A stretch of DNA of 64,000 bases, from IMG/VR virus record IMGVR_UViG_3300049830_000285, positions 32,001 through 96,000 of that record, one strand, 5' to 3'. The notes beneath the pieces were generated by a model. The model did not search any database. It saw only the letters and a list, made by a program, of their open reading frames with translations, and was not told where the DNA came from. Below, piece by piece: positions 1-64,000 of this stretch. The translations under genes and the position numbers were made by a program. Source of the stretch: a virus. Numbering within the stretch: position 1 is the first letter of the stretch; each line of letters starts with the position of its first letter.

Positions 1-2
1 TT

Positions 3-1760
3 GACGCTCTTGGAACTGCTGTAACTAATGAAATTACTGCTGCTGACATTGCAGAATGTCTTCATGTTGTAACATCAGAAGTAAGCAAGGCTATTCAGTC
101 AGTTACTCGAATGGTTAAAGCTCATATAGGAGACAACTCTGGTGTCGAACCTTCTATGTTGCGCAAGACAGTTTCTAAAGCTGACAAATATCGCGCAGCT
201 TTGGCTACCATTGCCGAAACTGAAACCGAACAACCGATGAAAGACCATATCAAAACAGCTTTGTTTGCTTTTGCAAATGCCGCTGACGAATTGGCTGCTC
301 ATCCACATGAAATTGTTGCTGCTTTATCAAGTGTTGAAGAATCTGATTTGCTCGCAGACATGGAGCTTGCTCGTTCTGCCGCAGTTCGCGCTTCTCGATT
401 AACAGTTAGAGCACGTCGCGATTTCTGGGGTGCGGGACGCTTTGCTTCTAAAGAAGGCGTTTATGAAAATGTTGTTGGTTGGTTGGCTGACTATGCGGAA
501 GCTGGTAACTACTCCAGCGGAAGCATTGTTACTGCTGCTAAGAAATTGGTTGCACAGCCAGTTGCTGCTGAGAAATTAATCAGCAAGGTTATTACAACCA
601 CAACTAAAACAGCCGCTATTCAGGTAACTGACGAGCGAACAAGCACCAAGCGATTGGAATGCACTGTGACCGATATTGGTCTTGACCCGAAAGATGAGGG
701 TTTTGAATCTGCTTTTCGAGACAAGGCAATTGAAATCATGGCTTCCAACGGATACACAGTTGACCCATCTACTTTCACATTCACTGATTTAAATATCAAC
801 GGCGAAACAGTTAGCGCATCTGTAACCTCTACAGTTCGAAAAACATTTAATGCCGATGCTCCTAGCACTGGTATGGTGTCTGGTGCAACTGATGGTGGCG
901 ATATTTCAGCCAATGTTTCAGCACCTGGTTCAGAAGAAATAGCTGAAGCAGCTCCTACCGAAGAGCCAACAGTAGTTATGAGTGAATCAATCAAGAACAT
1001 TCGAATCGCACAGCGACAAGAAATCTTGAGTCGATATGCTCAAATGCCTGGTGGTGGTGGTGGTATGGGCGCTGGTGCCCCTGGTGGAGCTGGTGCTCCT
1101 CCTGCTGGTGATTTAGCTGGTGCGGCTGACGGACTTGGCATTTCCTCGTTCACTGCTCCAACTGCTGAAAATCCAGATGAAGACCCAACAAATGTTGACG
1201 ATATGTCTGAACCAGGAACTAAAAAGCCATGGGGGACAATTTGTCCACAGTGTGGTAGTGAAGATGTTGATGTTGCAAACGGTGAAGGCAACTGTAACTC
1301 ATGTAATGCTCAAATTGAGTATGAGTTCAGCGCCAAAGTTAAGCCAAGTAGTGACAAAGATAAAGGAGCTGAGCCAGCACCTGCCGCTGACGAAGCCGCA
1401 GCACCTGAGCTTGGTGGAGATATGGGACTTGGCGGAGCAACTGCTCCTGCACCTGCTGGTGGCGCTCCCGGTGGAGCCGCACCTGGCCCTGGTGGAACTG
1501 CACCAATGATGATGTCCGCCTCTTACAAGACTAGCCCAGAAGTATTGATTCGTGTTGCACAACTTGGTGACAATTTCGATAGAAATGCTGAAAAGGTTCT
1601 TCCTGTGGGATTCGTATGTCCTAAGTGTGGAGACAAGAATGCAAACAAAATTGCATCAATCGGACGCTCCTATTGCTACGAATGCGGAACCATTGCCGCA
1701 TCTGAAATTCAAGAAAGAAACGGAGAACTTTACTCCACCATTTCATGGGTTATTAACTAA
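3..1760 (+). CDS. 5'-truncated large head-morphogenesis protein, C-terminal part (Gly/Ala/Pro linkers, two Zn-ribbons)
   Basis: Frame is open from position 3 through the listed ATG at 111. Motifs CPQC..CNSC and CPKC..CYEC. Lies directly upstream of the scaffold-decoration-capsid operon. Function is inferred from position only. Confidence 0.45.
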   Translation, partial: DALGTAVTNEITAADIAECLHVVTSEVSKAIQSVTRMVKAHIGDNSGVEPSMLRKTVSKADKYRAALATIAETETEQPMKDHIKTALFAFANAADELAAHPHEIVAALSSVEESDLLADMELARSAAVRASRLTVRARRDFWGAGRFASKEGVYENVVGWLADYAEAGNYSSGSIVTAAKKLVAQPVAAEKLISKVITTTTKTAAIQVTDERTSTKRLECTVTDIGLDPKDEGFESAFRDKAIEIMASNGYTVDPSTFTFTDLNINGETVSASVTSTVRKTFNADAPSTGMVSGATDGGDISANVSAPGSEEIAEAAPTEEPTVVMSESIKNIRIAQRQEILSRYAQMPGGGGGMGAGAPGGAGAPPAGDLAGAADGLGISSFTAPTAENPDEDPTNVDDMSEPGTKKPWGTICPQCGSEDVDVANGEGNCNSCNAQIEYEFSAKVKPSSDKDKGAEPAPAADEAAAPELGGDMGLGGATAPAPAGGAPGGAAPGPGGTAPMMMSASYKTSPEVLIRVAQLGDNFDRNAEKVLPVGFVCPKCGDKNANKIASIGRSYCYECGTIAASEIQERNGELYSTISWVIN

Positions 1761-1776
1761 GAAAACTTAGTTATCC

Positions 1777-1808
1777 GGCTCCTAAGGCATCGCCTTGGGA
1801 GCCTTTTT
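1777..1808 (+). terminator. Rho-independent terminator
   Basis: GGCTCCTAAGGC-ATC-GCCTTGGGAGCC followed by TTTTT, just after stop at 1760. Confidence 0.85.
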
Positions 1809-1850
1809 GGTTCATTATAAGCTTTTTTCACAGAATATGCCATGTTTTGC

Positions 1851-1875
1851 AGGTGAAAACAAAAAAGATTTAGAA
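1851..1875 (+). promoter_or_regulatory. AGG-N18-NGAA motif (candidate late promoter), head operon
   Basis: AGG 1851-53, AGAA 1872-75. One of 12 equally spaced copies. Confidence 0.6.
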
Positions 1876-1887
1876 GACATTAAGTGT

Positions 1888-1907
1888 TGCGAGAAATAGT
1901 TCTCGCA
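1888..1907 (+). other. 5' UTR hairpin of the head operon
   Basis: TGCGAGAA-ATAG-TTCTCGCA perfect 8-bp stem, upstream of the SD and ATG 1935. Confidence 0.5.
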
Positions 1908-1934
1908 CGAGACAGAAAGGGAGCAAGTCAGTAA

Positions 1935-3794
1935 ATGAAAACTCAAAATACAAGCGCCCACCGTGATGCGGTTCGAAAGTCAATGAAATTGGCTGAGTTC
2001 CGTGACATCTTAAGTGCTACTGACGCAACCGATATGGAAACCTGTGTAAATGATTTAGTCAAGAATGCAGGATTGAGCATAACGGAGGCGCGAGTAGTTG
2101 CTGCTGCCTATCGCAACGAAGCTCTTCCTCGAATTGCCCATGAAATGGGATTAGGAGAAGAAGAAGCAAGAGGTGCAATAGGACTTCATGGTGGCATGAA
2201 GACTACTGACTTCGCAAAAGCTAAACCACACGACGACGAATTTAAAGACGACAAGGATGGCATCTTGCCTAGCGATGAATCTATTGATGAGGAAATCGAA
2301 GAGCATGGTCACACTCCATCAGCAGAGGAAGAAGGTATGGAAGGGGAAACCCCTGAAATGCACTCACCGGAAGTTGAGGAAGCTATCGAAGATAAAGGCG
2401 CTATGATGCCTAACGAAGATTTAAACACAGATTTAAGCGAAGTAAACGAAGATAAAGGCGAAACAGCTTTAATACAAATTGAAGTACCCGCAAGCGAGAT
2501 TGATGCAGTTCAACGATTGTTGGACGAACATTTCGGAGGCGGATTAAACGCTCACGATGATGATGCCCTGCCAATCAAGGAAGAATCTCTTCCAATGGAT
2601 GGTGGTGCAGAATTTGCGGAATCAGCCCCGGCAAACCCGCTAAATACACACGAACACGAACAGGTGGAACCACAAATGGATGCAAAACAGCTATTAGCTC
2701 GCAGAAATGAACGTGCTGCAATTCTTGCAGGCACAAACACCCGCACGGTTACTGCCGAAGATGACACAAAGCCAAAGGACATTGGACTTGGCAAGGATAC
2801 TTCTGATGGTGGAAAATCGTTCCAGTATGCGGGAGATGCTCAATATAAGGGCGAAGACGACCGACCAACTGCTACTAAGCAGAATTCTGAAGGCAATAGC
2901 CTTCGAGAACAGAATCCTACTTTCAAGAAGCAGCCAGTCCCAACCAACAACGCTGATAACCTACAGCTTAAGAGCGGCTATGACGCTGTTAAGAGAGAAG
3001 GCAGCCCTGACGGAACATTAGATTACACAGTCGATTTCGACCAGTTGAATAAAATTCCTTCGTCAGACCCAGACAGAATTGACGGATATACCGTCCCAAC
3101 ACAAATGCAAGAAGTAGTTGGCCCACGTAAGACGACTATTGCTGAGCGCATTGTAGAATGCAGCGGATGTAATAACCCTCATACAAAGTCTATTAATCAA
3201 GCTGAGTGTCAGGACTGCAAAACAGTCATTGCTATCTGTGAAGATTGCGAGAACGAAGGCTATTGCCCAGTTTGTGCAGGAGTCACAGTTGCTAAGACCG
3301 TTGAGGCAGAAGACAGTGGTGTAACAATCGAAATTGATGCCAAGAAAGATACTGAAGAAGCAAAGGGTACCAACCCTAGCGTCAAGCAGAACAATGGTGA
3401 TGGTTTCGTTCGCAAGCCACATGAAGACGACGAATCATCTCGTAAAGCGATGGCTCTATCCCAAGCTCGTATGAAGACAGCTTACTCTGTAAGCTACAAA
3501 CTTGCTTTGGCTGGTGTTATTGAAGCCGAGGAAGTGGACAGCAATGTGGATATGTGGTTGGCTGATGGCTTGAGCCCAGCGACTATGGTTTCACAAGGCA
3601 AGTTAATGCTTAAGTCCGCATCGTCAGCGGCAGAAAGAGTTGCTTCTAGCTTCTCTGATAATCGCAACGTTCGAACAGCGAACGTCTCTTTGAACCCTGG
3701 TGCATTTGTTACTGCGTCTACGCAAAACAATGCTCCAAATGACTTAAGAGAGGCTCTTCGCAGCATTCTCATGCCGAAATACGAGGATTCTTAA
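1935..3794 (+). CDS. Acidic scaffold-like head assembly protein with internal Cys-rich Zn-binding segment
   Basis: 619 aa, very acidic, CxxC pairs (CSGC, CQDC, CEDC, CPVC), helical C-terminus. SD present. Directly upstream of decoration and capsid genes. Confidence 0.55.
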   Translation: MKTQNTSAHRDAVRKSMKLAEFRDILSATDATDMETCVNDLVKNAGLSITEARVVAAAYRNEALPRIAHEMGLGEEEARGAIGLHGGMKTTDFAKAKPHDDEFKDDKDGILPSDESIDEEIEEHGHTPSAEEEGMEGETPEMHSPEVEEAIEDKGAMMPNEDLNTDLSEVNEDKGETALIQIEVPASEIDAVQRLLDEHFGGGLNAHDDDALPIKEESLPMDGGAEFAESAPANPLNTHEHEQVEPQMDAKQLLARRNERAAILAGTNTRTVTAEDDTKPKDIGLGKDTSDGGKSFQYAGDAQYKGEDDRPTATKQNSEGNSLREQNPTFKKQPVPTNNADNLQLKSGYDAVKREGSPDGTLDYTVDFDQLNKIPSSDPDRIDGYTVPTQMQEVVGPRKTTIAERIVECSGCNNPHTKSINQAECQDCKTVIAICEDCENEGYCPVCAGVTVAKTVEAEDSGVTIEIDAKKDTEEAKGTNPSVKQNNGDGFVRKPHEDDESSRKAMALSQARMKTAYSVSYKLALAGVIEAEEVDSNVDMWLADGLSPATMVSQGKLMLKSASSAAERVASSFSDNRNVRTANVSLNPGAFVTASTQNNAPNDLREALRSILMPKYEDS

Positions 3795-3830
3795 TCGGTT
3801 TCGGAAATCTCTAGGAGGAAATAAAAAACA

Positions 3831-4508
3831 ATGGCTATTCGACCACTATTCGAACTCATTCAAGGAAACTTCGAAATGAGCAAATCAGTTACCTGCTTGG
3901 CAGGTGACGCCTTAGTCCGCAGCCCATATACTGGACTCTGCATTGTTGCAGACCGTTCTTTGGTTGCAACTGCATACAACTCGGGCACAGGTGCCTTCAG
4001 CCACACAGCGCATACATTTGTAGGCTTTGCTGCTGATGACCACGCTCGAACTGGTGCAACGATGATTCTGCCTGACCCAGTTGGTTCAACTGTTGTTAGC
4101 TCAGATGGTAGCACGTTCACTGCTTCTAACAACGGTTTCTATGCTGTTGCAAAGCGAGCTTTGGGCGATTTCGTTGACGAACTCGTAACTAACGTTTCTG
4201 ACCCAACTAGTGGTTCCACTGGTTATCAGGGCCCACGCCGAGGTATTGGTGTTTACACCTCTCCTTCAGGTCAATTCGTTACAGACCGATTCGTTGCTGT
4301 TATTACAACTGCTGCAAGCACCGACGACACCAACCCATACACATTCTTGCCAGGTGACTACTTGACATTCGGTGCGACCGCAAATGCTGGAAAGCTTGTT
4401 GCTATCGACCGAGCCAACCCAACCTTCGGTGAACCCGTTGCTAAAGTTGACAAGTACGACGCTACCGCAGGATTGCTGTACTTCACACAAATCGGAGCTA
4501 TTAACTAA
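3831..4508 (+). CDS. Capsid decoration / minor head protein
   Basis: 225 aa, small-residue beta-rich, strong SD (AGGAGG), located between scaffold and MCP, a usual position for head decoration proteins. Confidence 0.55.
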   Translation: MAIRPLFELIQGNFEMSKSVTCLAGDALVRSPYTGLCIVADRSLVATAYNSGTGAFSHTAHTFVGFAADDHARTGATMILPDPVGSTVVSSDGSTFTASNNGFYAVAKRALGDFVDELVTNVSDPTSGSTGYQGPRRGIGVYTSPSGQFVTDRFVAVITTAASTDDTNPYTFLPGDYLTFGATANAGKLVAIDRANPTFGEPVAKVDKYDATAGLLYFTQIGAIN

Positions 4509-4546
4509 GGTTAGTGCCTAACGAGGAAAAGGAGAATTAAAAGAAA

Positions 4547-5407
4547 ATGAGCATGGTACGAAACAATCGAAACACCAATGAGCAAAGAGAAGCTATTATT
4601 GCAATGGCTCTTGACACCGCCGATGGACGTGTTGCTCTCGCGCAAGCGATGGTGGAACCCATCAAAACAAGCTTGATGTATCAAGCAATCGGACGTAAGC
4701 TTTTGATGGTAGACGAATTGCCTCAAGGCGCTCTCCCACGATACGAACGAGATGTGGCTGTGAAGTCATATGTCATTCCAAAGCGTGGTATGGTTCCAAC
4801 TCACGTAGTTGAAGCTGAAGAGTTGTTAATCCCAGTTGTTGAGTTGGCTACCAACCCTACAATCAAGATTAACGAAATCAACCAACGACGATACTACATC
4901 GTTGACCGAGCGCAAGTTCGTGCAAAGGATAGTATCCAACGACAAGAAGACGTTGAAGTGTTCAAGGTCATCAACGCCGCAGTTCCTACCGACCACAGCA
5001 TTGCTGTTGCTGGTACATTGCAGCCAGAAAACATCAACCTCGCGTTGACGTTGATTGAAGAGCACGAATTGATTGGCGCAAAGGTCATTATGCACCCACA
5101 GCGCTACAAGGACGTTCGAGACTGGGGTAAGGATTTCTTCGACGAGGCAACTCAACGAGACATCTTGATGACTGGTCTTTACGGTCACATCTACTCTGCG
5201 GACATCCATGTTTCGACAATGGTTCCAAAGAACGCTGTGTACGTGCTTGCACCTGCGCAGTTCGTAGGCGCGATGCCTGTTCGACAGGACATCACTGTTC
5301 TTCCTGCTGACGACCCTAAGAAGCTTCGACTTGGTTGGGTTGTTTTCGAAGAAGTTGGCTTCGGTGTTATAAACGACTACGCGATTAGTCGAATCATCGT
5401 TAGCTAA
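4547..5407 (+). CDS. Major capsid protein, HK97 fold
   Basis: 286 aa with MCP-like pattern (RKLLMVDELPQGALPRYERD ... G.IYSADIHVST.VP...YVL ... EEVGFGVIN). Strong SD, biased codon use, followed by a terminator. Confidence 0.85.
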   Translation: MSMVRNNRNTNEQREAIIAMALDTADGRVALAQAMVEPIKTSLMYQAIGRKLLMVDELPQGALPRYERDVAVKSYVIPKRGMVPTHVVEAEELLIPVVELATNPTIKINEINQRRYYIVDRAQVRAKDSIQRQEDVEVFKVINAAVPTDHSIAVAGTLQPENINLALTLIEEHELIGAKVIMHPQRYKDVRDWGKDFFDEATQRDILMTGLYGHIYSADIHVSTMVPKNAVYVLAPAQFVGAMPVRQDITVLPADDPKKLRLGWVVFEEVGFGVINDYAISRIIVS

Positions 5408-5444
5408 TAACTAACAACAATTAAAAAAATAGTTTACTATTTTT

Positions 5445-5477
5445 AGGCTAGAAAGGAAACTTTCTAGCCTTTTTTTA
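5445..5477 (+). terminator. Rho-independent terminator of capsid operon
   Basis: AGGCTAGAAAG-GAAA-CTTTCTAGCCT followed by a T-run. Confidence 0.9.
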
Positions 5478-5486
5478 TGGTATAAT
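5478..5486 (+). promoter_or_regulatory. Extended -10 promoter (TGGTATAAT)
   Basis: TG-G-TATAAT ending 6 nt before ATG 5493, no SD. Confidence 0.7.
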
Positions 5487-5492
5487 TAGGTT

Positions 5493-5930
5493 ATGTTAGA
5501 AAGATGGAAGTTAAAAACTCCGCGAGATAAATCGTTAATAAATATTCACGTTTTACATCAAGAGACATTTAATAAATTTGGTTATTATCCAGAAGAAATA
5601 TCTCATGCATCAAGCAAAGAAGTCGCCTGGAAGTGCCTAGATTGTCCAAAAATATCGTTCGGAAGAGAAAAGGATATTAAAAAAGGTAAGAGATGCTTGT
5701 CTTGCGCACAAAGAATAAGAACTCAAAATCGCAATCAGCAAATGAAAGAACAAGGCTTAGCTCCAAACGGTATCGTTTTAGGAACTAGAAATAAAGTTGG
5801 TTATCGAGAAAAACACCGATTATGGCGTAAAAAATGGCGTGCCACTCCAATTGGCTGTCTAACCAACCGTCTTCGCGTCAGTCTGAAGAGAGTTCATAAA
5901 GGGATGATTGTAAGATATCACAATATCTAA
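5493..5930 (+). CDS. Zn-ribbon protein, probable truncated homing endonuclease remnant
   Basis: WKCLDC..RCLSC zinc ribbon and basic helix as seen in endonuclease-associated domains. No nuclease catalytic motif before the stop. Confidence 0.45.
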   Translation: MLERWKLKTPRDKSLINIHVLHQETFNKFGYYPEEISHASSKEVAWKCLDCPKISFGREKDIKKGKRCLSCAQRIRTQNRNQQMKEQGLAPNGIVLGTRNKVGYREKHRLWRKKWRATPIGCLTNRLRVSLKRVHKGMIVRYHNI

Positions 5931-5935
5931 AATAG

Positions 5936-5944
5936 TGGTATAAT
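5936..5944 (+). promoter_or_regulatory. Extended -10 promoter (TGGTATAAT)
   Basis: TG-G-TATAAT ending 6 nt before ATG 5951, no SD. Confidence 0.7.
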
Positions 5945-5950
5945 TTACTT

Positions 5951-6478
5951 ATGGTACTAATAGTTCACGAAGACGTTCAAAACATATTGCCTCATTTAGA
6001 TTCATTTGTTATTAGTAATGAATTTGATAAAGTCAAAATAAATCTTGCAAAGCACATTGCCAATAAAAATAATATTGGATATGAAACAATTGATGCGTTT
6101 GATTTTCCTGCTGCTACCACCATTAAAGGCTATGCTATAGAATTCTTAAAGAAACACAACGTTAAGAATATTGATGTGTTGGATAATTTAAATTTGATAT
6201 ACATATTTGCCAATGCTTTAGGTTTTCGCAAGACTGAAGAATATGAAGTTTACTCTGAAGAGCAAATGCAACATTGGCGCAAAACAAGCACGACGGCAAA
6301 TAAAAACGCAGAAGAAGAAAAACATCTTCGTGCTGCTTATGCGATGAATGTCATAAACACTGCAATTGAAAGCGCACACGCAAAAGGATTAGCACTCGAT
6401 GTCACGCTTCTGACAAAAGAAGAATTATTTCCAAATAGAACTATAGTTAGCGCCGCGAGAATGAATAAAGGATTTTAA
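5951..6478 (+). CDS. Hypothetical protein
   Basis: 175-aa ORF with upstream promoter. No motif recognised. Confidence 0.7.
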   Translation: MVLIVHEDVQNILPHLDSFVISNEFDKVKINLAKHIANKNNIGYETIDAFDFPAATTIKGYAIEFLKKHNVKNIDVLDNLNLIYIFANALGFRKTEEYEVYSEEQMQHWRKTSTTANKNAEEEKHLRAAYAMNVINTAIESAHAKGLALDVTLLTKEELFPNRTIVSAARMNKGF

Positions 6479-6672
6479 TGCACAGGAATACTCTTCGCGC
6501 ACAAGCATTAAAGGCATTGTTTCCTAAATTCAATGGCAAAATTGAAGATTACATCATTGATGTACAAATTCAATCATTGATTGCGCGTGGCATTATGGAA
6601 GAAGGCGATTTGTATATAATTTTTGACCCTGATTGGACACAGGGTATTCCAAGCGTGGCTCCATATTTTTGA
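6478..6672 (+). CDS. Hypothetical protein
   Basis: 64 aa, TAATG-coupled to upstream gene. Confidence 0.6.
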   Translation: MHRNTLRAQALKALFPKFNGKIEDYIIDVQIQSLIARGIMEEGDLYIIFDPDWTQGIPSVAPYF

Positions 6673-7200
6673 TTACAATTCCACTTCTTGCTTATTGAAA
6701 AACGCTTTGGGTTGAAGTAATTTACCGCTCCACCACTCAAGTTCGACACCAGCTTCTGCCAAGAGTTCAATTGCGTGTTTATGGTCTTCTGTCCATCGGT
6801 GGTCGGCAAGTCCATAGGCTGCGTCATAAGCTTCTTGCCCATCTTTGTGTACGATAACCTTAGAGATACCAACCTGAACAATTGCTCTGGCGCAATCCAT
6901 ACAAGGCATAATCGTAACATAAATCGTACAATTCTCTAAACTTGTACCTTGACGAGCGCTGTTATAAATTGCATTTCGCTCTGCGTGTTCTGTGTAAAGA
7001 TATTTGAGCGGTCTCTCGTGTCGCGGGTCATCGTCCCCCCATGGAGATGTGCCTCTGCACCAGCCATTATAGCCCATAGCAAGCACAACGTTTGTTGGAT
7101 TGACTACAACCGCGCCAACCTTAGTTCCCTTGTCAGAGCTACGCATTGCCATAAGACAAGCCATAGTCATAAATGTTTCTTTCCACTCTGCTCTTTTCAA
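6673..7200 (-). CDS. dCMP deaminase
   Basis: KVGAVVV, MGYNG, HAERNAI and PCMDC zinc-deaminase motifs. TTG start. Confidence 0.92.
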   Translation of the reverse strand: MKRAEWKETFMTMACLMAMRSSDKGTKVGAVVVNPTNVVLAMGYNGWCRGTSPWGDDDPRHERPLKYLYTEHAERNAIYNSARQGTSLENCTIYVTIMPCMDCARAIVQVGISKVIVHKDGQEAYDAAYGLADHRWTEDHKHAIELLAEAGVELEWWSGKLLQPKAFFNKQEVEL

Positions 7201-7679
7201 TTTCGTCTACTCCACACAATCTGTGATTCGTATTTCATTATAGCACCTTCGTAGGGCTTAATTGAATCTTCTGGCGTAAGAACAACAACACTGGAGCGAG
7301 GAATGCGAAAATAACTCCATCGGCTATCTAATGGAGAATCTATCCATTCTGGCGTCACACGGACACTTGTTGTCAATCGCATGTCGCCCTTATTAAGAGA
7401 TAAATCTGGAATAATTTCCTCTTCTTCAATGTTCGAACACCACTGGGCACATTCTTCTTTAAATTCATATAAACCACCCTCATATTCTCCATTACAGAAT
7501 GATTCAGGGTAAAATCCGGGAACAAGCTCAAGTAAAGGTATGTGTTCGATGACAAGGAGAACACAGTTATAAATAATGGTTGCGGGTTCAATAAGCTCAA
7601 GATATTTTGGCTTTGCATCAGAATCGCGCATATAAAACAAGCGCGAAGCCTCTTTCAGTTCTTCTTCTTTCGTAGACAT
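7197..7679 (-). CDS. Hypothetical protein
   Basis: 160-aa ORF overlapping the deaminase start by 4 nt. TACAAT lies 7 nt upstream of its ATG. Confidence 0.7.
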   Translation of the reverse strand: MSTKEEELKEASRLFYMRDSDAKPKYLELIEPATIIYNCVLLVIEHIPLLELVPGFYPESFCNGEYEGGLYEFKEECAQWCSNIEEEEIIPDLSLNKGDMRLTTSVRVTPEWIDSPLDSRWSYFRIPRSSVVVLTPEDSIKPYEGAIMKYESQIVWSRRN

Positions 7680-7698
7680 TGTGCAGATTGTACCTTAA

Positions 7699-8037
7699 AT
7701 GTACGAATATAATAATATGAACGAAAGATTGTTAGAACTTGAGGATTTTACACCACTCAGTGCTTTTGCTCCAAATTTTGCCAAATGGCTCAACCATGCT
7801 GATAGAAATAGTAAAAATGATGAATTATTGCGTTTTTACGGTCAACAATTAACTGCTGCCGAAGCAGCGTTTTGCGGTAGTTATGCCAGACATATAATCC
7901 TTGGTACGCAGCCGCCGAATCTAGAAGAAGGGTCTTTTGATGGTTCTCCGGTTTATCGACAATGTTTGTTGGAAAAAATTGTAAGAGAGAAATTGAAAAC
8001 AGATAATTATGTCTTTCCATTAGCAGTTAGGATTTAA
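7699..8037 (+). CDS. Hypothetical protein
   Basis: 112-aa ORF, divergent from 7679. Confidence 0.65.
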   Translation: MYEYNNMNERLLELEDFTPLSAFAPNFAKWLNHADRNSKNDELLRFYGQQLTAAEAAFCGSYARHIILGTQPPNLEEGSFDGSPVYRQCLLEKIVREKLKTDNYVFPLAVRI

Positions 8038-8053
8038 TTGTAAAATATCACTA

Positions 8054-8347
8054 ATGAGTGACGAAAACCCATTAGTGAAGCAATCATCGTTAGATGATAT
8101 TGCAGAAAATTGCACATTGGCGTGTTTGGAGCACGGAGCCAATCTATATCGAAATATCATATCAGCTTGTTTCGAATCAAAATTTCAAGGCATGGATGAA
8201 TGCATGAATTTCATTGACAGCATGATACACGCAGACATTAGTCATTTAACTGGTGCAGAACAACGAGCTGTGCTCTTGACACTGAACAATATTCGCATAG
8301 CATTCGCTCATCAAAGAGAGTTAATAATCAAGGCATACGATAAATAG
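8054..8347 (+). CDS. Hypothetical protein (ends in TAG)
   Basis: 97 aa. TAAAAT lies 7 nt before the ATG. Confidence 0.65.
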   Translation: MSDENPLVKQSSLDDIAENCTLACLEHGANLYRNIISACFESKFQGMDECMNFIDSMIHADISHLTGAEQRAVLLTLNNIRIAFAHQRELIIKAYDK

Positions 8348-8360
8348 GTATACTCACGGA

Positions 8361-8930
8361 ATGGATGTAAAAATACCAGACCTTTACGCTCCTCTTTTTG
8401 ACAACAAAAATGGTGTAGTAAAGTATCCGAACGATGTTCTTAGGAAAATTGCCGAACCCGTTGGCGAAAATGAAGATGTCAGTGCTATTATCGCACAAAT
8501 GTCAAATATTCTTGGTAAAACAACTGGTATAGGATTAGCAGCGCCACAAATAGGTGTCAGCAAACGTATTATCATGGTGAGACGCGATAAGAGATATGCT
8601 TTAATTAACCCAGTTATTGAAGAAGCCTCTGGTGTTTTTACAGCAGACGAAGGCTGTATGAGCATCCCGAATCTATGGGGACATGTTGTTCGTCATCAAT
8701 CAATCACTCTCCGTGGCACCTCTCCACATGGAAAGGAAGTGGTGCTCAAGCTCACAGACATGGAAGCTGTTGTGCCTCAGCATGAAATCGACCATTTAGA
8801 TGGAATATTATTCATTGACAAATCCATTCCAAAATCACTTAATTGGTTTGCGAAAAAAATTGGAATACCGTTAAGCGCCGAGTTTGAAGATATCCTCAAG
8901 AATGAAGACGAAGAAGGTACACAATCATGA
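8361..8930 (+). CDS. def: Peptide deformylase
   Basis: GIGLAAPQIG, EGCMS and QHEIDHLDG motifs all intact. Confidence 0.95.
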   Translation: MDVKIPDLYAPLFDNKNGVVKYPNDVLRKIAEPVGENEDVSAIIAQMSNILGKTTGIGLAAPQIGVSKRIIMVRRDKRYALINPVIEEASGVFTADEGCMSIPNLWGHVVRHQSITLRGTSPHGKEVVLKLTDMEAVVPQHEIDHLDGILFIDKSIPKSLNWFAKKIGIPLSAEFEDILKNEDEEGTQS

Positions 8931-9457
8931 TAACAATTGACGAATTGCAAGTCACGCAACGGAATATTAGGAATCCAGAGCAACTTGCGCGAATGACTGC
9001 ATTTGTAAAGAACGATGGATTTTTCACCAAAAATTGTTTAAGCAAGCACCAAAGTCGTGGAAAGACATCTCCATTAATCGAAATCACACAATTTGAAGAT
9101 GGACAATATTTTTTACACGACGGACATCATCGTGCAGCCGCTATTGTGCTGGGTGGAAGAGATTTCATCGACGGGACAGAATATCGAATCCGTCAGTTCA
9201 CATATGAACAATACATCAAACCAAATTTAGCAGTTGAATGGTGGACACCGTTCGACCCTAGAATCGAACTTCGTCTCACGGATACTTCCACTTACAAAAA
9301 TATGTTACATAAGCTGAAAGATGCTGTTCCCCCAGAAACAGAGGATATTTCAATGCTGGAGGAAGCATTGCTGCATAGCATTTACACTAAGCGTCATTTA
9401 TACGTCGAACCCCGAAATGGTTTGTTTACATTGCGCGAATTTGTAGGCTCTTTGTAA
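8927..9457 (+). CDS. ParB/sulfiredoxin-like N-terminal domain protein
   Basis: LQVTQ..., PLIEI and YFLHDGHHRAAA match the ParB-like DGHHR motif. Confidence 0.6.
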   Translation: MITIDELQVTQRNIRNPEQLARMTAFVKNDGFFTKNCLSKHQSRGKTSPLIEITQFEDGQYFLHDGHHRAAAIVLGGRDFIDGTEYRIRQFTYEQYIKPNLAVEWWTPFDPRIELRLTDTSTYKNMLHKLKDAVPPETEDISMLEEALLHSIYTKRHLYVEPRNGLFTLREFVGSL

Positions 9458-9470
9458 CATCTGGTAGAAT
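9445..9470 (+). promoter_or_regulatory. AGG-N18-NGAA motif overlapping an extended -10 (TGGTAGAAT)
   Basis: AGG 9445-47, AGAA 9466-69, ATG at 9479. Confidence 0.55.
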
Positions 9471-9478
9471 ATCACTGT

Positions 9479-10015
9479 ATGTGGTATCGAAACATTGTGA
9501 CAGCGGAGCAACACACAAGTGTAATTGTGGCTCTTTGGCTGCCCGATGACAAAGCAAAAAAACTGGCTTTGAAAAAAACAGACGTAGACAAACCCGAAGC
9601 TGCTGACAGTCTACATTTAACAATGCTTTATATCGGAAAAGCAGATGCGCTTAAAGATAAACGTGAGCTTATTGAATCCGCTCTAGAAGCTATGTCAAAT
9701 CAATACCCGGCAATTAAGGGTAAAGTTCAAGGCGTTGGATGTTTTTCTGGCAATGATGAAACAAAACCATTTTATGCATCTTATGATTCTGCGGAGCTTT
9801 CAGAAATTCGACAAAAACTTGTTGAAACGATGGAATCTTTGGGAATCGAGCTTGATAAGACACATGGATTCACACCCCATATTACATTGGCTTATATTGA
9901 TGCCAATGATGATTTACCAAATGTTAATGTTCCAGATTTAGCTATAGATTTTGACAAATTGACACTAGCCTGGGCTGGAAAGCAAACTCATTATTCTTTA
10001 AACCAAAAAAGTTAA
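9479..10015 (+). CDS. 2H phosphoesterase (LigT / 2'-5' RNA ligase family)
   Basis: Two HxT motifs (LHLTM, PHITL). N-terminal MWYRNIVTA leader. Confidence 0.88.
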   Translation: MWYRNIVTAEQHTSVIVALWLPDDKAKKLALKKTDVDKPEAADSLHLTMLYIGKADALKDKRELIESALEAMSNQYPAIKGKVQGVGCFSGNDETKPFYASYDSAELSEIRQKLVETMESLGIELDKTHGFTPHITLAYIDANDDLPNVNVPDLAIDFDKLTLAWAGKQTHYSLNQKS

Positions 10016-10021
10016 GTAAAT

Positions 10022-11026
10022 TTGACATTATCCATGTATATGGATAATGTGATAGATGTAAATATACCAAAATTTTGGCTTGAGCAAGAGTATGTCGTAA
10101 AGCAGCGCAGTATGCAAGAAATTGCTTTTGATTTAGGTATCAGCGCTCAAATAGTATATAAAATTTTATGTACATATGGTATTCAAGTGCGAACTAATCA
10201 ATATGCCAGAAAACATCTCTCAATAGACAAAGATTGGCTTATTGAAGAGTATGTAAACAAAAGAAGAAGCACAACTGATATTTCGAAAGAATTGAATTGC
10301 GGTTACAACACAATTAATCGAAGATTACGAGAATACGGTATTGTGGTTCGTGATAATGGAAAGCCGCAAAAAACAGAATTATTAGGACAAACATTCGGCA
10401 AATGGACGGTGCTCTGCGAGATACCAGGAAAGACAGAACATCACTCTTGTCAATGGAAATGTCAATGCGTTTGCGGACAAATCAAAACACTGTCTACATA
10501 CACTTTGACATCTGGCGCTAGTAAAGGGTGTCTCACATGCGATATCGCGCAGACACAAGCGGAAAAGCACGTGATTACATCTTATTACTGGGGTTCTCTG
10601 CAAAGCAGTGCAAAAAAAAGAGGTTTAGATTTTGCAGTTACCAAAGATTATGTGGCTGATTTATATGAGAAACAGGGTCGAAGGTGCGCTTTAACTGGAT
10701 TGCGTCTGAATATGGCTGATACTCACTGCGCTTGGCGTGAGGGAAAGCAAACTGCTTCATTAGACCGTATTAACTCACTTATGACATATGAAGACGGTAA
10801 TGTTCAATGGGTTCATAAAATGGTTAATCTTGCAAAATGGGATATGCCACAAGAAGAATTTATTAGAGTTTGCCATTTGGTTGCTAAATTGCACCCTATG
10901 GAAATCGAAGAAGAAGTTGAAAATCCAGAAATTAGCATAGATGATGAAGAGACTTCAGAATGGGATTCAGATTTGTGGAGATGGGTGGATGAAAGAGTCA
11001 AACAAAAACAAATAGAAGAAGCGTAA
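10022..11026 (+). CDS. HNH-type homing endonuclease with tandem HTH repeats
   Basis: Two WL.EY...RS..I..LG/LN repeats, FGKWTVL..WKCQC.CG module, CALTG..SLDRINS..GNVQWV...VNLAK nuclease motif, acidic tail. True start may be ATG 10036 or 10042. Confidence 0.8.
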   Translation: MTLSMYMDNVIDVNIPKFWLEQEYVVKQRSMQEIAFDLGISAQIVYKILCTYGIQVRTNQYARKHLSIDKDWLIEEYVNKRRSTTDISKELNCGYNTINRRLREYGIVVRDNGKPQKTELLGQTFGKWTVLCEIPGKTEHHSCQWKCQCVCGQIKTLSTYTLTSGASKGCLTCDIAQTQAEKHVITSYYWGSLQSSAKKRGLDFAVTKDYVADLYEKQGRRCALTGLRLNMADTHCAWREGKQTASLDRINSLMTYEDGNVQWVHKMVNLAKWDMPQEEFIRVCHLVAKLHPMEIEEEVENPEISIDDEETSEWDSDLWRWVDERVKQKQIEEA

Positions 11027-11092
11027 TACGTATAGAATTAAAAAGGATTTCAGTTGATTTTGCGGTAAAATAATAGTTCGCGAGATGTCCCT

Positions 11093-11215
11093 ATGAGCAA
11101 AGAAAACCAAGAACTTAGCCTATCCTCTTCAGAGGAACGACAACCTGCCGAAGTAGAACAATCAGAAACAGATGCATTTTGGCATGCATATCCGTTAATG
11201 TTTGAACAATCGTAA
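11093..11215 (+). CDS. Small 40-aa ORF (MSKENQ...AFWHAYPLMFEQS)
   Basis: Read directly from sequence, below the ORF-track length cutoff. TAAAAT and a partial AGG-N18 motif lie upstream. Confidence 0.4.
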   Translation: MSKENQELSLSSSEERQPAEVEQSETDAFWHAYPLMFEQS

Positions 11216-11242
11216 TTTTATATTGTGATTGTAAGTCTATTA

Positions 11243-11270
11243 CGAGGGGTGGAAGTAATTCTGCCCCTCG
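11243..11270 (+). other. 12-bp hairpin with GNRA (GTAA) tetraloop
   Basis: CGAGGGGTGGAA-GTAA-TTCTGCCCCTCG, two G-U pairs, no U-tract. Confidence 0.6.
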
Positions 11271-11310
11271 CAGGCGTACTCGCTATATTTCCTCAAAATC
11301 ATATTTTCTG

Positions 11311-11319
11311 TGGTATCAT
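11311..11319 (+). promoter_or_regulatory. Extended -10 promoter for tRNA-pspA
   Basis: TG-G-TATCAT ending 8 nt before the tRNA 5' end. Confidence 0.55.
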
Positions 11320-11327
11320 ATGGGAAC

Positions 11328-11402
11328 GACCCCATAGTTCAGTGGTGGAACAGCTATCTCTAAAATGGCGTGTCGCGAGTCCGATTCTCGCTGGGGTCAC
11401 CA
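11328..11402 (+). tRNA. tRNA with CUA anticodon (amber suppressor type)
   Basis: Acceptor GACCCCA/TGGGGTC, A73, encoded CCA. D-stem GTTC/GAAC. Anticodon stem GCTAT/ATGGC with loop CT-CTA-AA. T-arm GCGAG-TCCGATT-CTCGC. Confidence 0.9.
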
Positions 11403-11416
11403 AGAGTAAAAAAAAT

Positions 11417-12217
11417 ATGAAACGATTCCTTAAATGGTTATCGGGTCTCTTCAATGTGTTCATGGACAAGGTTGAAGACCCAATGATTATGATTGACCAG
11501 GCTAAACGCGACATGCAAGAAAGCCTAGTCCATAATCGTGAACTCGCCGTACAAGCCTTGACACAAAAGAATAACCTAGCTGCTATGGTTAAAGCCGCTG
11601 AATCTCAGGTGGAAAAAAACAAGGCACAAGCTGGAATGGCTCTTAAGCAACGCGAAAGCTATGCACAAGGCACACCCCAGTATGATAATGCGCAAAAATT
11701 AGCTTTGCAATTCGCTGGAGAAATGCAAAACAATCAAGCACAGCTTGCCAATCTTCAAGCTTCATATGAACAAGCCGATGCTGCATGTGTAAATGTTAAA
11801 AAGGCATGTGACCGACAAGAAGCAGACTTCCGAAAGAAACTTGGCGAAGCTGCTGCTATGAAGGCAAACTACAAGAGCGCACAAGTTCAAAATGCTATTC
11901 AAAAAGCATTGTCGGAATTCAATTTCGAGAACATCAATGAGGGCTTTGGTGCTGCTGGTGAAAAGATTCAGAATATGCAAAGCGAAGCTGCTGCTCGAAC
12001 AGAAATGCAGAATTCGTCTCTTGCTGGAAAAGTTGCTGAACTCGAAGATGCTTCACACGACTTTGAGGCTCAAAATGCACTCTCTGACTTGGAAAAGCAA
12101 CTTGGCTTTGCTCCAACAACTGTGCAGACAACTGCGGCTCCACAGACCGTTTCTGTTGGCACGGGTGGGACTCCTGGCGGCGCATTAAGCGACCTTACCC
12201 AGCGTCTTAACCAATAA
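11417..12217 (+). CDS. pspA: PspA/IM30 family protein
   Basis: EDP.IMIDQA.RDMQ N-terminus and long coiled coil ending in L..LEKQLG. Start corrected to ATG 11417 because the track start 11225 runs through the tRNA. Confidence 0.88.
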   Translation: MKRFLKWLSGLFNVFMDKVEDPMIMIDQAKRDMQESLVHNRELAVQALTQKNNLAAMVKAAESQVEKNKAQAGMALKQRESYAQGTPQYDNAQKLALQFAGEMQNNQAQLANLQASYEQADAACVNVKKACDRQEADFRKKLGEAAAMKANYKSAQVQNAIQKALSEFNFENINEGFGAAGEKIQNMQSEAAARTEMQNSSLAGKVAELEDASHDFEAQNALSDLEKQLGFAPTTVQTTAAPQTVSVGTGGTPGGALSDLTQRLNQ

Positions 12218-12223
12218 TCAATC

Positions 12224-12251
12224 GTTTGGGGCGTATAAAATCGCCCCAAAC
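12224..12251 (+). terminator. Hairpin after pspA (terminator or processing site)
   Basis: GTTTGGGGCG-TATAAAAT-CGCCCCAAAC 10-bp perfect stem, no U-tract on +. Confidence 0.55.
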
Positions 12252-12260
12252 ACAACAAAT

Positions 12261-12348
12261 GCTCCAGTAGCTCAATGGTCAGTAGCCACGGTTTCTAAAG
12301 CAGAAGGCCCTCACAAGGTATATGCGGGTTCGAGTCCCGTCTGGAGCG
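12261..12348 (+). tRNA. Degenerate tRNA-like element, apparent CUA anticodon, long variable region
   Basis: Acceptor GCTCCAG/CTGGAGC, G73, T-arm GCGGG-TTCGAGT-CCCGT, loop TT-CTA-AA. Anticodon stem ACGGT/GCAGA has only 3 of 5 pairs. No encoded CCA. Confidence 0.6.
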
Positions 12349-12359
12349 CTCAAATTTAT

Positions 12360-12824
12360 ATGTTTAACAATTACCCCAATCCTGAACAAATCTGGTTTTT
12401 GCATGAAATAATGCAACCAGCCAATCGTCAATTTCCACCGACTACCCAAGAGGCTATTGATGACGAGGAAGAAATCAAACAACGATGTCGGCATATAAAC
12501 TTTATCTTTAATGAGTTGAAATGGAAAATAAACACCATTTTCTCCGAAGAAGAACAAGCCGAACTTCGAAGTCAACTTAATCCATTTAATAGGCCTGGTG
12601 AAATTTTCTTTGGCGCTGAGCATTATGCTGGATATGCAGAAGACCGAGTTCACGAAGCATTAACATCTGCTTTTGGTATTACTGGTGGATTGCAGCAGGG
12701 CGGCTTGATGGGCTCTGAGCAAGATGCCGCCGAAACAATTGCAAAAGGAAAAGAAGAAATTAAAGGATTTTTGTTGAAACTTGCTGAAAAACTTGGTGTT
12801 AAGGGCATGAAATTTGAAGATTAA
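12360..12824 (+). CDS. Hypothetical protein
   Basis: 154-aa ORF directly after the tRNA-like element. Confidence 0.7.
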   Translation: MFNNYPNPEQIWFLHEIMQPANRQFPPTTQEAIDDEEEIKQRCRHINFIFNELKWKINTIFSEEEQAELRSQLNPFNRPGEIFFGAEHYAGYAEDRVHEALTSAFGITGGLQQGGLMGSEQDAAETIAKGKEEIKGFLLKLAEKLGVKGMKFED

Positions 12825-12841
12825 CAAGAATTCCTCAAAAT

Positions 12842-12889
12842 CATGTTGTAGAATAATACTAACAAAGTGAATACCATGTTGTAGAATAA
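12842..12889 (+). repeat. 15-bp direct repeat CATGTTGTAGAATAA x2, each with a TAGAAT -10-like box
   Basis: Copies at 12842-12856 and 12875-12889, 33-bp period. Confidence 0.75.
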
Positions 12890-12900
12890 ACAAATCAAAT

Positions 12901-13005
12901 CTCACGCGCTTACCGAGGCGATGATTTCATCATCCGCTGAACGTGCGCCACCCGTGTGTCTCCTAACCTGCTTCGACACTACTACACGACCTTAGGAGAT
13001 TTAAA
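12901..13005 (+). promoter_or_regulatory. Candidate structured cis-regulatory leader with anti-SD
   Basis: TCTCCTAA (12959-66) is complementary to TTAGGAGA (12992-99), which contains the SD. GTGTC/GACAC forms an overlapping stem. Confidence 0.45.
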
Positions 13006-13419
13006 ATGAACACACTATCAAAACAAATTACGCCACTCTTCTTTAATGAAGACACTCGACACAACTGCTACAACGAAGTCAAAAAGCATTGGCTTAAACT
13101 TCAGGCTAACAGTGAAGAGCATCCGCTCACACTTGCTCACCACATTCTTTACGCTATTTTGCGTGGAAAGGATTGGCGCAAGGCTTTCACACCAGTTAGT
13201 AACGAGGTAAAGCTCGCGAATGGTGCAAGAGCAGAACTTGCTTTAACAGAGGCACAATACAGTCTTAATGCCCGTCTTGACGTGTTTAATGACTTCGCAC
13301 CACTGATTGACCCGAAAACATGCGCTGAGCTTGTCAGAGCAGCTATACAAGGTCGAAGAGCGGGCGCGTATAATCCAGCCGCTATTGAAGATATGCTTCT
13401 AAGCAAGGCGGTGGCATAA
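13006..13419 (+). CDS. Hypothetical protein (HILYAILRG motif)
   Basis: 137 aa with strong SD. Confidence 0.75.
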   Translation: MNTLSKQITPLFFNEDTRHNCYNEVKKHWLKLQANSEEHPLTLAHHILYAILRGKDWRKAFTPVSNEVKLANGARAELALTEAQYSLNARLDVFNDFAPLIDPKTCAELVRAAIQGRRAGAYNPAAIEDMLLSKAVA

Positions 13420-13445
13420 TGAGTCTGGATTTGTAGAACGAAAAC

Positions 13446-13745
13446 ATGTATATTTATGTTTTCGTTCGAACAGATATTCCTGTCGCTGACCAAATGGTTC
13501 AAGTTGGACACGTTTGTTATGAGGCTGGGCTAAAATTCAAAGCACAAGATGATACGTATTTAGTGCTCTGTCAGGTTGCTTCGCAAGAAGATTTACTTGA
13601 AGTTGAAATGAGGCTCAATAATTCTGGTGTAGAAACACATAAGTTTTTCGAGCCCGATGATGACATGGGGTATACAGCGCTTTGTACTCAGCCGATTAGC
13701 AAAGCAAATCGTAACTTGTTCCGAAGATATAAACTTTGGACATAA
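13446..13745 (+). CDS. Peptidyl-tRNA hydrolase 2-like protein
   Basis: YVFVRTDIP....VQVGH, LVLCQV and F.EPD...YTALCTQP match the phage Pth2-like pattern. Confidence 0.65.
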   Translation: MYIYVFVRTDIPVADQMVQVGHVCYEAGLKFKAQDDTYLVLCQVASQEDLLEVEMRLNNSGVETHKFFEPDDDMGYTALCTQPISKANRNLFRRYKLWT

Positions 13746-13749
13746 CAAA

Positions 13750-13774
13750 AGGAATAATGCTGCCGATTGGAGAA
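13750..13774 (+). promoter_or_regulatory. AGG-N18-NGAA motif
   Basis: AGG 13750-52, AGAA 13771-74, ATG 13797. Confidence 0.6.
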
Positions 13775-13796
13775 AAAATCTTTAATCGGTGGCATT

Positions 13797-14426
13797 ATGC
13801 GTTTATCCCTGGCAAAAAAACTTCTGAAAATAGCTAACGAACTCGACGCGCTCAGTTTGTATGAAGAAGCAAATTCCTTAACAAATATAGTGAGAGAAGC
13901 ACAAACTATGCCTGATATGTCTCAGACCCAAGCACCAACACAGCCATATCAACAGCCATATCAACAGCAACCTTGGACTGCTCCCGCCGCCGCACCAACA
14001 CCCTACAACGCTCCTCAAGCTCCCTACAACGCTCCATACAACGGTTATGCACAACAACAGAGTGGATGGTATAACCAACCTCAAATACCGCTGCCTCCGC
14101 AGAATAACGTAAATCCACAACAGACACAGCAACAACTGTTAAATATGCCAGCTAGTCCATTTACGGCAGTTAGGTTTGGGCCAGATGGTAAACCTCTTCC
14201 GCAACAAAGACAGCAGACAATGCAAGAATATGTAAACAACTATATCAAATCTATGCAAAGCAAAATGCAAGGTCAGGGTCAATCTGGCGCAAATAATACG
14301 ATTCAAAACGCTAGACAAATGCAGATTCAACAACGAAGAAATGAATTAGCTGCCGAAGATGCTCAATTGGCGTCAGAGCAATACAATCAAAATCTTGGTG
14401 ACGGACATCCAAAATTATATAAGTAA
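13797..14426 (+). CDS. Gln/Pro-rich low-complexity protein with IANELD-type leader (candidate internal head protein)
   Basis: N-terminus MRLSLAKKLLKIANELDALSLYEEANSLTNIVREAQ, then QQPY and PYNA repeats. Confidence 0.65.
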   Translation: MRLSLAKKLLKIANELDALSLYEEANSLTNIVREAQTMPDMSQTQAPTQPYQQPYQQQPWTAPAAAPTPYNAPQAPYNAPYNGYAQQQSGWYNQPQIPLPPQNNVNPQQTQQQLLNMPASPFTAVRFGPDGKPLPQQRQQTMQEYVNNYIKSMQSKMQGQGQSGANNTIQNARQMQIQQRRNELAAEDAQLASEQYNQNLGDGHPKLYK

Positions 14427-14828
14427 TTCAATCAGCATATCTTCGCCAACAATAGCGAATTGTTCAAAGGTAATATTTGGCACTTGAAATTCGACATTAC
14501 CCTTATCGTTTTTCCATATTTTACACTGGGATAGGTATTTACTTAGTGAAGTAACAATAAGTTCGCCAGCTTTTTTTCTCACTACGCCGAATGCACCGAA
14601 ACCAGCAATCGTGGCTTCTTTAATATTGATTTCGATATTACCATTTTCTAATGGATAAATCTGAAGGCGCATGGTTACAGCACCAAGTTTTAGATTTTTC
14701 TTAAAAGTGACATCTCCGTTTAAAGAGACATTCTGTTTCAAAATGTCAAGCGTTGGTATATATTTCGCATCAGTGAGTAACGCTGATAGCAAATCCACTA
14801 TTTCAGACTTGTTACATCGAATAATCAT
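14415..14828 (-). CDS. Hypothetical protein
   Basis: 137 aa, TAATG-coupled to upstream gene. Confidence 0.7.
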   Translation of the reverse strand: MIIRCNKSEIVDLLSALLTDAKYIPTLDILKQNVSLNGDVTFKKNLKLGAVTMRLQIYPLENGNIEINIKEATIAGFGAFGVVRKKAGELIVTSLSKYLSQCKIWKNDKGNVEFQVPNITFEQFAIVGEDMLIELLI

Positions 14829-15022
14829 TAGCCAGGTGTAATAATTACTTCAAGAATGACAGACGTATCTTTCGCAAGTGATTTTGTTAATTTAATGTCA
14901 CCTTCTATTGCGACCCCTTCAATGATTTGTTCCATTGCATCGAGTTTAACACCGGGGAACATCTGCTCAATCAATTTAATGATTTTTACAGGTTCGCTAC
15001 TTGACATTGTTAATTTAGCCAT
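14828..15022 (-). CDS. Hypothetical protein
   Basis: 64 aa, SD AGGAG upstream. Confidence 0.65.
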   Translation of the reverse strand: MAKLTMSSSEPVKIIKLIEQMFPGVKLDAMEQIIEGVAIEGDIKLTKSLAKDTSVILEVIITPG

Positions 15023-15105
15023 AATATACTCCTAATGGAGATTACACTCATTGGACAAAGTAATCCTTTTCCTCATATGTGAAAAATGTGGTAATATTTC
15101 ACATA

Positions 15106-15570
15106 ATGAACAAACTTATCATTATGCGAGGCTTGCCAGGTTCTGGTAAAAGCACCAAAGCGCAACTATTGGTTGGTGATGGTAAAATCTACGCTACTGA
15201 TGATTATTGGGGTGACGATTATGCTTTTGACCGAGCACGTATTGGAGAAGCACATGAATGGAATCAACAGCGCGTTCACGAGGCGATTGTTGCTGGCGTA
15301 AGTCCAATTGTTGTAGATGCGACAAATATGCAAATGTGGGAGATGCAACCTTATGTTGAATTTGCTAACGCTTTTAACTACGATATATCCTTCCATGAAT
15401 CAGATGCGCCTTGGAAATTTGATGCAGAAGAACTTGCACAGAGAAATCGACACGGAGTTCCTATTGAAATTATCAAGCAAATGTTGATGAATTGGGAGAA
15501 AGAACCAACAGTGGAAAAAGTTCTTGCAGCAGTTCGACCCAAGTTTGGTAGTTGGCGGGACGAAGAATAA
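15106..15570 (+). CDS. P-loop kinase, AAA_33 / N4BP2-like (polynucleotide kinase-like)
   Basis: LIIMRGLPGSGKST, AHEWNQ, IVVDATN and RN.HGVP motifs. Start set at ATG 15106 behind TGGTAATAT. Confidence 0.8.
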   Translation: MNKLIIMRGLPGSGKSTKAQLLVGDGKIYATDDYWGDDYAFDRARIGEAHEWNQQRVHEAIVAGVSPIVVDATNMQMWEMQPYVEFANAFNYDISFHESDAPWKFDAEELAQRNRHGVPIEIIKQMLMNWEKEPTVEKVLAAVRPKFGSWRDEE

Positions 15571-15584
15571 TCTTCATCGTCAAT

Positions 15585-15620
15585 AAAAGAGAGACAGCAA
15601 ATTCTACTGTCTCTCTTTTT
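15585..15620. terminator. Bidirectional Rho-independent terminator
   Basis: AAAAGAGAGACAG-CAAATTCTA-CTGTCTCTCTTTTT. Confidence 0.85.
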
Positions 15621-15728
15621 GTATTAAGGTATTTTTAATGTCGCAAATTGCTCTTAAATAGTATAGGAATTTTTGAAATTCTACATAAATATTCCATAGG
15701 TGGTGCTACGAACACCACTTTTACTAAC

Positions 15729-16799
15729 ATGACAATAGCTCTATGCGGATTTTATGCTAAATACAATTTTGGAGATGACTTGATGGCTCATCATCTTTCC
15801 AGGGTGCTATCTGTTGACGACACACATACTGTTAGAATTTTTTCAGATAAAAGTCTTGATAATGTAGAAAATGGTATGGCGTCCAATGGTCATTTAGATT
15901 GTGATGTTATTGTTATCGGTGGCGGCGGAATCGTCAACAATGATTTTTGGGCATTCAAAAATGATGGATTGATAAAACTCAAAAATGCACAAAAGCCCAT
16001 CGCATTTGTCAATGTAAATATTACGAGCGAGATTTTGAAAGATTCACAACTGATTGAGGATTTAAAATCTCTAAAAGCCAAATGGTGGGTTAGAAATAGA
16101 CAATCTGTGGATATTTTAACAGAAATCGGCATCACAGCATCACTTGTGCCAGATATCAGTTTTAGGCCAGGTGTCGTAACGCCATATAATAAAATGGCTG
16201 GAAAGAAACAATTATCAGTATTCTTAAACAGTTATGTATTTAACGACTTGCTTCATAACGACAATGTAAATCAATTTGTTCAAGCATTGCATAACTGTCG
16301 AATTATAGCTCAATTTTGTGATTGGATGGCAACTTTTGGTTGGAATATAACGTTCTTTTCGGCTCACACAGCTAAGTATGTTGATGACCGAATTCCATCT
16401 GCCTTTGTCTTTGGAACGATGCAAAATAAAGATGCAGCTAAATGGGTTGCAGAACCATTGGCATGGGATGACTTGATAAGAGAAATAGCACACAGTGATT
16501 TGGTGCTATCTATGCGTTTTCACTCAACAACAACGGCGTTGGCAGCAGGAGTTCCGTGTGTAGACATTACTCATCATGCAAAGAATAAATCTTTGCTTGA
16601 TGAAATTGGCGCACTATGTATTTCGGCTGAATATTCTTCACTTACACACGAGGCTCTTGTAAAAGCAGCGCAATGTGCAGAAAACCCAACATCTCATGAT
16701 AATAGAGTAAAAGCTTATCGCTCTGAAGCTGCTACTCGTTGGGAGTTATTTGACCGAGAATGGAGCACATACTTAAACAATCTAGAAGGATTACAATGA
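15729..16799 (+). CDS. Polysaccharide pyruvyl transferase family protein
   Basis: GFY...NFGDDLM, VIVIGGGG and SMRFHS...AL..GVP motifs. Start set at ATG 15729. Confidence 0.8.
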   Translation: MTIALCGFYAKYNFGDDLMAHHLSRVLSVDDTHTVRIFSDKSLDNVENGMASNGHLDCDVIVIGGGGIVNNDFWAFKNDGLIKLKNAQKPIAFVNVNITSEILKDSQLIEDLKSLKAKWWVRNRQSVDILTEIGITASLVPDISFRPGVVTPYNKMAGKKQLSVFLNSYVFNDLLHNDNVNQFVQALHNCRIIAQFCDWMATFGWNITFFSAHTAKYVDDRIPSAFVFGTMQNKDAAKWVAEPLAWDDLIREIAHSDLVLSMRFHSTTTALAAGVPCVDITHHAKNKSLLDEIGALCISAEYSSLTHEALVKAAQCAENPTSHDNRVKAYRSEAATRWELFDREWSTYLNNLEGLQ

Positions 16800-18214
16800 A
16801 CAACAACGACCACCACAACAAAGAAAATTTCTCAACAAAACTGCTAAGGGAAATGTGGGAATTTATATTTCACAAACACGATTCCCCCCATTGTGGTTGC
16901 CCTCCTCACTGCGGCGAACCCCCTCATTGTGGCGAACCCCCTCACTGCGGTTGTCCCCCTGACGGTGGCGGCATAAACATTGGTTGTGCTTTTGCTTTAT
17001 TTTTGTTTTGGTTTTGGCTGCCAGTGATGATGTTTGTTATGAAACTTGGAAGTAAATCAAATAAAAAAAAAGATGAAGAAATTAAAGTAAAGCCAAAAGT
17101 TGCTTTTATTAGTGTTTATAACACTCCATGCGGTATATCAACATACAACGAACAATTGATAAAACAATTGAGAAAGCATGCTGATGTTCATGTGTTCGCT
17201 GAATATGCCGATGATGAAAAAAATATCAGCATAGAAGGCGACCCCGATTTTGTAACTCGTTGTTGGAGTCGGACTGAGCACCCTAAAACAAAATTAATGT
17301 TTGCAGTGGATAACTGGAAACCAGATTTGATTCATTTTGGTCATGAATATGGTTTTTTTGCCAAAGCCTATTTGTTCACGTCTCTTGTTTCTTGGTTCAA
17401 AGCACACAAATATATTGTTATAGCAACAATGCATTCTATTTATGAGCACAGAGATAAAACTGTTCAAGAGGCGAGTGGTCAAATTATTATCACACATACA
17501 GAGTCTGGTAAAAAATGTCTAACAGATAAAGGAATAGACCCGTCTATTATCACCGTCATTCCACATGGCTCCAATGTTTTAGATGGTGATGCTGGTAATC
17601 CGAAGTTACTACCAGCACTCTGGAACACATGGCAGAACGAACATACAATTTTTCAACCCGGTTTTCTGTTTGACTACAAGGGTCATATTAGGATGCTTGG
17701 TGTGATAGCTGAGTTGAAAGAAAAATACCCAGATATTCATTACATTATTCAAGGTTCTGAAAACCCAAATAACATGAAGGAACACGACAGGGTATTTCAA
17801 CGATTAGTTTCAGAATGTAAACGATTGAATATAGAGGAAAACGTTACCATCAATCGAGGCTTTGTGAGCGAAGATGTATTGATGTCGTTTGTTCGCACCA
17901 CCAAAGTATGTGTTTTGCCATATATTAGCCATCCCGAGCACGATGTTTGCTCTACATCTGGTATTGCCAGAGTAGTAGTCGGGACTGAAATACCGCTAAT
18001 CACAACCAAAGTACATCTTTTTGATGATGTTGCTGGCATAGCCACTCAAGTAGGGAATGACCATGAACTGTATAATGCTATTGATGATGTATTTAGCAAC
18101 CCGCAAGCGCAAGGCGCTGCGAACAATGCTCGCGTGGAATTTTTGAAACAAACCAATTGGGATAATGTTGCAAAAATGCACTTTGACTTGTATACAAAGG
18201 TTATAAAGGGCTAA
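16796..18214 (+). CDS. Glycosyltransferase, GT-B (GT4-like), with N-terminal His/Cys repeats and TM segment
   Basis: CGISTY, DLIHFGHEYG, IPHG, PGFL..YKG, VLPY and G.PLITT motifs. ATGA overlap with upstream gene. Confidence 0.8.
   Translation: MNNNDHHNKENFSTKLLREMWEFIFHKHDSPHCGCPPHCGEPPHCGEPPHCGCPPDGGGINIGCAFALFLFWFWLPVMMFVMKLGSKSNKKKDEEIKVKPKVAFISVYNTPCGISTYNEQLIKQLRKHADVHVFAEYADDEKNISIEGDPDFVTRCWSRTEHPKTKLMFAVDNWKPDLIHFGHEYGFFAKAYLFTSLVSWFKAHKYIVIATMHSIYEHRDKTVQEASGQIIITHTESGKKCLTDKGIDPSIITVIPHGSNVLDGDAGNPKLLPALWNTWQNEHTIFQPGFLFDYKGHIRMLGVIAELKEKYPDIHYIIQGSENPNNMKEHDRVFQRLVSECKRLNIEENVTINRGFVSEDVLMSFVRTTKVCVLPYISHPEHDVCSTSGIARVVVGTEIPLITTKVHLFDDVAGIATQVGNDHELYNAIDDVFSNPQAQGAANNARVEFLKQTNWDNVAKMHFDLYTKVIKG
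16883..16960 (+). repeat. In-frame 18-nt tandem repeat x4 encoding (S/P)PHCG(C/E)
   Basis: tccccccattgtggttgc cctcctcactgcggcgaa ccccctcattgtggcgaa ccccctcactgcggttgt. Confidence 0.85.
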
Positions 18215-18222
18215 AACATGAA
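18198..18222 (+). promoter_or_regulatory. AGG-N18-NGAA motif
   Basis: AGG 18198-200, TGAA 18219-22, ATG 18241. Confidence 0.55.
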
Positions 18223-18240
18223 ATATTGTGTGGTGATGTC

Positions 18241-18675
18241 ATGAAAAGAAAAGAAGTTATTGCTACGTTGATTCATATTTCTGATGATTTAGATAGCATG
18301 GGAATGTTTGATGATGCAGATTCGCTAACCCGTTTTGCACAAGCTTGGGGCGAATTAGGGATGCACGATGTAGAATCGAATCCAGATAACGATGCCGCAG
18401 AGCATGGATTTATGGGCGAGCATCAATATGAACAAGAGCAAAAATTAATGAATGAAATGAACAATGAAGATGCATTGATGACTCTTGATGCACGCATTAA
18501 GGAACTTCAACATAAACCAGCTCCAACAATGGAAGAAATTCACGAATTAGAATCTCTGTTGGATTATCGAATGGGCGACGGATTTGATTCTTCAAATGTA
18601 TCTTCTCCGCACAAACACGATGAATCCGGTTTTGTCAATGAATTGCAAAACGCGGGCGCTAAAGTAATTAACTAA
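18241..18675 (+). CDS. Acidic protein with ISDDLD-type leader (candidate internal head protein)
   Basis: N-terminus MKRKEVIATLIHISDDLDSMGMFDDADSLTRFAQ. Confidence 0.65.
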   Translation: MKRKEVIATLIHISDDLDSMGMFDDADSLTRFAQAWGELGMHDVESNPDNDAAEHGFMGEHQYEQEQKLMNEMNNEDALMTLDARIKELQHKPAPTMEEIHELESLLDYRMGDGFDSSNVSSPHKHDESGFVNELQNAGAKVIN

Positions 18676-18998
18676 GTGTTGATATCACCAAGACCAAGCC
18701 AAAAATCTTCATCGAAAGGTGGAGATTCAACACTTTGTTTTTCAGACTCTGATTGACTAAAAACTTGTTCATTTGTTGTGGTGTCAAATCGCAAATCTGA
18801 ATATTTTTCTTTTAAACTTGTCATCATGTCGGCGGTAGCGAGTTTAAAATCAGCATGAGACTGTAATGAAATACACAGCCAATTTATTAAATCTTTTTGC
18901 GAAAAATCAGAAGATTTTCTTGCTCTCATGCCGCGAATCATCTGCATTAATTCATTGGCTTCTTGTCTCATTTTATTAATTGCTTCTTTGGGTTCCAT
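18672..18998 (-). CDS. Hypothetical protein (ends in TAG), last gene of tail operon
   Basis: 108 aa, starts 1 nt after the upstream stop. Confidence 0.7.
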   Translation of the reverse strand: MEPKEAINKMRQEANELMQMIRGMRARKSSDFSQKDLINWLCISLQSHADFKLATADMMTSLKEKYSDLRFDTTTNEQVFSQSESEKQSVESPPFDEDFWLGLGDINT

Positions 18999-18999
18999 A

Positions 19000-19827
19000 T
19001 TAATCCGGTGGTCTATTTGGGTGTCCTATTGGAAAACGATTTTTCCATGTATCAAAATCAAATCCGCTACTATCTTTAATTTCTGGTATATCTATTACAG
19101 TGGTGGAATTGGACGAAACTTGTCTTTCAGTGTAAATACCCATTACGTCAGCTCGCGCCATTCTTACAATTTGCATTCTTTCCCAATCGCCAGCCGTGAT
19201 ATCTTTAAGCTCTTTTAAACTCAATGAACTCCAACCATCGCAAATAGCAATAGTTTCAGGAATAATAGAGGGAATAGGAACACCTTCCTGAGCTTGATTA
19301 TTCAGATATTTTATGGTTGCTTCATAGAGTTTTTGGGCCTCTTGCGTGGTTACACTCGTAATTGCTTTATATTTGTGCCACAGAGCATCTATTACGTCAT
19401 ATTGAAGGCGCTCTAGCACATAACCATCTTTGTTGAAAACAACATTCTGTGATTTTTCATCAGCTATCCAAACAATGGCTCGCGAAAGTGTGTGCCTTCG
19501 TTCATATTCTTCCGAATAATAATCAACATCATTATCTGTTGTGCGAAATGCTTTCAAATCAATATTCATAGCTGTTTGCCAATCTAATTCTGAAACACAA
19601 AAAACAACAATACATTTGTCGATTGGAATATCAAGCAAAAATTGATTATCTATAACATCTGGTAATGTTTTCAGCCATGCTTTGAAATCTAGCTGCATGA
19701 CGACTGGTTCTATTGCTTCAGGGGGTGCGGTAGATTCTCGCTGCAAATCAATAGGCTTGTTGGTTTGTGCCATCTTTGACCTACCAAGCATATTTTGCAT
19801 ATTTTTGATTACTTCTTGTTCATCCAT
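19000..19827 (-). CDS. Possible tail/baseplate assembly chaperone
   Basis: 275 aa acidic helical protein, coupled to tail-tube-like gene. Assignment is mostly positional. Confidence 0.4.
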   Translation of the reverse strand: MDEQEVIKNMQNMLGRSKMAQTNKPIDLQRESTAPPEAIEPVVMQLDFKAWLKTLPDVIDNQFLLDIPIDKCIVVFCVSELDWQTAMNIDLKAFRTTDNDVDYYSEEYERRHTLSRAIVWIADEKSQNVVFNKDGYVLERLQYDVIDALWHKYKAITSVTTQEAQKLYEATIKYLNNQAQEGVPIPSIIPETIAICDGWSSLSLKELKDITAGDWERMQIVRMARADVMGIYTERQVSSNSTTVIDIPEIKDSSGFDFDTWKNRFPIGHPNRPPD

Positions 19828-21038
19828 TAGCTTTCTTCCGTATTGCCATCTTCGCTAGTATCTAAAATGACAGTTCCTAAATCAAATTCAGAAACTGGTA
19901 AATCGCTTGTTTTGAATCCCATTTGTATTGCATTGTCGGCTGCGCGAGCAATAAAGTTATACAAGTGATACCAACCCTGACCTGGAATTTGTTTAACAAT
20001 AGGTTTTTGCCATTCAATATTAGACATTGGGAATAAAAACGGCCCACCAAAATACATAGTTAAAGCGCCAGTGTCTGCATTGGTACTTGAAGTCCCCACC
20101 ATAATGGTGTGATTCCTGGAAAAATAGGAAATACTGCCGCTTACTTTACGATTTTTAATTTCAGCAAATCGCGGCCCGTCGGAATCACTATGAGCGCCTT
20201 TGTTACCAGTGAAAACAAAATCAACATCTTGCGTCATGGATAGTTTCATTTCTATAATTCGCATTGATGGTGATTCTTTTTCTAATTCATAAAATGGGAC
20301 TAAGTAGTCTTTCAAAGATTGTAAATCAGTAAAAATATCTTGGGCAGACATGCAATCAATCATACTTGCAGTCCTGTATGCTTGATAATCAGTGGTACCG
20401 CTGTAATCAATAGTGATGGGCGTCACGATATCCATTATTGGTGATTTAATAGCTTTACCACCAGCAAATTCAACATCAATATTTACGGGTGATAAACCAC
20501 CCTCTCCGCTGACAGAAAAAGAAACGCGCTTGAAAAATACCGGCCCGAACATATTTCTACTCAACAATGTAGTGCTCAACATCATTGGCATGGCTGGGAA
20601 CAATACACTTTGCCAAATAGCATATTCTGCGTCATATGTTTCTGCATTTTGATTACCATTAATATCAAAATTTGGTACAAGCGGGCTAAATTCAAATGAA
20701 CCAGTATAAACATGTGCAGTTGCATCGAGATAATTGAATGGCGACACGGTAAAAATGGTTGGTAGCGTTTTGTATAGTCCCTCGCCCTCATCATCATTAT
20801 AGGATTTCAGCCACATTTTGTTCCAAAATGGGTCGCCTTTCTTGATTTTTGAAAAAACACCACGATTGCCAAGTCCCCTTAAATCCCATGTGTATACTTC
20901 TCTAACAGCATCTGGATTATTTCGATATAATCCCGCCGTGACTTGATTCGGGTCGCTCCATATGCTGGAATCTTTTTCTGTCAGTGACATAACGAAGACA
21001 AGATTTTTAGATGCTGGTATGTGAGTAGTTGTTGGCAT
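19827..21038 (-). CDS. Tail-tube-like protein (paralog 1)
   Basis: C-terminal RKVSGSISY...LTMYFGG..F.MSNIEW resembles tail tube folds and the 21451 gene. Confidence 0.5.
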   Translation of the reverse strand: MPTTTHIPASKNLVFVMSLTEKDSSIWSDPNQVTAGLYRNNPDAVREVYTWDLRGLGNRGVFSKIKKGDPFWNKMWLKSYNDDEGEGLYKTLPTIFTVSPFNYLDATAHVYTGSFEFSPLVPNFDINGNQNAETYDAEYAIWQSVLFPAMPMMLSTTLLSRNMFGPVFFKRVSFSVSGEGGLSPVNIDVEFAGGKAIKSPIMDIVTPITIDYSGTTDYQAYRTASMIDCMSAQDIFTDLQSLKDYLVPFYELEKESPSMRIIEMKLSMTQDVDFVFTGNKGAHSDSDGPRFAEIKNRKVSGSISYFSRNHTIMVGTSSTNADTGALTMYFGGPFLFPMSNIEWQKPIVKQIPGQGWYHLYNFIARAADNAIQMGFKTSDLPVSEFDLGTVILDTSEDGNTEES

Positions 21039-21433
21039 TATTCTTTTCCGCTTGTCATTTTAAGCCATTTTTTAGCTAAGGCTCGCACTAAAGTGTCGTG
21101 CATTTTGCCAACAATATGATTTTCTATTGGAATCATTTGATTATTTGAATCATACAAATTCCATTCTTTAAAAAATCTCAAAACAATAGAACGATAAAAC
21201 ACAGCTCGTCTCACTAAGGTGTCGCCGTTAATGTGATTAATGATAGAAGCATTTTCTAATATTCTTGACATATTATCAAAATCTCTTCCAATCACTGAAC
21301 AATTTAAGGTTTTAGCATTAACATCAGTATCATCTGGTAGCATGACAACTGCAATTAATTTACCTGATTTGTCAACAATGGATTTAAAATACACTGTTAA
21401 TTCAAATGGGTCATCGGAAACAAATACAGACAT
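21038..21433 (-). CDS. Putative tail assembly chaperone
   Basis: 131 aa between two tube-like genes, F.KEWNL pattern, SD present. Confidence 0.4.
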   Translation of the reverse strand: MSVFVSDDPFELTVYFKSIVDKSGKLIAVVMLPDDTDVNAKTLNCSVIGRDFDNMSRILENASIINHINGDTLVRRAVFYRSIVLRFFKEWNLYDSNNQMIPIENHIVGKMHDTLVRALAKKWLKMTSGKE

Positions 21434-21450
21434 ATTATCCTTATACGTGT

Positions 21451-22821
21451 TTATGGTTGTGTCGAGTAATCAAGTCTTGGCATATCGTCATAATTTTCAG
21501 CTAACATGCTCCATTCTAATTTACGGTCTACATCACTTTCTGCTTTACCCGAGCCCTTAGATGGAGTCCACGCAACTTCATTGATAGTAATTTGAAAACC
21601 ACCAAAATTAATATTGATACCACCCTTGTTAATACCCGATGGGCCAGCCAATCTTTCAAGCACAGACCATGCATCTAAGGGTGATTTATATGAAATAGTT
21701 CCAGTGATAGTTCTCCCCTCGGAATACAATGATGTAGGGTGATTATTTTCATCATGTCGCTTGGCAGTATTGGTTGCTAATGAATGTGACGTGTAAACGT
21801 CACTCAAATGATTATCTACAACAATACTAATTCCAGTTACAGTAACCGGATGAATGTTTAGCCCTTGATATCCGCCAAATAATTCATTACCAAGTGCCAC
21901 ACCCAACCCAAAAGCGCCAGAAGTGGGAGTTGGAGATGATAGAGTTAGTTCTGAACCAAAAATCAATCGTCCTAAACCCTTTGCTCCCATACTTGTTAGC
22001 AAAGCTTGCTGAACAGCCTTTAGGTCAACTTGTGCTTTTCGAAATGTATTAATATGAGCCAACTCAACATTAAGGTCAATGGATGATTTTAAATCTGAAG
22101 CCTCAATAGTCAATTTGTTAACCAAACATGGAGTCAACATGCCTTCTCTTAAAGACATTAATGAAAAATCAGGCTCTCTTTCTGGCCCTGCGAGCATTGG
22201 TGCAAACGATAGTAATGTTTGCTGAGTGGTATGATTGTATTGTGTCGGATTGATTAGTACAATCTTTCTATCTGCTTTTGAAATTGAATCTACCGTTACT
22301 GTTTCATATTCCTCGCCGCTACCGTCTAATGGGATAATTGTAATCGGAAAGGGAGTAACAAATGTTAAAAAATCAGCAATATTATCTGTGTAAATTTCAG
22401 ATTGACCAGACGTGATAATCGTATCTCCTATGGGTGATATTAGTCTCCCGACTGAAGCTGTCGCGCTACCCCACCACGCTTGTTTACATAAATCCCACAG
22501 AAGCGCTATAACTGGGTCAACCCAACCTTCTGTTGGAATTATGATTGGTACAAGCACATTTGTGCGAGATTTGCGAACACCAATCTGAATGGTTGCTGAT
22601 TCAGCCCCTTCACCCGCTAATCGACTTTGATAGGCGGAGCTTTGCGATAGATTAAAGTCAAAAGATTTTGCTGGAATGACATTATTGGGTTTGATATCAT
22701 TCACATTAAACGTGAAATTATTTTCATTAGGATTATTTTTCAATATTGCCAACAAATCAGTAAAGCCTTGGTCAAAACCAAGGCTCGAATAAAGACTTTG
22801 CATTTCTGAATAATCACTCAT
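21451..22821 (-). CDS. Tail-tube-like protein (paralog 2)
   Basis: C-terminal RTITGTISY...ININFGGFQITINEVAW parallels the 19827 gene. Confidence 0.5.
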   Translation of the reverse strand: MSDYSEMQSLYSSLGFDQGFTDLLAILKNNPNENNFTFNVNDIKPNNVIPAKSFDFNLSQSSAYQSRLAGEGAESATIQIGVRKSRTNVLVPIIIPTEGWVDPVIALLWDLCKQAWWGSATASVGRLISPIGDTIITSGQSEIYTDNIADFLTFVTPFPITIIPLDGSGEEYETVTVDSISKADRKIVLINPTQYNHTTQQTLLSFAPMLAGPEREPDFSLMSLREGMLTPCLVNKLTIEASDLKSSIDLNVELAHINTFRKAQVDLKAVQQALLTSMGAKGLGRLIFGSELTLSSPTPTSGAFGLGVALGNELFGGYQGLNIHPVTVTGISIVVDNHLSDVYTSHSLATNTAKRHDENNHPTSLYSEGRTITGTISYKSPLDAWSVLERLAGPSGINKGGININFGGFQITINEVAWTPSKGSGKAESDVDRKLEWSMLAENYDDMPRLDYSTQP

Positions 22822-25631
22822 TATGGCGCTGTCTCCACCGTAATTAAATCATATACACTCCAGTCAATAGAACCATCTGTCATCAGGCGCAAATTGGCAC
22901 CTGGAACCACTTGAATATCATCAACTCTATCATATAAATCAGAAGCTCCGCCCAATAAAAATCTAGTATCGCGAGATGTTCCACGAGGAATGGTGACGGT
23001 GGGAAGTTGCACCACTTTTCCTGTAGCACCGAGGCGGGCTTTCACTGTTACCAAAAGTTCATTTTTCGTACTAGTGTCTTCACTTGATTCCACATTTTCC
23101 CCAGATTGAGATACGCTTGGGAGTCTTCCACGGTCGGAAGTAATTTCAACGGCTGGTACATAAACAGATAATCTGCGCCCTGTCTGAGCCTTGTTGTTGG
23201 TTAGGCGAATACCACGCCTGGTTAAGTATAATCCAGTTCTTCCGTAATCCAACCAGCCGAGTAAGCGCAAATATGCTGTTTTATTATTTTGAAGTGTCCA
23301 AGTGCCAGTGTTATTTTGTTCACCATCTGGTGCATAACCATATTGACCAGTGACAACTGAAGTGCTGATATATGTACTGATTCTAGCACCAACAGGCGGG
23401 CTGCTTCGCCCAATGACAATCCAATAAGTAGAACCGCCTGATAATACGTAATCAAACTGACTTGTGTAGAAGGCAGGAGAGGTGGTTAAGTCTTTAAAAT
23501 AGATTGGTGTTCCAGCAGCGACAACTGCGCCTGGGCTGCCAGCATTATTTGCGTGCAAATGAATTGTCAGAAAATCATTGTCATTTCTAACAGAACTAGT
23601 TTTTCTAAGTTTTAAACGTAATCCGCCGAGCTGAGTCCCGCTAAACGATGATATTTTAATTGTCTCCGCTTGAGCATGCAATAATTCATCTGCATTCAAT
23701 GTTGGGGTAACACGCACTTTTGTTCCACTCACTTCACCGGGCACAATACCACTCGAATAAGCGCCTCTATGTAAATATATATTTGAACTTGGTGTAGCAG
23801 AGCGACCAATGACAATCCAATATGTCCCGGCAACTAATGTATAAGCCAAGGCTTTATTGAATACTGTATAACCAGTTCCGATTTCGCTGAACAAAATGTT
23901 TTCTCCCTGTTTCATAAACGCACCGGGTTCTCCAGCGGAATCTGCCACTAGGTTTAGTGTGAGATAATCTGTTCCAGTTCCAGTTAATGCGAGAGAAGAT
24001 TTAATTTCTAATTCTATTTCCGTGATAGGAGTGGTGCCACCAACGGTAAATTTAAACGCATCATATGTATTACCAAGTCTTTCTTCTACACTCATTGTAT
24101 CAGTTGGAATGGCAAAAGAACCACTACCAGTTACAGTTCCAACGGTAGTTAATCTTGCCTCTGTTTGGTCTCCAGCTACAGTTGCTCTTCGATAAATATG
24201 ATAAAAGAGAGCACCAGGCACAGAAGACCATGTGAGTTCATTGACAAAATAATTCGAAGAATTTGTATCCGTCGTAGTTACAATATAGCTCGCTGGAGTT
24301 TCTCCATAAGTTGACCCAGACGGTAACACTGCGGAAACTCCGTATACATAAGTTCCTCTTCTTAGAGTTGATGGCACAGATGTAGATGTAAAATTGTGTG
24401 TAGCTAACCCAGAAACTTGTGAATTATTGATTAATGGATTCGTTAAATCATATAAATCGCCTCTAAAAATTCCAAAAGTGTGTTGCAAATCATCGTTATT
24501 GAAGTCGTAATATGCTTTTTTGAATGATTCCGGGAATTCCATCCTTTCAAGGTCATAAAAACTAACACCACGGGCAAAATATGAATTCGCTCTAAATGGC
24601 TGACTGCCCCAATATTGTCTAAAGCTCGGGTTATTGTTCGTGGCAATAGAGTTCGTATAATCTGTTAATGCTGCAATTGCATCACCAAATGATATAGTTT
24701 GTTTAACTTGTTTAAGATTAGCTCTTGATGCTGTGACGATTTTCAAAATAGTCTTAGCGTCACTGGATTCAAAAACAGTAGCATCAGAAGGCCATTCCGA
24801 AACTGTACTTGATATATACGCCGCAGTTGGAGCGACGATATTTGTTGCAATAGTTGGGGCTGTAACCAAAACATTTGCGATTGGCAGCCAATCAGAAGGC
24901 ATTGGGGGATAATATGAAAATACATCCGGGTCTGTCCCCGATGAAACAACTGGTATACCAACTATTGATTGCACCCTTGGCTCATATATGAAATATACTC
25001 GCGTATTTTGCGGAAATATATCACCTAAAATACCATAATTAACTCCATCGGGTGTAAAGCTTGGGTCAACTTGTAATGCAGTTCCATTTGAATTAAAACC
25101 ACTAAAAACAACAAATGATGTTCCAACGTGGGCTTTTAATGGAAATCCAAGATTTACAGGCGTTGCCGTGTCTGCTACATACAAAACTTGGTCTGAGCTT
25201 GAAGCGGATTGTGAAACAACTGTTGAATATAGCTGAGATGCTTTTTTAGCTTCAGATAATGGGAAGCCAAGTTTCACTCCATATTGATATGTATTATCAT
25301 ATTGCTTTGCTGTTGCTCGTGCAATTGGAACTCTTTGTGCCTCAACTGATATTCTTTGAGTCTTATATGCGACAGTACCACCGCTTACTGATACAAAAGT
25401 TGGTTCATTGGCGTGGTCGTAAGTAACACTAAAGCCCCGGGGGGAGCTTTCCAAAACACCAAATCTCGGCAATTGATTTGTAGAAGACAGGTCAGATAAC
25501 TGAGCCATTTCAAATAAAGCCGTACCTGGTGTGTCTTCACTACCTATGCCATCTCTGACACCAATATATGCATCACCCACGGCGCGAGCATATTCGACAA
25601 TATATTCTTCGATTCTTGCAGTTGTTGCCAT
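22821..25631 (-). CDS. Large virion structural protein (tail/baseplate) with FN3-like and two repeated beta-sandwich modules
   Basis: 936 aa, Ser/Thr/Gly rich, two ~100-aa repeats ending YWIVIGRS..P. Confidence 0.65.
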   Translation of the reverse strand: MATTARIEEYIVEYARAVGDAYIGVRDGIGSEDTPGTALFEMAQLSDLSSTNQLPRFGVLESSPRGFSVTYDHANEPTFVSVSGGTVAYKTQRISVEAQRVPIARATAKQYDNTYQYGVKLGFPLSEAKKASQLYSTVVSQSASSSDQVLYVADTATPVNLGFPLKAHVGTSFVVFSGFNSNGTALQVDPSFTPDGVNYGILGDIFPQNTRVYFIYEPRVQSIVGIPVVSSGTDPDVFSYYPPMPSDWLPIANVLVTAPTIATNIVAPTAAYISSTVSEWPSDATVFESSDAKTILKIVTASRANLKQVKQTISFGDAIAALTDYTNSIATNNNPSFRQYWGSQPFRANSYFARGVSFYDLERMEFPESFKKAYYDFNNDDLQHTFGIFRGDLYDLTNPLINNSQVSGLATHNFTSTSVPSTLRRGTYVYGVSAVLPSGSTYGETPASYIVTTTDTNSSNYFVNELTWSSVPGALFYHIYRRATVAGDQTEARLTTVGTVTGSGSFAIPTDTMSVEERLGNTYDAFKFTVGGTTPITEIELEIKSSLALTGTGTDYLTLNLVADSAGEPGAFMKQGENILFSEIGTGYTVFNKALAYTLVAGTYWIVIGRSATPSSNIYLHRGAYSSGIVPGEVSGTKVRVTPTLNADELLHAQAETIKISSFSGTQLGGLRLKLRKTSSVRNDNDFLTIHLHANNAGSPGAVVAAGTPIYFKDLTTSPAFYTSQFDYVLSGGSTYWIVIGRSSPPVGARISTYISTSVVTGQYGYAPDGEQNNTGTWTLQNNKTAYLRLLGWLDYGRTGLYLTRRGIRLTNNKAQTGRRLSVYVPAVEITSDRGRLPSVSQSGENVESSEDTSTKNELLVTVKARLGATGKVVQLPTVTIPRGTSRDTRFLLGGASDLYDRVDDIQVVPGANLRLMTDGSIDWSVYDLITVETAP

Positions 25632-26500
25632 TATGTTATCAATGTAATCCCTAAAACTTCACTTAAATATTGCTCTAATCTTGCTGGCATAATATTGCTA
25701 CCACTTTTTTGCCAATAATGTAGAAAATCTGGCTCCCACGTCGGTAGTTGAACCCAAGTGTTTACAATATTTTGTACAGCATTCTCTGAAATATTTACAC
25801 CAGCTATCACATTGTTATAATTCGTAATAGCTGCTGGAATAAGAGTAACACCCATGTTTTCTTCTGCATAACCGCCCCAGCCTCTTGGTTTTCTAACATC
25901 AATTAAGTGTGTTTCTATGCGATTTTTATAGCTTTCATTAGAATCATAATAAGTGATATCCATGATAAAGCGATAGATTTCCAAAATAAAGCCACTACTC
26001 GGTGGCGCGACAGGTGTAATATCTCCATTTTGTAAAGCTGATATTGCTGTGTCGATATCAAAATCTTTATTCATTAATATTCTCGTTCCAGTGCCGTTAG
26101 TGCCGCCTCTTAACAATAGTGGGACAATAGTTGGTGCTGTTGGAGCTGTATTACTTTGCAAAAATATACTACCAAAAGCATAAACATTTTGTAACGGTTC
26201 TGCGCCACCAATATCCAACAATGATGACAGAGATAATCCAGATTCAACAGAGGGAATATTCAATAAGTCTCCCTCTTGTCTGGTGACGCCAATACTTATT
26301 ACCGCTTCCTTGGCATAATTAGTCGTCAATTGTGGTTCAACAGAGGCGTATCCCCAACATAAATCTAAATCCCTGACCGTAAGATTCACACCCATCGCGA
26401 ATTCCTCTAAAGACAATGATGTGTCTTGCGAAGAATAGATTAAATCTCTTCCTCGCAGCATCGAATCTAAAACATTCGCTGTGTATTTATTTGGTGACAT
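25631..26500 (-). CDS. Virion structural protein, hypothetical
   Basis: 289 aa, TAATG-coupled on both sides within the tail operon. Confidence 0.6.
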   Translation of the reverse strand: MSPNKYTANVLDSMLRGRDLIYSSQDTSLSLEEFAMGVNLTVRDLDLCWGYASVEPQLTTNYAKEAVISIGVTRQEGDLLNIPSVESGLSLSSLLDIGGAEPLQNVYAFGSIFLQSNTAPTAPTIVPLLLRGGTNGTGTRILMNKDFDIDTAISALQNGDITPVAPPSSGFILEIYRFIMDITYYDSNESYKNRIETHLIDVRKPRGWGGYAEENMGVTLIPAAITNYNNVIAGVNISENAVQNIVNTWVQLPTWEPDFLHYWQKSGSNIMPARLEQYLSEVLGITLIT

Positions 26501-29500
26501 TATGTGCTCCTCAACACTAAGATGTCGCCAGGGGGCGCACCATGAGTCGATGTTGAAAACGCATCAGATGTTTTACCAACAGAAAGAAAAACAATTCGGT
26601 CTGCGTTATTTGGTGTTATTTGTACAGGGATAGGCGCAATATCTGTGGCACCGAGACTAACATAAGCGGCTAAATTGGATGGTGGAGACCATTCTAGATG
26701 TAATTTTTCATTATCAGAACCATCGTATGGAGCACCATAATAGTGTTCTACTACAACAGAATAGTAAAGTCCAGATGTTAATGATGGTGTCATGGCTGTT
26801 AATATTTGCTGACTATTAGGGTCAGCAGTAGGCCATGAATCAATTAATAATTCTCCTTCAAAATAAACTCGAACGCCGTCATTAAATGTTGCTTTAATAC
26901 GATGTGCTCCGGTCTCTAAAGCCTGTACACTGCTTTCAAAGCGACCGTTGAAGTACGTACTCTGAGTGGTGCTAAAGTCATAGCTTGTGTAGTTTAATGT
27001 ATTAGTCATAACATCAACGTCGGGCGCAACATTAATATCAATAAACTTGTAACTACCAGAATTTCTTTTCCACCACAAATTTCTCCAACCTTGCGCAGCA
27101 GGAAGCTTAACAGTGTAATCGTATGTTGTACCACCGATTTCGTACCTTACACATACGTAAATATCTTTACTTCTCCGAACATATGACCAGGAAAACCCGT
27201 CATTAACAGCCCTTGGGTAAATAGATATTGGGCCGGATGTTGGCATTTTATCACATGTAAATGCCCAATATCCATCCACTTTGTAAATAGATGTATGCTC
27301 TCTTGCGGTATTTGGGCCTGGTAGATATTGCAAGATGTTGGCAGTCGAGCGATTGAATGCGCCCAAGATAAAGCGACTCGATTGATAGAACTTAAACCAC
27401 GCAGAGCCAGAATCTACCTGCCAAACATTTGCACTATCTGTTTTAGCAACATGTTCTGGGCTTGAACCTTTATCAATAACAACAACTCCGCCAGATACCT
27501 GAGCGTTTTTGGTTAACACAAACCAATAATTACTCCCGATTGTTGCGCCATCTATCGCAAATGTAAATTCTTGCCATGTATTTGTAAGTGTGTTGATTCT
27601 TATAAAACTACCATCCAGTGCCTGTACAACCACTGGTACACCGCCACCAGCATCACTGTAAATAAATGCAGTGAATTTATCATCTGAACTATTGTATGGT
27701 ATTAATGTTAAATTAGTTGAGTCGGGAATGAATTTCATTCTTATAACGAACGAGCGCATCTGTGATACAAGAGATGCTGACGCGAGATAAATAGCTTGTG
27801 ATTTGGCCAAAAATGGCTCTTCAAACCCAGTGTATGCATTTCCACTGTGGTCAATAAGCAAAGCCCCGGAAGCTGGCGATACATTATCATAACATTTAAA
27901 CCAAGCACCGCCACTGCCAACTCTCCATGTGTCTGCACTTGGGGTATCCCACATTGTTGAGTTCCATAGATAAGAAATACCGCCGCCAGTTGGATTAGAG
28001 CCATTGACGCTATCAAATACAATTGTTCCGCCCTCGGTGGGAGCGCTTTTTTCTAACACAATCCAATATTTAGTTCCAGTGGATAAGCTCGCGTACAGAT
28101 TGCATCTAAATTCTTGATATGCACTTGTGAACGAACTATAGCTAATTTCCCCACCTGTGACAATTAATTCTCCGGGAATATTTTGAGCATTGTCATTAAC
28201 TGTATTTGAATATAGAGAAACGGTGATATGTTCGCTGTTCGTATTTGTCAACAATCCTGTTGTATTTGCAATGTCAAATACACATTTTGCCTTAAATGAA
28301 AATTCTCCCACTCCACTGGCGTCAGTTGTCGATAAGTAAAAACCAATAGAAGTAGACACAAATGGTTTTTCTTTTCCAGTATTAGCAGAAGCATCTAGTG
28401 CTGCATCACTGGGAAGTTGAGCCTGTGTGCCAAAATTTTCTAAATCGCCAGCCGCTAGATTAGATGGTGCAATAGTAAAAGAATCAGAGCGCAGACTTGA
28501 CAACGGCGGCATTGCCTCTTCTCCATCGCTTTGTATTGCCCCAAAATACGGATTTGTATTTTCTTTCCAATATGGAATCGTCGCGAAGCTATAATCAGAA
28601 ATACTAATAGATGCGCCTCGCAGTGCAACAAAATCATTTGGATACTGACGTAAATCAACAGTGTAAAATTCGCCGCCAGAATCGAGATATAGTTGAACAA
28701 ATATATCTATTTGTTCCTGGGTGTATCCTTGATTTTCCAGATTTTTTCTAAATTGTGCTTCTGTTGTTTTGGTTTCATCTTCTGGCGCAACAACTTTTGT
28801 ATATAAAGTGCGATAATCTCCCATAGATAAATCTGGAACTATACCAGCATAACCATGTAGTCTCCACTCATCTATAGTTTCAAGAGTACCACTTGCCCTT
28901 GATGCTCTTTCTTCGTCGGTGCCTTTCTTGTAATAACCAATTGTTGTTAAACCCTGAGATATTCTATTGGCATACTCTTGATTAGTAAGATAATATTTAG
29001 AAGCCATAATATCCCAATCTTTTTGAAATGTATTTTCATCAATGTCTTCGAGAAGTAGGCGCAGTTTATAATCTAACCCAATTCGAACACCAGCGGAGTC
29101 AGTATCCAGCACACTACAGGATTCAGATGGTTCAAGAAAAATCTCAAATTTGGTTGGGATATTAAATCTATTGTTTTTGAGATACAATTTATCTGAATCA
29201 AATCTTAAAACTTCCGTAGAAGGTGGTAAACCAGATAATTCTTCAATCATTCCTCTCGCAGAAGCAGTAAATTGAAATGCTATTGGCGTTTCATCAACCG
29301 CCGCTTGTAGTAATGGATTGTGTGGTTTCTTTAACAATCCGCGAAATGTTTGCGAAGCATTTCCATCTGGATTTACCAATGCAAGGCGTGAATTAGCCAG
29401 TGTATTTGGTGTCCTGGAGCCTGGGACAACCAAATGAAAAGCCGCATTCAAAACGGGATTGTTAAAATGAGTTGAGCGATAATTTTGTACCGTTTTAGCC

Positions 29501-31119
29501 AACGAACCAAGTAAACTGTCTGTTAATATTGTGTCATCAAATGGTGGATGGGCGAATGTTACCGCTGGTTGGTCAATAAACAAAATTGAAAAGTTTTGAT
29601 GTAAATTGCTACTTGTTACGCCTTCAAAATCATTTGTTTTAACTGCCCCAATCAACCCTCCATCCACGCCTTCAACTGTTTGATAGAGTGTGCCCGGAGC
29701 GCGACGATAAACCACTCTTGCAATAACGGTGTAATCTTGCGGTGGAATAGGCCAGTATGAAAAATTACTCCAATTATCGGGATAATCTTCGGGGGATATA
29801 GGAGCGCCTACAAAAACCAATGGGTCTGATTGCGGATAATCAAATTCAGTACCTCGATTTTTAGTAAGATATAATACTGGCACAGCATCGCCAGTATTAA
29901 TATCCAATAGATATCCGGTAATACTATTTGTTAAACCATGTGTTGCAGACTCAGGCCAATCATGTAATAAATGATATGCGGCTGGAGCTGTGGGATTACT
30001 ATATTGTCCATCAAAGAATTGAAAATGAGTTCTACGTTTGTCAATCAAATGAAGATTAGATGTTACAGAATTAGATTTATCATTGATTGCCAAGCTAGAC
30101 CAAGTGAGTCTATCTGTTATCTCATTGCGAAAATAGCTTTTCTTTTCCCATTTAATTAAATGGTCACTGGTAACAACAACAACAGGATTGCCATTTGCGG
30201 CGTTTTGCGTTCCAATAGTAAATGTATCCTTTGAACCCCAATAAATAACAATATGCCACCACTCGTTATTTAACCAATTGGTTAAAAAAGCAGGCCTAGT
30301 TACGGTAATATCCCAGCTAGTATTTACGGAGCCATTTCTTGCAATAGAGTAATCCAGTTGAGTCAAAATACCATTAGTGTCATCACTTACAGGCGGCTGA
30401 GTTAGAGCACCCCATGAACTAATTGTTCCATTTCCAGAGACGACGGCAGTTTGGTGTAAATTGGCATGAGAATATAAGCGTACATCTAATGGAGCGTCTG
30501 TTGCTGCATTAGTGAGCATCACTCCCTCAAGCTCTTCTTTGGTCAATGTAAATCGAAAATCTTTTACCGGAGATGTTCCGCCTGTGGTGTTTTTAATAGA
30601 AAGCCAACGAGCATTCTGCCAAAATCCAACCTGATGATATGTACCAGAGCCAACGTGATATCGGACTGGTGTTAACCGAGTAAGTCGAGAGGCGTAGCTG
30701 GGTTCTGAATTTTCGTCATTATTAGATGGTCGAGCACGCGGATATCCCTTCCATTGGTTATAATCCCAAACTCCCCATCCCTCCGGTGTGGGTGGCCCAT
30801 CATAACTTGGATTCCAATTTCCAGATACATATGCGGGAAATAACGATTGTGTTTTACCATTATCAGCTAAAACAGCTCCACCTTGAATTCCATATCCAAC
30901 TCGGTCTAGACTACCAAATTTTAATAATGACGTGTTGGGAAGTGCATAATCAAAATCATGAAAACGAACAGAACCCTTCAATCGACATAATGCTCTCTCT
31001 AGCCGTAACAATGCTCCTGGGCGTCTATCTATGTCCCCTATAGGTGTATCTATTGCTCCCCAAGCTCTTCCTAAAGATTCTGTCAAAAGCGTGAGTTGTT
31101 TTCTGTCAATATTTGTCAT
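26500..31119 (-). CDS. Large tail/baseplate protein with two YW(I/F)VL modules and C-terminal PA14 domain
   Basis: 1539 aa. GRFE..G.HRIK..FNDGVRVYFEGELLID.W...GLYYSVVVEHY...L.LEW is a PA14 signature. Confidence 0.7.
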   Translation of the reverse strand: MTNIDRKQLTLLTESLGRAWGAIDTPIGDIDRRPGALLRLERALCRLKGSVRFHDFDYALPNTSLLKFGSLDRVGYGIQGGAVLADNGKTQSLFPAYVSGNWNPSYDGPPTPEGWGVWDYNQWKGYPRARPSNNDENSEPSYASRLTRLTPVRYHVGSGTYHQVGFWQNARWLSIKNTTGGTSPVKDFRFTLTKEELEGVMLTNAATDAPLDVRLYSHANLHQTAVVSGNGTISSWGALTQPPVSDDTNGILTQLDYSIARNGSVNTSWDITVTRPAFLTNWLNNEWWHIVIYWGSKDTFTIGTQNAANGNPVVVVTSDHLIKWEKKSYFRNEITDRLTWSSLAINDKSNSVTSNLHLIDKRRTHFQFFDGQYSNPTAPAAYHLLHDWPESATHGLTNSITGYLLDINTGDAVPVLYLTKNRGTEFDYPQSDPLVFVGAPISPEDYPDNWSNFSYWPIPPQDYTVIARVVYRRAPGTLYQTVEGVDGGLIGAVKTNDFEGVTSSNLHQNFSILFIDQPAVTFAHPPFDDTILTDSLLGSLAKTVQNYRSTHFNNPVLNAAFHLVVPGSRTPNTLANSRLALVNPDGNASQTFRGLLKKPHNPLLQAAVDETPIAFQFTASARGMIEELSGLPPSTEVLRFDSDKLYLKNNRFNIPTKFEIFLEPSESCSVLDTDSAGVRIGLDYKLRLLLEDIDENTFQKDWDIMASKYYLTNQEYANRISQGLTTIGYYKKGTDEERASRASGTLETIDEWRLHGYAGIVPDLSMGDYRTLYTKVVAPEDETKTTEAQFRKNLENQGYTQEQIDIFVQLYLDSGGEFYTVDLRQYPNDFVALRGASISISDYSFATIPYWKENTNPYFGAIQSDGEEAMPPLSSLRSDSFTIAPSNLAAGDLENFGTQAQLPSDAALDASANTGKEKPFVSTSIGFYLSTTDASGVGEFSFKAKCVFDIANTTGLLTNTNSEHITVSLYSNTVNDNAQNIPGELIVTGGEISYSSFTSAYQEFRCNLYASLSTGTKYWIVLEKSAPTEGGTIVFDSVNGSNPTGGGISYLWNSTMWDTPSADTWRVGSGGAWFKCYDNVSPASGALLIDHSGNAYTGFEEPFLAKSQAIYLASASLVSQMRSFVIRMKFIPDSTNLTLIPYNSSDDKFTAFIYSDAGGGVPVVVQALDGSFIRINTLTNTWQEFTFAIDGATIGSNYWFVLTKNAQVSGGVVVIDKGSSPEHVAKTDSANVWQVDSGSAWFKFYQSSRFILGAFNRSTANILQYLPGPNTAREHTSIYKVDGYWAFTCDKMPTSGPISIYPRAVNDGFSWSYVRRSKDIYVCVRYEIGGTTYDYTVKLPAAQGWRNLWWKRNSGSYKFIDINVAPDVDVMTNTLNYTSYDFSTTQSTYFNGRFESSVQALETGAHRIKATFNDGVRVYFEGELLIDSWPTADPNSQQILTAMTPSLTSGLYYSVVVEHYYGAPYDGSDNEKLHLEWSPPSNLAAYVSLGATDIAPIPVQITPNNADRIVFLSVGKTSDAFSTSTHGAPPGDILVLRST

Positions 31120-31122
31120 ATA

Positions 31123-31902
31123 TCAATCCCAAGAATCTGTAGGTACAGTGTCTGGCCCATATGCTGTCTGTTTCACCAACTCTTCCATCATGATTGAAAA
31201 TTCAGATGCATGCAATAATTGTTTCCCCATACCATCATCACTTGGTTTAATGTCAGTCATGTCAACATTGTACAAAAAGCGAACGGCTCGTCTTTTGTCA
31301 TTTTGATAATAAAGAATTCTATCTCTTGCTTGTGTGGTGAGATTTGGAACTGAAACACTATTTCGAACATCTGTGTCAAGCAATTCATATGCCGCTCTCG
31401 CTACTCCAGAGTCCACAAATGGAGGAATTGTATCGGTTGAGGGATGCGTTTCCAACCATGTGTTGGTTAAATCTGTTTCTACGATTGTAACATAAGGTGC
31501 AAATAATGTGGCATGTGTCAACGTAAAATGCAAAGGAGACATAATTTTTTTGTTACATATGGGGCACTTAACCATCACCCATATTCTTTTATGCGGCAAT
31601 AATGTCTCAAATAAAATACGAGCCATTTCTTGACTAACTCTTTCAGATATCTCTTTGTTATCATTCTGAGCCCATGTTTGAATAGTGATTGTATGGGTGA
31701 GTTTATAAAGACTATGAGCGTATTTTTGTGGCTTGGAAGTGGAACCCTTAATGACAATCGCTGGTTGCTCAGGGATTGTCTCTTGGTCGCCAAAAAGGAA
31801 TTGTTTAATTACACGGTCATAAACAACGTTTTGACCCGCGTTGTTTTTTGGCAAATCTGTAAATAAGATGCCGCGTACCGTTTCATAGACTTGTTCAAGC
31901 AT
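31123..31902 (-). CDS. Putative tail completion/terminator protein with CxxC insert
   Basis: Position after head-tail adaptor, PAIVI and ITIQTW strands, VKCPIC. Confidence 0.45.
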   Translation of the reverse strand: MLEQVYETVRGILFTDLPKNNAGQNVVYDRVIKQFLFGDQETIPEQPAIVIKGSTSKPQKYAHSLYKLTHTITIQTWAQNDNKEISERVSQEMARILFETLLPHKRIWVMVKCPICNKKIMSPLHFTLTHATLFAPYVTIVETDLTNTWLETHPSTDTIPPFVDSGVARAAYELLDTDVRNSVSVPNLTTQARDRILYYQNDKRRAVRFLYNVDMTDIKPSDDGMGKQLLHASEFSIMMEELVKQTAYGPDTVPTDSWD

Positions 31903-31915
31903 GCTTGTCTGTAAT

Positions 31916-31940
31916 TTCTAGCAGAAGTCTTTGAAATCCT
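31916..31940 (-). promoter_or_regulatory. AGG-N18-NGAA motif, tail operon
   Basis: Minus strand AGG 31940-38, AGAA 31919-16, ATG 31902. Confidence 0.6.
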
Positions 31941-31943
31941 TGA

Positions 31944-32432
31944 TTACTTGGAGTCTGATTTTCCGCCAGAAGCTGGGTTGCGCGGAGCATTCATCAAAGT
32001 GTTGCGAATAAATCTATTTGCACGAAGATTAACCTGGCCCACTAATAGTCGTTCACCGTTTTGTATTTTAGCCAATTCTGTGTGAGCCCATGCTTCGCGT
32101 TCTTTCTGAGAATCACTTCTCTGACGGTCTGCGCCCTGTAATCTTTGCTCCCAAATCATCTGAGCAGCCAGTAAAGCGGCAACAGATGGAATTGGTTGTG
32201 GATATCCCACTTCTCCGCCCTGATTAACTTTGACTAAAGGTACATCAAATTGCGTGGCAAGAGCGCCGTCAATGTGCGAACATGCTTGTTGAATAAAAAA
32301 ATCAACATCAATGTTGGTTAATGATTCCGGGTTGGGATTCATTGGATTCGGTGTCGGATTTTGTCCCTGTGAAACAATTCCCTCGGGAAGATATTGTTTC
32401 ACGGAATCTTCATCGCAATAACTACGTGCCAT
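31944..32432 (-). CDS. Head-tail adaptor (Mu gp36 / DUF1320-like)
   Basis: YCDEDSV, FIQQACSHIDGALATQFDVPL, LAA..IW and AHTEL.KIQNG pattern. Confidence 0.7.
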   Translation of the reverse strand: MARSYCDEDSVKQYLPEGIVSQGQNPTPNPMNPNPESLTNIDVDFFIQQACSHIDGALATQFDVPLVKVNQGGEVGYPQPIPSVAALLAAQMIWEQRLQGADRQRSDSQKEREAWAHTELAKIQNGERLLVGQVNLRANRFIRNTLMNAPRNPASGGKSDSK

Positions 32433-33154
32433 TATTGTTGTTGTACCTCTTGTGGATTATTGTTAGAAATGGGTGCATTAGCCTGCATTTGCTCGTCTTG
32501 TTTTAAATACTGAGGTACAAATTCGGTTCCCTCTCCTTCTGGCAGCAAGCCAGTTGCCTCCATATCTTTGCGATGGATTAGAGTATATGTTTTGCTCGTT
32601 TCAAGAGCATTGGGCGTATCTGAGGCAGAAGACACAAAACGTGGATATTCAACCTCAACATCCATATAACCACCGGAAACGTCATTATAAATTTCGATTG
32701 CATCAGGGGCATAAATACTTCCTTTCATTTTATTTAGGTGTTGGGCTTGTCGCTTTGTTACATTAATTGCCATAACCCAACCGCCACGGTCGTGTGCGAA
32801 TTGAATAGCTTTATCTATTGGAAGATTCAAATGCATTGGTTCCTTTAAATTGTAGACGACAATATGAAACTTATCAGCACACGTATAATCTTCCCCTGGC
32901 GCTACATAAATATCTAATCCAGATTGTTTTGCGATTTGTGTTGCTTGCCATCCTACTTGTGGACTGTTCGGAGCCACAATACCCACCATATCTAATCCTT
33001 TAATGATAGCTGATGTAAGCATTGATTTCAAAACTGAACTAACATCATTTGTGTTGGCAACCTGGGACATATCGCCTGGATATACGCGCAAATCTACGCG
33101 CATTTGATGTTTGCGTAAAGATGTTCGTATAGATTGCGGTGTATACCAGGACAT
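32432..33154 (-). CDS. PHP-fold protein lacking metal ligands
   Basis: RVDL, A..KGLDMVGI, PGED, HIVVY, GGWVMA, DAIEIYN and ASD align to PHP, but the conserved His residues are replaced. Confidence 0.6.
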   Translation of the reverse strand: MSWYTPQSIRTSLRKHQMRVDLRVYPGDMSQVANTNDVSSVLKSMLTSAIIKGLDMVGIVAPNSPQVGWQATQIAKQSGLDIYVAPGEDYTCADKFHIVVYNLKEPMHLNLPIDKAIQFAHDRGGWVMAINVTKRQAQHLNKMKGSIYAPDAIEIYNDVSGGYMDVEVEYPRFVSSASDTPNALETSKTYTLIHRKDMEATGLLPEGEGTEFVPQYLKQDEQMQANAPISNNNPQEVQQQ

Positions 33155-33166
33155 TCTATATTTGCT

Positions 33167-33191
33167 TTCTGCAAATTAGTCTGGATGTCCT
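33167..33191 (-). promoter_or_regulatory. AGG-N18-NGAA motif
   Basis: Minus strand AGG 33191-89, AGAA 33170-67, ATG 33154. Confidence 0.6.
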
Positions 33192-33840
33192 ATTGTCGTG
33201 CGCAACCACAATCAGAACAGAATTTTTCTCTATCATGAAACTTACGACCACATTCAATACAAAATAAATTAATCTTTTGAAGCCTGCCGCAACTAGAGCA
33301 AAACTTAGCATTATATGGCAAAGTTACATTACATTCTGAATCCGCACATAATTTAGTTCCAGCACTATAAATATCTTCACTCTCAGAAGAGTTTTTAGCC
33401 ACCTTGCGTACTCTATTGTCTAAAACAGCTAATTCTGTGTTAGAAGTTGAATGTGATGCGTTAGATGCCGTAAGCACGCGCTGCGTTGACTGTTGTAAAT
33501 CATCTTCGATGTTTAAAAGTAAATCATCCATATCTTTGTCGGTTATTCCAACACTAGACACTTGCGTTTCTTCTGGAAGCTCTTTCTCTGGTTCATCTTC
33601 GTCCTCATCAAGAGGCATGTTATATTTTTTTGCCAAGTCTTTCATCTGTTGCGAATCCCAAATACTAATATCTGCGCGAGGCATACCAGTTTCTGGGTCA
33701 ATTGTGAAATTTACCTTATCATCTGTAATCGCTGCATCTGGTTTGGCTTGCAACACAGTGTGCCCATATTGATTTTTGGTGATTTCTCTAAAACCAGGCT
33801 CACCGGGTTTTGCATTAAAATTAAAGCGTTCTGTACTCAT
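33190..33840 (-). CDS. Protein with C-terminal double zinc ribbon (ends in TAG)
   Basis: C..C....AKFCSSCG...FCIECG....KFCSDCG. Confidence 0.75.
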   Translation of the reverse strand: MSTERFNFNAKPGEPGFREITKNQYGHTVLQAKPDAAITDDKVNFTIDPETGMPRADISIWDSQQMKDLAKKYNMPLDEDEDEPEKELPEETQVSSVGITDKDMDDLLLNIEDDLQQSTQRVLTASNASHSTSNTELAVLDNRVRKVAKNSSESEDIYSAGTKLCADSECNVTLPYNAKFCSSCGRLQKINLFCIECGRKFHDREKFCSDCGCARQ

Positions 33841-33879
33841 TTTTTGACCTTTTTTTGTTTCTGGCCGACTCCGAGTTGT

Positions 33880-34365
33880 TTATACAGCAGGTTTCATTTG
33901 TTTTGCTTCAGACTTAGACCATTTAAAACTTTCAACATCCACTCCAAGTTGGTCGCCAATACCCAAAATGTAATTCATCATATCAGCTTCAGAAACACCG
34001 TCAGGTGCTTTGAAGATAACAGTACACGTATGAGTCTTTCTGTCATCCACAACTGGCTCTTCGCCTGGACGCATTTTTACAAAACTAGAAATACCAGGGT
34101 TCATCGAGGATTCTTGTTCGCCTTCATCGGCTGTATCGCCCTCATCTGCCATATTTTGGAAAGACGGATTGTACCCGCCACTACCGCCAGCCATATTAGT
34201 TGATTGCCCAGTGTCTCCAAAGAATTGAGCGATTCTGCGCAACTCTTTAGCTCGTGGGTGGTTAATAGATTCCAATTTGCTTGCAATCCTTTCAATATTC
34301 TGCTTCATTTCTGCAACGTTCTCTTTCATTTGTCCACCTGTGGAATTTTTTACGATTTTTGACAC
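33880..34365 (-). CDS. Hypothetical protein with IASKLE-type leader variant
   Basis: IERIASKLESINHPRAKELRRIAQ, then Gly/acidic linker and a small alpha/beta domain. Confidence 0.65.
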   Translation of the reverse strand: MSKIVKNSTGGQMKENVAEMKQNIERIASKLESINHPRAKELRRIAQFFGDTGQSTNMAGGSGGYNPSFQNMADEGDTADEGEQESSMNPGISSFVKMRPGEEPVVDDRKTHTCTVIFKAPDGVSEADMMNYILGIGDQLGVDVESFKWSKSEAKQMKPAV

Positions 34366-34448
34366 CCTATAATTAGGCTATATACTTTACTTAGATACAA
34401 TTGTAGTTTTCTCCTACTTCATTAAAATTAGCATATAAGTCAAAATTG

Positions 34449-35618
34449 TTACTTATTAAGATTCGTTTCGAACTTTCTAAGTGCCTCTAGAATTTCTCCT
34501 TCAGAGGATTTATCGAGAATATCTGACATACTCATTCCTTTCTTTCGATATTCTACTGCTTCAGGCCAAATTTTATTGATTGGATGCTCGCTTAATATCT
34601 TGGGGTCAGTGTTATCAGCAATTTCTGCATATGAATCATTAACATATTTAGACAGTGTAAGCATTCTATTAATTAGCGATTGTGTTGAGAATATTTCCCC
34701 GGTTATTCCGCTGCTAAGCGAAGCATGACTACCAGTACCTCCTCCACCACTACCCGTGTTATAGCCACTTCCTGCATCCATCATGCGAATTTCTCGCAAA
34801 GCTGTAAGTTCATCTTGCGGAGAATAAAATTGAAGCATTTGAAGAAATTTGGGATTTCTTAATTTTAATCTGTGAAAATATTTGTCGATGAGAATATAAC
34901 CCTCGTAAGATAATGGGTCACTATTCTTCTCAATCAATTTTTGAGCACTTTCTAAATCTTTTACTTTCACGAAAGGTACTTTTAAATTTGGAAATTCCAT
35001 CTCATAAATATCTAATTCTTCTAATGTATCTCGGGCTATGGCAGCTATCAGAGTAACTTTTCTATCTGTGTAAACTACCACAACTCTATTTTCGGGTGAT
35101 GTTATTTCAAATGTGTAGAAAATATCTTGATTGAGTTGCGAAGTGAATGTATTCCAATCACTTCCCATGTCTTGAATGCATTTTTCCACTAGCTGTCGCC
35201 AAGTATAATTTGAAGGACTAGCGTTAATTGTGTAATTTTTGATATCACCATCAGTGGAATGTCTAGTACATACGCGCCATTCATTCTGATAATGGTAAAA
35301 TGTGATAAGAGCGCCATCTAATTTGGTCATAGCCCGAGCGCTTGACCAGTCAAAGTTAGCAATGGTTGGTGCTGCATAAGTTTCTTCTACTGCGAAAAAA
35401 GCCTCAGGCGACTTACTTACAACATTCCATGTTCCTACTTCCAGCACGAGTGCGCGACTCTCTTGTACAATTTTCGAATCCATTGGTGAAAGAACTCTGT
35501 AATTAAATACTACTCGTTGGTTGTCAGACGAGTAGTTGTGTTGAATCTCATATCTTTGGTATAAATCTTCTAGGGTTTTACCAGAGCGTAAAAAAGTTTG
35601 AATGGCGAGTTCTTTCAT
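34449..35618 (-). CDS. RNA ligase, T4 Rnl1 family
   Basis: FNY, ESRALVL, KLDG (motif I), FEITSPENRVV, EGYILID (motif IV) and RLKLRN (motif V variant). Confidence 0.85.
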   Translation of the reverse strand: MKELAIQTFLRSGKTLEDLYQRYEIQHNYSSDNQRVVFNYRVLSPMDSKIVQESRALVLEVGTWNVVSKSPEAFFAVEETYAAPTIANFDWSSARAMTKLDGALITFYHYQNEWRVCTRHSTDGDIKNYTINASPSNYTWRQLVEKCIQDMGSDWNTFTSQLNQDIFYTFEITSPENRVVVVYTDRKVTLIAAIARDTLEELDIYEMEFPNLKVPFVKVKDLESAQKLIEKNSDPLSYEGYILIDKYFHRLKLRNPKFLQMLQFYSPQDELTALREIRMMDAGSGYNTGSGGGGTGSHASLSSGITGEIFSTQSLINRMLTLSKYVNDSYAEIADNTDPKILSEHPINKIWPEAVEYRKKGMSMSDILDKSSEGEILEALRKFETNLNK

Positions 35619-35628
35619 GAATATGTTT

Positions 35629-35653
35629 TTCGCATTAAGGAATCAATTTACCT
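35629..35653 (-). promoter_or_regulatory. AGG-N18-NGAA motif
   Basis: Minus strand AGG 35653-51, CGAA 35632-29, ATG 35618. Confidence 0.6.
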
Positions 35654-35669
35654 TATACGACAAGTGACC

Positions 35670-36515
35670 TCAATGTGTGGGCCAAATATCAAAAATCTCT
35701 TTAGAAGCATAGCAAACTTTAAGTAACTTGCTATAGTAACTGAACAATTTTATATCATCTCCTTGAATAATTTTTGTAAAAAAGTCTTTCGGGTCTGTGT
35801 TTCTGATATTACCGCACACGATAGTTTTAATATTTTGTGCAGCACAAAAATGAGCCAAAGAATTACTTGTTGTTATTACCCCGTCAGCAAGTTCAGCTAG
35901 CGCAAATACGTGATTCATGGTGGGGGTTTGATTTGTCAATCTAACAATGTTGTTGAAAGTTTCCAAAGGAGAATCATCCCATTCTTTTCCAATAGTCACG
36001 AATGTTTTTTCCTGGTCTCTTATTATCCATAAAATATATTCCCACCAATGCGGCCAATGTGCTTGACGATTAACGGTGTTGATGCTATATGGTTGAAGTA
36101 AATAAAACGGTCTCGGTATATTTACACAAACATTAGCCGCCCAATCTTTAGCTTCTTGTGGAAGATTTAAATTCCTTGCAAGAGGATAATCTGAGTTGTA
36201 ATGGCTACTTTCTTCAAATGACAGTGCGGTATTTACAATATCGTCTGGAGTCAACCCCGTGTTTCCAAGAATAGTCAGCAATCCTTGTTCATATAATTCT
36301 GGTGTCCAAAGCGCTTGCATTGTGGTTTGAAATTCAACAACATCTTTGTGTCGGGTTGTTCGAATGTCGGTGATAAACGTTTGGCATTTAAGAAAATCCT
36401 CCATTCCATCTATTCCACCAAAATACACAATCCCACCAGTACCTATTTTTTGTTGGAAGAAACCAAGTGCGCAAATTACATCACCCCAGTTTCCAATAGC
36501 AGTTCCGTATTTCAT
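35670..36515 (-). CDS. Glycosyltransferase, GT9-like (GT-B)
   Basis: GNWGDVI, LLQPYS, ADGVITTSNSLAHFCAA.N.KTIV pattern. Confidence 0.65.
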   Translation of the reverse strand: MKYGTAIGNWGDVICALGFFQQKIGTGGIVYFGGIDGMEDFLKCQTFITDIRTTRHKDVVEFQTTMQALWTPELYEQGLLTILGNTGLTPDDIVNTALSFEESSHYNSDYPLARNLNLPQEAKDWAANVCVNIPRPFYLLQPYSINTVNRQAHWPHWWEYILWIIRDQEKTFVTIGKEWDDSPLETFNNIVRLTNQTPTMNHVFALAELADGVITTSNSLAHFCAAQNIKTIVCGNIRNTDPKDFFTKIIQGDDIKLFSYYSKLLKVCYASKEIFDIWPTH

Positions 36516-38461
36516 TCAGTGTCTCCCAAATACGGCTGAATGAAATACAGGTCATCAATGTTATTTTCGGTTATTTGCTCTAGCTGAAGTCCAGCCGAAT
36601 TGAGTCTGCGATTTAATCCCGTAATATTACAAACCGGGAATTTGCTATCTGTTATGTAAAATTTTCCCTTTGGTGATAGCAGATTATAGGCTAATAATAT
36701 TTGAGAACTAACTGTGCGAAGACTATTATGAGTGCCACAGAAAATCAAATCAAATTTATCATCTGATTCTTGTTGGTTTTTTAAGTAAACCAAAATATCT
36801 TCATTAACTTTGATAATACTTTTCTGCTCATCTTCTGAAAGTGCAGAAATAATTTGGTCATATTCAACTGGGGGATTCATTTCAACAGATGTGATTACTC
36901 CATTAACACCCGAACATGCAGATGCTAAGCAAGCGGTCATTAATCCAGCTCTGGCATTAATTTCTAATATCTTTGGCTTATGTTTTTTTTCAATAATATC
37001 ACATAAATATTTGTAGATATAGACATGTTTTTGAATACTATCTATGTCAGAATACATAACTCTGAGTTGAGGCTGCGCTCTAATAGTTTTTGCGAAAGAT
37101 TGTAACAAGTATGTGATGTTTGAAAATGTGTCTAGGTTTTTAACACCAAATTGACAGTCGGGTGTGTGTGAAAATTTGTTTTCGAATTGTGCATATTTCT
37201 CCTTTCCGGGTAATCCGTTAAAATGTAATACATTTATCAAATGTTTGTCATGGAAAGCAACAATGAAATTATCATGTATTTGAATTTCTGGAGTGACGTG
37301 ACACATTTGAAAATTGAATAAGTGGCTTATTTCTGTGTAAAGACCTGTTTTAGCTAATGCTAAATTGAAAATCGCTTGTTCTCTCCATTTAATTGACGGA
37401 TTTTTCACATCCCACACTGAGCTTCTGGGCATATAAGAGCGCATGGTGCTATCTAACGACAGCCATGCTTTTCTACCGCCTGCAATTACGCCTCCATTAA
37501 CAATGAATGTATTTTCCCCTTCGTATCCTACTCGCAAAAACATGTCATCTCCCTCAGCTCCTTTATAGGGGAATATATCTGTTGATATCAAATGTCTTAA
37601 TGTAAAATTTGAAGGAATCAAATTTTCTTCTCTGCTGACTAAAATATTTCTTTCATCTGTGGTTTTCAATGTGTCAAATATCGGAGCAAGGCTTTTTAGG
37701 ATAATCATATCAGCATCAAGCATCAAATAATAATCTGCGTTAATAAAACTAGCAACGCTATAAACTAATGATTTCAATAGAAGAGTTTGCGTATTTTCTA
37801 CGGTAATAGAAAACATAGTAGCATTGTATTTCTTTGCCAATTTTTTGCATTTATCATCTGGATTCATTACAAAGAAAAATAATGATGCGTCTTGGCATTC
37901 ACCGTTGACAAATAGGGAACCCAACATATTATCTAACATATTAACGTAATTTGGAGTTAGAGTAGTGAATATACATTTTTCACATACGGGAAGTTTATCT
38001 GGTACTCGTCCATATGCTCGACCTAGTACGCTTGGAAACAAAACATGCTTCTCCTTGTGAACGGCTGGTTGAATCCAAACTGGGTGACATCCGATTGGGC
38101 TTTTTGTTTCCACGACAAGTTTAATCTTTTGCGCTCCGTTGAGATTCGCAAAAATTTCTCTTGGCTCGTCGCCACCCGCCACGTTACACGCAGCAGCAAC
38201 AAGAACATCATCTGCATACACTAGAAAATCACAGTAAGCACCAGGGAACGAAGAGTCGTTAAATCCTATTTGAGTAGTAAAGTATTCATAATCACCATTA
38301 ATATCATAAACCACTTGTCCATGGGGATGAAAAGATAATGCGTTGGTAAAATATCTTCCTCGCACTGACACCAATAAATCTTCATATCCCATCTTTCCGC
38401 CTATACCAAGTTCGCCGTACACGCACTCAAATAAAACTGGGTTAAGGTCACACAGGAGCAT
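36512..38461 (-). CDS. NPCBM/NEW2 + GT8-like glycosyltransferase + SAM methyltransferase fusion
   Basis: HPHGQVVYDING..F...IGFND..KIKLVV (NPCBM). LMLDADM, NGGVI, EQAIFN, LHFNG (GT8). ILEINARAG, FDLIF, LLSPKG (class I methyltransferase). Confidence 0.75.
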   Translation of the reverse strand: MLLCDLNPVLFECVYGELGIGGKMGYEDLLVSVRGRYFTNALSFHPHGQVVYDINGDYEYFTTQIGFNDSSFPGAYCDFLVYADDVLVAAACNVAGGDEPREIFANLNGAQKIKLVVETKSPIGCHPVWIQPAVHKEKHVLFPSVLGRAYGRVPDKLPVCEKCIFTTLTPNYVNMLDNMLGSLFVNGECQDASLFFFVMNPDDKCKKLAKKYNATMFSITVENTQTLLLKSLVYSVASFINADYYLMLDADMIILKSLAPIFDTLKTTDERNILVSREENLIPSNFTLRHLISTDIFPYKGAEGDDMFLRVGYEGENTFIVNGGVIAGGRKAWLSLDSTMRSYMPRSSVWDVKNPSIKWREQAIFNLALAKTGLYTEISHLFNFQMCHVTPEIQIHDNFIVAFHDKHLINVLHFNGLPGKEKYAQFENKFSHTPDCQFGVKNLDTFSNITYLLQSFAKTIRAQPQLRVMYSDIDSIQKHVYIYKYLCDIIEKKHKPKILEINARAGLMTACLASACSGVNGVITSVEMNPPVEYDQIISALSEDEQKSIIKVNEDILVYLKNQQESDDKFDLIFCGTHNSLRTVSSQILLAYNLLSPKGKFYITDSKFPVCNITGLNRRLNSAGLQLEQITENNIDDLYFIQPYLGDTE

Positions 38462-39975
38462 TATTTTACCAACCAGGAATCAACAAGTTGTTTAGTCGAT
38501 TCAGAATAATAGTGATATGATTGAAACTTGTACAAATCCAACGACTCAATATATAGCGTCTGCCTATCAACACCGTCACCGTATACATCCCCAAAATATA
38601 CAAAATTGATATTATCGGAGATATCAAAGTAAGCTGAATCGGTCATCCTAGAATACATTTTTTCGCTTAATATTGCTTGCATTTTATTGCAATTTTTAAG
38701 TTGCAAAATATAAGGTCTCATTTCTTGGATTGCTTTTTTGGAGAATAATCCCATGTTAAGCCATCCTTCTTTAAACACGGATACGTAATTGGCTTTATGA
38801 CCAAATGCTGCAATTTTGGTCATAAAATTTTGACCAACTTTTGCCGTATCGTGCATTACGAACCATCTATCTCCCCCAAATCCCTTTTCAGCAATATCAA
38901 TTAATGCATTGTGGTCATAAGAGTTGTGTTGCACGTAGCTATAAAGAATGCCATTTTTGCGCTCTAAATATTCTTTTGGCGAACCGCCAACAACAACTAG
39001 TATTCTTTCTTTTTGAACTGCGGCTTCTTCTAGGCTTTTCAGCAATACGGGAAGTGTTTTTTGAACAGTAGAAACGTGTGATGAAATGGCTATATTTATT
39101 TCATCGTTATCCGAAATAAATAGACTACCAAGGGGAAATCCCATATCAAAATTGCTCACATCATCGTCACAATTATATTGTTTGTGATGTGATTCTATTT
39201 TACTATTTAGTGCTTGATAGCGGCTGAGTATAGCTGTTTTTTCTAGATAATCTAAGTATTTATCATCGGAAAACCATGAACATATAGAATTGCCGCATAT
39301 AGCGGAAAACACCGAGTCCATTTCTTTAAAATGATTTGCAAACGTGTCGCCGCGAGAAGCAAAAGCATATTTGTGCTTGGTTTCTTTCGAGGTGGGAATA
39401 TAGTATTCAAATTTCATATTTTCCACTCCCTTGGATTCAGCTTCATCAAGAAAACTTTCGTGAATTTGTTTTCTAAACTCCGGTTTTGCATCTTTTATCG
39501 TAAAGGTGTCGAAATATTCAGTATCCCATCGCCAAAGCAGATATGGCTTCAAATGATTGGTTACTTGATAAATATATGTAGTTCTGTCTGTATTAACAAC
39601 AGCGGGACAAATCAATTCATATTCTGGGTTGTTAATTACAAATTCTGATAAAGTTTCTATACATTTATTGTCAATGAAGCATATTTTATCTGCGAAATAT
39701 AAGCATAAATCTTGATTGGTGTGTTTTGTTTTTCTCAGAAAATCAGTAACAGATTGGTTGAAACTTTTATTTACGTTTAGCTGAGATATTGTGATTTTGT
39801 CACCATATTCTATAGCAACAGTTTGTAGGTAGCCCTTAGTATACGTGTCATCATGCCGCATAAGTAAGATAAGAGAATCTACACTCTTTTGAGCCAATAT
39901 TTGTGGAATGACTATTTTGGCATATTTGTGGTTGGATATAGCCAAATAAACAACTATTTTACAATCTCTTACCAT
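38461..39975 (-). CDS. Two-domain glycosyltransferase-like protein (GT-A)
   Basis: YFADKICFID and WFVMHDT are DxD-like motifs in two tandem nucleotide-sugar-type folds. Start set at ATG 39975. Confidence 0.55.
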   Translation of the reverse strand: MVRDCKIVVYLAISNHKYAKIVIPQILAQKSVDSLILLMRHDDTYTKGYLQTVAIEYGDKITISQLNVNKSFNQSVTDFLRKTKHTNQDLCLYFADKICFIDNKCIETLSEFVINNPEYELICPAVVNTDRTTYIYQVTNHLKPYLLWRWDTEYFDTFTIKDAKPEFRKQIHESFLDEAESKGVENMKFEYYIPTSKETKHKYAFASRGDTFANHFKEMDSVFSAICGNSICSWFSDDKYLDYLEKTAILSRYQALNSKIESHHKQYNCDDDVSNFDMGFPLGSLFISDNDEINIAISSHVSTVQKTLPVLLKSLEEAAVQKERILVVVGGSPKEYLERKNGILYSYVQHNSYDHNALIDIAEKGFGGDRWFVMHDTAKVGQNFMTKIAAFGHKANYVSVFKEGWLNMGLFSKKAIQEMRPYILQLKNCNKMQAILSEKMYSRMTDSAYFDISDNINFVYFGDVYGDGVDRQTLYIESLDLYKFQSYHYYSESTKQLVDSWLVK

Positions 39976-39990
39976 ATGCAATGTTATACA

Positions 39991-41052
39991 TTAAACACCG
40001 CCTTTCCAAAGCTGCCTAAAGAATCTAGAGCGCCCGCCCGGAAGCATATGTGTTTGTGTAACAATGGTACGAATCTTGGGATAAGAAGAAATTGGAAGCG
40101 TTTTAAGTGCCATTTTCCACCATTCTTCATAAGACTTCATAGTTTCTCTAATGTCTTTAATGGCATCATATGCGTCCCTGTCAGGGTCTTGCACGAGCAA
40201 CCGCCATTCTCGGTCATTTAAGTTGGCTAAAAGCTGTCTGTAGAGCCAGAATGCAGCGCCTTGAACAACACCTTGCTCCCACCAAAATGGCATTTGTCCA
40301 ACGCTACTAATTTTTGGTGCCCCTGGCTGTGAGCTGATTGCTTGCAGGGCGTAAATTGTTGCAGCATTAATTTCATAGTTGGTGAACATTTTAACGGGGT
40401 ATGTTGCATATACTGTATCATAGTCATGAATCGTGTATGGAGAGCCATCTGAGCTTCTGAAAAAATGCACGCGACCCTGATAATCAAGTCTGTACAACAA
40501 GCCATCAGCATAGTTATCTGTACCTCCACTAATGGTTTTGAAAATAGGTGTGTTTTCACTTAATACAATAACGGGACTTCTGTCACCATCATTTGAAGCG
40601 CCAGAAATATGGATTTGCGGTCTTGGAAAGTAATTCCAGTTATTGTATGCGAATTTACACCAACTTCTGTCAGTTCCTTCAAAAACACCTTGCTCTCGAT
40701 ACACCATTTTTCTGGTAAATTGTCGAACTTCATACAGAATACTGGAAATGATTAAATATTCGTCACCAGAAAAAGGCTGAGTTGTGGCAACTACATTATT
40801 GCTAGCATTAATTTCTTGAATCTTATAGTAAGTGCTCGGGTTGCCTTTTTTATCTACATATTCATCCATTGGAAAATCAACAGTGCCAATAAGTGAATAG
40901 TTACCATCTAAGTGTGTAGAACTTAAAATATTGTATTTGATAATGCCACTGGTATTGATTCTATCCCATCGTACTAAAATCCCCGGTAGAGCCATACTTT
41001 GAAAATATGACTCTGCTACATCTTGATTTGCGCCTAATGGTGTATCTGCCAT
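39991..41052 (-). CDS. Putative neck/head-completion protein with FN3-like N-terminus
   Basis: ILVRW..YNI..EYVD..YYKI N-terminal module and helical C-terminus. Function is positional inference. Confidence 0.45.
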   Translation of the reverse strand: MADTPLGANQDVAESYFQSMALPGILVRWDRINTSGIIKYNILSSTHLDGNYSLIGTVDFPMDEYVDKKGNPSTYYKIQEINASNNVVATTQPFSGDEYLIISSILYEVRQFTRKMVYREQGVFEGTDRSWCKFAYNNWNYFPRPQIHISGASNDGDRSPVIVLSENTPIFKTISGGTDNYADGLLYRLDYQGRVHFFRSSDGSPYTIHDYDTVYATYPVKMFTNYEINAATIYALQAISSQPGAPKISSVGQMPFWWEQGVVQGAAFWLYRQLLANLNDREWRLLVQDPDRDAYDAIKDIRETMKSYEEWWKMALKTLPISSYPKIRTIVTQTHMLPGGRSRFFRQLWKGGV

Positions 41053-41061
41053 GTTGTTAAA

Positions 41062-41096
41062 TTCGAAAGGCGATAGGGTTTTACCTATCGCCTTTC
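41062..41096 (-). terminator. 13-bp hairpin with embedded AGG-N18-NGAA motif
   Basis: GAAAGGCGATAGG-GTTTTA-CCTATCGCCTTTC (41065-96). Minus strand AGG 41086-84, CGAA 41065-62, ATG 41052. Confidence 0.65.
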
Positions 41097-41116
41097 ATAA
41101 AACACTTGATTACTTA

Positions 41117-42154
41117 TTAACCAAGTCGTCGCACGCCGCCGCTTGAATCATCAAAATCGCTTGCTAAATCAATCTCTTCTGCGTAGCCTTCGTCATCCTC
41201 AAGATTGTCTAAGTCAACAAAATCGGGAATTGGAGCGCCGTGTGGCATTGCATTTGGATTAAAAGGGTCAATGTACCCCTGGTCATTTTGCAAACTTCCC
41301 AAACCCATAGCAGAACTTCCAGCAAGTCGTTGGTCTCTGTTATAGTTGGTCATATTCACCTGGTTTACATTTGTGCCGTATTGACCGTCATTTCCAGGAG
41401 AAATGACTGTTGCTCGTCCGCGCCCAGTTGCACCAGAAATAACACCGTCATCAAACATATCTTCTCGATTAAGCAATCTAGCAACCAATGATGGCTGCTT
41501 TCGAACCATACCAGCAAAGGTGTGAGCGTCAAGAGTAACACCACGGTCTTCATATTGCATACGTGCTTCTGAAAATGCGGTGGCGTAAGACATTGGGTCA
41601 TTCGCATGTCCCGCAGTGCTTACTTGGTCTTGTGCTGCTCGTCCACCGTCAGCTTTGTTTAAGTTCAAAACTTCAGCTTCAAGAATTCGACCATCGGCAT
41701 TTACTGTTCGTGTGCGTCGATTACTAATTCGAGATGTTTCAGCACGAGCTTCAGCAGCTTTAATGTGCATGATTCTATCCCAACTATCTTGAGAAATTCG
41801 GATAAGGTGGCCTAAGCTAATAGCTCTTCGCAAATCCTGACTTCGTTTAACGATAGCCGGGTCTTCCCATGTAAGGTCTCGGACTTCCAATCCGCCAAAT
41901 TCCATTCCAATATCTGAAATATAAAGTGGGCCTTCGAATGTATTCTGAACAATAAATGTTTCAGTTACAGGCTGTTGTGGTGGAGCCACTTGCTGTTGCT
42001 GAGGGGCTACCCAAGCTTGCTGTGGTGGGGAAGTTTGAACAACTTCTTGTCGAATCGCCGCCGCACGAGTCTGCTTAACTGGTGTTTTAGCAGGGACTTT
42101 TGGACTTGCGGTTTTCTTAACCGCTGTTTTTGCAGGTTTCTTAATTTCACTCAT
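41117..42154 (-). CDS. Hypothetical virion-associated protein
   Basis: 345 aa, Lys/Ala-rich N-terminus, acidic C-terminus, SD AGGAG. Confidence 0.65.
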   Translation of the reverse strand: MSEIKKPAKTAVKKTASPKVPAKTPVKQTRAAAIRQEVVQTSPPQQAWVAPQQQQVAPPQQPVTETFIVQNTFEGPLYISDIGMEFGGLEVRDLTWEDPAIVKRSQDLRRAISLGHLIRISQDSWDRIMHIKAAEARAETSRISNRRTRTVNADGRILEAEVLNLNKADGGRAAQDQVSTAGHANDPMSYATAFSEARMQYEDRGVTLDAHTFAGMVRKQPSLVARLLNREDMFDDGVISGATGRGRATVISPGNDGQYGTNVNQVNMTNYNRDQRLAGSSAMGLGSLQNDQGYIDPFNPNAMPHGAPIPDFVDLDNLEDDEGYAEEIDLASDFDDSSGGVRRLG

Positions 42155-42199
42155 TGTATCTGTCTCCTTTGTTTTTTTTCCGAGGTCAGAATTTTATTC

Positions 42200-42224
42200 T
42201 TCTGTATCATTCGGGTTTTGACCT
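42200..42224 (-). promoter_or_regulatory. AGG-N18-NGAA motif
   Basis: Minus strand AGG 42224-22, AGAA 42203-200, ATG 42154. Confidence 0.6.
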
Positions 42225-42563
42225 TTTATTTTTTTCTGGGGCATCAATTACGCCATCAGAAATTTCAGAGCCAACCCACAATTCATTTGATTTTGCCTCT
42301 CTTGAAGTTGGGTCGTAATTCCGCTTTCTTTTTTCTCTTGCGTCTTTCATGTGTTTGCCGTGCTCAATAGTTTTTAGAGACGCACCTGATTTTTTTTGTG
42401 CAAGAGTTCTTCCTTGATGAATTGAAACGGTTGTAAAGACTCTTTTAGCCGCACTCGAACAATCTGGGCAAATTTGCTCAGGACTATAATCGGTTGCAGA
42501 CACCTGGATGTCAAAATTGCTTCCACACTCTTCGTTTGAGCATTGAAATTTATATTTCGGCAT
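42207..42563 (-). CDS. FmdB-family zinc ribbon protein
   Basis: MPKYKFQC...CG..F......CPDC.....RV. Start set at ATG 42563. Confidence 0.75.
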   Translation of the reverse strand: MPKYKFQCSNEECGSNFDIQVSATDYSPEQICPDCSSAAKRVFTTVSIHQGRTLAQKKSGASLKTIEHGKHMKDAREKRKRNYDPTSREAKSNELWVGSEISDGVIDAPEKNKRSKPE

Positions 42564-42616
42564 GGTAACTGAGTTTATACACCGAACATTGTATAAGAGT
42601 GTAGAAGGAGACAAAA

Positions 42617-42805
42617 ATGTCTGAAAACTTTTTAAATAACGTCGTGATGTATTGTGTTAAATGCCGAAGCAAGGTAAATGTTAACAACCCTCAGCAATTA
42701 ACGCTCAAGTCCAAAAGCAAGAAAAATAGTAGCCGAAAGGCATTGAAGGGTGTGTGCCCACACTGTGGTACTTCTACATACAAGTTTATTCCAAAGGATT
42801 CTTAA
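42617..42805 (+). CDS. Small Zn-ribbon protein (DUF5679-like)
   Basis: YCVKCR......KGVCPHCGT..YKF, SD AAGGAG. Confidence 0.7.
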   Translation: MSENFLNNVVMYCVKCRSKVNVNNPQQLTLKSKSKKNSSRKALKGVCPHCGTSTYKFIPKDS

Positions 42806-43149
42806 ACTTGATTTTGTAGTTGATTGTAAACTAACGCGCTAATACATACCACGAGAGTCACTGCGATGGTGAATAGCCATCCAAAAATGACTCCATTAAG
42901 GTAGATAATTGCTAATATGAGCAAAATGTTGATGGCAGTTACAATATAATCAGTGATAGTTGTGGCTCTAAGTTTTGGCATGAAAAATGACAAGATAAAC
43001 ACACATGTGCTATAAGCCACAACTCTCAAAAGAAGCAGAGTTATTAATATTGTCATTGGTAAAACTAACCACATGCTCATATACAGGTTCAATAGATTCA
43101 TATGAGGAAATTTCAATAGTAGGATTGAATAACAAAATTTGAGAAACAA
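42802..43149 (-). CDS. Small membrane protein with about 3 TM segments
   Basis: Hydrophobic stretches throughout. Start uncertain. A holin role is possible but unproven. Confidence 0.55.
   Translation of the reverse strand: MFLKFCYSILLLKFPHMNLLNLYMSMWLVLPMTILITLLLLRVVAYSTCVFILSFFMPKLRATTITDYIVTAINILLILAIIYLNGVIFGWLFTIAVTLVVCISALVYNQLQNQV
43121..43145 (+). promoter_or_regulatory. AGG-N18-NGAA motif
   Basis: AGG 43121-23, AGAA 43142-45, ATG 43165. Confidence 0.6.
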
Positions 43150-43164
43150 TCAATAGCGTGCGCC

Positions 43165-44571
43165 ATGAGTGAACAGGAAAATTCAGAAGATTTAAGAATT
43201 CCAGATATTTTGCTGGATATACAGGGGATGAGAACATCTTCCAGGGAAGTTGATGCCGCGACTATCGTTGAAGCTCAGCGTATTTTGGAAGCCAATCGAA
43301 ATATTGAAGCTGGTATTGCTGATATTTTAACAAATCTTATTAAAAACAGAAGAGTCACACCGGAAGAAGTTTCTGGAATTTTGAATAAAATCAAAAGCAT
43401 TAAAGCTCCAGCATTACCATCAACATTACCAGCGGGCACTATTAATCCAGCGCAAGCACAACATGATGCTATGATTGATTTTCTAGAGCAACTTAATAAC
43501 AATACTCAGAACAAATTTCTTCACTCACCTTTTCACAAGGGAATGAATCCAAATTGGAAGCAGTTGGGCGAAGTTGCCGACCAAGCCAAAGCTGGTGCTC
43601 CAGGTTCTTTTGAGGCAATGCAACAAGCGATGGGCACCACCGCAAATGGTGTTGAAAATGCTTTGAAAAAGTATTGGAGAGTTGCAAAATGGTTCACACC
43701 TGTCGATGAGGCTATGCTGAATAAGCAAATGATTGGTGTTTACAAGCTCGGAGACCACGGACAGCAAATACAAATCACCTATAAACAGTTCTTTGAAGGC
43801 GCTGGTTCTATGAACTACACCCCTGGAATGGAAACAACAGGAAACATAGTGATGAGTAGCCCCGATGCAGTGAAAATTTCATTATCAAAATTGGCAACTA
43901 CTATTGGTGGTAGCGCGACTTTAAGAGGTTTAGCGCAAACTACAGCCACCGCCGCAGCTACTGTAGCTGCGATTCCAATGGCTGCTGGCGTGGCTGGTAC
44001 ACTTTGGGGATTTGGTCAAGGCATGAAAAATGCACCTGGACAGGTTGATTATGACAAAGCGCTTCCTGGTAATTCGGCATTAACTGTTGACCCATCTATG
44101 AATAATAATCCAGCATCAGTTGGCGCTCCGAAAACAAGTCCGTTGGGTGGAACAACTAATGGAAATAATATTGGCGGATTGGGTGGACAATATAGTCCAA
44201 AACCGAACATTGGTTGGACTCCCACAAAGCCAAATTTGCCATCTAATCCCAACGATTGGTTGCCAACCTCACCAACTGATTACTACAATCTTGTTGACCG
44301 CAAAAGTGATAGCGAGAATGAAAATATTCGTTTATCACAAATGGCTTCAACACCAGTTGATGATGTTGATACGGTTGTAAACAATTTGTTGACTATATTG
44401 GAGCAAGGGGCACCAGGCGAAGCTACTTTACAGCAAGCTCTAAACTATTTGTCTCATGAAGATTCAAAGGCACAACCTTTGATTCATCAATTTCAAATGC
44501 AACAAAATGCACAGCTATCACAAGCTCCTACAAACAACCAGGAAATACCAGACCAATTGCCAAAGAGATAA
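43165..44571 (+). CDS. Putative internal virion / ejection protein
   Basis: 468 aa, Ala/Gly hydrophobic segment (AAATVAAIPMAAGVAGTLWG), first gene behind the late-type motif. Confidence 0.45.
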   Translation: MSEQENSEDLRIPDILLDIQGMRTSSREVDAATIVEAQRILEANRNIEAGIADILTNLIKNRRVTPEEVSGILNKIKSIKAPALPSTLPAGTINPAQAQHDAMIDFLEQLNNNTQNKFLHSPFHKGMNPNWKQLGEVADQAKAGAPGSFEAMQQAMGTTANGVENALKKYWRVAKWFTPVDEAMLNKQMIGVYKLGDHGQQIQITYKQFFEGAGSMNYTPGMETTGNIVMSSPDAVKISLSKLATTIGGSATLRGLAQTTATAAATVAAIPMAAGVAGTLWGFGQGMKNAPGQVDYDKALPGNSALTVDPSMNNNPASVGAPKTSPLGGTTNGNNIGGLGGQYSPKPNIGWTPTKPNLPSNPNDWLPTSPTDYYNLVDRKSDSENENIRLSQMASTPVDDVDTVVNNLLTILEQGAPGEATLQQALNYLSHEDSKAQPLIHQFQMQQNAQLSQAPTNNQEIPDQLPKR

Positions 44572-44573
44572 AT

Positions 44574-46769
44574 ATGTCAACTCGCCTAAAAAAAACCATT
44601 GTGGCGCAAATTCCGCCAGAAGTTATTCCAGCTATAGGCGAGGCAGTGGCCGAAGCTGGTCAATTTGCGAAGGGTGTTGTCAATAAAGCAGAAGAAGTCG
44701 GTGGGGAAAATCATAAGGGTGATAAAACAGAACAAGGTGCTGATTACTTAAATGATTTAAACTCGGCGCAGCAAGCTGTTAGAGAACAATTTGCGGGTTT
44801 TGGATTAGATAGTGCTACTGTAGACTTATATACTAAAAAGTTAATGACACTAGGAATGCCTAGTTTTATGACTGCTGCAAAATTTTTACAAGACGTGTCA
44901 GTAATAGCAAACACAGCATCCACTACTATTCAAGAAGTTTTTCCTGTAGCTGAAGCTATTTATCAACGAAATATTCATAGTCCAGAAAGAGCATTAGCTA
45001 TTTTGCGCGTCATTGCTAAATATGAAGCAAAAGCTCCTGGTATGGGTTTATTTAATATGGCTCAAGCTGCTGCCACTGGAAAATACAATCCACAAGCACT
45101 CGGCGTCATTCGATACAGTCTAATGGGCGCTCCCGGAAGCAAGGGAAATATGAATGAAAGTCGAGATTTGCAGCAGGCATTTGATGGAATTAATGCTCCT
45201 AACTCTGAACTCGGCACAGAGTTGAATGAAACAAATCTTGCTCATCAAAGAATGCAAGCCACTCAAGAAGCGTTGCTAATTCAATTGAAACGAATCAACT
45301 TGGAAATGGAAAAGAAACGCGACCAAAAATTAACCGAGATTTTCAATACCATGAGTCAACAGTTACCTTCATGGGTTAAGAATAATACGTTGTTTCTTAG
45401 GTCGATTATGGAAGGTTTGAAAGGTGTTACCATGTTTAACATGATTAAAAACACTGCCATACAGGGAATGGGAATCAATGGAAAATCTGGACTTGGTGTG
45501 CCTCAGGGCAGCACTGCTCCGCCTATGGGATTTATTAAAGCCTCTTCCGAAAGAATCTTGAAAACAGCGCAAGTAGCTGGTTCTGCGCCAGTAGATTTAA
45601 GTGGCGGCGCTGCGCCAAGTGCTTCACCAAGTGGTGCGCCTGTTATGCCTGGTGTTTCCCCAGGAGCCACCACGGTACCAGGCCCTCCGAATCAAGAACA
45701 GTTAGCATATCAAAATATGCAACAAGCAAACAATGGCGTAACAACTGACATTGCACAACAAGGCTATGCGGCAGGTGTTTGGAGCACACAAACTACAAGT
45801 GAAGTTACAAGATTAACGTCTTTAATTGCAAGTTACAAAGCGGCTCTAGATACTAATTTTACCAACTTGACACAAATGGTTGATGCTGGTATTGCGGGAC
45901 ATTCTCAATTCACAAGCGATATGCAAGGTGTAGCACCTTATGCTACACCAGAGCAGATGGAACATTTTGGTCAGATTGCAGATAAAGATGCCACAGCTTT
46001 AATTCAAGCTATCCAGTCGCTTATAACGATTTTTATTCAAACATCAGCGTCAATATCTACTCAGCAAATGGCTTCAAGTGGTGCAGGTATTTTACAATTT
46101 GCTGCAAATATGAGAAATCTGGAAGCCAATTATCGTTCTCAATTGAAAGAAGCACAACAAATTAAAATCAAGATTTTTGATATTTCGGTATTGGGCACAA
46201 TTGACCAACAGGTTAGATTATTGGAGCCAACTTATCAAGAGTTAAAAGCAAATATTGACATGATGAAATCATTCAACAATGTTGGCGCAGATGCGTTTGT
46301 AATGCCATTTGTTCAAGTAACACAACAAATGTCGGCTTTGTATTTTGAAGCATCTAAAAAATATCAACAAGCTTCTGGAAGAATTCAGGCAGAGCCAGCT
46401 ATGGCACAATATTGTCAACAGCGAGCAAAGCAAATGCACGCAGCAGGCACAAAAGCCAGAGCAGAGGGTGTTATTGCTCTTCGAGAATTAATGAAGCAGC
46501 AGGGCGGTCAGGCAGTTGCGTCTACTAATAAAAAGTTCGTTCGTTTAGCCAAGGAAGAAGAAACTCTTGAAAAAGATGAGCCAGAAAACGTCGAAGAAGT
46601 AGAAGGCGCAAAAGAAGTAGAAGCTAAGCCTATGCCAGTTGATGAATATTGGGACAAACTTTATAAAAATGACCCACCATACGGCGATGTAATTGTTCAC
46701 CCAGAACAACATCGCAATCAACCGTCATGGAAAATGAAGCGGAAACATCAGATTAAGCGCCTAAATTAA
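44574..46769 (+). CDS. Helical Ala/Gln-rich virion protein (ejection or tape-measure-like)
   Basis: 731 aa, coiled-coil character, several K/R-x-A motifs. Confidence 0.45.
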   Translation: MSTRLKKTIVAQIPPEVIPAIGEAVAEAGQFAKGVVNKAEEVGGENHKGDKTEQGADYLNDLNSAQQAVREQFAGFGLDSATVDLYTKKLMTLGMPSFMTAAKFLQDVSVIANTASTTIQEVFPVAEAIYQRNIHSPERALAILRVIAKYEAKAPGMGLFNMAQAAATGKYNPQALGVIRYSLMGAPGSKGNMNESRDLQQAFDGINAPNSELGTELNETNLAHQRMQATQEALLIQLKRINLEMEKKRDQKLTEIFNTMSQQLPSWVKNNTLFLRSIMEGLKGVTMFNMIKNTAIQGMGINGKSGLGVPQGSTAPPMGFIKASSERILKTAQVAGSAPVDLSGGAAPSASPSGAPVMPGVSPGATTVPGPPNQEQLAYQNMQQANNGVTTDIAQQGYAAGVWSTQTTSEVTRLTSLIASYKAALDTNFTNLTQMVDAGIAGHSQFTSDMQGVAPYATPEQMEHFGQIADKDATALIQAIQSLITIFIQTSASISTQQMASSGAGILQFAANMRNLEANYRSQLKEAQQIKIKIFDISVLGTIDQQVRLLEPTYQELKANIDMMKSFNNVGADAFVMPFVQVTQQMSALYFEASKKYQQASGRIQAEPAMAQYCQQRAKQMHAAGTKARAEGVIALRELMKQQGGQAVASTNKKFVRLAKEEETLEKDEPENVEEVEGAKEVEAKPMPVDEYWDKLYKNDPPYGDVIVHPEQHRNQPSWKMKRKHQIKRLN

Positions 46770-46783
46770 CTTGTATAAGTTAG

Positions 46784-47008
46784 GTGTTAATCATGTGCAG
46801 CAATCAAAATCAAATCGTTTGTCCTAAGTGTAGTAAAAGGTATGTTAAATGCCCTTGTTGTGGTGAATTAATAGAAGAGCAGCACCAGCAGCAATTGAAT
46901 CCATGGCAAACGCCCAATCCATTGATGCCCATGCCAGTGTGGTCTCCAACTGATTTAAGGCCTGGTACTCCATATAATCCTAACGGCCCGTTTGTTCCGA
47001 TGTGTTAA
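46784..47008 (+). CDS. Small Cys-rich, Pro-rich protein
   Basis: CPKC and CPCC Zn-finger followed by Pro-rich tail. Confidence 0.55.
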   Translation: MLIMCSNQNQIVCPKCSKRYVKCPCCGELIEEQHQQQLNPWQTPNPLMPMPVWSPTDLRPGTPYNPNGPFVPMC

Positions 47009-47010
47009 AA

Positions 47011-48333
47011 ATGCAAGATAATATTAATGCTTTTCATAAAGAGGCTTTTGCTACACCGCAGGGTTTTGAAGCCGATGTGGAAAATTCATATGATGAAGCT
47101 CCATATGAAAAAGGGCTACAAACACAGGGTATGGTTGCAGCTAAATACACATCTGGTGACACGAGATATCAAGCTGAACAGCCGTTAATTCAAAGTCATT
47201 TAACTACATTGCCTTCCAAAGTATCTAAGCGATATTCTCCTCAGAATGATGAACAAAACACAGGGATGCCACTTCCACCAGAACCAACTTTTATGAAAGA
47301 TAGTGGTCGTCCTGAAAGAATTACATCGGTGAGGGGATTAATTAACAGAGAGAATATACCTGTTAGTGAAAAAAGGAAATCTTCACCATTAGCGGGAGTT
47401 GATTTTGCTAGAACTCACTCGGAAGCTGCTGCTTTGTTGGAGAGATTGGGGAAAAAGGTATCTTTCGAAGCTCATCATAGCGCGTTAGTTCAAGAGGCTT
47501 CGCAAAAATCATTACAAACATCTGTGAACAATGATATTGAACGCATTACGGTTGATTTACGTAAAGCTAAAGCTGAAATTGCAGACCTTGGAAGTAAAAT
47601 TGTATTATCTTCTGTTCCAGAAAAGAATTATGATAATCTTAATTTAGTTGCCGTTGGTCAAGAAGCTTTTGCATTAGATAGTCAATTGCGCACTGCTAAA
47701 TCAGCAAAGACTTTTGTCGCAACACGTAATGTTCGACCAAGTGATGCCATATCAGCGAATGAACTATTTGCGCAAGAACAAGCTGAATATGAAGAAATTT
47801 TATCTCAATCAACCGAGGCATCAAATCGCGCTCAGGCACTTGCAACACAACGTAGCGCAAATTTAGTGACACTCATCGAAGATAAGTTGGCAAAAGCCAA
47901 AGAAGAGTCTGATGAAATTTTAGATGCCGAAGATGCCACAAAAGTAATTCGCAGAGTAATGGACGATTATGTTCAAATGCGTAGTAATAACTCCAAAGAA
48001 CAACATGTTCAGATGCGAAATGTTGAAACCAAGGTAAAGAAAATTATGCAAGCCGAACTACCAGAAGAAATAGAATCAAAGGTTGACGCAGTAAACGAAA
48101 TTAAAGAGATTATTCACGAAGTTGTGAAATCACACCCAAACCTAGTTCAAAGAAACTCGGGAAGTAATGATATGGAATTCTCCTTGGCGGCGAGAGATAC
48201 ATATTTGAGAGTTCAAATAGAACAAGAGCTTCGAGAGAAATTCGAATTAAGATTAGTGGAAAATAATAAATTGATGGAGAAAAAGAATCTAGTTGTTTTT
48301 GAAGAAATGATAGACAGATTCCTTAACCCATAA
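47011..48333 (+). CDS. Hypothetical coiled-coil protein
   Basis: About 440 aa, TAATG-coupled to the next gene. Start set at ATG 47011. Confidence 0.7.
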   Translation: MQDNINAFHKEAFATPQGFEADVENSYDEAPYEKGLQTQGMVAAKYTSGDTRYQAEQPLIQSHLTTLPSKVSKRYSPQNDEQNTGMPLPPEPTFMKDSGRPERITSVRGLINRENIPVSEKRKSSPLAGVDFARTHSEAAALLERLGKKVSFEAHHSALVQEASQKSLQTSVNNDIERITVDLRKAKAEIADLGSKIVLSSVPEKNYDNLNLVAVGQEAFALDSQLRTAKSAKTFVATRNVRPSDAISANELFAQEQAEYEEILSQSTEASNRAQALATQRSANLVTLIEDKLAKAKEESDEILDAEDATKVIRRVMDDYVQMRSNNSKEQHVQMRNVETKVKKIMQAELPEEIESKVDAVNEIKEIIHEVVKSHPNLVQRNSGSNDMEFSLAARDTYLRVQIEQELREKFELRLVENNKLMEKKNLVVFEEMIDRFLNP

Positions 48334-51300
48334 TGCCAGATAGCTATTCTAATCCATCATATAAGCCGCCAACAAGACCCTATAAATGGGTACCAAACAC
48401 GATACCGAATGGTGGAGACACACCTATTGGTTTCTATCCTCCGCAAATAGTTCGCGGGGCATTCAGAAACGACATCACTATTCAAGAGGGATTTACAGGT
48501 AGTACCGTCACCGTCACTGCAACTGGAACAATGATAAGTTCCAAGGGCTCTGAAAACAACCCAATATTAGCAGTTCATCGTCCAATGGTTGACCCCGATA
48601 ACGACCGAGGCGTACCTCCTTCTGAGTTATTTGACATAAGTGGAAATTTCAAATGGCAAGTGGAATTATCACAAGCGACCCGAATATCGTCAATAACTAT
48701 AGAATATGCATTAGTTGTAGATGTTAATGACCCTGCACTTTTAGCTTTATTAGACCCAGGTGATGCCGCAGCTTTAGCATTGTATTTGCAACACCCAACT
48801 GGTGAACCACCAAGCATTGACTGGAGCAAATATAAATTTGCAAAAATCACTTTAGATGATAAAGAGTATCCAGCTAACGGAACAGATGGCAAACCAAAAG
48901 AGTTAGCTGTTACGGGTGTTACAAAGACTGTTAAATTACACACAGTGAAGTTTGTTGATTCATTTGTGGTAAGTGGATTTCCGATAACTAAAAGAATTGC
49001 TATTTCTAATAGGTCTGGTTTAGACACGCTTGAATTAATCTTGTCTAAAGTTTATATTTTTGATGCCGCAAGAGTCAATCTACATGATAATCAGCTACCA
49101 AGCGCCTTGATGGAATACGCATATCCAACTCGTTTTTCTTTTACACCATCTCCAAGTATGAACGCACAGCGTTTACCATTTCCCTCTGATGCTGATAATC
49201 CAAATTTTCATTTTAAAATATACTCCCCGGAGGAATTAATAGCCACTAAGTATGGTATGGCTCATTCTATAAATCTGAGATTTTTAGTATTTTCTATGCC
49301 AATATTAGGAATAGACCCAACTGGTGTAAACAATTTGTATTTCGCTATTTTTATTGGGCCAGCTCCTGGTAGGAGAACTGTCAAAACAGCCCTAAGTGGT
49401 GAGTTAGCACAATCACATATTGCAAATGCAAATAAAAATCGAGTGGTCGTGGCTGATAGCTTTACAATAGAAAAAGATACAAAGACCCTTCGATTAGAAA
49501 AAGTTGCCTCAGCAGCAGCTATTTCTCCACCAGCAAATAATGCAAACTGGATAAGAATAGATAATTCTACATACAATGTAGTCGGAAATAATACTTTTGG
49601 AGATGAGGGTTCTTATGTTAGTGAATATTTGTTTTTAGATAATTCAACTTCTGTAAACAATTGGTATAGAACAGTTCAATCGCTTGGCAGTGGCGCAGAA
49701 AAGATATCTGCCCCATTTCAAAATAAAACATATAGTGAACATATAGTTTACAAAGCTTTATCATCCGCTACAACATCCACCAAGAAAGATAGTGTTGTGC
49801 GCAGAATACCGATAATGTCTGATTTTATTGGTGGCTCGCCATTGAATGCTGAAAGACCAATATCAACGTTTGTTATGGATGGATTTAATGCTCTAGTGAA
49901 TCCTATACGTATTCGAAAAGGCTCATTCAAGTTAGCTATTAGAGCCAAGGTAGAAGACCCGAGCTTTTTATTAAACACTCATTTATATGCGCGTTTTTGG
50001 TTTGTTCCAGATGGTTCTGACACCGATGTGAATAATCTCTATCATTGGCGAGATTCAACAGAATTTCATTTTGAAACTTCTGCCACAGGTACAAAAGTGG
50101 TACAGGGAGCGCCGCGAAGTATGCAAGATTTAATTGTGTCACCCCCAATACCAAATAGCCTCACTTATCTAGAGATGGTTCGCTATAATGATGTAGAAGT
50201 GGATTTTCCAGAGAAGGGGCATTCCGCGCCATTTTCCGGTGCAAAGCTGATGGTGGCTTTATATGCTGTGGGTTATCCATCGGCTGATGGTACAGCACAA
50301 AATATCACAAAAAATACACCAAATTTACCAAAAATAACTATTGAACTTGATTCTCAGTATGGCACTTTTGAAACTCCAATACAATATGTTGAATCTAATG
50401 TGTTGTTTGCTCAGCGAGCGAGTAGATATAACTCGTCACAATTTATTGCAGTTGATGCACCGCAGATTGTAACCAAGGGTAAAATCGGTGGTGGCGAACT
50501 TGATTCTGGCGCTTATCCCAAATATGATTCTAAATTTAAATCCAATGATAGCGAACCATTCAATGGATTGCTGAAAATGAATAAATCGGATTCTGGCACA
50601 TTAGCTAAATTCTGTATTCCTATCACTGCCGTACCTGGGGAAAAGGATGAGCAAACATCAGTTTATGCAGATTTTGCGACAGCAGATAAATCACTGGATT
50701 CCGGTCGAGTGTTAGATGGGGATTGGAAAGTTTCATTTACGGTGAATAGAGGTATAGACACAACATTAGTAGCTATAGATTATCGCATTGAAATGTTCTT
50801 GGTGAGTGGCGATGGCAAGGTGACAGAGCGAATCTTCAGGTCTTCAACTGTTAATGGTGTGAAGATTTCTGGCACGGGTGATATTTCTTACACTGCGTCA
50901 ATTAAAATTCCAATGATTATCAGTGGCTCGGGTACACAATTGGTTATGCGATTAATTGGCTATCCTTACTCAAGAAGTGGAAATGCCGTGGATGTTGGTT
51001 CTATTCAAAATCAACTGGGCTCCACTCCTTTTGGAATCAGAATTGATTCTCTTCAAATAGTAAGCCATACTTTGTCGCGTTTGTCAATATCTCAAGTGGC
51101 ATCGTTTCTTGGTAGCCCAGCTTTTAATGAAAATCTACAAGTGGTGCCGAATCAATCTATTGGTGAAACTTCCGATTTTTGGTTTATTGCTTCGGATTTC
51201 TTAACACATGTATTTGTCGTTGACGCAAGTGTTGGTATTGATATTACTGGCTCATTATATAGTCCAGCTTGGTTTATTAACATGCCAAAAGACATGGAGA

Positions 51301-52595
51301 TACGAGCGCGGGGGCAGGGATTTTTAGACCAAGACGTTTGGAGTAGAACAGTTGTAGCTGATGGCACATCTGCTGGCGAGGGTGCAACTTCAGCGGTAGA
51401 AGATAAGCATTCAAAAACGGTACATGTTGCCCATGAAGACGTGGACACGGTTGGTGGTCAATCTATTTCTATGATGTCTGATTCTCCGGTTATTAAACAT
51501 AAAGTCTTTGATTCTCCATATCGAAAATCATTATTAGATGATAACGTTGCTGGTCGAAATGCTGGGGGTATTTCCGTTCTGGGTAACACTGCTCCTAATT
51601 TGCAATTTATCAATATGGGCAGCTTCACTAACGACAATCCCGCTGTACTTGGGCTTATATCACAGCACGAGGGCAACGATTATGCGTCAGCGCAAGCTAG
51701 TATGAATACATCTCTAGGTGGCTTTGGTACATGGTTTGGTTCTAATCGTGACATGGCTGCAAATGATTTTGCAACAGTTAAAAAATTCGCAGATGGATTT
51801 TTGTCTCCAGTAATGGCACAATCATCTGTTTCTTCTTTAGTATATGTCGCTGGTTGGTGCGAACCCGGCGCGATTCTCTTAAAAGAAGCTAGTATGTGGG
51901 ACAGTAACACAAACACTGCTTCTGGAAATATCTTCTTGGTTGACGGATTAACTAACAATCCTATCCCTGACAGCTCACCAATAACTCAACCATCGTTCAT
52001 TTCTGGTCTCAAAGCTGTTCAAACATTTCCAGGCATAATAATTGATGCGCATAACACTGTGACTGTAGCTTACACATTGGAGGGTAGAACAGGAGAATTA
52101 TATGCTCGTTCATTAATTGGTGGACAGGGGATGAGCAATCCGTATGTTATTGCTACATTCAGAAGTCCAGGTCACTTAACCTCTGATGTCAATATCTTTG
52201 CGCCAACAATGAGCTGGCATGAATCAACTCAAAGTTATTATGTAGCTATGTGGTGTGGCGGCAAGATATTTTTGACGACATTCTGCGGCTTAAGAACATC
52301 GCATGGCGTGTTAATGAATCCGTTACAATTAGTAGCCGGGGATAAGGATTTCACTAGCGGGAAAAACTCAGCCAATCCAGTCTTTCAGGCATTAGTACAA
52401 TCTGGCGGATTGATTAACAATCAACTTGGAACTGCTGAAAGTGATATTCCACAACAAAGAGTTGGCTTGTATGTAAGTGATAAATGGCCTTTCCAGGGTA
52501 ATGCTTTCGTATATTACAAAGATAGTAACAATAAATTGATGATGCGCCAGGTTCGAATTGGTGGAATCACTGGTGCGCAAAAAGAAATCAGTTGA
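48333..52595 (+). CDS. Large virion structural protein (tail/baseplate)
   Basis: 1420 aa, beta-rich Ser/Thr/Gly composition within a structural operon. Confidence 0.6.
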   Translation: MPDSYSNPSYKPPTRPYKWVPNTIPNGGDTPIGFYPPQIVRGAFRNDITIQEGFTGSTVTVTATGTMISSKGSENNPILAVHRPMVDPDNDRGVPPSELFDISGNFKWQVELSQATRISSITIEYALVVDVNDPALLALLDPGDAAALALYLQHPTGEPPSIDWSKYKFAKITLDDKEYPANGTDGKPKELAVTGVTKTVKLHTVKFVDSFVVSGFPITKRIAISNRSGLDTLELILSKVYIFDAARVNLHDNQLPSALMEYAYPTRFSFTPSPSMNAQRLPFPSDADNPNFHFKIYSPEELIATKYGMAHSINLRFLVFSMPILGIDPTGVNNLYFAIFIGPAPGRRTVKTALSGELAQSHIANANKNRVVVADSFTIEKDTKTLRLEKVASAAAISPPANNANWIRIDNSTYNVVGNNTFGDEGSYVSEYLFLDNSTSVNNWYRTVQSLGSGAEKISAPFQNKTYSEHIVYKALSSATTSTKKDSVVRRIPIMSDFIGGSPLNAERPISTFVMDGFNALVNPIRIRKGSFKLAIRAKVEDPSFLLNTHLYARFWFVPDGSDTDVNNLYHWRDSTEFHFETSATGTKVVQGAPRSMQDLIVSPPIPNSLTYLEMVRYNDVEVDFPEKGHSAPFSGAKLMVALYAVGYPSADGTAQNITKNTPNLPKITIELDSQYGTFETPIQYVESNVLFAQRASRYNSSQFIAVDAPQIVTKGKIGGGELDSGAYPKYDSKFKSNDSEPFNGLLKMNKSDSGTLAKFCIPITAVPGEKDEQTSVYADFATADKSLDSGRVLDGDWKVSFTVNRGIDTTLVAIDYRIEMFLVSGDGKVTERIFRSSTVNGVKISGTGDISYTASIKIPMIISGSGTQLVMRLIGYPYSRSGNAVDVGSIQNQLGSTPFGIRIDSLQIVSHTLSRLSISQVASFLGSPAFNENLQVVPNQSIGETSDFWFIASDFLTHVFVVDASVGIDITGSLYSPAWFINMPKDMEIRARGQGFLDQDVWSRTVVADGTSAGEGATSAVEDKHSKTVHVAHEDVDTVGGQSISMMSDSPVIKHKVFDSPYRKSLLDDNVAGRNAGGISVLGNTAPNLQFINMGSFTNDNPAVLGLISQHEGNDYASAQASMNTSLGGFGTWFGSNRDMAANDFATVKKFADGFLSPVMAQSSVSSLVYVAGWCEPGAILLKEASMWDSNTNTASGNIFLVDGLTNNPIPDSSPITQPSFISGLKAVQTFPGIIIDAHNTVTVAYTLEGRTGELYARSLIGGQGMSNPYVIATFRSPGHLTSDVNIFAPTMSWHESTQSYYVAMWCGGKIFLTTFCGLRTSHGVLMNPLQLVAGDKDFTSGKNSANPVFQALVQSGGLINNQLGTAESDIPQQRVGLYVSDKWPFQGNAFVYYKDSNNKLMMRQVRIGGITGAQKEIS

Positions 52596-52610
52596 TGTAC
52601 AATATGTAGC

Positions 52611-52961
52611 ATGAACACCAATATTAAATCAACTCCAACAGAACCTGTAAATTTTCGCATCAATACTGAAATGGTGGTTAATTTAAAAAGACTCGCCAGA
52701 CATGTATCTTATCATCTTGATGATGATTATACTTATGTGGACATCATTAGATGTTTGCTGGCAGAACATTTTCCAGTTCCAGAGACAGACTTAATTGCAG
52801 ATACCCAATCAAAACAGGTACAAGATATTTGTTCACGTATTACCAGACAGGCTGCTTTAGCGGGCGTACCGTACATTTCCTCAACCTTTACATCCAGTAC
52901 ATCTATAGAAGGAACTACAATTTCTGGCTTAAAACAAAACAACCTAGATGAGAGCGAATAG
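52611..52961 (+). CDS. Ribbon-helix-helix-like DNA-binding protein (ends in TAG)
   Basis: PVNFRINTEMVVNLKRLA....TYVDIIRCLL fits a strand-helix-helix pattern. TACAAT lies 7 nt before the ATG. Confidence 0.5.
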   Translation: MNTNIKSTPTEPVNFRINTEMVVNLKRLARHVSYHLDDDYTYVDIIRCLLAEHFPVPETDLIADTQSKQVQDICSRITRQAALAGVPYISSTFTSSTSIEGTTISGLKQNNLDESE

Positions 52962-52984
52962 GATTCGTTCAAATTAATGTTGAA
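52960..52984 (+). promoter_or_regulatory. AGG-N18-NGAA motif upstream of cca
   Basis: AGG 52960-62, TGAA 52981-84, ATG 53014. Confidence 0.55.
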
Positions 52985-53013
52985 CAAATATTAAGCGTAG
53001 GTTGTAAATCATC

Positions 53014-55815
53014 ATGTGGTATGGAAAAATGTTGAAAGCAAATAAAAATGGAATCTCACGAGAGGAATTGAACATCCCTCTGAGCGGCGCTTTGCAACAA
53101 ATTCTACAAACATTGGTACAAAATGGCTGGAGAGGCTTGGTCGTTGGCGGGGCTGTTCGAGACGCTGTAACAGGTCATGTTCCCAAGGATATCGACGTTG
53201 AAGTTTACGGGCCTGATTTCAAACAGCTTGCGGCAGTTCTCAAGCAATATGGTCATGTACTTGGCGGCGCAGCGGATGAATCAGTAGACGATAATTCATA
53301 TCAAGAATTTGTGCCCATTCCTTATTTTCCAGAAAAGTTCAGGGATTCACAACCATCTCAAATGAGTTCAGATGGCCCAATTCCCAATCAAGGGTGGATG
53401 TACAATCTAAATCCAAAGCCTCAAAAATCTCCTGTTATTGGAAAGGCGTTCGGTGTTATCAAATTTAGAGATGCCGAAGGGAACGATTATGACTTCTCCT
53501 TACCTCGTCGTGACAGTAAGACGGGTGAGGGTCACACTGGATTTGATATTCAAGTAGACCCAAATATGTCTCCACTTGAGGCTGCATCACGGCGTGATTT
53601 TACGTTTAATTGTTTTTCATCTGAAACAAGAATGTTGACAAAAGCTGGAATTTTTAGTTTTTCAGAGTTGGTAGAACAGTATGTTGATGTTTTAAATCAA
53701 AACGGTGAATGGGTCAATGCTTTAATTAGAGCATGCGGACAACAGCCGTTAATGAAGTTAATTTTACAAAGAAATGGAGTTAAAAAAGAAATATTTGTAA
53801 CACCAAATCACAGATGGTTTGTGCGCAACAAACATACTGGAAATTACACATCTGTACGCACCACTGAAGAATTAAAAAAATGTCATTTTATATCATCTGT
53901 TTTTCCTAAAAATATTTCAAAAGATGTTATCCCAAATAATGATGCAATATGTCGCGGGTTTGTGTTTGGCGATGGGTCTTTAACATATGGTAGTAGAAAC
54001 ATTGCTAGTGTTGCAAATTTTTGTGGAGAGAAAGACAAAAATTTATTACCTTGTTTTTCAAAACTCCCTGTAGGTTGTTCTCCAAGAGAATACCCTGGTG
54101 TCATAAAAATTCAAGGATTGCCATTTGAGTGGAAAGCCCATGTTCCTGATTTAGAACACGAAGATACATCGTATTTATATGGATGGTTGGCGGGATATTT
54201 TGCCGCAGACGGCTGTGTTGATAAAAAAGGGTGCCCGACATTAAGTTCTGCATCGTTAGAAAACATTGAATATGTAAAAATGTTATGTCAAAAACTAGGA
54301 ATAGGAACTTTACACACAAGTGTTTCTCACGGAGGCGCTGGGGCATACAAACCAGACTCTGTGTGTTATATACTTGCTTTTGTAAGGTCAACACTATGCC
54401 CTGAGTTTTTTGTAATTCCTGAACACAGAAAAAGATTTGTGTCTCATCAATACAATAGAGAAAGAACTGGATGGAGCGTTGTTTCAGTTGAAGAAACTGA
54501 CCGTTACGAAGAAGTTTTTTGCGCAGAAGTGCCAATTGACCATGCATTTGTTTTAGAGCACAATGTATTAACTTCGAATTCACTTGCATACGACCCGTTG
54601 ACAAACGAACTTCATGATTACTTTGGCGGTAAAAAAGATTTGGATAATCGAATTTTGCGTGCTACAGATATGGAAAAATTTGGGGAAGACCCACTGCGCG
54701 TTTTGCGCGGTATGCAATTTGCTGCCAGAATGGGATTGACAGTAGACCCGCAAACTGCAAAGTTGGCGCAAAATCTTGCAAATGAAATTCCTAATCTTTA
54801 TAAGTCTCCAGAGAATCCAAATGGCATCTCTCGCGAACGTGTAACTGAAGAATTTATGAAGCTTGCTACCAAGGGTAAATTCCCAGGTAGTGCAATTCAG
54901 TACCTTCAAGATACTGGTTGGGTAAAATACTTCCCGCAAGTTCAGGCTATCATTGATGTACCGCAGGATGAAGAGTGGCACCCAGAGGGAGCTGTACATA
55001 TTCACACAGCACACGTCATGAACGCTGCTGCTGAAATCGCTGATAGGCGCGGTTTGAAAGGTGATGACAGGGCTGTTGCAATCTTTGCAGCGCTCGGGCA
55101 CGACTTCGCTAAAGCAACGACAACAGAGCAGCGCGAAAAGGGCGGACGAATGCGATGGACGGCACATGGGCACGAAGAGGCTGGCGGGCCGGTGGTAAAA
55201 GAGTTTTTACAGAGCATCGGAGTTAAAAATGACATTATTAATCGTGTTGTTCCGCTTGTCCGTAAGCATTTGAATCACATTCAATACAAAGACGAGAACA
55301 TTTCCAAGGGAACTGTTCGTGGTTTGTCGCATGATATTTACCCTGCGACTATAGAAGACTTGGTTGACTTGATTGAAGCAGACCATTCTGGACGCCCGCC
55401 TTTGGAGAAGATGCTACCAGAGCAAGCTCAATGGTTATTGGATGCGGCTAAGAAAGATAATGTTCACAATCAGAAGCCACAACAGGTTATCACTGGAAAG
55501 CATGTATTGCCATGGTTCCAGGGTAAAGTTGGCCCGCACGTCGGAAAAGCAGTTAAGGAAGCTTATGAAGCCTACTTAAAGGGCAGATACACCACCCCAG
55601 AAGAGGCAGAAGTATGGTTACGCAACTATATGAAGGCAAATGCTCAATTACTGCGTGGTGATGATGTTTTGCCATATTTTGGCGGTAAAGGCGGCGCTCA
55701 AGTCGGACAAATATTAGATAAAGCCTGGGACGCTCAATCTGCTGGTGAATATACTGACCAAGATGCAGCGAGAGCTTGGTTGGAAAACTATATGAAAACT
55801 AACCCATCCGCTTAA
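53014..55815 (+). CDS. cca: Class II tRNA nucleotidyltransferase (CCA-adding) with HD domain, intein-containing
   Basis: VGGAVRD..DIDVE, RRDFTFN, EDPLRVLRG.QFAAR, SRERV.EEF.K, HPEG..HIH and GHDFAK motifs. Confidence 0.92.
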   Translation: MWYGKMLKANKNGISREELNIPLSGALQQILQTLVQNGWRGLVVGGAVRDAVTGHVPKDIDVEVYGPDFKQLAAVLKQYGHVLGGAADESVDDNSYQEFVPIPYFPEKFRDSQPSQMSSDGPIPNQGWMYNLNPKPQKSPVIGKAFGVIKFRDAEGNDYDFSLPRRDSKTGEGHTGFDIQVDPNMSPLEAASRRDFTFNCFSSETRMLTKAGIFSFSELVEQYVDVLNQNGEWVNALIRACGQQPLMKLILQRNGVKKEIFVTPNHRWFVRNKHTGNYTSVRTTEELKKCHFISSVFPKNISKDVIPNNDAICRGFVFGDGSLTYGSRNIASVANFCGEKDKNLLPCFSKLPVGCSPREYPGVIKIQGLPFEWKAHVPDLEHEDTSYLYGWLAGYFAADGCVDKKGCPTLSSASLENIEYVKMLCQKLGIGTLHTSVSHGGAGAYKPDSVCYILAFVRSTLCPEFFVIPEHRKRFVSHQYNRERTGWSVVSVEETDRYEEVFCAEVPIDHAFVLEHNVLTSNSLAYDPLTNELHDYFGGKKDLDNRILRATDMEKFGEDPLRVLRGMQFAARMGLTVDPQTAKLAQNLANEIPNLYKSPENPNGISRERVTEEFMKLATKGKFPGSAIQYLQDTGWVKYFPQVQAIIDVPQDEEWHPEGAVHIHTAHVMNAAAEIADRRGLKGDDRAVAIFAALGHDFAKATTTEQREKGGRMRWTAHGHEEAGGPVVKEFLQSIGVKNDIINRVVPLVRKHLNHIQYKDENISKGTVRGLSHDIYPATIEDLVDLIEADHSGRPPLEKMLPEQAQWLLDAAKKDNVHNQKPQQVITGKHVLPWFQGKVGPHVGKAVKEAYEAYLKGRYTTPEEAEVWLRNYMKANAQLLRGDDVLPYFGGKGGAQVGQILDKAWDAQSAGEYTDQDAARAWLENYMKTNPSA
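53611..54579 (+). mobile_element. Intein with LAGLIDADG homing endonuclease (323 aa)
   Basis: Cys1 CFSSETRMLT, block B TPNH, GFVFGDG and LAGYFAADG motifs, C-terminal VLTSN followed by Ser+1. Removal restores RRDFTFN-SLAYDP. Confidence 0.92.
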
Positions 55816-56173
55816 ATTTGGATGAGGTATTTGCTTGTAAATTCAAGTTATTGACCTGGCCTGACATAATGGATTGATACATTTGTCGGGCAGCGTCATC
55901 ATTTAAGCCAGACGGGTCGATTCCAGCACCTCTTAATGCGGAGTGTATGTTCATCATTTCCATTTGGTCATTCATTTGATTACCCATTTGTTGATTTCCC
56001 ATCATACCATTCATGAAATCTGGCATTTGTGATTCATCACCGCCAGAATTAAAATCTTGAATAGGCCCGTTTATGTTTGATAGACGCACCATTACTTGCG
56101 TTATTACCTCTGCCTCTTTGTGCATCCCTACTTCATCAAGTTGATTGGCGATGATTTCAAGTTTATCTAGCAT
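55799..56173 (-). CDS. Met/Asn/Gln-rich protein with IANQLD-type leader (ends in TAG)
   Basis: N-terminus MLDKLEIIANQLDEVGMHKEAEVITQVMVRLS. Start set at ATG 56173. Confidence 0.65.
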   Translation of the reverse strand: MLDKLEIIANQLDEVGMHKEAEVITQVMVRLSNINGPIQDFNSGGDESQMPDFMNGMMGNQQMGNQMNDQMEMMNIHSALRGAGIDPSGLNDDAARQMYQSIMSGQVNNLNLQANTSSKFKRMG

Positions 56174-56192
56174 TGTGTCCCTTGTATCTTTT

Positions 56193-56217
56193 TTCGAAAT
56201 AGAGTTTGCCACATCCT
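56193..56217 (-). promoter_or_regulatory. AGG-N18-NGAA motif
   Basis: Minus strand AGG 56217-15, CGAA 56196-93, ATG 56173. Confidence 0.6.
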
Positions 56218-56279
56218 TGTATAAATGAAAATACAGGTTATTGAATAGTAAACACCAAAATTTCAACTAAGACTATCAC

Positions 56280-59200
56280 ATGAACACAGAACCCAAAGAA
56301 TATAAAGTAAAGTGTCTTTTAGGCGCGGTATATGCCCCGGATATTGGCTTTATATCAGAAATGGCAGCCAGGTCTAGAGTTTCGAAAGACCCTGCAAATC
56401 TTATTCCGCAAACATATTATTTGCGAAGCAACTATGCTGGTGAAGCTCCTAAAATGCCATCGGTATCTCAGCGCCTTAAATCTGTACTACAAAGTTCAGG
56501 CGGATTGATTCCCGAACCCAATCCATACATTGGCGCACCAATGTCTACTTTTGTTTATGGCGGATTAGTGCCAGAAGAGAATCATCCACAATTGGATAAT
56601 ATTCTCGGCCCGTCTAAGGCAAAAGCTTTTGAATTTGAGAAAGGTGTGTTTTATCAATATAATCCAGTTTTTGATGGCGGAGAAGCAGACCTTGGAGGAA
56701 CCGGACGGGACGGCAGCGATGCCCCTGAATTTCAAAACCCATCTAATTTTGGGCCTACACCAAATTTCGCTTTTGAGGGTGCGCAATATCCTTCGATTCC
56801 ATCTATGAAATCTGCGCCATTTAATGTAGAACAGCAGCGGTCTACATATAATATTTGGCAACATGTTAATCTTGATGAAAAGAAAAATCCCGTAAAATAT
56901 AGAAAACATTTAGGCCCGGTTTATCCCGATGGATATTCTGGAGGAAGAATGCGACAAAATGTGTCTGTTGATGGTGATGCATATGTAGTTGTCACATCAC
57001 AAAATACTGTCACGCAACTAGAGAGGTTGTTTCCTATTGCCGCTGATTTAGCATACGAAAATGACACCAAGATTTATTATCCCAACGCTGGTAATATCGC
57101 AATCGCTCCAAAAACCATCAAAGCGCGACCATCTGATAATTGCGGTTTTCAGGTTCACCTTAAACACTCTGAAGTAGCAAAGATGAGTAATCCACAAAGT
57201 GGAAAAGTGGACGGCGGTGTGCGCATTGAATTCGGTGCATCTGAATACCCAAAGAGTGGAAACTTTATTCAAAATTTTCAGATTAACTTAATTGCTGGTC
57301 AAACACCCGAGCTACATTATTATCACCCGTTGAAACAAACATGGGAGCAATTTCCGTTGAACGGGGCACCGTTTGGTTCTGGAGATTTCAAATTATTTGT
57401 CCATTATGCTGGCCCAAACATGTTGATTGGGTTTGATGAAAACGTGGAAAGTTGGAATGCATTTGTCCCGCTTGATAATGAAGATGACAACAAGCAACAA
57501 ATTTATGCTCGTACACCTGTTAATTCTAAAATCAGCATGACGTTTAATAACATCACGGCAGCTTTCAAATACGGGCCGATTGCATTTAACAACTATCATC
57601 CAGAAAATGTATCCTCCGTTCGTGAGACAGACCCAGACGTGGGCGAAATTGACCACATGGGGCAGTTACAAACGAGTTTTAGTGCCCAATCAAAGATTGA
57701 CCCAGGGCGTCAATCAACAGACCGTAGCGAGGCTTTAAATGCCACTAATATCAATTCTCAATTTCAAGCACAGCGATTATATGGGATAAATGCTGGTAAT
57801 CCCGATGACCCAGAGCGTATTGAGAGCCGAGAATCATCTGCGTCATGTTATGCAGATTGGCGTAGACCATCTGCGGAGATGATTTATCGTGAAATTAGTT
57901 CAACAACTGATGCGAGTACGGGTGAAAAATTTTCCAAGGGTCGTGTAATTTTTGACACCACCATCGAGGGCCCGCAATTTCAATTTGTTAGAGCTGGAAA
58001 TAATCAATCAGCCGATTCTTCGAGCCAGAGTAGCTTAAAGAAATATTTTGGTCAATCATTAGATGGCAAAGACAAACCAACATCTTCTGCTTTAGCTGAT
58101 ATTATTGTTCAAATGCCCTGGGGAGATATTTCTGATTATGTCGAAAGCTGGACAGTGAGTGTCTCCTATCCGCTTGGAAGTGGAGGTAGTAATAGTAATC
58201 ACTCATATATGCAAAAACAAGCAAGTGTTGTGTTGAGAAATCTAAAAATGACTACACTTGGTCGTCAAATATTGGATTCTATTGAAAAAAATAATTTGAC
58301 CATTGAGCTTGGCGCAGGCCCAAATACTGCGGAAACTTTCTTCCAGGGTGTTATCACTGAAAGCGAAACTGAGAATACACCAAACGGTAGTATCACAACA
58401 GTAAAATGTACAGATATCGCCACTCAAATCTTATCTGATGTACCGTGTTCAACAGTTTTGTTTTTTCAAAGTATGAGATATGGAAGAATTATTGAATATG
58501 CTGTTGCGATGTCTGGTTTATATGATTGGTACGACCAAACAAATGACCCCAAATTGGCAGATGCTTTGAATTTAAGATTAGGTTATAGTCCAGTGGAAGG
58601 TAGCTTAGCAACTCAAGTTCTATCGGCTTCTCCACAGAAAAAAGTCATTGATGTTTTAAAACCTGCACTTTCGCTGGTTATTGATTCTGACGCTCTGCCT
58701 GTTTTTTATTGGGACGAATCTACACAACGACTGAAACTCGACAGAAGACAATCTCCGCTATTGTTGGATGAATTAACCTTTGCTGGATATCTTGACCCTG
58801 ATATTAGTGCTTCATATTTACCAAATAGTTTGGTGGAAGGTCAACATGGCGTATTGCACAATTCTGGTTGGAGAACAACAACAAATAATAAGCAGTTACA
58901 TGCTGGAATAGTTTTATATGGACAAAATTGGTACGGAAGAGTAATAACATACACAAAAATTAACGAAGATGAATTCGCTAATCGCTTCACCAAAGAAGGG
59001 TTGGCGAATCTTATTAATTCTGTTGGCGAAGCTGCTGATTTTAAGGATTTAACTGGAGGGTATATTGGTTATAGAAAGATTTTTATTGACCAAGCACAAT
59101 CCAATCTATTTCCCGACTTGTTGTCTTTAAGAAATTACGGTTCACGTCTAAAATCATTTATGATATTGCCATATCAGCGAATTGCATTTAAATGTTATGT

Positions 59201-59405
59201 TACACGACCATTAAAGCACGCTGGGCAATTTCAAATCAAAACATTTTTAAATCCACCTGGATTATCTGCTGATGATGATAGTGAAAACGCAACAACTGGC
59301 AACTATTTATACTCTGAGGTAACGTACAGTTTTACGAAAAGCAACAACTTTATCTTAGCCGATGTTAAAGGGGAACAGCTTCCACCTCTCGCATATAATA
59401 ACTAA
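56280..59405 (+). CDS. Baseplate hub-like / tail structural protein
   Basis: 1041 aa. C-terminal half (FQGVITE..V.CTD..L; II..A..SG; VFYWD...L) resembles baseplate hub architecture. Confidence 0.5.
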   Translation: MNTEPKEYKVKCLLGAVYAPDIGFISEMAARSRVSKDPANLIPQTYYLRSNYAGEAPKMPSVSQRLKSVLQSSGGLIPEPNPYIGAPMSTFVYGGLVPEENHPQLDNILGPSKAKAFEFEKGVFYQYNPVFDGGEADLGGTGRDGSDAPEFQNPSNFGPTPNFAFEGAQYPSIPSMKSAPFNVEQQRSTYNIWQHVNLDEKKNPVKYRKHLGPVYPDGYSGGRMRQNVSVDGDAYVVVTSQNTVTQLERLFPIAADLAYENDTKIYYPNAGNIAIAPKTIKARPSDNCGFQVHLKHSEVAKMSNPQSGKVDGGVRIEFGASEYPKSGNFIQNFQINLIAGQTPELHYYHPLKQTWEQFPLNGAPFGSGDFKLFVHYAGPNMLIGFDENVESWNAFVPLDNEDDNKQQIYARTPVNSKISMTFNNITAAFKYGPIAFNNYHPENVSSVRETDPDVGEIDHMGQLQTSFSAQSKIDPGRQSTDRSEALNATNINSQFQAQRLYGINAGNPDDPERIESRESSASCYADWRRPSAEMIYREISSTTDASTGEKFSKGRVIFDTTIEGPQFQFVRAGNNQSADSSSQSSLKKYFGQSLDGKDKPTSSALADIIVQMPWGDISDYVESWTVSVSYPLGSGGSNSNHSYMQKQASVVLRNLKMTTLGRQILDSIEKNNLTIELGAGPNTAETFFQGVITESETENTPNGSITTVKCTDIATQILSDVPCSTVLFFQSMRYGRIIEYAVAMSGLYDWYDQTNDPKLADALNLRLGYSPVEGSLATQVLSASPQKKVIDVLKPALSLVIDSDALPVFYWDESTQRLKLDRRQSPLLLDELTFAGYLDPDISASYLPNSLVEGQHGVLHNSGWRTTTNNKQLHAGIVLYGQNWYGRVITYTKINEDEFANRFTKEGLANLINSVGEAADFKDLTGGYIGYRKIFIDQAQSNLFPDLLSLRNYGSRLKSFMILPYQRIAFKCYVTRPLKHAGQFQIKTFLNPPGLSADDDSENATTGNYLYSEVTYSFTKSNNFILADVKGEQLPPLAYNN

Positions 59406-59424
59406 AGGAATTTGAAAATGAGGA

Positions 59425-59664
59425 GTGAGTAAGGTGACAATAAAATCGAGTTTCAGGTCGTTTGACGAAATAATTAGCAACCATATTGAAAGACATAGTT
59501 CGACTAATGAAATTCCGATGGGTTCACCAAATGCCGTTCTTGCTGCCCAGAGTCAGCCTTTCTTTAATTCTTCATCTCAAGTCAAAGGTGTGTTACAGTG
59601 GGGTTTTTCGACTTGGGGAGTTGAGCCAGTCATAGGCATCGACGAGCCTCAAAACAGGAAATAA
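59425..59664 (+). CDS. Hypothetical protein
   Basis: 79 aa, GTG start with GAGGAG SD. Confidence 0.55.
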   Translation: MSKVTIKSSFRSFDEIISNHIERHSSTNEIPMGSPNAVLAAQSQPFFNSSSQVKGVLQWGFSTWGVEPVIGIDEPQNRK

Positions 59665-59667
59665 ACC

Positions 59668-62600
59668 GTGGGAAATACAGATATTTACAAGCTAGGGTTT
59701 TTAGAAGCCTTTCAAAAAGTCGGTGAAGTCATCGACATGGATGAGCGTCGATTTCGAACGATTGAAGCGCAGACATATGCTATTTACACTATTTTTGGTA
59801 ATGGCGTGCTTGACGACGACCCTCTTAATCCATCTTGGCGTATTCAAAATGTACCAGGAGATATCACTGGACAAGTCGTGCAAATTACCCCTGGCGGCGG
59901 ACATGTTGCTTGGAAATCTGCTGTTACAACTGATGTCACACAAGTTAAGCTTCCTCCACCATCTGGCGCTACCACTGGCAACTTATATACATTTTGGATT
60001 TATGCCAGAGCTAATGACACAACTCACGATAAGAGAACAGTAGATTTTGTTGCCTCTACTGTGGAAATTGCTGATTTTGATAATTATATTGGCTTAGGCG
60101 CGGTTATAGTTGATTACAGTTCAAGTCCACCATCTGTTACATGTTATAATGACGCAAGTCACGGCAGGGTTAATATTTCCTTATTCAATACGCTTGCCAC
60201 ATTAATCAATAAACATAAGCATATTGGTGGCGCTAATAATCCGAGTCGTGTGGATTTAGGTTTGCACGTACAGGGGAAACTTGATGGAACATTTATTGAG
60301 AATTTGGATTTAGGTACTGTTACAAAAGGAAATTTAGCCCCAGAAAGACTTCCTTTAATAAGCCACACCATTTTAGCTGACATCGGAACTCTTACACACC
60401 CGGAAATAGATTCTCTGCTTGAAACATTGGAAAATCCATCGTCATACAGATTATCCGATTTACATATTGCGAATCTTTTGCAACTCGTTTTAGCTTTGAA
60501 AAAACAAAGCGGTCTTGGTACAGTTGATGCAAAACTTGTCAACGCTATTTTCTATACTCCTGGATACAATGCTGATGACCATTTAATTGCTTATTATTCT
60601 ACTTTTGCAACCTATGGATTATCGGGAGTCGTTGCTGATTATGTACCTGGCCCAAATGGTGCTGGAAAAGTAGATTTAGCCATAGTTGACAAGAATTTAC
60701 ATGAAATCTATGGCACAAACCCGTCTGCTATTAACAGTGATGTTATTGTATGGACAACAGATTTAGATTTCACAACAGCTTTAGAAAATCACCAAACACG
60801 AGTGAATTCCCCGGAGCCATACTCGCATGATATTGTTATTACGGGAACTGGTGTAAATGGTGAAATTGATATTGATATTCCCCTTGAATATAAAGCGATT
60901 ACATCTACCAACCTAGCTGCGTCAGCTAACTCCTTTGCATGGGATGGCGGTTACAAATTTATTGATAACAAAACACAAACAGCTATTGTTCCACCGCCAC
61001 CACCAACATTAACAACTCCACCATTTAATAATGAATTCGTAGACACATATGCTGTTGAGAGATATTTCTTTGGTACTTTCTCCAGTGCTCAAGACTGGTC
61101 AACTCGAACCAAGCTGGGTATTGGATGGGGTCTTTCTTCTATTAGTCACCCAGGCGATGTGTTCATTTATTTGATTTACGATGGTGGTACAGCAACAACT
61201 GTTGTTCAAAATGGCGTCAGCACCACCGTTAAAATTTCTTCATTGGTGACACTAAGAGACGGCGATTTACAAACATCTGCTACTAGGCTTTATCGAGCTA
61301 TCAATATTTCTGAATTTAATGTCACTGATATGACAAAGATTACAGGTGTCGGTGTTGCTTGGAAAACTGCTACTGGATGGGATGGCAGTGAAGTAGATTT
61401 TTATTTATTGCATCCAAATGATGATGAAATAAGCACAATTGAAAGCCCAAATCTTGCAGTTGTTGAAGAGCGACAAACGCTACCCGACACTACATCTGCT
61501 ATTTTCATATGGAATGATAGTCTTTATGCTGAAACTGCTGAAATAGTCTTCAGATTTGATAGCGGTTTTACAACAACAACGTATAGTTTATTGAATTGGG
61601 ACACCACGGAGCCATCGAATACACAAGTAAAGTTTAGAACAAGAGCTGGAGATAATGATGTTAGCATGGGCGCATTTTATGATGTTGACCCAGACACTCA
61701 TTTGATTGATTCCAATTCATCTGTGGGTAGATATTTTGATATTCATGTGAAATTGGTATCAGCACCAGGTTTATCATTGGCACCAAGTCTGCAAACACTA
61801 TCGCTAGCTTTTGAAAGCGCGGGCGTTCCAGTAATTAAAACTTGGAACAAGAGACTTACGGATTCTACAAACGACCAAACTGGATGGATGGAGGGTCGGT
61901 CATTTGTTAATACATTAATTGGCGCTGATTACGTAGATGGTTTGTTGACTAAAAACTCCTTAACGCTGGAGTCTTCAAGCGGAGTTGGCGAATTTCAATA
62001 TATTCGCAGCGATAATAGTTACAACGCTTTTCAACTTGACGGCTCAGACGAGTCTTCTTATCAAAATGGCGAGACACTATACACTACACCATATCAAGCA
62101 TGGCACGGTAGTGTTCGCAGCGGATATCAAAGCCCGCTTGATTTTGAGATTCTATCTGATAAAAGTGTAGTATTTGCTGATACAAACAATGACCGATTGG
62201 TTCATGTCGATATTGACGGTAATATGATTCGCTCTATACAGGGCAATATTAGACTAAGAAATATTGACAGAGACTTTGTAGCATTAACAGCAGATTATAA
62301 CCCAAGACTTGGTAAAATATGGATTGCATTTAGTCAAAATATTACCATATCAGATAAATCTAAAATCTATCTACAAAGTGACCAAAATAGTTTGTCATTC
62401 AGTTTGTCAGATATAAATTGTGTGCCGTTTTCACCAATAGATAATAAAAGCGCCACAATACAAGCCACGTTGTCAGCTAGTTTGCAAGCAATAGTTAATT
62501 CTTGGACAAGTCCAATGAAAATCTTAATCCTTAACGGAGCTGTTACTTCTGCTGGGAGCGGCGGAAATACAGGTGGTGGCGGAAATACAGGTGGAGGAAC

Positions 62601-63330
62601 AGGTTCAGGCGGCGGGACATCTGATTGTCCACCAACAGGCCTGTATGAAAACCTTGGTACTGGTGATTTATCAGGAAAATTGGCTTGTTTTACTGGCTTG
62701 GAAGACAACACAGCCTCTAGTGCTGATTCGGGAGATTTTAATGGAGATGGTAGTATCACAAGTGTACTTCAAGGGCCTGGTGGACAAATTAGTAATATTA
62801 CTTTGAACGTATTTAGCGGTGAAGTGGTTTACTATAATCTATTTAATCCGATAAGTGTACAAGTATTTGAGGATACTAATTCATGGTTGGTAAGCACAGC
62901 GGGGGCTGATTCAGTTATTCGTTTTGATTCTAGCAGTGTAGCCTCTTGGACTATTCCATCTACATTAATTACTATGCGAGAAGGCTACGGTGGTTCTGCT
63001 TATTTGTTGAGCAATGGTAATGTTCTCTTAGCCGCCCCTGCGAGTGATTCAGATGGGGCAAAGGGCACGTTAATGGTTGTGAATCGGACTACTGGAAACG
63101 TACCATTGTTCAGCGTTCCTATTGATGGAGACCCAGTTAGAGCATTGCCATATACAAATTCTTTTGAATATTGGGTGGCTATTAATGACCGCTCAAGCAC
63201 TGGTTCGGCGTCTAGATTGGTTAGAGTCAATACTTCTGGAAAAATTACATGGAACTGGGGTAGTGGTATTTTAACACACCCATCGGGCATGTCTATATTA
63301 GAAAACGGCACACTGTTGGTGTCTGAATAG
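59668..63330 (+). CDS. Large tail/baseplate structural protein with beta-propeller-like C-terminal repeats (ends in TAG)
   Basis: 1220 aa, VVFADTNNDRLV and LENGTLLVSE propeller-type blades, Gly-rich linker. Confidence 0.6.
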   Translation: MGNTDIYKLGFLEAFQKVGEVIDMDERRFRTIEAQTYAIYTIFGNGVLDDDPLNPSWRIQNVPGDITGQVVQITPGGGHVAWKSAVTTDVTQVKLPPPSGATTGNLYTFWIYARANDTTHDKRTVDFVASTVEIADFDNYIGLGAVIVDYSSSPPSVTCYNDASHGRVNISLFNTLATLINKHKHIGGANNPSRVDLGLHVQGKLDGTFIENLDLGTVTKGNLAPERLPLISHTILADIGTLTHPEIDSLLETLENPSSYRLSDLHIANLLQLVLALKKQSGLGTVDAKLVNAIFYTPGYNADDHLIAYYSTFATYGLSGVVADYVPGPNGAGKVDLAIVDKNLHEIYGTNPSAINSDVIVWTTDLDFTTALENHQTRVNSPEPYSHDIVITGTGVNGEIDIDIPLEYKAITSTNLAASANSFAWDGGYKFIDNKTQTAIVPPPPPTLTTPPFNNEFVDTYAVERYFFGTFSSAQDWSTRTKLGIGWGLSSISHPGDVFIYLIYDGGTATTVVQNGVSTTVKISSLVTLRDGDLQTSATRLYRAINISEFNVTDMTKITGVGVAWKTATGWDGSEVDFYLLHPNDDEISTIESPNLAVVEERQTLPDTTSAIFIWNDSLYAETAEIVFRFDSGFTTTTYSLLNWDTTEPSNTQVKFRTRAGDNDVSMGAFYDVDPDTHLIDSNSSVGRYFDIHVKLVSAPGLSLAPSLQTLSLAFESAGVPVIKTWNKRLTDSTNDQTGWMEGRSFVNTLIGADYVDGLLTKNSLTLESSSGVGEFQYIRSDNSYNAFQLDGSDESSYQNGETLYTTPYQAWHGSVRSGYQSPLDFEILSDKSVVFADTNNDRLVHVDIDGNMIRSIQGNIRLRNIDRDFVALTADYNPRLGKIWIAFSQNITISDKSKIYLQSDQNSLSFSLSDINCVPFSPIDNKSATIQATLSASLQAIVNSWTSPMKILILNGAVTSAGSGGNTGGGGNTGGGTGSGGGTSDCPPTGLYENLGTGDLSGKLACFTGLEDNTASSADSGDFNGDGSITSVLQGPGGQISNITLNVFSGEVVYYNLFNPISVQVFEDTNSWLVSTAGADSVIRFDSSSVASWTIPSTLITMREGYGGSAYLLSNGNVLLAAPASDSDGAKGTLMVVNRTTGNVPLFSVPIDGDPVRALPYTNSFEYWVAINDRSSTGSASRLVRVNTSGKITWNWGSGILTHPSGMSILENGTLLVSE

Positions 63331-63337
63331 GTCAAAA

Positions 63338-64000
63338 ATGCAATCAATACCCAATTTAACTTTTGAAACTTTAGATGACAGAGCTGGATTTACTCTTACA
63401 GCGCCTTCGAATAATTATATCAATATCATCTTTTCTGATGCACCTGAAAATTTTAACATTGGACAAACACAAGATGCTTTAATTATGATGATATCGCCAG
63501 ACATTCGAGCTACGGCATTTAATGCTGGTGATAACATAGCATTATATTTGAGTAAATCAAGTAGTATGCCCCAAAGCTTTAGCCTTGCGTTTGAAAATAT
63601 CGTGAGCCTAGATGTAAGAAATCATCAAGTAATTCTTCATATGTCAAATATGAAGATTTATATTGACTTTTCCGATTGTGTTGTTGTTGCTTCAGACCCA
63701 ACAACTATTACTGTTTCAGTGAGTAATGCTGATTCTAAATTAGAATTTTCCACTCAAATCAAATCCGCCTTTGCTGTTATGAATCAAAATGTATCTATGC
63801 AAAGTATTGATGGTGGACGAATGTTGATTCCATCATCTCGAAGGATTCCAGAATTTATTATTTCCATTTATGACGATAGTAGTTTTGTTCGACCGAGACC
63901 ATCGCGTTTTGGTGTTCCGGTTATATCTACGGTGCCAGGATTTATACCAGACAGCTCTTGGAGCGTGACGGTGCCGCAAGAAGATAAAGATTTAATGGAA
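63338..64000 (+). CDS. 3'-truncated hypothetical structural protein
   Basis: ATG at 63338, frame open to the window end (MQSIPNLTFETLDD...). Absent from the ORF track because it has no stop. Confidence 0.7.
   Translation, partial: MQSIPNLTFETLDDRAGFTLTAPSNNYINIIFSDAPENFNIGQTQDALIMMISPDIRATAFNAGDNIALYLSKSSSMPQSFSLAFENIVSLDVRNHQVILHMSNMKIYIDFSDCVVVASDPTTITVSVSNADSKLEFSTQIKSAFAVMNQNVSMQSIDGGRMLIPSSRRIPEFIISIYDDSSFVRPRPSRFGVPVISTVPGFIPDSSWSVTVPQEDKDLME

Follow-up and report, generated by a model that had tools for sequence, protein, structure and literature searches.

The phage genome recorded as IMGVR_UViG_3300049830_000285 carries a bipartite motif, AGG-N19-GAA, which stands at a fixed spacing and in the sense orientation upstream of genes and is kept at orthologous sites in related phages. 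It is probable that the motif forms the -35 and -10 boxes of a promoter class that is most likely read by a SigH-like sigma factor of the phage on the host core RNA polymerase (RNAP). The motif is a real and fairly ordinary phage gene switch in which an unusual part is used.

Distribution of the motif

The analysed stretch of DNA (the window) comprises 64,000 nt, positions 32,001 to 96,000 of the record, and coordinates refer to it unless the genome is named. Exact matches to AGG-N19-GAA were scored, and each site is named by the position and strand of its AGG. The 12 AGG positions given by the first-pass annotation are all exact matches (12/12), and the distances from GAA to the start codon fall within the 9-60 nt that it had reported, taking the first in-frame ATG for 13750, 18198 and 56217. 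The four near-matches that it had listed also exist, with TAA or AAA in place of GAA. The sites are as follows, where PWM is the position weight matrix and L028 and L029 are close relatives found by metagenome scan:

1851..1875, plus strand: putative SigH-type promoter, exact match, PWM score 14.1; gene 1935-3794 (619 aa) downstream
9445..9469, plus strand: putative SigH-type promoter, ambiguous; 9 nt to the ATG of the 178-aa gene 9479-10015
13750..13774, plus strand: putative SigH-type promoter, PWM score 15.9; ORF 13767-14426, in-frame ATG 13797, 22 nt away
18198..18222, plus strand: putative SigH-type promoter; ORF 18226-18675, in-frame ATG 18241, 18 nt downstream
31916..31940, minus strand: putative SigH-type promoter; 13 nt to the ATG of the 259-aa gene 31123-31902; kept in L028
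33167..33191, minus strand: putative SigH-type promoter; 12 nt to the ATG of the 240-aa MSWY protein gene 32432-33154
35629..35653, minus strand: putative SigH-type promoter; 10 nt to the ATG of the 389-aa RNA-ligase-like gene 34449-35618
41062..41086, minus strand: putative SigH-type promoter; 9 nt to the ATG of the 353-aa FN3 and adaptor-like gene 39991-41052
41064..41097, minus strand: 14-bp RNA hairpin 3' of the stop of gene 41117-42154; dG -23.9 kcal/mol, z -6.8
42200..42224, minus strand: putative SigH-type promoter ahead of the 345-aa gene 41117-42154; kept in L028 and L029
43121..43145, plus strand: putative SigH-type promoter, PWM score 16.2; 19 nt to the ATG of the 468-aa gene 43165-44571
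52960..52984, plus strand: putative SigH-type promoter; 29 nt to the ATG of the 933-aa CCA-adding enzyme gene 53014-55815
56193..56217, minus strand: putative SigH-type promoter, PWM score 15.6; in-frame ATG 56173, 19 nt; small ORF frame 55799-56266
11044..11068, plus strand: candidate near-match AGG-N19-TAA; small ORF at 11093 downstream
15665..15689, plus strand: candidate near-match AGG-N19-AAA; ATG at 15729 downstream
34391..34415, minus strand: candidate near-match AGG-N19-TAA ahead of ORF 33880-34365
56235..56259, plus strand: candidate near-match AGG-N19-AAA, divergent from the 56217 site; 1041-aa gene at 56280 downstream

At five of the 12 sites the GAA ends 9-13 nt before the ATG; at the others the distance is 18-60 nt, and several of these carry a strong Shine-Dalgarno (SD) sequence, such as the 59-nt leader at 1851 with AAAGGGAG and the 45-nt leader at 42224- with AAAGGAGA. 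The 31940- site heads a long minus-strand operon, and 43121+ heads a plus-strand operon, with two more overlapping exact matches at 43085 and 43105. At 33191- and 52960+ the AGG shares bases with the TAG that ends the upstream gene; TAG stops are rare, and their use at 33190 and 52961 is explained by the overlap with the -35 box (TAGG).

Enrichment upstream of genes

The signal lies in placement and spacing, not in abundance, since the window as a whole holds 26 copies against 26.6 +/- 4.9 in shuffles. When sense-strand segments from -100 to -1 of crude ORF starts were searched, the spacing d=19 gave 19 sites genome-wide, 12 of them in the window, against 0-9 sites (mean about 3.7) at the other spacings from 8 to 31. 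For d=19, a binomial test over the genome gives p 7e-9; confined to the window it gives 7e-10, and confined to the rest of the genome 0.017. Antisense matches in the same segments number only 4, and local shuffles of the segments (n=2000) averaged 5.0 matches (sd 2.2) and never exceeded 13. The earlier estimate of about one chance hit in some 60 upstream regions is about right. In a blind genome-wide enumeration of all dyads of the form 3mer-Nd-3mer, AGG-N19-GAA ranked first with p 3.5e-6, a value that by itself is only borderline after correction for 81,920 tests. Other top dyads, for example TGA-N22-GAC, were rejected as incoherent coding-sequence effects.

The motif holds only about 12-17 bits of information, and several high-scoring PWM copies lie inside genes (12764, 56617 and 88182). 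A PWM scan with relaxed cores could not separate real sites from chance because of this low information content, and the near-matches therefore stay candidates.

Conservation in related phages

Neither a megablast search of 4 kb against a phage collection nor a related-locus search with a single 649-aa protein found a relative; the metagenome scan yielded L028 and L029. At orthologous positions, L028 keeps 6/6 sites and L029 keeps 4/6 plus one near-match. The distance from AGG to GAA is exactly 19 nt in both, while the spacers are 47% and the flanks 52% identical. This conservation of the boxes at orthologous sites with diverging spacers is the behaviour of a bipartite promoter. The 33191- site is kept in both with a divergent spacer and has orthologous sites in distant relatives; 35653- is kept in both and in the distant L003, with unrelated spacers; 43121+ is kept in L028 and is a near-match (TAA) in L029.

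Among distant relatives, in which the 353-aa marker protein is 34-47% identical, 25 loci summed gave 54 sites at d=19 against 3-18 at other spacings, and orthologous sites lie 9-10 nt ahead of RNA-ligase-like and M(S)WY genes. The independent, complete 379-kb genome G001 has 41 upstream sites at d=19 against 4-15 otherwise. In G005, a 183-kb record that is a fragment, there are two spacing peaks, N18 (15) and N19 (21). Together with the orientation along the gene, the rigid spacing, the variable distance to the ATG and the position at the head of transcription units, these results support the earlier reading of the motif as a bipartite phage promoter.

The 41086- site is a special case, in that its boxes overlap a conserved hairpin (41064..41097), which counts against a simple promoter reading there. 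The AGG box lies within the 5' arm and the GAA 3' of the 3' arm. The hairpin is a candidate terminator or stabiliser of gene 41117-42154. Both L028 and L029 keep the site, even though the AGG of L028 falls in the loop of the hairpin, where it is unpaired.

The pattern might instead be a non-functional one, noticed post hoc and produced by base composition, by SD-like AGG with A-rich leaders, or by conservation of coding sequence or hairpins. It was picked after inspection, its window-wide count equals chance, one recurrent match in distant relatives falls in the part of the upstream gene that encodes the C-terminus, and the 41086 site overlaps a hairpin. However, enrichment occurs only at d=19 and only in the sense orientation, it exceeds every local shuffle, the peak is replicated in genomes outside the original reading (the 25 loci, G001 and G005), and at orthologous sites between genes the boxes persist although their spacers have diverged. 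We regard this explanation as close to refuted and give it very little probability.

Box sequences and promoter class

Base composition was tallied over 35 aligned sites, in which AGG and GAA themselves are fixed by the search. The base before AGG is A or T in 31/35, and the base after it is A or T in 31/35 and never G, so that the upstream box is an AGG core followed by A/T, as in SigH-type -35 elements. The base after GAA is A in 21/35 (60%) and T in 9/35 (26%), whereas the SigH consensus -10 has GAAT. A fuller form of the motif is wAGGw-N14-TnnA-GAA-a/t. SigH-type promoters depend on SigH-family sigma factors, and their transcripts start about 7-12 nt after GAA. The DBTBS consensus for SigH is RNAGGAWWW at -35 and RNNGAATWW at -10 (PMC8510167). 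In Clostridioides difficile, SigH promoters (41 in Table 3 of PMC7438776) have the form AGG-N18-GAA or AGG-N19-GAA, with a T four bases 5' of GAA (TGTAGAA) and with both GAAT and GAAA in use; the two spacer lengths are about equally frequent among 30 of the Table 3 spacers that we counted by hand. The present phage uses N19 only, which lies within this range.

ECF-sigma promoters have AAC in the -35 and CGT in the -10 element as consensus, and neither core occurs in the aligned sites. The essentials of a sigma70 -10 element are also wanting at most sites (T at the -7 equivalent in 9/35, A at the -11 equivalent in 23/35). A sigma70 promoter of the TTGACA-N17-TATAAT class fits at site 9445 only, which can equally be read as TTGTAG-N18-TGGTAGAAT (TAGAAT), an extended -10 with TG. 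In addition, the near-match 11044+ can be taken at its 3' end for a sigma70-like -10, GGTAAAAT.

A further promoter class of the phage combines a phage-specific upstream box (TTCCTCAAA) with a sigma70 -10. In the sigma70-type promoters of this phage, TATAAT stands 5-6 nt ahead of the ATG.

The AGG box could also be the site of a phage activator that assists host sigma70 where the -10 is weak, in the manner of MotA at T4 middle promoters. The good extended -10 of the 9445 site suits this idea, and the TTCCTCAAA class makes activator-type promoters plausible in this phage. Against it, most sites have neither the sigma70 -10 essentials nor a TG extension, and the invariant G-A-A corresponds to the core of the SigH -10, which makes an activator site improbable.

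Sigma factors of the phage

Two sigma factors are encoded outside the window:

genome 3627-4265, about 28 kb before the window: SigH-like sigma factor, 212 aa, from profile and PDB matches
genome 6595-7188: ECF-like sigma factor, 197 aa, conserved beside the SigH-like gene in 8/9 relatives

The first-pass annotation had guessed at a phage sigma factor or activator encoded outside the window, and the 212-aa protein fits, as the boxes and the spacing of the motif match those of SigH promoters. It contains Sigma70_r2 (PF04542, residues 29-79) and Sigma70_r4_2 (PF08281, residues 154-196), and its residues 9-198 align to nearly the whole of the SigH models, as in a full-length two-domain factor. 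The top five NCBIfam matches are all SigH or PRK08295 models (E 5e-40 to 3e-30), with about twice the 66 bits of the next family. The five score 105.6-137 bits against cut-offs of 208-414, and the best four 127-137 bits against 208-295. The protein is therefore SigH-like and no curated SigH, being below the equivalog cut-offs (TIGR02859 / PRK08295). Its best PDB sequence match is 3MZY, a 'sigma-H factor' (E 1e-15, residues 45-209); others are at 1e-5 or worse. Orthologues that are 39-53% identical were present in 9/9 relatives' records tested. No SigH-type site stands upstream of either sigma gene in the present genome, and in G001 there is one ahead of the ECF-like gene. A literature search found no description of the sigma factor or the promoter of this clade.

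A genuine promoter with a different reader is unlikely, though less so than an activator site. The reader would then be the 197-aa ECF-like sigma, a sigma-domain protein of the head module, or an alternative sigma of the host, for example host SigH if the host belongs to Bacillota. Because the ECF-like gene accompanies the SigH-like gene in 8/9 relatives, co-occurrence cannot separate the two as reader. The boxes, however, are of the SigH type rather than the AAC and CGT usual for ECF factors, and AGG...GAA is read by the SigH family, to which the SigH-like protein matches. G005 argues weakly in the same direction: it has the spacing peak and the SigH-like gene, and the ECF-like gene was not found in this 183-kb fragment, even beside the SigH-like gene.

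Target genes

The first-pass annotation had named head, neck and tail operons, RNA ligase and cca among the targets. Family matches uphold the RNA-ligase-like and CCA-adding genes; the head, neck and tail labels are largely tentative. Besides probable virion genes, the targets include RNA-repair enzymes: the 389-aa RNA-ligase-like protein (phrog_562, E 2e-27), the 178-aa 2H/RNA-ligase-like protein (phrog_14859, E 1e-20) and the CCA-adding enzyme (PolyA_pol, HD and LAGLIDADG/intein), whose gene carries an intein. The 259-aa protein is tail-terminator-like (phrog_176, E 3e-5). Most target proteins have no family match in PHROGs and Pfam, and a search of the ESM Atlas was uninformative for the 345-aa protein. 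Structural alignment (VIA-align 2) of the 353-aa protein gave an N-terminal FN3 domain and matches resembling head-to-tail adaptors (Z 6-7.4), which are only suggestive of an adaptor-like role. Its identification as the major capsid protein was rejected, since Foldseek gave no clear fold and the matches were adaptor-like instead.

Proposed mechanism and significance

We propose that AGG-N19-GAA is the -35/-10 promoter class of the present phage and of its whole clade. The host core RNAP would carry the 212-aa SigH-like sigma, of which region 4 most likely recognises AGG(A/T) and region 2 GAA(A/T), and transcription would start about 9-12 nt after GAA. Such promoters would switch on non-early units, possibly late in infection: probable neck and tail genes, a glycosyltransferase operon, RNA ligase-like enzymes, the 2H enzyme and the CCA-adding enzyme. 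Where GAA lies 9-13 nt before the ATG, as at five sites, the geometry predicts mRNAs that are leaderless or have a leader of 0-4 nt.

A broader reading is tentative. This clade of freshwater jumbo phages possibly runs its non-early programme by a captured SigH-family sigma, with about 40% of the promoters placed such that the transcript begins at the start codon or a few bases from it, as a separate, leaderless translation regime late in infection. Leaderless mRNAs may then serve for a particular set of genes, among them the RNA-repair enzymes headed by M(S)WY. The conserved ATG-TGG-TAT start may in part be a nucleic-acid signal, beyond its role as a protein tag, and could act as an initially transcribed or leaderless-initiation sequence.

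With this result, a large, almost unannotated clade of uncultured freshwater phages of 180-480 kb gains a workable promoter model and a candidate sigma factor, which allow transcription units and regulons to be read from sequence alone. The SigH lineage controls stationary phase and sporulation in Bacillota, and here a sigma factor of that type appears to be reused as a phage programme switch. The geometry of promoter and ATG makes leaderless phage mRNAs a concrete, testable prediction.

Comparison with known systems

The closest counterpart is SigH (Spo0H) of Bacillota (Bacillus subtilis, B. thuringiensis, C. difficile). The two systems agree in a -35 core of AGG plus A/T, in the GAA of the -10, mostly with A or T next and with a T four bases 5', and in an AGG-to-GAA distance of 18-19 nt; the phage sigma is likewise small, has two domains (regions 2 and 4), and finds its best family and PDB matches in SigH. 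In contrast, the phage sigma belongs to a freshwater jumbo phage that is uncultured, and its scores fall short of the curated cut-offs; the phage spacing is fixed at 19 where C. difficile uses 18 or 19, and the base after phage GAA is mostly A (60%), with T in 26%. The putative phage regulon comprises non-early genes instead of stationary-phase or sporulation genes, and many phage promoters abut the start codon.

Bacillus phage SPO1 encodes gp28 for middle and gp33/gp34 for late genes, which replace the host sigma on core RNAP and direct it to phage-specific -35/-10 boxes ahead of later genes (PMC13401047; bioRxiv 10.1101/2021.11.12.468384). The present sigma may act by the same logic; the sigma lineage and the consensus differ.

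T4 late promoters (gp55/gp33, TATAAATA) have no box besides the -10 element and need the sliding clamp, and T4 middle promoters require MotA/AsiA. The present class may resemble both as a phage-specific class for non-early genes served by a modified host polymerase. The present element differs from T4 late promoters in having two boxes at a rigid spacing, and no motif of the TATAAATA type turned up in the present phage.

Where mRNAs are leaderless, some 6-10 nt can separate the promoter -10 from the ATG. Five window sites and their orthologues in the clade place GAA in a similar way, 9-13 nt before the ATG.

Location of the AGG-N19-GAA motif

The contig is a single sequence of 177,708 bp (40% GC) from an uncultured phage, of which the window covers bases 32001-96000. 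Completeness of the record is estimated at ~47% (CheckV), and megablast of 4 kb against the phage collection found no near match among deposited phages. A first-pass annotation had reported the motif AGG-N19-GAA ahead of 12 genes of the window and had read it as a phage late promoter. The observation itself is confirmed: all 12 listed sites are exact matches, coordinates included, and the four near-matches (AGG-N19 followed by TAA or AAA) are likewise present as claimed. Sites are named here by the window position of AGG.

The motif has no overall excess in the window, since its 26 matches equal the expectation from dinucleotide shuffles (26.6 +/- 4.9). Its peculiarity is the location of its copies, not their abundance. 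A crude map placed 212 ORFs on the whole contig, and AGG-Nd-GAA was counted on the sense strand in the 100 nt preceding their starts. There are 19 upstream sites genome-wide at d=19, 12 of them in the window, and 0-9 sites (mean near 3.7) at each of the other spacings from d=8 to 31. Of the 67 matches in the genome, 19 fall in these upstream stretches, which account for 5.9% of strand positions (binomial p 7e-9); the enrichment has p 7e-10 in the window alone and p 0.017 in the genome outside it, the part unseen in the first pass. The antisense count within the same stretches is 4, and local shuffles (n=2000) gave 5.0 +/- 2.2 upstream sites with a maximum of 13. AGG-N19-GAA also tops a blind enumeration of 81,920 trimer-gap-trimer dyads (p 3.5e-6, borderline after correction), with its shifted forms GGT-N17-AGA in second place and GGT-N18-GAA in sixteenth.

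Conservation in related phages

Two close relatives, L028 and L029, were found via a conserved 353-aa protein (84% and 78% identical, respectively). Of the six window sites between 31.9 and 43.1 kb, all have the exact motif at their L028 orthologues; in L029 four are kept, one is a near-match and one is lost. Upstream of the RNA-ligase-like gene, the spacers are essentially unrelated in the three genomes and the boxes are still 19 nt apart. Identity over all pairs is 47% in the spacer and 52% in the flank. The identity of the boxes is built in by how sites were found; the evidence is their recurrence at the same intergenic positions, the odds of a chance motif match being ~2e-4 per position.

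Among distant relatives, whose 353-aa proteins are 34-47% identical, 25 loci of ~20 kb (L003-L027) together hold 54 upstream matches at d=19 versus 3-18 at other spacings. Clear orthologous sites lie 9-10 nt upstream of RNA-ligase-like genes and of genes with a conserved M-W-Y or M-S-W-Y start; one recurrent match, inside the C-terminal coding part of the upstream gene, has no evidential value. In a complete relative genome of 378,848 bp (G001), taken as an independent replicate, d=19 yields 41 upstream matches versus 4-15 for other spacings, and the start codon is 9-12 nt past GAA at 11 sites. The still more distant record G005 (32% GC) has two peaks, at d=18 (15) and d=19 (21). At the level of sequence, we regard this comparative evidence as decisive for the motif.

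Anatomy of the sites and their target genes

The consensus of 35 aligned sites is wAGGw, 14 variable bases and T-n-n-A-GAA-(A>T), and every site stands at the front of a series of genes in its own orientation. Probable start codons are either 9-13 nt or 18-60 nt past GAA. At five sites the short distance is too small to fit a Shine-Dalgarno (SD) sequence:
9445, short-distance site
41086, short-distance site
35653, short-distance site
33191, short-distance site
31940, short-distance site
A strong SD is present at three sites of the longer group: 42224, 1851 and one outside the window, 2641 nt ahead of its start.

The 41086 site lies inside a 14-bp hairpin 3' of the upstream gene (dG -23.9 kcal/mol, z -6.8). 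In its L028 counterpart the AGG is in the hairpin loop, unpaired and still retained, which argues for retention of the box in its own right. At ~90 nt upstream of the 353-aa gene, the distant loci L003-L027 have a canonical terminator hairpin plus T-run, followed by a GGAG SD; in the phage and its close relatives the predicted promoter is within a hairpin, with neither T-run nor SD. The AGG at 33191 and 52960 shares bases with the TAG stop that ends the preceding gene (TAGG; stops at 33190-33192 and 52959-52961). L028 and L029 have the same overlap at their orthologous sites. TAG stops are rare in the phage, and their use here may be due to the overlap with the -35 box.

Genes starting ATG/GTG-TGG-TAT (M-W-Y; M-S-W-Y once) are nearly always directly behind the motif:
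Window 9479, M(S)WY-start gene
Window 33154, M(S)WY-start gene
Window 53014, M(S)WY-start gene
G001 183284, M(S)WY-start gene
G001 246508, M(S)WY-start gene
G001 341797, M(S)WY-start gene
G001 343553, M(S)WY-start gene
Since most begin 9-12 nt past GAA, the shared 'leader' falls where transcription is predicted to start.

Family matches name only some of the targets: RNA-ligase-like proteins (phrog_562, E 2e-27; phrog_14859, E 1e-20), a CCA-adding enzyme and, weakly, a tail terminator (phrog_176, E 3e-5). Most other target proteins have no family match, which makes 'non-early' a safer term than 'late'. The CCA-adding enzyme (53014-55815; PolyA_pol head and HD) is interrupted by a LAGLIDADG intein. 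The model of the 353-aa protein (pLDDT 79) has an FN3 domain and a region aligning to head-to-tail adaptors of several podophages (Z 6-7.4), a likeness that is suggestive only. A homologue with 43% identity to this protein (window 39991-41052), P0011, is listed on a contig of 1.36 Mb in an Armatimonadetes MAG; this may point to the host, or else reflect an error of binning or assembly.

Candidate sigma factor

The first-pass annotation had placed the recognizing factor outside the window, and the contig indeed carries two sigma factors, both beyond it. The 212-aa protein (genome 3627-4265) carries both a Sigma70 region 2 and a region 4 domain. Its five best NCBIfam matches are all full-length SigH / PRK08295 models (E 5e-40 to 3e-30), the four best scoring 127-137 bits versus 66 bits for the next family; these scores are under the curated equivalog cut-offs, so we call it SigH-like and not a certified SigH. 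Among PDB sequences, 3MZY ('RNA polymerase sigma-H factor') matches it best (E 1e-15; all others 1e-5 or weaker), and many metagenomic homologues are named 'sporulation-specific sigma factor' by JGI. Orthologues (39-53% identical) occur in 9/9 relatives' records tested. The second, ECF-like sigma (197 aa) is found in eight of the nine, usually 3-7 kb from the first, so co-occurrence cannot separate the two candidate readers. Family resemblance, boxes of neither ECF nor sigma70 type (the -7 equivalent is T in only 9/35 sites) and, weakly, G005, where the motif and the SigH-like gene are present and the ECF-like gene was not detected, make the SigH-like protein the more likely reader. G001 has an exact motif (C1:112468-112492) just 5' of its ECF-like gene (112530-113117), which hints at a SigH-like to ECF-like cascade; the phage's own ECF-like gene has instead a TGTATAAAA -10, 6 nt ahead of GTG.

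The DBTBS sigma-H consensus, as quoted in PMC8510167, is RNAGGAWWW (-35) and RNNGAATWW (-10). Table 3 of PMC7438776 lists 41 SigH promoters of C. difficile; AGG-N18-GAA and AGG-N19-GAA are about equally common in the 30 whose spacers were counted by hand. They share with the phage sites a T four bases ahead of GAA (TGTAGAA), and their own -10 is either GAAT or GAAA. Transcription would begin 9-12 nt past GAA on the assumption, suggested by the table layout, that each listed sequence runs up to its mapped start. The A of ATG would then be the transcription start at phage promoters with a GAA-to-start distance of 9-10 nt, and those with 12-13 nt would have a 2-4 nt leader.

A second promoter class

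In the early-looking part of the contig no gene is preceded by AGG-N19-GAA; another class occurs there, TGnTATAAT 5-6 nt 5' of ATG, often with a TTCCTCAAA box upstream. Window examples have an extended -10 TGnTAtAAT 5-6 nt ahead of ATG/GTG (leaderless):
5493, second-class promoter
5951, second-class promoter
11289, second-class promoter
12831, second-class promoter
92873 to beyond the window, second-class promoter
The class is spread genome-wide, mainly at window coordinates 93000-145000. The phage-specific 9-mer TTCCTCAAA has 15 exact copies in 178 kb, all pointing to a -10-like sequence. The layout of this class is similar to that of T4 MotA-type middle promoters. The strongest upstream dyad in G001 is (T)CCC-N22-24-TATA (71 observed versus 10 expected).

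The 12-mer ATTTCTTGGTGT occurs exactly twice, at genome 2389-2420 and 26801-26837 (window -29611..-29580 and -5199..-5163), just 5' of the starts of a clamp-loader gene and an 810-aa gene. It may serve both genes as a signal for regulation or translation. ARAGORN predicted two tRNA features in the window:
11328-11402, tRNA with CUA (amber) anticodon
12261-12349, 89-nt tRNA-like gene labelled Phe(aaa)

Comparison with known systems

Upstream placement, fixed spacing, conservation in relatives and a sigma factor in the genome support the reading of AGG-N19-GAA as a phage sigma-type promoter, a role predicted from sequence. A literature search found no paper that describes this promoter-sigma pair. 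The proposed mechanism resembles the familiar phage strategy of SPO1 gp28/gp34, in which host RNA polymerase is re-aimed by the phage's own sigma; unlike SPO1, this phage would combine a SigH-family sigma with a rigid 19-nt geometry and frequent predicted leaderless placement.

Follow-up and report, generated by a model that had tools for sequence, protein, structure and literature searches.

The capsid targeting sequence (CTS) of the phage T4 internal proteins IPI-III and Alt was reportedly described by Mullaney and Black in 1996, and to our knowledge no common short leader has been described for giant phages of the phiKZ/SPN3US type. T4 Alt is an ADP-ribosyltransferase that is packaged into the head, and its propeptides are cleaved (PMC9026906). 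Packaging and cleavage have been shown experimentally for the T4 CTS and are proposed here for the MWY leader. In the giant phages phiKZ and SPN3US, ejection and internal proteins are processed by the prohead protease (PMC5694885, PMC7411985). In encapsulins, short terminal peptides address unrelated enzymes into an HK97-fold shell.

The genome analysed was that of an uncultured phage (177.7 kb; 176 called genes were used for the start counts). The window was a 64,000-nucleotide stretch, positions 32,001 to 96,000 of IMG/VR record IMGVR_UViG_3300049830_000285. Three unrelated proteins in the window had been noted to share a similar short leader, and their starts were confirmed at 9479 (+), 53014 (+) and 33154 (-). 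The ATG of each gene was the first start codon past an in-frame stop located 3-8 codons upstream. Scanning the whole genome enlarged the set beyond the first count, with three more MWY starts outside the window, giving six tagged ORFs (five M-W-Y and one M-S-W-Y). Positions are those of the window unless marked as genome positions.

9479..10015, plus strand: 2H (LigT-like) phosphoesterase, 178 aa (Pfam 2_5_RNA_ligase2, LigT_PEase and AKAP7_NLS above cut-off)
9479..9505, plus strand: leader of the 2H enzyme, first 9 codons (MWYRNIVTA; subfamily alignment A2)
53014..55815, plus strand: class II CCA-adding enzyme with HD domain, 933 aa (Pfam PolyA_pol, HD, LAGLIDADG_3)
53014..53064, plus strand: leader and linker of the CCA enzyme, approximately residues 1-17, starting MWYGKMLKA (comparison of N-termini)
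32432..33154, minus strand: PHP-fold protein, 240 aa, with MSWY leader (AF2 model, Foldseek, alignment A1)
33119..33154, minus strand: leader of the PHP-like protein, first 12 codons (alignment A1)
genome 26270, plus strand: MWY gene, 176 aa, directly 5' of the portal gene
genome 154502, plus strand: MWY gene, 246 aa
genome 135793, minus strand: MWY gene, 159 aa

Five MWY starts were seen among the called genes against 0.10 expected (Poisson P = 3.8e-6), and of the six ATGTGGTAY words genome-wide, five were ORF starts. The WY dipeptide count in all proteins of the genome (30 seen, 30.4 expected) matched expectation, indicating that the MWY excess was specific to the N-terminus. The tag takes the form M-(0-3 residues)-W-Y, as a rule with K/R next, then at least one hydrophobic residue and a small residue. 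The T/K-A/S ending first proposed held as a small residue at position 9 (2H, CCA) or 12 (PHP-like) and failed as a uniform motif. The leader was kept throughout the phage subfamilies of the 2H, CCA and PHP-like proteins, and the spacer between Met and WY ranged from 0 to 9 residues among tagged homologues. Both TAT and TAC were used for Tyr in tagged relatives, and CGA and AGA for Arg in the tags; because these codons vary and residues can intervene after Met, the leader acts at the protein level. Leader residues had pLDDT values below 50 in both AF2 models (PHP-like and 246-aa proteins), and the leader is predicted to be exposed in tagged proteins. As read from these comparisons, the leader is a portable, protein-level N-terminal tag without a counterpart in cellular orthologues. 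A full-text literature search returned no relevant paper describing an MWY leader or motif.

As noted at first, the leaders preceded the recognisable folds (2H, approximately residues 1-13; CCA with linker, approximately 1-17; PHP-like, first 12 codons). In the 2H protein, the alignment with PDB PH0099 began at residue 42, beyond the leader. Both catalytic motifs, H46-x-T48 and H134-x-T136, were intact and invariant in alignment A2, and the protein had the two HxT/S motifs and duplicated lobes of LigT-like 2H phosphoesterases; the Acb1 model scored below its cut-off (19 bits versus 27). M1, W2, Y3 and A9 were nearly invariant in the same alignment. MWY stood at the start in 16 of 19 homologues and behind a short upstream extension in two; two further homologues carried the leader variants MGWY and MWW, and one distant member (NCBI/ENA-sourced) had no leader.

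The CCA enzyme matched the tRNA nucleotidyltransferase family phrog_2244 (E 6e-57), and its head-domain motifs and HD domain placed it in the class II CCA-adding/HD enzymes. When the N-termini of 120 homologues were compared, leader and linker preceded a conserved LNIP segment, the point where leaderless phage homologues start. In the comparison with cellular orthologues called for in the original prediction, the leader was absent from 78 of 78 cellular CCA-enzyme homologues. The GGxVRD motif lay at about residue 24-27 in the shortest and commonest cellular N-termini, compared with 38-48 in most tagged phage forms, and the cellular CCA homologues returned by a scan of genome contigs were all untagged.

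The AF2 model of the PHP-like protein had a pLDDT of 82.7, with residues 1-9 below 50. Foldseek matched it to TM0559 and the RNase AM PHP domain (E 3e-7), and the PHP fold, a distorted TIM barrel, was recovered with probability 1.0 to the TM0559, RNase AM and PolC PHP domains, at TM values of about 0.46-0.5. In alignment A1, W3 and Y4 were nearly invariant, and 0-3 residues separated Met from WY in the homologues, so that MWY, MSWY and MERSWY occurred in one family. At the columns of the metal-binding HxH motif this protein had R-x-Y, homologues P0019 and P0020 had H-x-H and others had C-x-F; no His was invariant in the alignment. The gene belongs to the core of the neck/tail module and is syntenic with relative G001. 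The protein is probably inactive, and because the HxH motif is lost and the gene belongs to the neck/tail core, it is probably not the RNA-end enzyme it had been taken for. Neither the DNA nor the PHP-like protein revealed a near relative among GenBank phages. The same module holds a ligase gene with AGG-N18-NGAA 10 nt upstream and no MWY leader:

34449..35618, minus strand: Rnl1-like RNA ligase (T4 gp63-like; phrog_562, E 2e-27)

The tag was also not confined to RNA-end enzymes, as had been supposed: the other three bearers were a disordered head-module protein of 176 aa and the 246-aa and 159-aa proteins. The 246-aa protein was modelled with a pLDDT of 89.5; Foldseek against the PDB yielded nothing with E <1, and VIA-align reached a Z of no more than 5.2. 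The 159-aa protein had no Pfam or PHROG match. The family of the 246-aa protein (GEYW-domain) comprised 150 representatives among the matches listed, plus the query; among these matches, 49 were untagged, 18 were WY-tagged and at least 10 had a long tag of another kind joined at the same point. WY tag and long tag both usually finished in [KR]-x-A. This box lay at most 14 residues from the domain in 11 of 18 WY tags and 7 of 11 long tags, compared with 7 of 46 other prefixes; the leaders of the 2H, CCA and PHP-like proteins are not a strict fit to it. Proteome-wide, [RK]-x-A-[QE] was enriched 1.8-fold and was not convincingly N-terminal (11 within 25 residues, about 7 expected).

Relative G001 (261 kb) encoded nine tagged proteins of unrelated folds and contained 13 ATGTGGTAY words compared with 2 for the reversed control word. 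Its tagged cargo included ART-PolyVal (ADP-ribosyltransferase), Fic and DnaJ domains, and six of its cargo proteins had no Pfam or PHROG match. The phages bearing the tag form a freshwater clade, uncultured and with a distant relationship to Bacillus phage G. No MWY gene starts were found in Bacillus phage G, uncultured phage LR745208 or virus Rctr197k, and virion studies of Bacillus phage G are therefore not transferable.

The 176-aa head-module protein is small and is the most conserved tag bearer; a small MWY[RK]...GGG protein stood 5' of the portal in 12 of 12 related loci that include sequence on that side of the gene. In the present genome, the MWY head protein was followed by the portal and then by a 1438-aa protease-scaffold polyprotein. 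The N-terminal domain of the polyprotein, spanning about residues 57-246, matched a head-maturation-protease PHROG (phrog_18299); this HK97-type protease, its family assigned by motif only, is fused to a scaffold-like region, and the domain had no significant match among PDB sequences. The polyprotein contained four R-x-A-Q sites (0.7 expected) and an FGGG word resembling one in the tagged head protein. The head module was nearest to that of Bacillus phage G, whose portal (29% identity) is the closest among cultured relatives. Most structural genes had no hit in PHROGs or Pfam, and no major capsid protein was recognised among them. During the search for it, a 444-aa protein proved tail-fibre-like by tblastn, a 345-aa protein had no tblastn match, and ESM Atlas returned nothing for a 619-aa head-module protein.

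An AGG-N18-NGAA motif had been noted ahead of the three named genes and of head and tail operons. It was found upstream of the 2H, CCA and PHP-like genes at 9, 29 and 12 nt from the ATG, respectively:

9445..9469, plus strand: AGG-N18-AGAA element, 9 nt before the 2H ATG, overlapping the extended -10-like word TGGTAGAAT
52960..52984, plus strand: AGG-N18-TGAA element, 29 nt before the CCA ATG
33167..33191, minus strand: AGG-N18-AGAA element, 12 nt before the PHP-like ATG

Genome-wide, a spacer of 18 gave 18 sites at most 60 nt upstream of called starts, compared with 1-4 for each of the other lengths in the 12-24 range, indicating that AGG-N18-NGAA is a real, spacing-specific promoter-like element. 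Tagged genes were enriched behind it (4 of 6 versus 13 of 170 other genes, Fisher P = 8e-4); a fifth tagged gene sits within the head-gene cluster, and the gene at genome 154502 had no AGG motif upstream. The element was over-represented in the neck/tail module and also stood approximately 60 nt upstream of the protease-scaffold gene. In relative G005, AGG-N18-AGAA followed by 9 nt also preceded the 2H orthologue. An extended -10 word occurred at 33 other genes, mostly about 5-6 nt ahead of the start codon, and the 2H element also resembled this extended -10 class of early-looking genes. Genes behind AGG-N18-NGAA may be late, as suggested by the promoter words that they share.

The comparison with the T4 CTS drawn in the original prediction proved reasonable, as the same tag occurs on the protein 5' of the portal and on the ADP-ribosyltransferase, Fic and DnaJ domains of relatives. 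In both systems a very short N-terminal peptide (10-19 residues in T4) stands on unrelated proteins of one phage, six here and nine in G001; it is dispensable for the fold, and the cargo includes host-modifying enzymes, among them the tagged ADP-ribosyltransferase of G001. Behind the address part, a possible protease site ends most tags of the GEYW-domain family, but not strictly the 2H and CCA leaders. In contrast to T4, 0-9 residues are tolerated before WY, the proposed site is [KR]-x-A instead of L/I-x-E, and the phage itself is not T4-like, with a portal nearest to that of Bacillus phage G. Comparison of the leader and head module revealed neither sequence similarity to the T4 CTS nor a gp21-type protease, the protease here being fused to the polyprotein. 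The giant phages phiKZ and SPN3US are likewise large, with many head enzymes and with propeptides cut at a simple recurrent motif. Encapsulin cargo-loading peptides resemble the tag in their modular gain and loss; unlike it, they are usually C-terminal and are not removed, and the shell proposed here is a DNA-filled phage head. To us the most probable reading, with chances about even, is that the MWY leader is a T4-CTS-like head-loading tag, possibly removed by a protease, with the cargo leaving with the DNA. We infer that the exposed tag would dock the protein to the assembling head core (protease-scaffold polyprotein, portal or shell interior), that the HK97-type prohead protease may then cut the tag at a [KR]-x-A-like site, and that the cargo would exit with the DNA at injection.

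The tag could also dock to another common partner or place without encapsidation, such as the neck/tail, an assembly chaperone, the host RNA polymerase or ribosome, or a phage-made compartment. Portability suits any docking function, the PHP-like bearer belongs to the neck/tail core and not to the head module, and two bearers are among early-looking genes; however, the most conserved bearer lies directly 5' of the portal in all 12 relatives examined, and the box at the end of both alternative tags is enriched in the protease-scaffold polyprotein. We consider this kind of docking unlikely. A role in processing or turnover, either as a propeptide silencing the enzymes until the phage protease cuts or as a timed degron, appears quite unlikely. 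It would fit the resemblance of the [KR]-x-A box at the tag-domain junction to sites in the protease polyprotein, and W and Y, being aromatic, are similar to the residues of the N-end rule. Methionine aminopeptidase, however, is not expected to remove Met before Trp, so W would not become N-terminal; moreover, the Met-WY spacer varies from 0 to 9 residues, and a disordered peptide of 6-9 residues is an improbable inhibitor of three different folds.

Conservation at the RNA level, with ATGTGGTAT serving as a translation-start context, for example for leaderless mRNAs, is highly improbable. The promoter-like element lies only 9-12 nt before the ATG in several tagged genes, which implies very short leaders, and extended -10 words lie near the start codons of the 33 other genes, but genes with the same short-leader promoters lack an MWY start. 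Furthermore, Tyr is written with either of its codons and Arg with codons of either family, insertions after the ATG preserve WY and not the nucleotide word, and in relatives the Shine-Dalgarno contexts of tagged genes are ordinary. Chance or common ancestry of the proteins has nothing in its favour except the shortness of the motif and is close to negligible as an explanation: it is refuted by the start and word counts (P = 4e-6 in this genome; 13 words versus 2 in G001), and the bearers have unrelated folds (2H, nucleotidyltransferase, PHP and one without a PDB match).

If the MWY leader is a head-loading signal, it would be among the shortest known, from a lineage unrelated to T4, and the injected protein sets of hundreds of uncultured large phages would become readable from sequence. 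Such phages would deliver ready-made tRNA-end repair enzymes together with effector domains (ADP-ribosyltransferase, Fic), and the leader might be put to use as a compact tag by which foreign proteins are packaged into phage heads. Even with a non-capsid partner, a portable six-residue docking tag on dozens of folds would pose a tractable recognition problem. We propose only tentatively that a clade-wide tag of 6-10 residues (M-W-Y-K/R-h-A) loads interchangeable enzymes into the capsid, here including the CCA and 2H enzymes as virion-delivered tRNA-end repair. Repair of this kind would act before phage gene expression, for instance against host defences that cleave tRNA or trim CCA ends.

The phage CCA and 2H enzymes share their catalytic motifs with the bacterial class II CCA/HD and LigT/2H enzymes and differ from them in the added N-terminal tag and, in the CCA gene, an added intein:

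53611..54579, plus strand: LAGLIDADG intein of about 323 aa in the CCA enzyme, placed behind its RRD active-site motif

The GGxVRD, DxD, RRD and HD motifs of the CCA enzyme were all present and the exteins were intact, with the intein directly after RRD; intein-free homologues measure 565-606 aa. An MWY-tagged CCA enzyme is also encoded on a 1.36-Mb contig labelled 'Armatimonadetes'.

The viral record is a single sequence of 177,708 bp with 40% G+C, of which the window covers bases 32001-96000. Among cultured phages, its closest counterpart by portal protein is Bacillus phage G, at just 29% identity; the portals of 13 IMG/VR contigs are 51-80% identical. Our own crude gene call yielded 176 genes. 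The starts of the 2H phosphoesterase (window 9479-10015, +), CCA/HD enzyme (window 53014, +), and PHP-fold protein (window 32432-33154, -) genes lay exactly where the original prediction had placed them, and each ATG was the first start codon past an in-frame stop 3-8 codons upstream. Three further ORFs starting with M-W-Y were found outside the window:

Genome 26270: tagged 176-aa protein, disordered and acidic, encoded directly upstream of the portal gene.
Genome 154502-155242 (L006:14502-15242), + strand: tagged 246-aa protein.
Genome 135793, - strand: tagged 159-aa protein, for which our gene caller picked an upstream GTG rather than the MWY start.

Given residue frequencies of 1.5% for W and 3.8% for Y, 0.10 MWY starts were expected (P = 3.8e-6), confirming that a common MWY leader is present on unrelated proteins. 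The genome-wide count of WY dipeptides was at expectation. ATGTGGTAY occurs six times in the genome, in five cases as the start of an ORF. The remaining copy, ATGTGGTAT, lies in frame at about codon 1436 of a 2874-aa giant gene (L004, genome 115664, +) and could be a chance occurrence (approximately 0.75 internal MWY expected proteome-wide) or an internal start. The signal works at the protein level: in relatives the Tyr codon is TAT or TAC about equally. For the Arg at position 4, both CGA and AGA are used. The PHP-like family begins with MWY, MSWY, or M-x-x-x-WY, the W and Y being nearly invariant.

As originally described, the leader precedes the recognisable fold in all three named proteins and is an add-on, judging from fold starts, homologue N-termini, and an AF2 model. 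The first strand of the 2H enzyme begins at about residue 14, and its first HxT motif (H46) pairs with residue 40 of PH0099 in the alignment. Among 19 homologues of this enzyme, down to 36% identity, 16 have an MWY start, two carry MWY behind a short upstream extension, two more show the variants MGWY and MWW, and only the most distant member, from an NCBI/ENA source, lacks the leader. In the AF2 model of the PHP-like protein (pLDDT 82.7), residues 1-9 fall under pLDDT 50, ahead of a first strand that begins at residue 17. Of 120 listed CCA homologues, 48 begin directly with MWY or a GTG-start equivalent and in 8 more WY follows within a few residues of the start; untagged phage-type homologues also occur and start at a conserved LNIP segment. 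The leader was absent from all 78 cellular CCA homologues (Acidobacteriota, Verrucomicrobiota, and other MAGs) retrieved with P0101, an MWY-tagged phage-type CCA enzyme, and sharing 46-60% identity with it. The comparison with cellular orthologues, in which a conserved leader would speak against the finding, thus favours it. GGxVRD lies at position ~24-27 in the shortest, most common cellular N-termini versus 38-48 in most tagged phage forms.

The three proteins had been proposed to form an RNA-end repair kit. The 2H enzyme has both HxT motifs and scored above cut-off with LigT-type models and below cut-off with the Acb1 model. It also matches positions 395-557 of phrog_18402 (E 8e-13), an 861-position profile annotated 'head maturation protease', which hints that 2H domains are fused to head-protease polyproteins in other phages. 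The CCA enzyme contains the head-domain motifs and an HD domain. Features bearing on this enzyme and its potential substrates were as follows:

Window 53611-54579, + strand: LAGLIDADG intein of ~323 aa, immediately following the active-site RRD in the CCA enzyme.
Window 11328-11402: CUA-anticodon tRNA with its own CCA (ARAGORN).
Window 12261-12349 (genome 44261): irregular tRNA-like call, the sole one without its own CCA (ARAGORN).

Close CCA homologues of 565-606 aa are intein-free; others, of 786-1107 aa, probably contain inteins too. Of the 22 tRNA genes called (genome 139-177 kb and window 11328-11402), 21 already include the 3' CCA, so the CCA enzyme would repair tRNA ends rather than complete new tRNAs. 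Foldseek identifies the fold of the third protein as PHP (E 3e-7 to TM0559 and RNase AM). The strand-1 HxH is kept in only 2 of 23 aligned family members, with RxY or CxF in the rest; the protein itself is among those with R-x-Y, and the family has no invariant His. Its gene keeps the same neck/tail-module place in a relative with 52% portal identity, flanked on one side by an Rnl1-like ligase gene, whose product is untagged, and one small gene, and on the other by a small gene, a tail-terminator-like gene, and a 1539-aa gene. From these features, a structural or assembly pseudo-enzyme seems a better description of the protein than an RNA-end enzyme, and the family appears to be fixed as such in the neck/tail module. 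As the PHP-like protein is probably not an RNA-end enzyme, the kit suits two of the three, and only the CCA and 2H enzymes bear out the tRNA-repair framing.

The AGG-N18-NGAA motif reported upstream of these genes proved real. With spacer 18, it occurred 18 times in the 60 nt ahead of called starts, versus 1-4 times for each other spacer from 12 to 24. It precedes 5 of 20 neck/tail-module genes, including the tail-terminator-like and ligase genes, as well as the first of three giant genes; for the protease-scaffold gene, it stands ~60 nt upstream. Among tagged genes, four of six (135793 counted) carried it, versus 13 of 170 others (Fisher P = 8e-4). The class is a candidate for late expression. 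A separate class comprises 33 mostly small genes, mainly at 120-178 kb and window 5400-18700, with an extended -10 word (TGnTAnAAT/GGTAnAAT) that is most often separated from the start codon by only 5-6 nt, implying leaderless mRNAs for much of this early-looking set. In some of these genes a TTCCTCA box is present upstream as well. The extended -10 pattern is shared by the 2H element; the orthologue in G005, a close relative, has AGG-N18-AGAA without that pattern.

Portability of the tag is strongly supported. The unannotated family of the 246-aa protein (284 matches at E up to 0.001) is marked by an N-terminal GEYW...ADGDxGDxNHE block in which E11, W13, G27, and H31 are invariant; the confident AF2 model (pLDDT 89.5) gave no convincing match in the PDB. 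In the best 150 of the 284 matches plus the query, 49 begin at the domain, 18 have the WY tag, and in at least 10 the same junction is occupied by a different tag, of 25-35 residues. Four states of the N-terminus are interchangeable in the family: no prefix, the WY tag, the long tag, and an MKIYKIAQ-like prefix. Tags of both kinds usually close with [KR]-x-A just before the domain (11 of 18 for WY tags and 7 of 11 for long tags, against 7 of 46 for other prefixes). Such a shared end behind two distinct address parts fits a design in which the tag would comprise an address and a cut site, the latter at the [KR]-x-A-like end. The 2H (V-T-A) and CCA (L-K-A) leaders do not match [KR]-x-A strictly, and the PHP-like leader has R-T-S. 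In G001, a 261-kb relative, MWY opens nine ORFs, of which three encode ART-PolyVal, Fic, and DnaJ domains. T4 Alt is an ADP-ribosyltransferase that is packaged in the head and has its propeptides cleaved (PMC9026906).

In each of the 12 related loci with sequence upstream of the portal gene, the gene immediately preceding it encodes a small protein with an MWY[RK] start followed by a GGG run. Here, the gene for the tagged 176-aa protein is followed by the portal gene and that of a polyprotein:

Genome 29444-33760 (L002:15444-19760), + strand: 1438-aa polyprotein, N-terminal domain matching a head-maturation-protease PHROG.

Its prohead-protease domain has an inserted Cys-rich loop; the long, low-complexity remainder has linkers rich in Gly, Pro, and Gln, repeats, and a pair of C-terminal zinc ribbons. 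R-x-A-Q occurs four times in this remainder (at ~residues 307, 1187, 1197, and 1370; 0.7 expected), and an FGGG word resembles one in the tagged head protein. Head loading, which the original prediction had proposed, is the best hypothesis for the tag, at roughly even odds of being correct.

A full-text literature search found no published description of an MWY tag. MWY gene starts were absent from Bacillus phage G and two other distant relatives, and the tag therefore belongs to the uncultured clade. In Bacillus phage G, gp13 (L041:5452-5718, +), a small gene just upstream of portal, starts M-K-R-L-I-S-K-T-A-A, without WY and with the basic, hydrophobic, K-x-A layout of the tag; from its sequence, this N-terminus may be an equivalent leader in a cultured relative. 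NCBI records P0101 on a 1.36-Mb contig from a MAG labelled 'Armatimonadetes bacterium', and G005 is a provirus by IMG/VR classification; these records may point to the host or to lysogeny.

Follow-up and report, generated by a model that had tools for sequence, protein, structure and literature searches.

Small terminal helical elements serve for entry into HK97-fold procapsids in P22, where the scaffolding protein ends in a coat-binding helix-turn-helix, and in HK97, where the protease has a C-terminal targeting tail; both are transferable to foreign cargo, each occurs as one copy on a protein devoted to scaffolding or proteolysis, and the one from P22 is basic. Encapsulin cargo-loading peptides, from cellular nanocompartments and not viruses, are modular terminal tags that bring diverse cargo into an HK97-fold shell, but they are short, extended and mostly C-terminal, with no protease step. 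T-even phages possess hypervariable internal-protein loci, and the T4 protease gp21 cuts after Glu in the motif L/I-x-E. Phage proteins carried in the head and co-injected with the DNA are hard to predict from sequence, and outside T4 we know of almost no recognisable targeting signal for head-packaged proteins. The T4 internal proteins have a common N-terminal capsid targeting sequence of 10-19 residues, which directs them to the core of the prohead and is cut off by gp21 (PMC9026906). In the giant phages SPN3US (gp245 substrates) and phiKZ, N-terminal propeptides are cleaved from a number of head and ejection proteins by a prohead protease that recognises a short motif and also processes itself (PMC10052503).

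We found in an uncultured jumbo-phage clade a conserved 36-residue helical-hairpin module, here called the tag, at the extreme N- or C-terminus of many otherwise unrelated proteins. The window analysed is a 64,000-nucleotide stretch of one such genome (positions 32,001 to 96,000 of IMGVR_UViG_3300049830_000285). The three leaders from which the work started, at 13797 and 18241 on the plus strand and 56173 on the minus strand, are all present, each begins at an ATG and all are members of one family (spans 13797-13904, 18241-18342 and 56066-56173). The gene N209 (13797..14426, +) carries the tag in residues 1-36, ending REAQ, followed by a Q/P-rich body (Q 21%, P 12%). In N144 (18241..18675, +) the tag covers residues 1-34, ends RFAQ and precedes an acidic body of net charge -16; in N124 (55799..56173, -) it covers residues 1-32 (56078-56173), ends VRLS and precedes an M/N/Q/G-rich body.

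An HMM seeded with the three window leaders alone was run against the complete genome of 177,708 bp, divided into 1,806 six-frame segments, and returned four further copies (E = 8e-9, 1e-7, 6.5e-5 and 2e-3). At convergence the profile recovered seven copies, all at E <= 7e-11, and in addition a weaker one at a C-terminus (E = 0.28), whose orthologs in relatives scored E = 2e-8 and 1e-7 with a profile that already contained that copy. The whole genome (178 kb) counts eight copies: the tag is N-terminal in six proteins and C-terminal in two (weak in one of these two), always single and at the extreme terminus of the protein. C-terminal and tandem occurrences of the module are absent from the sequence-only reading that had first pointed out the leaders. 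That reading had also cited the gene at 34365 as a weaker variant, which did not hold: the 149-aa protein, whose true ATG is at 34329 (33880..34329, -), gave no profile match even at E < 50 and an hhalign probability of 2.4%. Its sole likeness to the tags is that its helical N-terminal leader ends in RRIAQ (residues 31-35), the putative processing motif of the tags.

The AlphaFold2 model of the tag is a helix-turn-helix (helices 2-18 and 22-37, mean pLDDT 90) that resembles a single TPR repeat; together with the absence of similarity between the bodies (see below), it agrees with the modular helical hairpin on unrelated proteins that had been proposed. No Pfam or PHROG family was matched by the tag or the tagged proteins, and no known non-structural domain, an identity raised earlier as a possibility, was matched either. 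In Pfam, none of the three window proteins hit a TPR family even at E <= 1. Among 34 isolated tags, TPR_10 was the commonest weak match (4/34, best E = 0.005, reported without a curated cut-off), and in the reverse direction the tag profile also picks up genuine repeat proteins of TPR_10/TPR_12. These repeats share with the tag a helix-turn-helix of equal length and a similar pattern (LA..L...G.Y.EA), whereas the tag is mostly a lone terminal hairpin and not an array, with further polar positions conserved (N, D, E, D/N, T). Membership of TPR_10/TPR_12 was rejected, the matches being below Pfam thresholds and 8/8 genome copies being solitary, with no tandem superhelical array. The bL12 N-terminal domain was rejected as well: there is no PF00542 match in G000, and the bL12 homolog of megaphage G004 has a native-type N-terminal domain.

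At E <= 1e-3 the profile matched more than 1,000 representative metagenomic protein clusters. In the best 150 of these matches, 82 have a single N-terminal copy and 60 have 2-3 matching stretches, a class that includes tag-only tandems but also some genuine TPR proteins; the tandem tag-only proteins (P0014, P0023) are a minority. Extending the search to related jumbo phages and megaphages of 129-479 kb with the same capsid protein, as had been suggested, gave 3-18 copies in each. This major capsid protein (MCP) and a head-maturation-protease fusion are common to the tag-bearing phages. Phage G, Tunturi_5 and the related uncultured record LR745208 have no detectable tag, and the proteases of phage G and Tunturi_5 are stand-alone, not fused. 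One tag subtype was searched in 185,579 prokaryote species genomes and was not found, so that the module is apparently virus-restricted as far as searched.

Three tagged genes lie within the head module. N148, C276 and C822 are located between TerL (genome 10343-12517) and the portal gene (genome 26838-29270), and the close relatives G001 and G002 have three tag copies in the same TerL-proximal region. The order UDP-galactopyranose mutase gene, N-tag gene, p175-like gene, C-tagged gene of about 300 aa and C-tagged giant is kept in G005, a 479-kb megaphage with a TerL of 43% identity. The window opens in the C-terminal part of the protease fusion (3..1760, +; whole protein 1438 aa, genome 29444-33760, protease domain in residues 84-246). 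Next comes an acidic protein of low complexity and 619 aa (1935..3794, +), which from its position between protease and MCP and its composition is a candidate scaffold or core protein and possible receptor of the tag. A 225-aa protein (3831..4508, +) directly upstream of the MCP corresponds in position to the capsid decoration gene gp26 of phage G. The MCP itself (4547..5407, +) matched phrog_2522 at E = 6.5e-67, with 47% identity to Bacillus phage G gp27, and is 84-86% identical in tag-rich jumbo phages.

We then considered the residues at which the tags end. Among the N-terminal tags in the database, 77/82 close with [KR]-x-[AS] near residue 35, most often followed by Q, E or D; in about one third the next residue is another one. 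In the window, the tag at 56173 ends VRLS, and therefore only two of the three show R-x-A-Q. Genome-wide, R-x-A-Q was observed 23 times against 7.8 +/- 2.7 in shuffles. The excess falls on untagged head-module proteins (10 observed against 1.43 expected, 7-fold, p = 2.7e-6) and on tagged proteins (4 against 0.51), while all other proteins had 9 against 5.7 expected, which is not significant; such an excess links the motif to head proteins statistically and does not in itself prove that the same protease cuts the tags, in which the motif might just reflect how helix 2 ends. Across nine orthologs of the protease fusion (38-78% identity), sites 307 and 1197 read [RK]-x-A-Q without exception, and sites 655 and 1370 mostly keep [RK]-x-A; in the window, the putative autoprocessing site RYAQ (1032-1043, +) is of the invariant kind and the putative site RVAQ (1551-1562, +) of the mostly kept kind. 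The zinc-ribbon protein encoded after TerL has an [RK]-x-A-Q-F-G-G motif conserved in five relatives, and in the two most distant relatives the detectable homology begins exactly there, so that the motif appears to mark a propeptide-like conservation boundary. From these sequence patterns, [KR]-x-A-[QE] behaves like a protease site. The C-terminal tag copies have no conserved cleavage motif. The N-proximal RTAE of C822 is not conserved among orthologs, so not every instance of the motif is functional.

The exact AGG-N18-NGAA element noticed earlier was present upstream of all three tagged genes of the window, 43-47 nt before the ATG: at 13750..13774 (+), 47 nt before N209; at 18198..18222 (+), 43 nt before N144; and at 56193..56217 (-), 44 nt before N124. 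It is position-specific genome-wide, lying 32-54 nt before the start of 13/205 called genes and of the 56173 gene (ATG start), where about one was expected from its genome-wide density. It heads 5/6 N-tagged genes and also RNA-repair-type genes (RNA ligase, CCA-adding enzyme), and is absent before the MCP and portal genes. The element could be an early or middle promoter.

Our preferred reading, to which we give even odds (probability about 0.5), is that the tag works as the T4 capsid targeting sequence does: as a propeptide that targets its bearer to the prohead and is cut off by the maturation protease. We infer that the folded, TPR-like helix-turn-helix would act as a docking domain recruiting its bearer into the assembling prohead, its partner probably being a core, scaffold or shell component. 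Inside the head, the maturation protease would cut the N-terminal tag at the [KR]-x-[AS] that ends helix 2, and the released body would either stay as an internal protein of the head, perhaps to be ejected along with the DNA, or be a disposable core component. The C-terminal copies on two conserved head-module proteins would dock in the same way, without the cleavage motif. The head-cargo role in the sequence-only reading is thus supported indirectly, by the tagged trio in conserved order between TerL and portal, the restriction of [KR]-x-A-[QE] enrichment to head-module and tagged proteins, and its invariance at two linker sites of the protease polyprotein; against our reading count the generic protein-binding nature of TPR-like hairpins, the VRLS end of one window tag, the mostly acidic bodies, the C-terminal copies with no conserved cleavage motif and the AGG-N18-NGAA element, which the N-tagged genes share with RNA-repair-type genes and not with MCP or portal. 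The analogy with encapsulin cargo peptides gives way to a closer parallel, the T4 sequence with its removal by protease (PMC9026906).

Like that sequence, the tag is a shared N-terminal leader on divergent small proteins, followed by a putative maturation-protease motif, and its genes are numerous and variable; the presumed logic of prohead-core targeting and subsequent leader removal would be the same. The tag differs in being a predicted folded hairpin of 36 residues with no evident sequence resemblance, in its putative motif [KR]-x-A-[QE] instead of L/I-x-E, and in occurring also at C-termini and in tandem. Homology of the two was rejected on length and predicted fold, with no PHROG family matched by the tagged proteins. 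Compared with the P22 and HK97 elements, it is acidic, multi-copy and carried by unrelated proteins. The T4 internal proteins are basic, whereas most tagged bodies here are acidic and of low complexity. The SPN3US propeptides span 20-254 residues, and the available part of the report describes no propeptide sequence shared among them (PMC10052503), while the tag is one conserved domain recurring on 8-18 proteins per genome; the lineage here has a phage G-type MCP, distinct from SPN3US/phiKZ. In its widest form, which we hold tentatively and at somewhat under even odds, the tag may be a folded, transferable and previously undescribed 'virion address label' of a large, globally distributed uncultured jumbo/megaphage clade with phage G-type capsid, loading 8-18 proteins per genome into the head and removed at [KR]-x-A-[QE] by a polyprotein-type maturation protease.

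If the tag is such a packaging signal, a single profile of 36 residues would be enough to pick out which proteins an abundant uncultured lineage of jumbo phages and megaphages packages, and would define the specificity of its maturation protease as well. In that case the tagged clusters, more than 1,000 in number, would form a catalogue of packaged and probably injected effectors, such as anti-defence or takeover proteins, and the tag would offer a compact folded handle by which foreign cargo could be brought into very large capsids. Even without a link to the head, the module would merit a family entry as a widespread, unannotated and apparently virus-restricted domain.

The tag may instead serve docking or oligomerisation in general and have nothing to do with the capsid, which we consider unlikely, though a serious contender. 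Disordered and mostly acidic tails would then be held by the TPR-like hairpin at another hub, either a phage or host complex (transcription or translation machinery, chaperone) or other tagged proteins, and the head-module copies would be incidental. The cross-hits to genuine TPR_10/TPR_12 proteins and the weak TPR_10 matches are consistent with this, as are the proteins with 2-3 matching stretches, whose tandem tag-only forms suggest that tags can pack against one another. The promoter-like element shared with RNA-repair-type genes and not with MCP or portal points the same way, as does the dense tag cluster of contigs L035 and L036, which adjoins a DnaJ-domain gene away from recognisable head genes. 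An N-terminal hairpin with a flexible acidic region also recalls ribosomal stalk proteins (Atlas structural comparison), but the bL12 homolog of G004 has its ordinary N-terminal domain and not the tag. A general docking role leaves unexplained both the head-module enrichment of the terminal motif, with its conservation in the protease polyprotein, and the conserved trio between TerL and portal.

It is improbable that the hairpin is a permanent, uncleaved adaptor by which tagged proteins, as decoration or minor structural proteins, are anchored stably to a component of the capsid or portal, with R-x-A-Q as a structural helix end only. The C-terminal copies, the third of N-tags with other residues after [KR]-x-[AS] and the unconserved RTAE of C822 would fit such an adaptor; the constant position of [KR]-x-[AS] in 77/82 N-terminal tags, the boundary in the untagged zinc-ribbon protein and the motif at linker sites after the protease domain argue against it.

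With the tags removed, the bodies proved mutually dissimilar, as had been claimed (best BLASTP E = 0.14). N209 has P0088 as its nearest database relative, with 83% identity in tag and body alike; the N144 body matched only P0143 (32% identity) among its 150 best hits, and the N124 body matched P0152 (52%) and P0060 (37%). Since no body has database matches other than its own orthologs, the genes are real and are not ordinary paralogs of one another. Chance resemblance, or paralogs best conserved at their N-termini, can be considered refuted by this, by the independent copies found with the three-seed profile and by the copies at both termini, even for N190 and N176, adjacent and both acidic as if by tandem duplication, whose bodies gave E = 7.5. 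Net acidic bodies make up 69% in the database. Small tagged genes also form dense clusters (at least 7 within about 12 kb; 8-18 copies per genome), which recall the T-even hypervariable internal-protein loci.

The sequence-only reading had described three leaders of one family, at the ATGs at 13797 (+), 18241 (+) and 56173 (-) of the window, and this was borne out. A profile built from these three leaders alone and run against the entire genome translated in all six frames, a search which that reading had proposed, gave four further copies (E = 8e-9 to 2e-3) and converged at seven copies with E <= 7e-11. An eighth, weaker copy (E = 0.28) forms the C-terminus of a 276-aa protein (C276); its orthologs score 2e-8 and 1e-7 with a profile that already includes this copy. 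Six copies of the tag start at Met1, and the two others are the C-terminal ends of C276 and of an 822-aa protein (C822). Without the tags, no pair of bodies was significantly similar (best E = 0.14) and, among database matches, each body hit its own orthologs only, so that the bodies are indeed unrelated; most are acidic and of low complexity. The gene at 34365, which had been taken as a weaker variant, was rejected as a tag member, its membership being excluded by profile and alignment comparison. The C276 model (pLDDT 79.5) had a significant fold match in neither PDB nor BFVD, and PDB sequence searches with C276 and C822 were empty. A weak Sigma70_r3 hit of C822 is not relied on, because it was not reproduced in three orthologs.

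The AlphaFold2 model of the tag, computed from a 34-sequence alignment, exhibited two helices (residues 2-18 and 22-37) with a tight turn between them and a mean pLDDT of 90, in line with the modular helical hairpin proposed earlier. In the consensus, h..IAN.LD..G...EAD.hT precedes [KR]-x-[AS]; one Asp is invariant in the alignment and two Ala residues are nearly so. Searches of Pfam and PHROGs with the tagged proteins gave no family. The tag is TPR-like: the commonest weak Pfam match of isolated tags is TPR_10, and the tag profile cross-matches true TPR_10/TPR_12 proteins. Foldseek comparison of the model with the PDB returned generic hairpins, TPR proteins and ROP only (all E > 1), and in the ESM Atlas the same hairpin was found only on further viral hypothetical proteins.

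The whole record has 177,708 bp with 40% G+C, and most of its large ORFs match nothing in PHROGs or Pfam. The head genes comprise TerL (genome 10343-12517), the portal (genome 26838-29270), a 1438-aa head-maturation protease fusion (genome 29444-33760, ending at window 1760; protease domain, residues 84-246) and the major capsid protein (MCP; window 4547-5407; phrog_2522, E = 6.5e-67). The MCP is 47% identical to Bacillus phage G gp27 and 70-99% identical to proteins of more than 120 metagenomic clusters, on contigs of up to ~420 kb; complete megaphage records of 441 kb and 479 kb are found among the TerL relatives. Because of these MCP identities and TerL relatives, the phage is, by sequence comparison, placed in a large lineage of uncultured jumbo and megaphages, to which phage G is a distant relative.

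In a representative library of 1.84 billion proteins, 1,028 clusters matched the tag at E <= 1e-3. Among the best 150 of these, 82 carry a single N-terminal copy, 3 a C-terminal copy and 60 two or three matching stretches, the last class being a mix of tag-only tandem proteins (P0014, P0023) and some genuine TPR proteins. In the database proteins the tag is strikingly conserved and the downstream sequence differs. The tag is present in all five TerL relatives, with three copies per 35-kb fragment (n = 2) and 6-7 in the megaphages. Each of five jumbo-phage records (166-358 kb) has 8-18 copies, some of them densely clustered, and short metagenomic contigs show at least 7 small tagged genes in ~12 kb. 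Four of the five jumbo records encode the same MCP (84-86% identity) together with the full-length protease fusion, which shows only 44-46% identity, the MCP being unusually conserved; neither was seen in the fifth record, which is ~46% complete. No tag match was obtained in phage G, Tunturi_5 and the uncultured record LR745208, which have the same MCP type. A tblastn search of 50,697 deposited phage records with one tagged protein found nothing, and a tag subtype was found in none of 185,579 prokaryote species genomes.

The earlier interpretation of the leader as a head-sorting signal was supported in part, by two independent lines of indirect but convergent sequence evidence, gene position and a common short motif; the observation of the leader itself stood and was extended. 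Regarding position, the genes of C276, C822 and the N-tagged N148 are located between TerL and portal. Three tag copies lie in the corresponding TerL-proximal region of two related genomes (G001 and G002), and the megaphage G005 (TerL 43% identical) keeps the full gene order, its large C-tagged protein having grown to 2,502 aa. A UDP-galactopyranose mutase gene lies directly upstream of the first tagged gene (genome 15590-16696), a position kept in this 479-kb megaphage (L047:511-1638); together with glycosyltransferase genes, it suggests galactofuranose-containing glycosylation. In both genomes a small gene lies 3' of the large C-tagged protein (genome 21026-21400; L047:11074-11475): the megaphage copy encodes a DUF192 (COG1430) protein (E = 8e-23), and the copy in our genome had no match in a PHROG search.

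The second line is the motif that closes the tag. [KR]-x-[AS] stands near residue 35 in 77 of the 82 single-copy N-terminal tags from the best 150 clusters, with mostly Q, E or D as the next residue. R-x-A-Q occurs 23 times in the genome, against 7.8 ± 2.7 in shuffles, and 11 of the 23 fall within the first 60 residues. The untagged head-module proteins contain 10 (1.43 expected, p = 2.7e-6) and the tagged proteins 4 (0.51 expected); the rest of the proteome, with 9 against 5.7 expected, showed no significant excess. One of the three window tags, that of the 56173 gene, ends in VRLS and not in R-x-A-Q. The protease fusion itself holds four R-x-A-Q and two R-x-A-E. Residues 307, just past the protease domain, and 1197 are invariant [RK]-x-A-Q in nine orthologs (38-78% identity), and at 655 and 1370 [RK]-x-A is mostly kept in them. 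The R-x-A-[QE] at 1187 and 1380 were dropped as not conserved among the orthologs, as was RTAE in C822. Five relatives conserve [RK]-x-A-Q-F-G-G in the zinc-ribbon protein that is encoded downstream of TerL, and in the two most distant ones detectable homology starts at the motif, which looks like a propeptide boundary. Leaders other than the tag close with the motif too: a head-module protein has MWYRQAQ, and the 34365 gene RRIAQ.

From these patterns we infer that the head-maturation protease recognises [KR]-x-A-[QE], and that the N-terminal tags serve as propeptides, cut off within the prohead. A cut after Ala is slightly favoured because the fourth motif residue varies; such a cut would agree with the herpesvirus assemblins, homologous proteases with Ala-Ser sites. 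Cleavage-site data for this protease are absent from the multi-omics paper on phage G. The proteases of phage G and Tunturi_5 stand alone and have ~300 aa; the tag-bearing relatives examined have the full-length fusion, barring the ~46% complete record. In the fusion, ~1,100 extra residues with zinc-ribbon-like motifs are joined to the protease. The ortholog in megaphage G004, an open frame of ~1,870 aa, seems to hold an insertion, since it matches in two separated pieces. Two head-module proteins encoded before the start of the window (genome 12577-13692 (+) and 13689-15758 (-)) have Cys-rich, zinc-ribbon-like leaders of ~40 residues ending in R-x-A-Q, an apparent further propeptide type.

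The AGG-N18-NGAA motif that had been reported for three of the genes was confirmed upstream of the three tagged window genes, at 13750-13774, 18198-18222 and 56193-56217, and ~11 further genes carry it genome-wide. It heads five of the six N-tagged genes, 32-47 nt 5' of the ATG; N176, the remaining one, begins 2 nt past the N-tagged N190 and is probably co-transcribed with it. About 14 genes have the element at 32-54 nt, against ~1 expected from its genome-wide density. It also heads an RNA ligase gene, three of five genes with M(S)WY leaders and a small number of operons; the MCP and portal genes have none upstream. In several genes the gap between it and the ATG is only 7-13 nt, which implies very short leaders. 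A phage-specific factor probably uses the element as its promoter, and the element's first box alone marks no general promoter class. The operons that it heads gave one PA14 domain only and no PHROG matches; their 731-aa protein has no match in phage G or Tunturi_5.

In the mechanism that we propose, the hairpin would dock the nascent protein onto some component of the prohead, be it core, scaffold or shell, and the shell would close around it; the protease would then free itself from its polyprotein and trim the tags, and the bodies would remain as internal proteins or be expelled. The T4 capsid targeting sequence is known to work by the same logic (PMC9026906), and propeptide removal in SPN3US and phiKZ is a parallel (PMC10052503). 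Compared with these, the tag is folded (as predicted), has 36 residues, stands at either terminus and occurs on far more proteins. The acidic, low-complexity bodies are odd for DNA-associated cargo, yet compatible with disposable core components. Together with the VRLS end and the set of genes under AGG-N18-NGAA they are weaknesses of the head reading. For this reason its main rival is a generic TPR-like module, by which proteins would dock or oligomerise at a hub outside the capsid. A complex prediction of tag and MCP (alignments A2 and A3), run without controls, scored 0.00 and is evidence in neither direction. The version of this rival in which the hub is reached by ribosomal-stalk mimicry, raised by a Ribosomal_L12 lead from the ESM Atlas, gained no support on checking and was rejected. 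If capsid targeting holds, the tag would represent a capsid-targeting propeptide system on an undescribed, widespread viral domain.

Megaphage G004 encodes a complete bL12 homolog ~1.1 kb upstream of one tagged gene (L046:1324-1704 = G004:303959-304339). The five M(S)WY-start proteins (window 9479-10015 (+), 32432-33154 (-) and 53014-55815 (+); genome 26270 and 154502) include four that start MWY[RG], one with MWYRQAQ and one with MWYRNIVTAE, and may represent a second, very short leader class with the same processing motif. A 1539-aa protein with a C-terminal PA14 carbohydrate-binding domain (window 26500-31119 (-)) is probably a fibre or adhesin; its minus-strand operon is long and encodes large proteins that have no annotation. 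A 334-aa protein (window 10022-11026 (+)) with HNH/endonuclease VII-type and DNA-binding-domain matches is probably a homing endonuclease.
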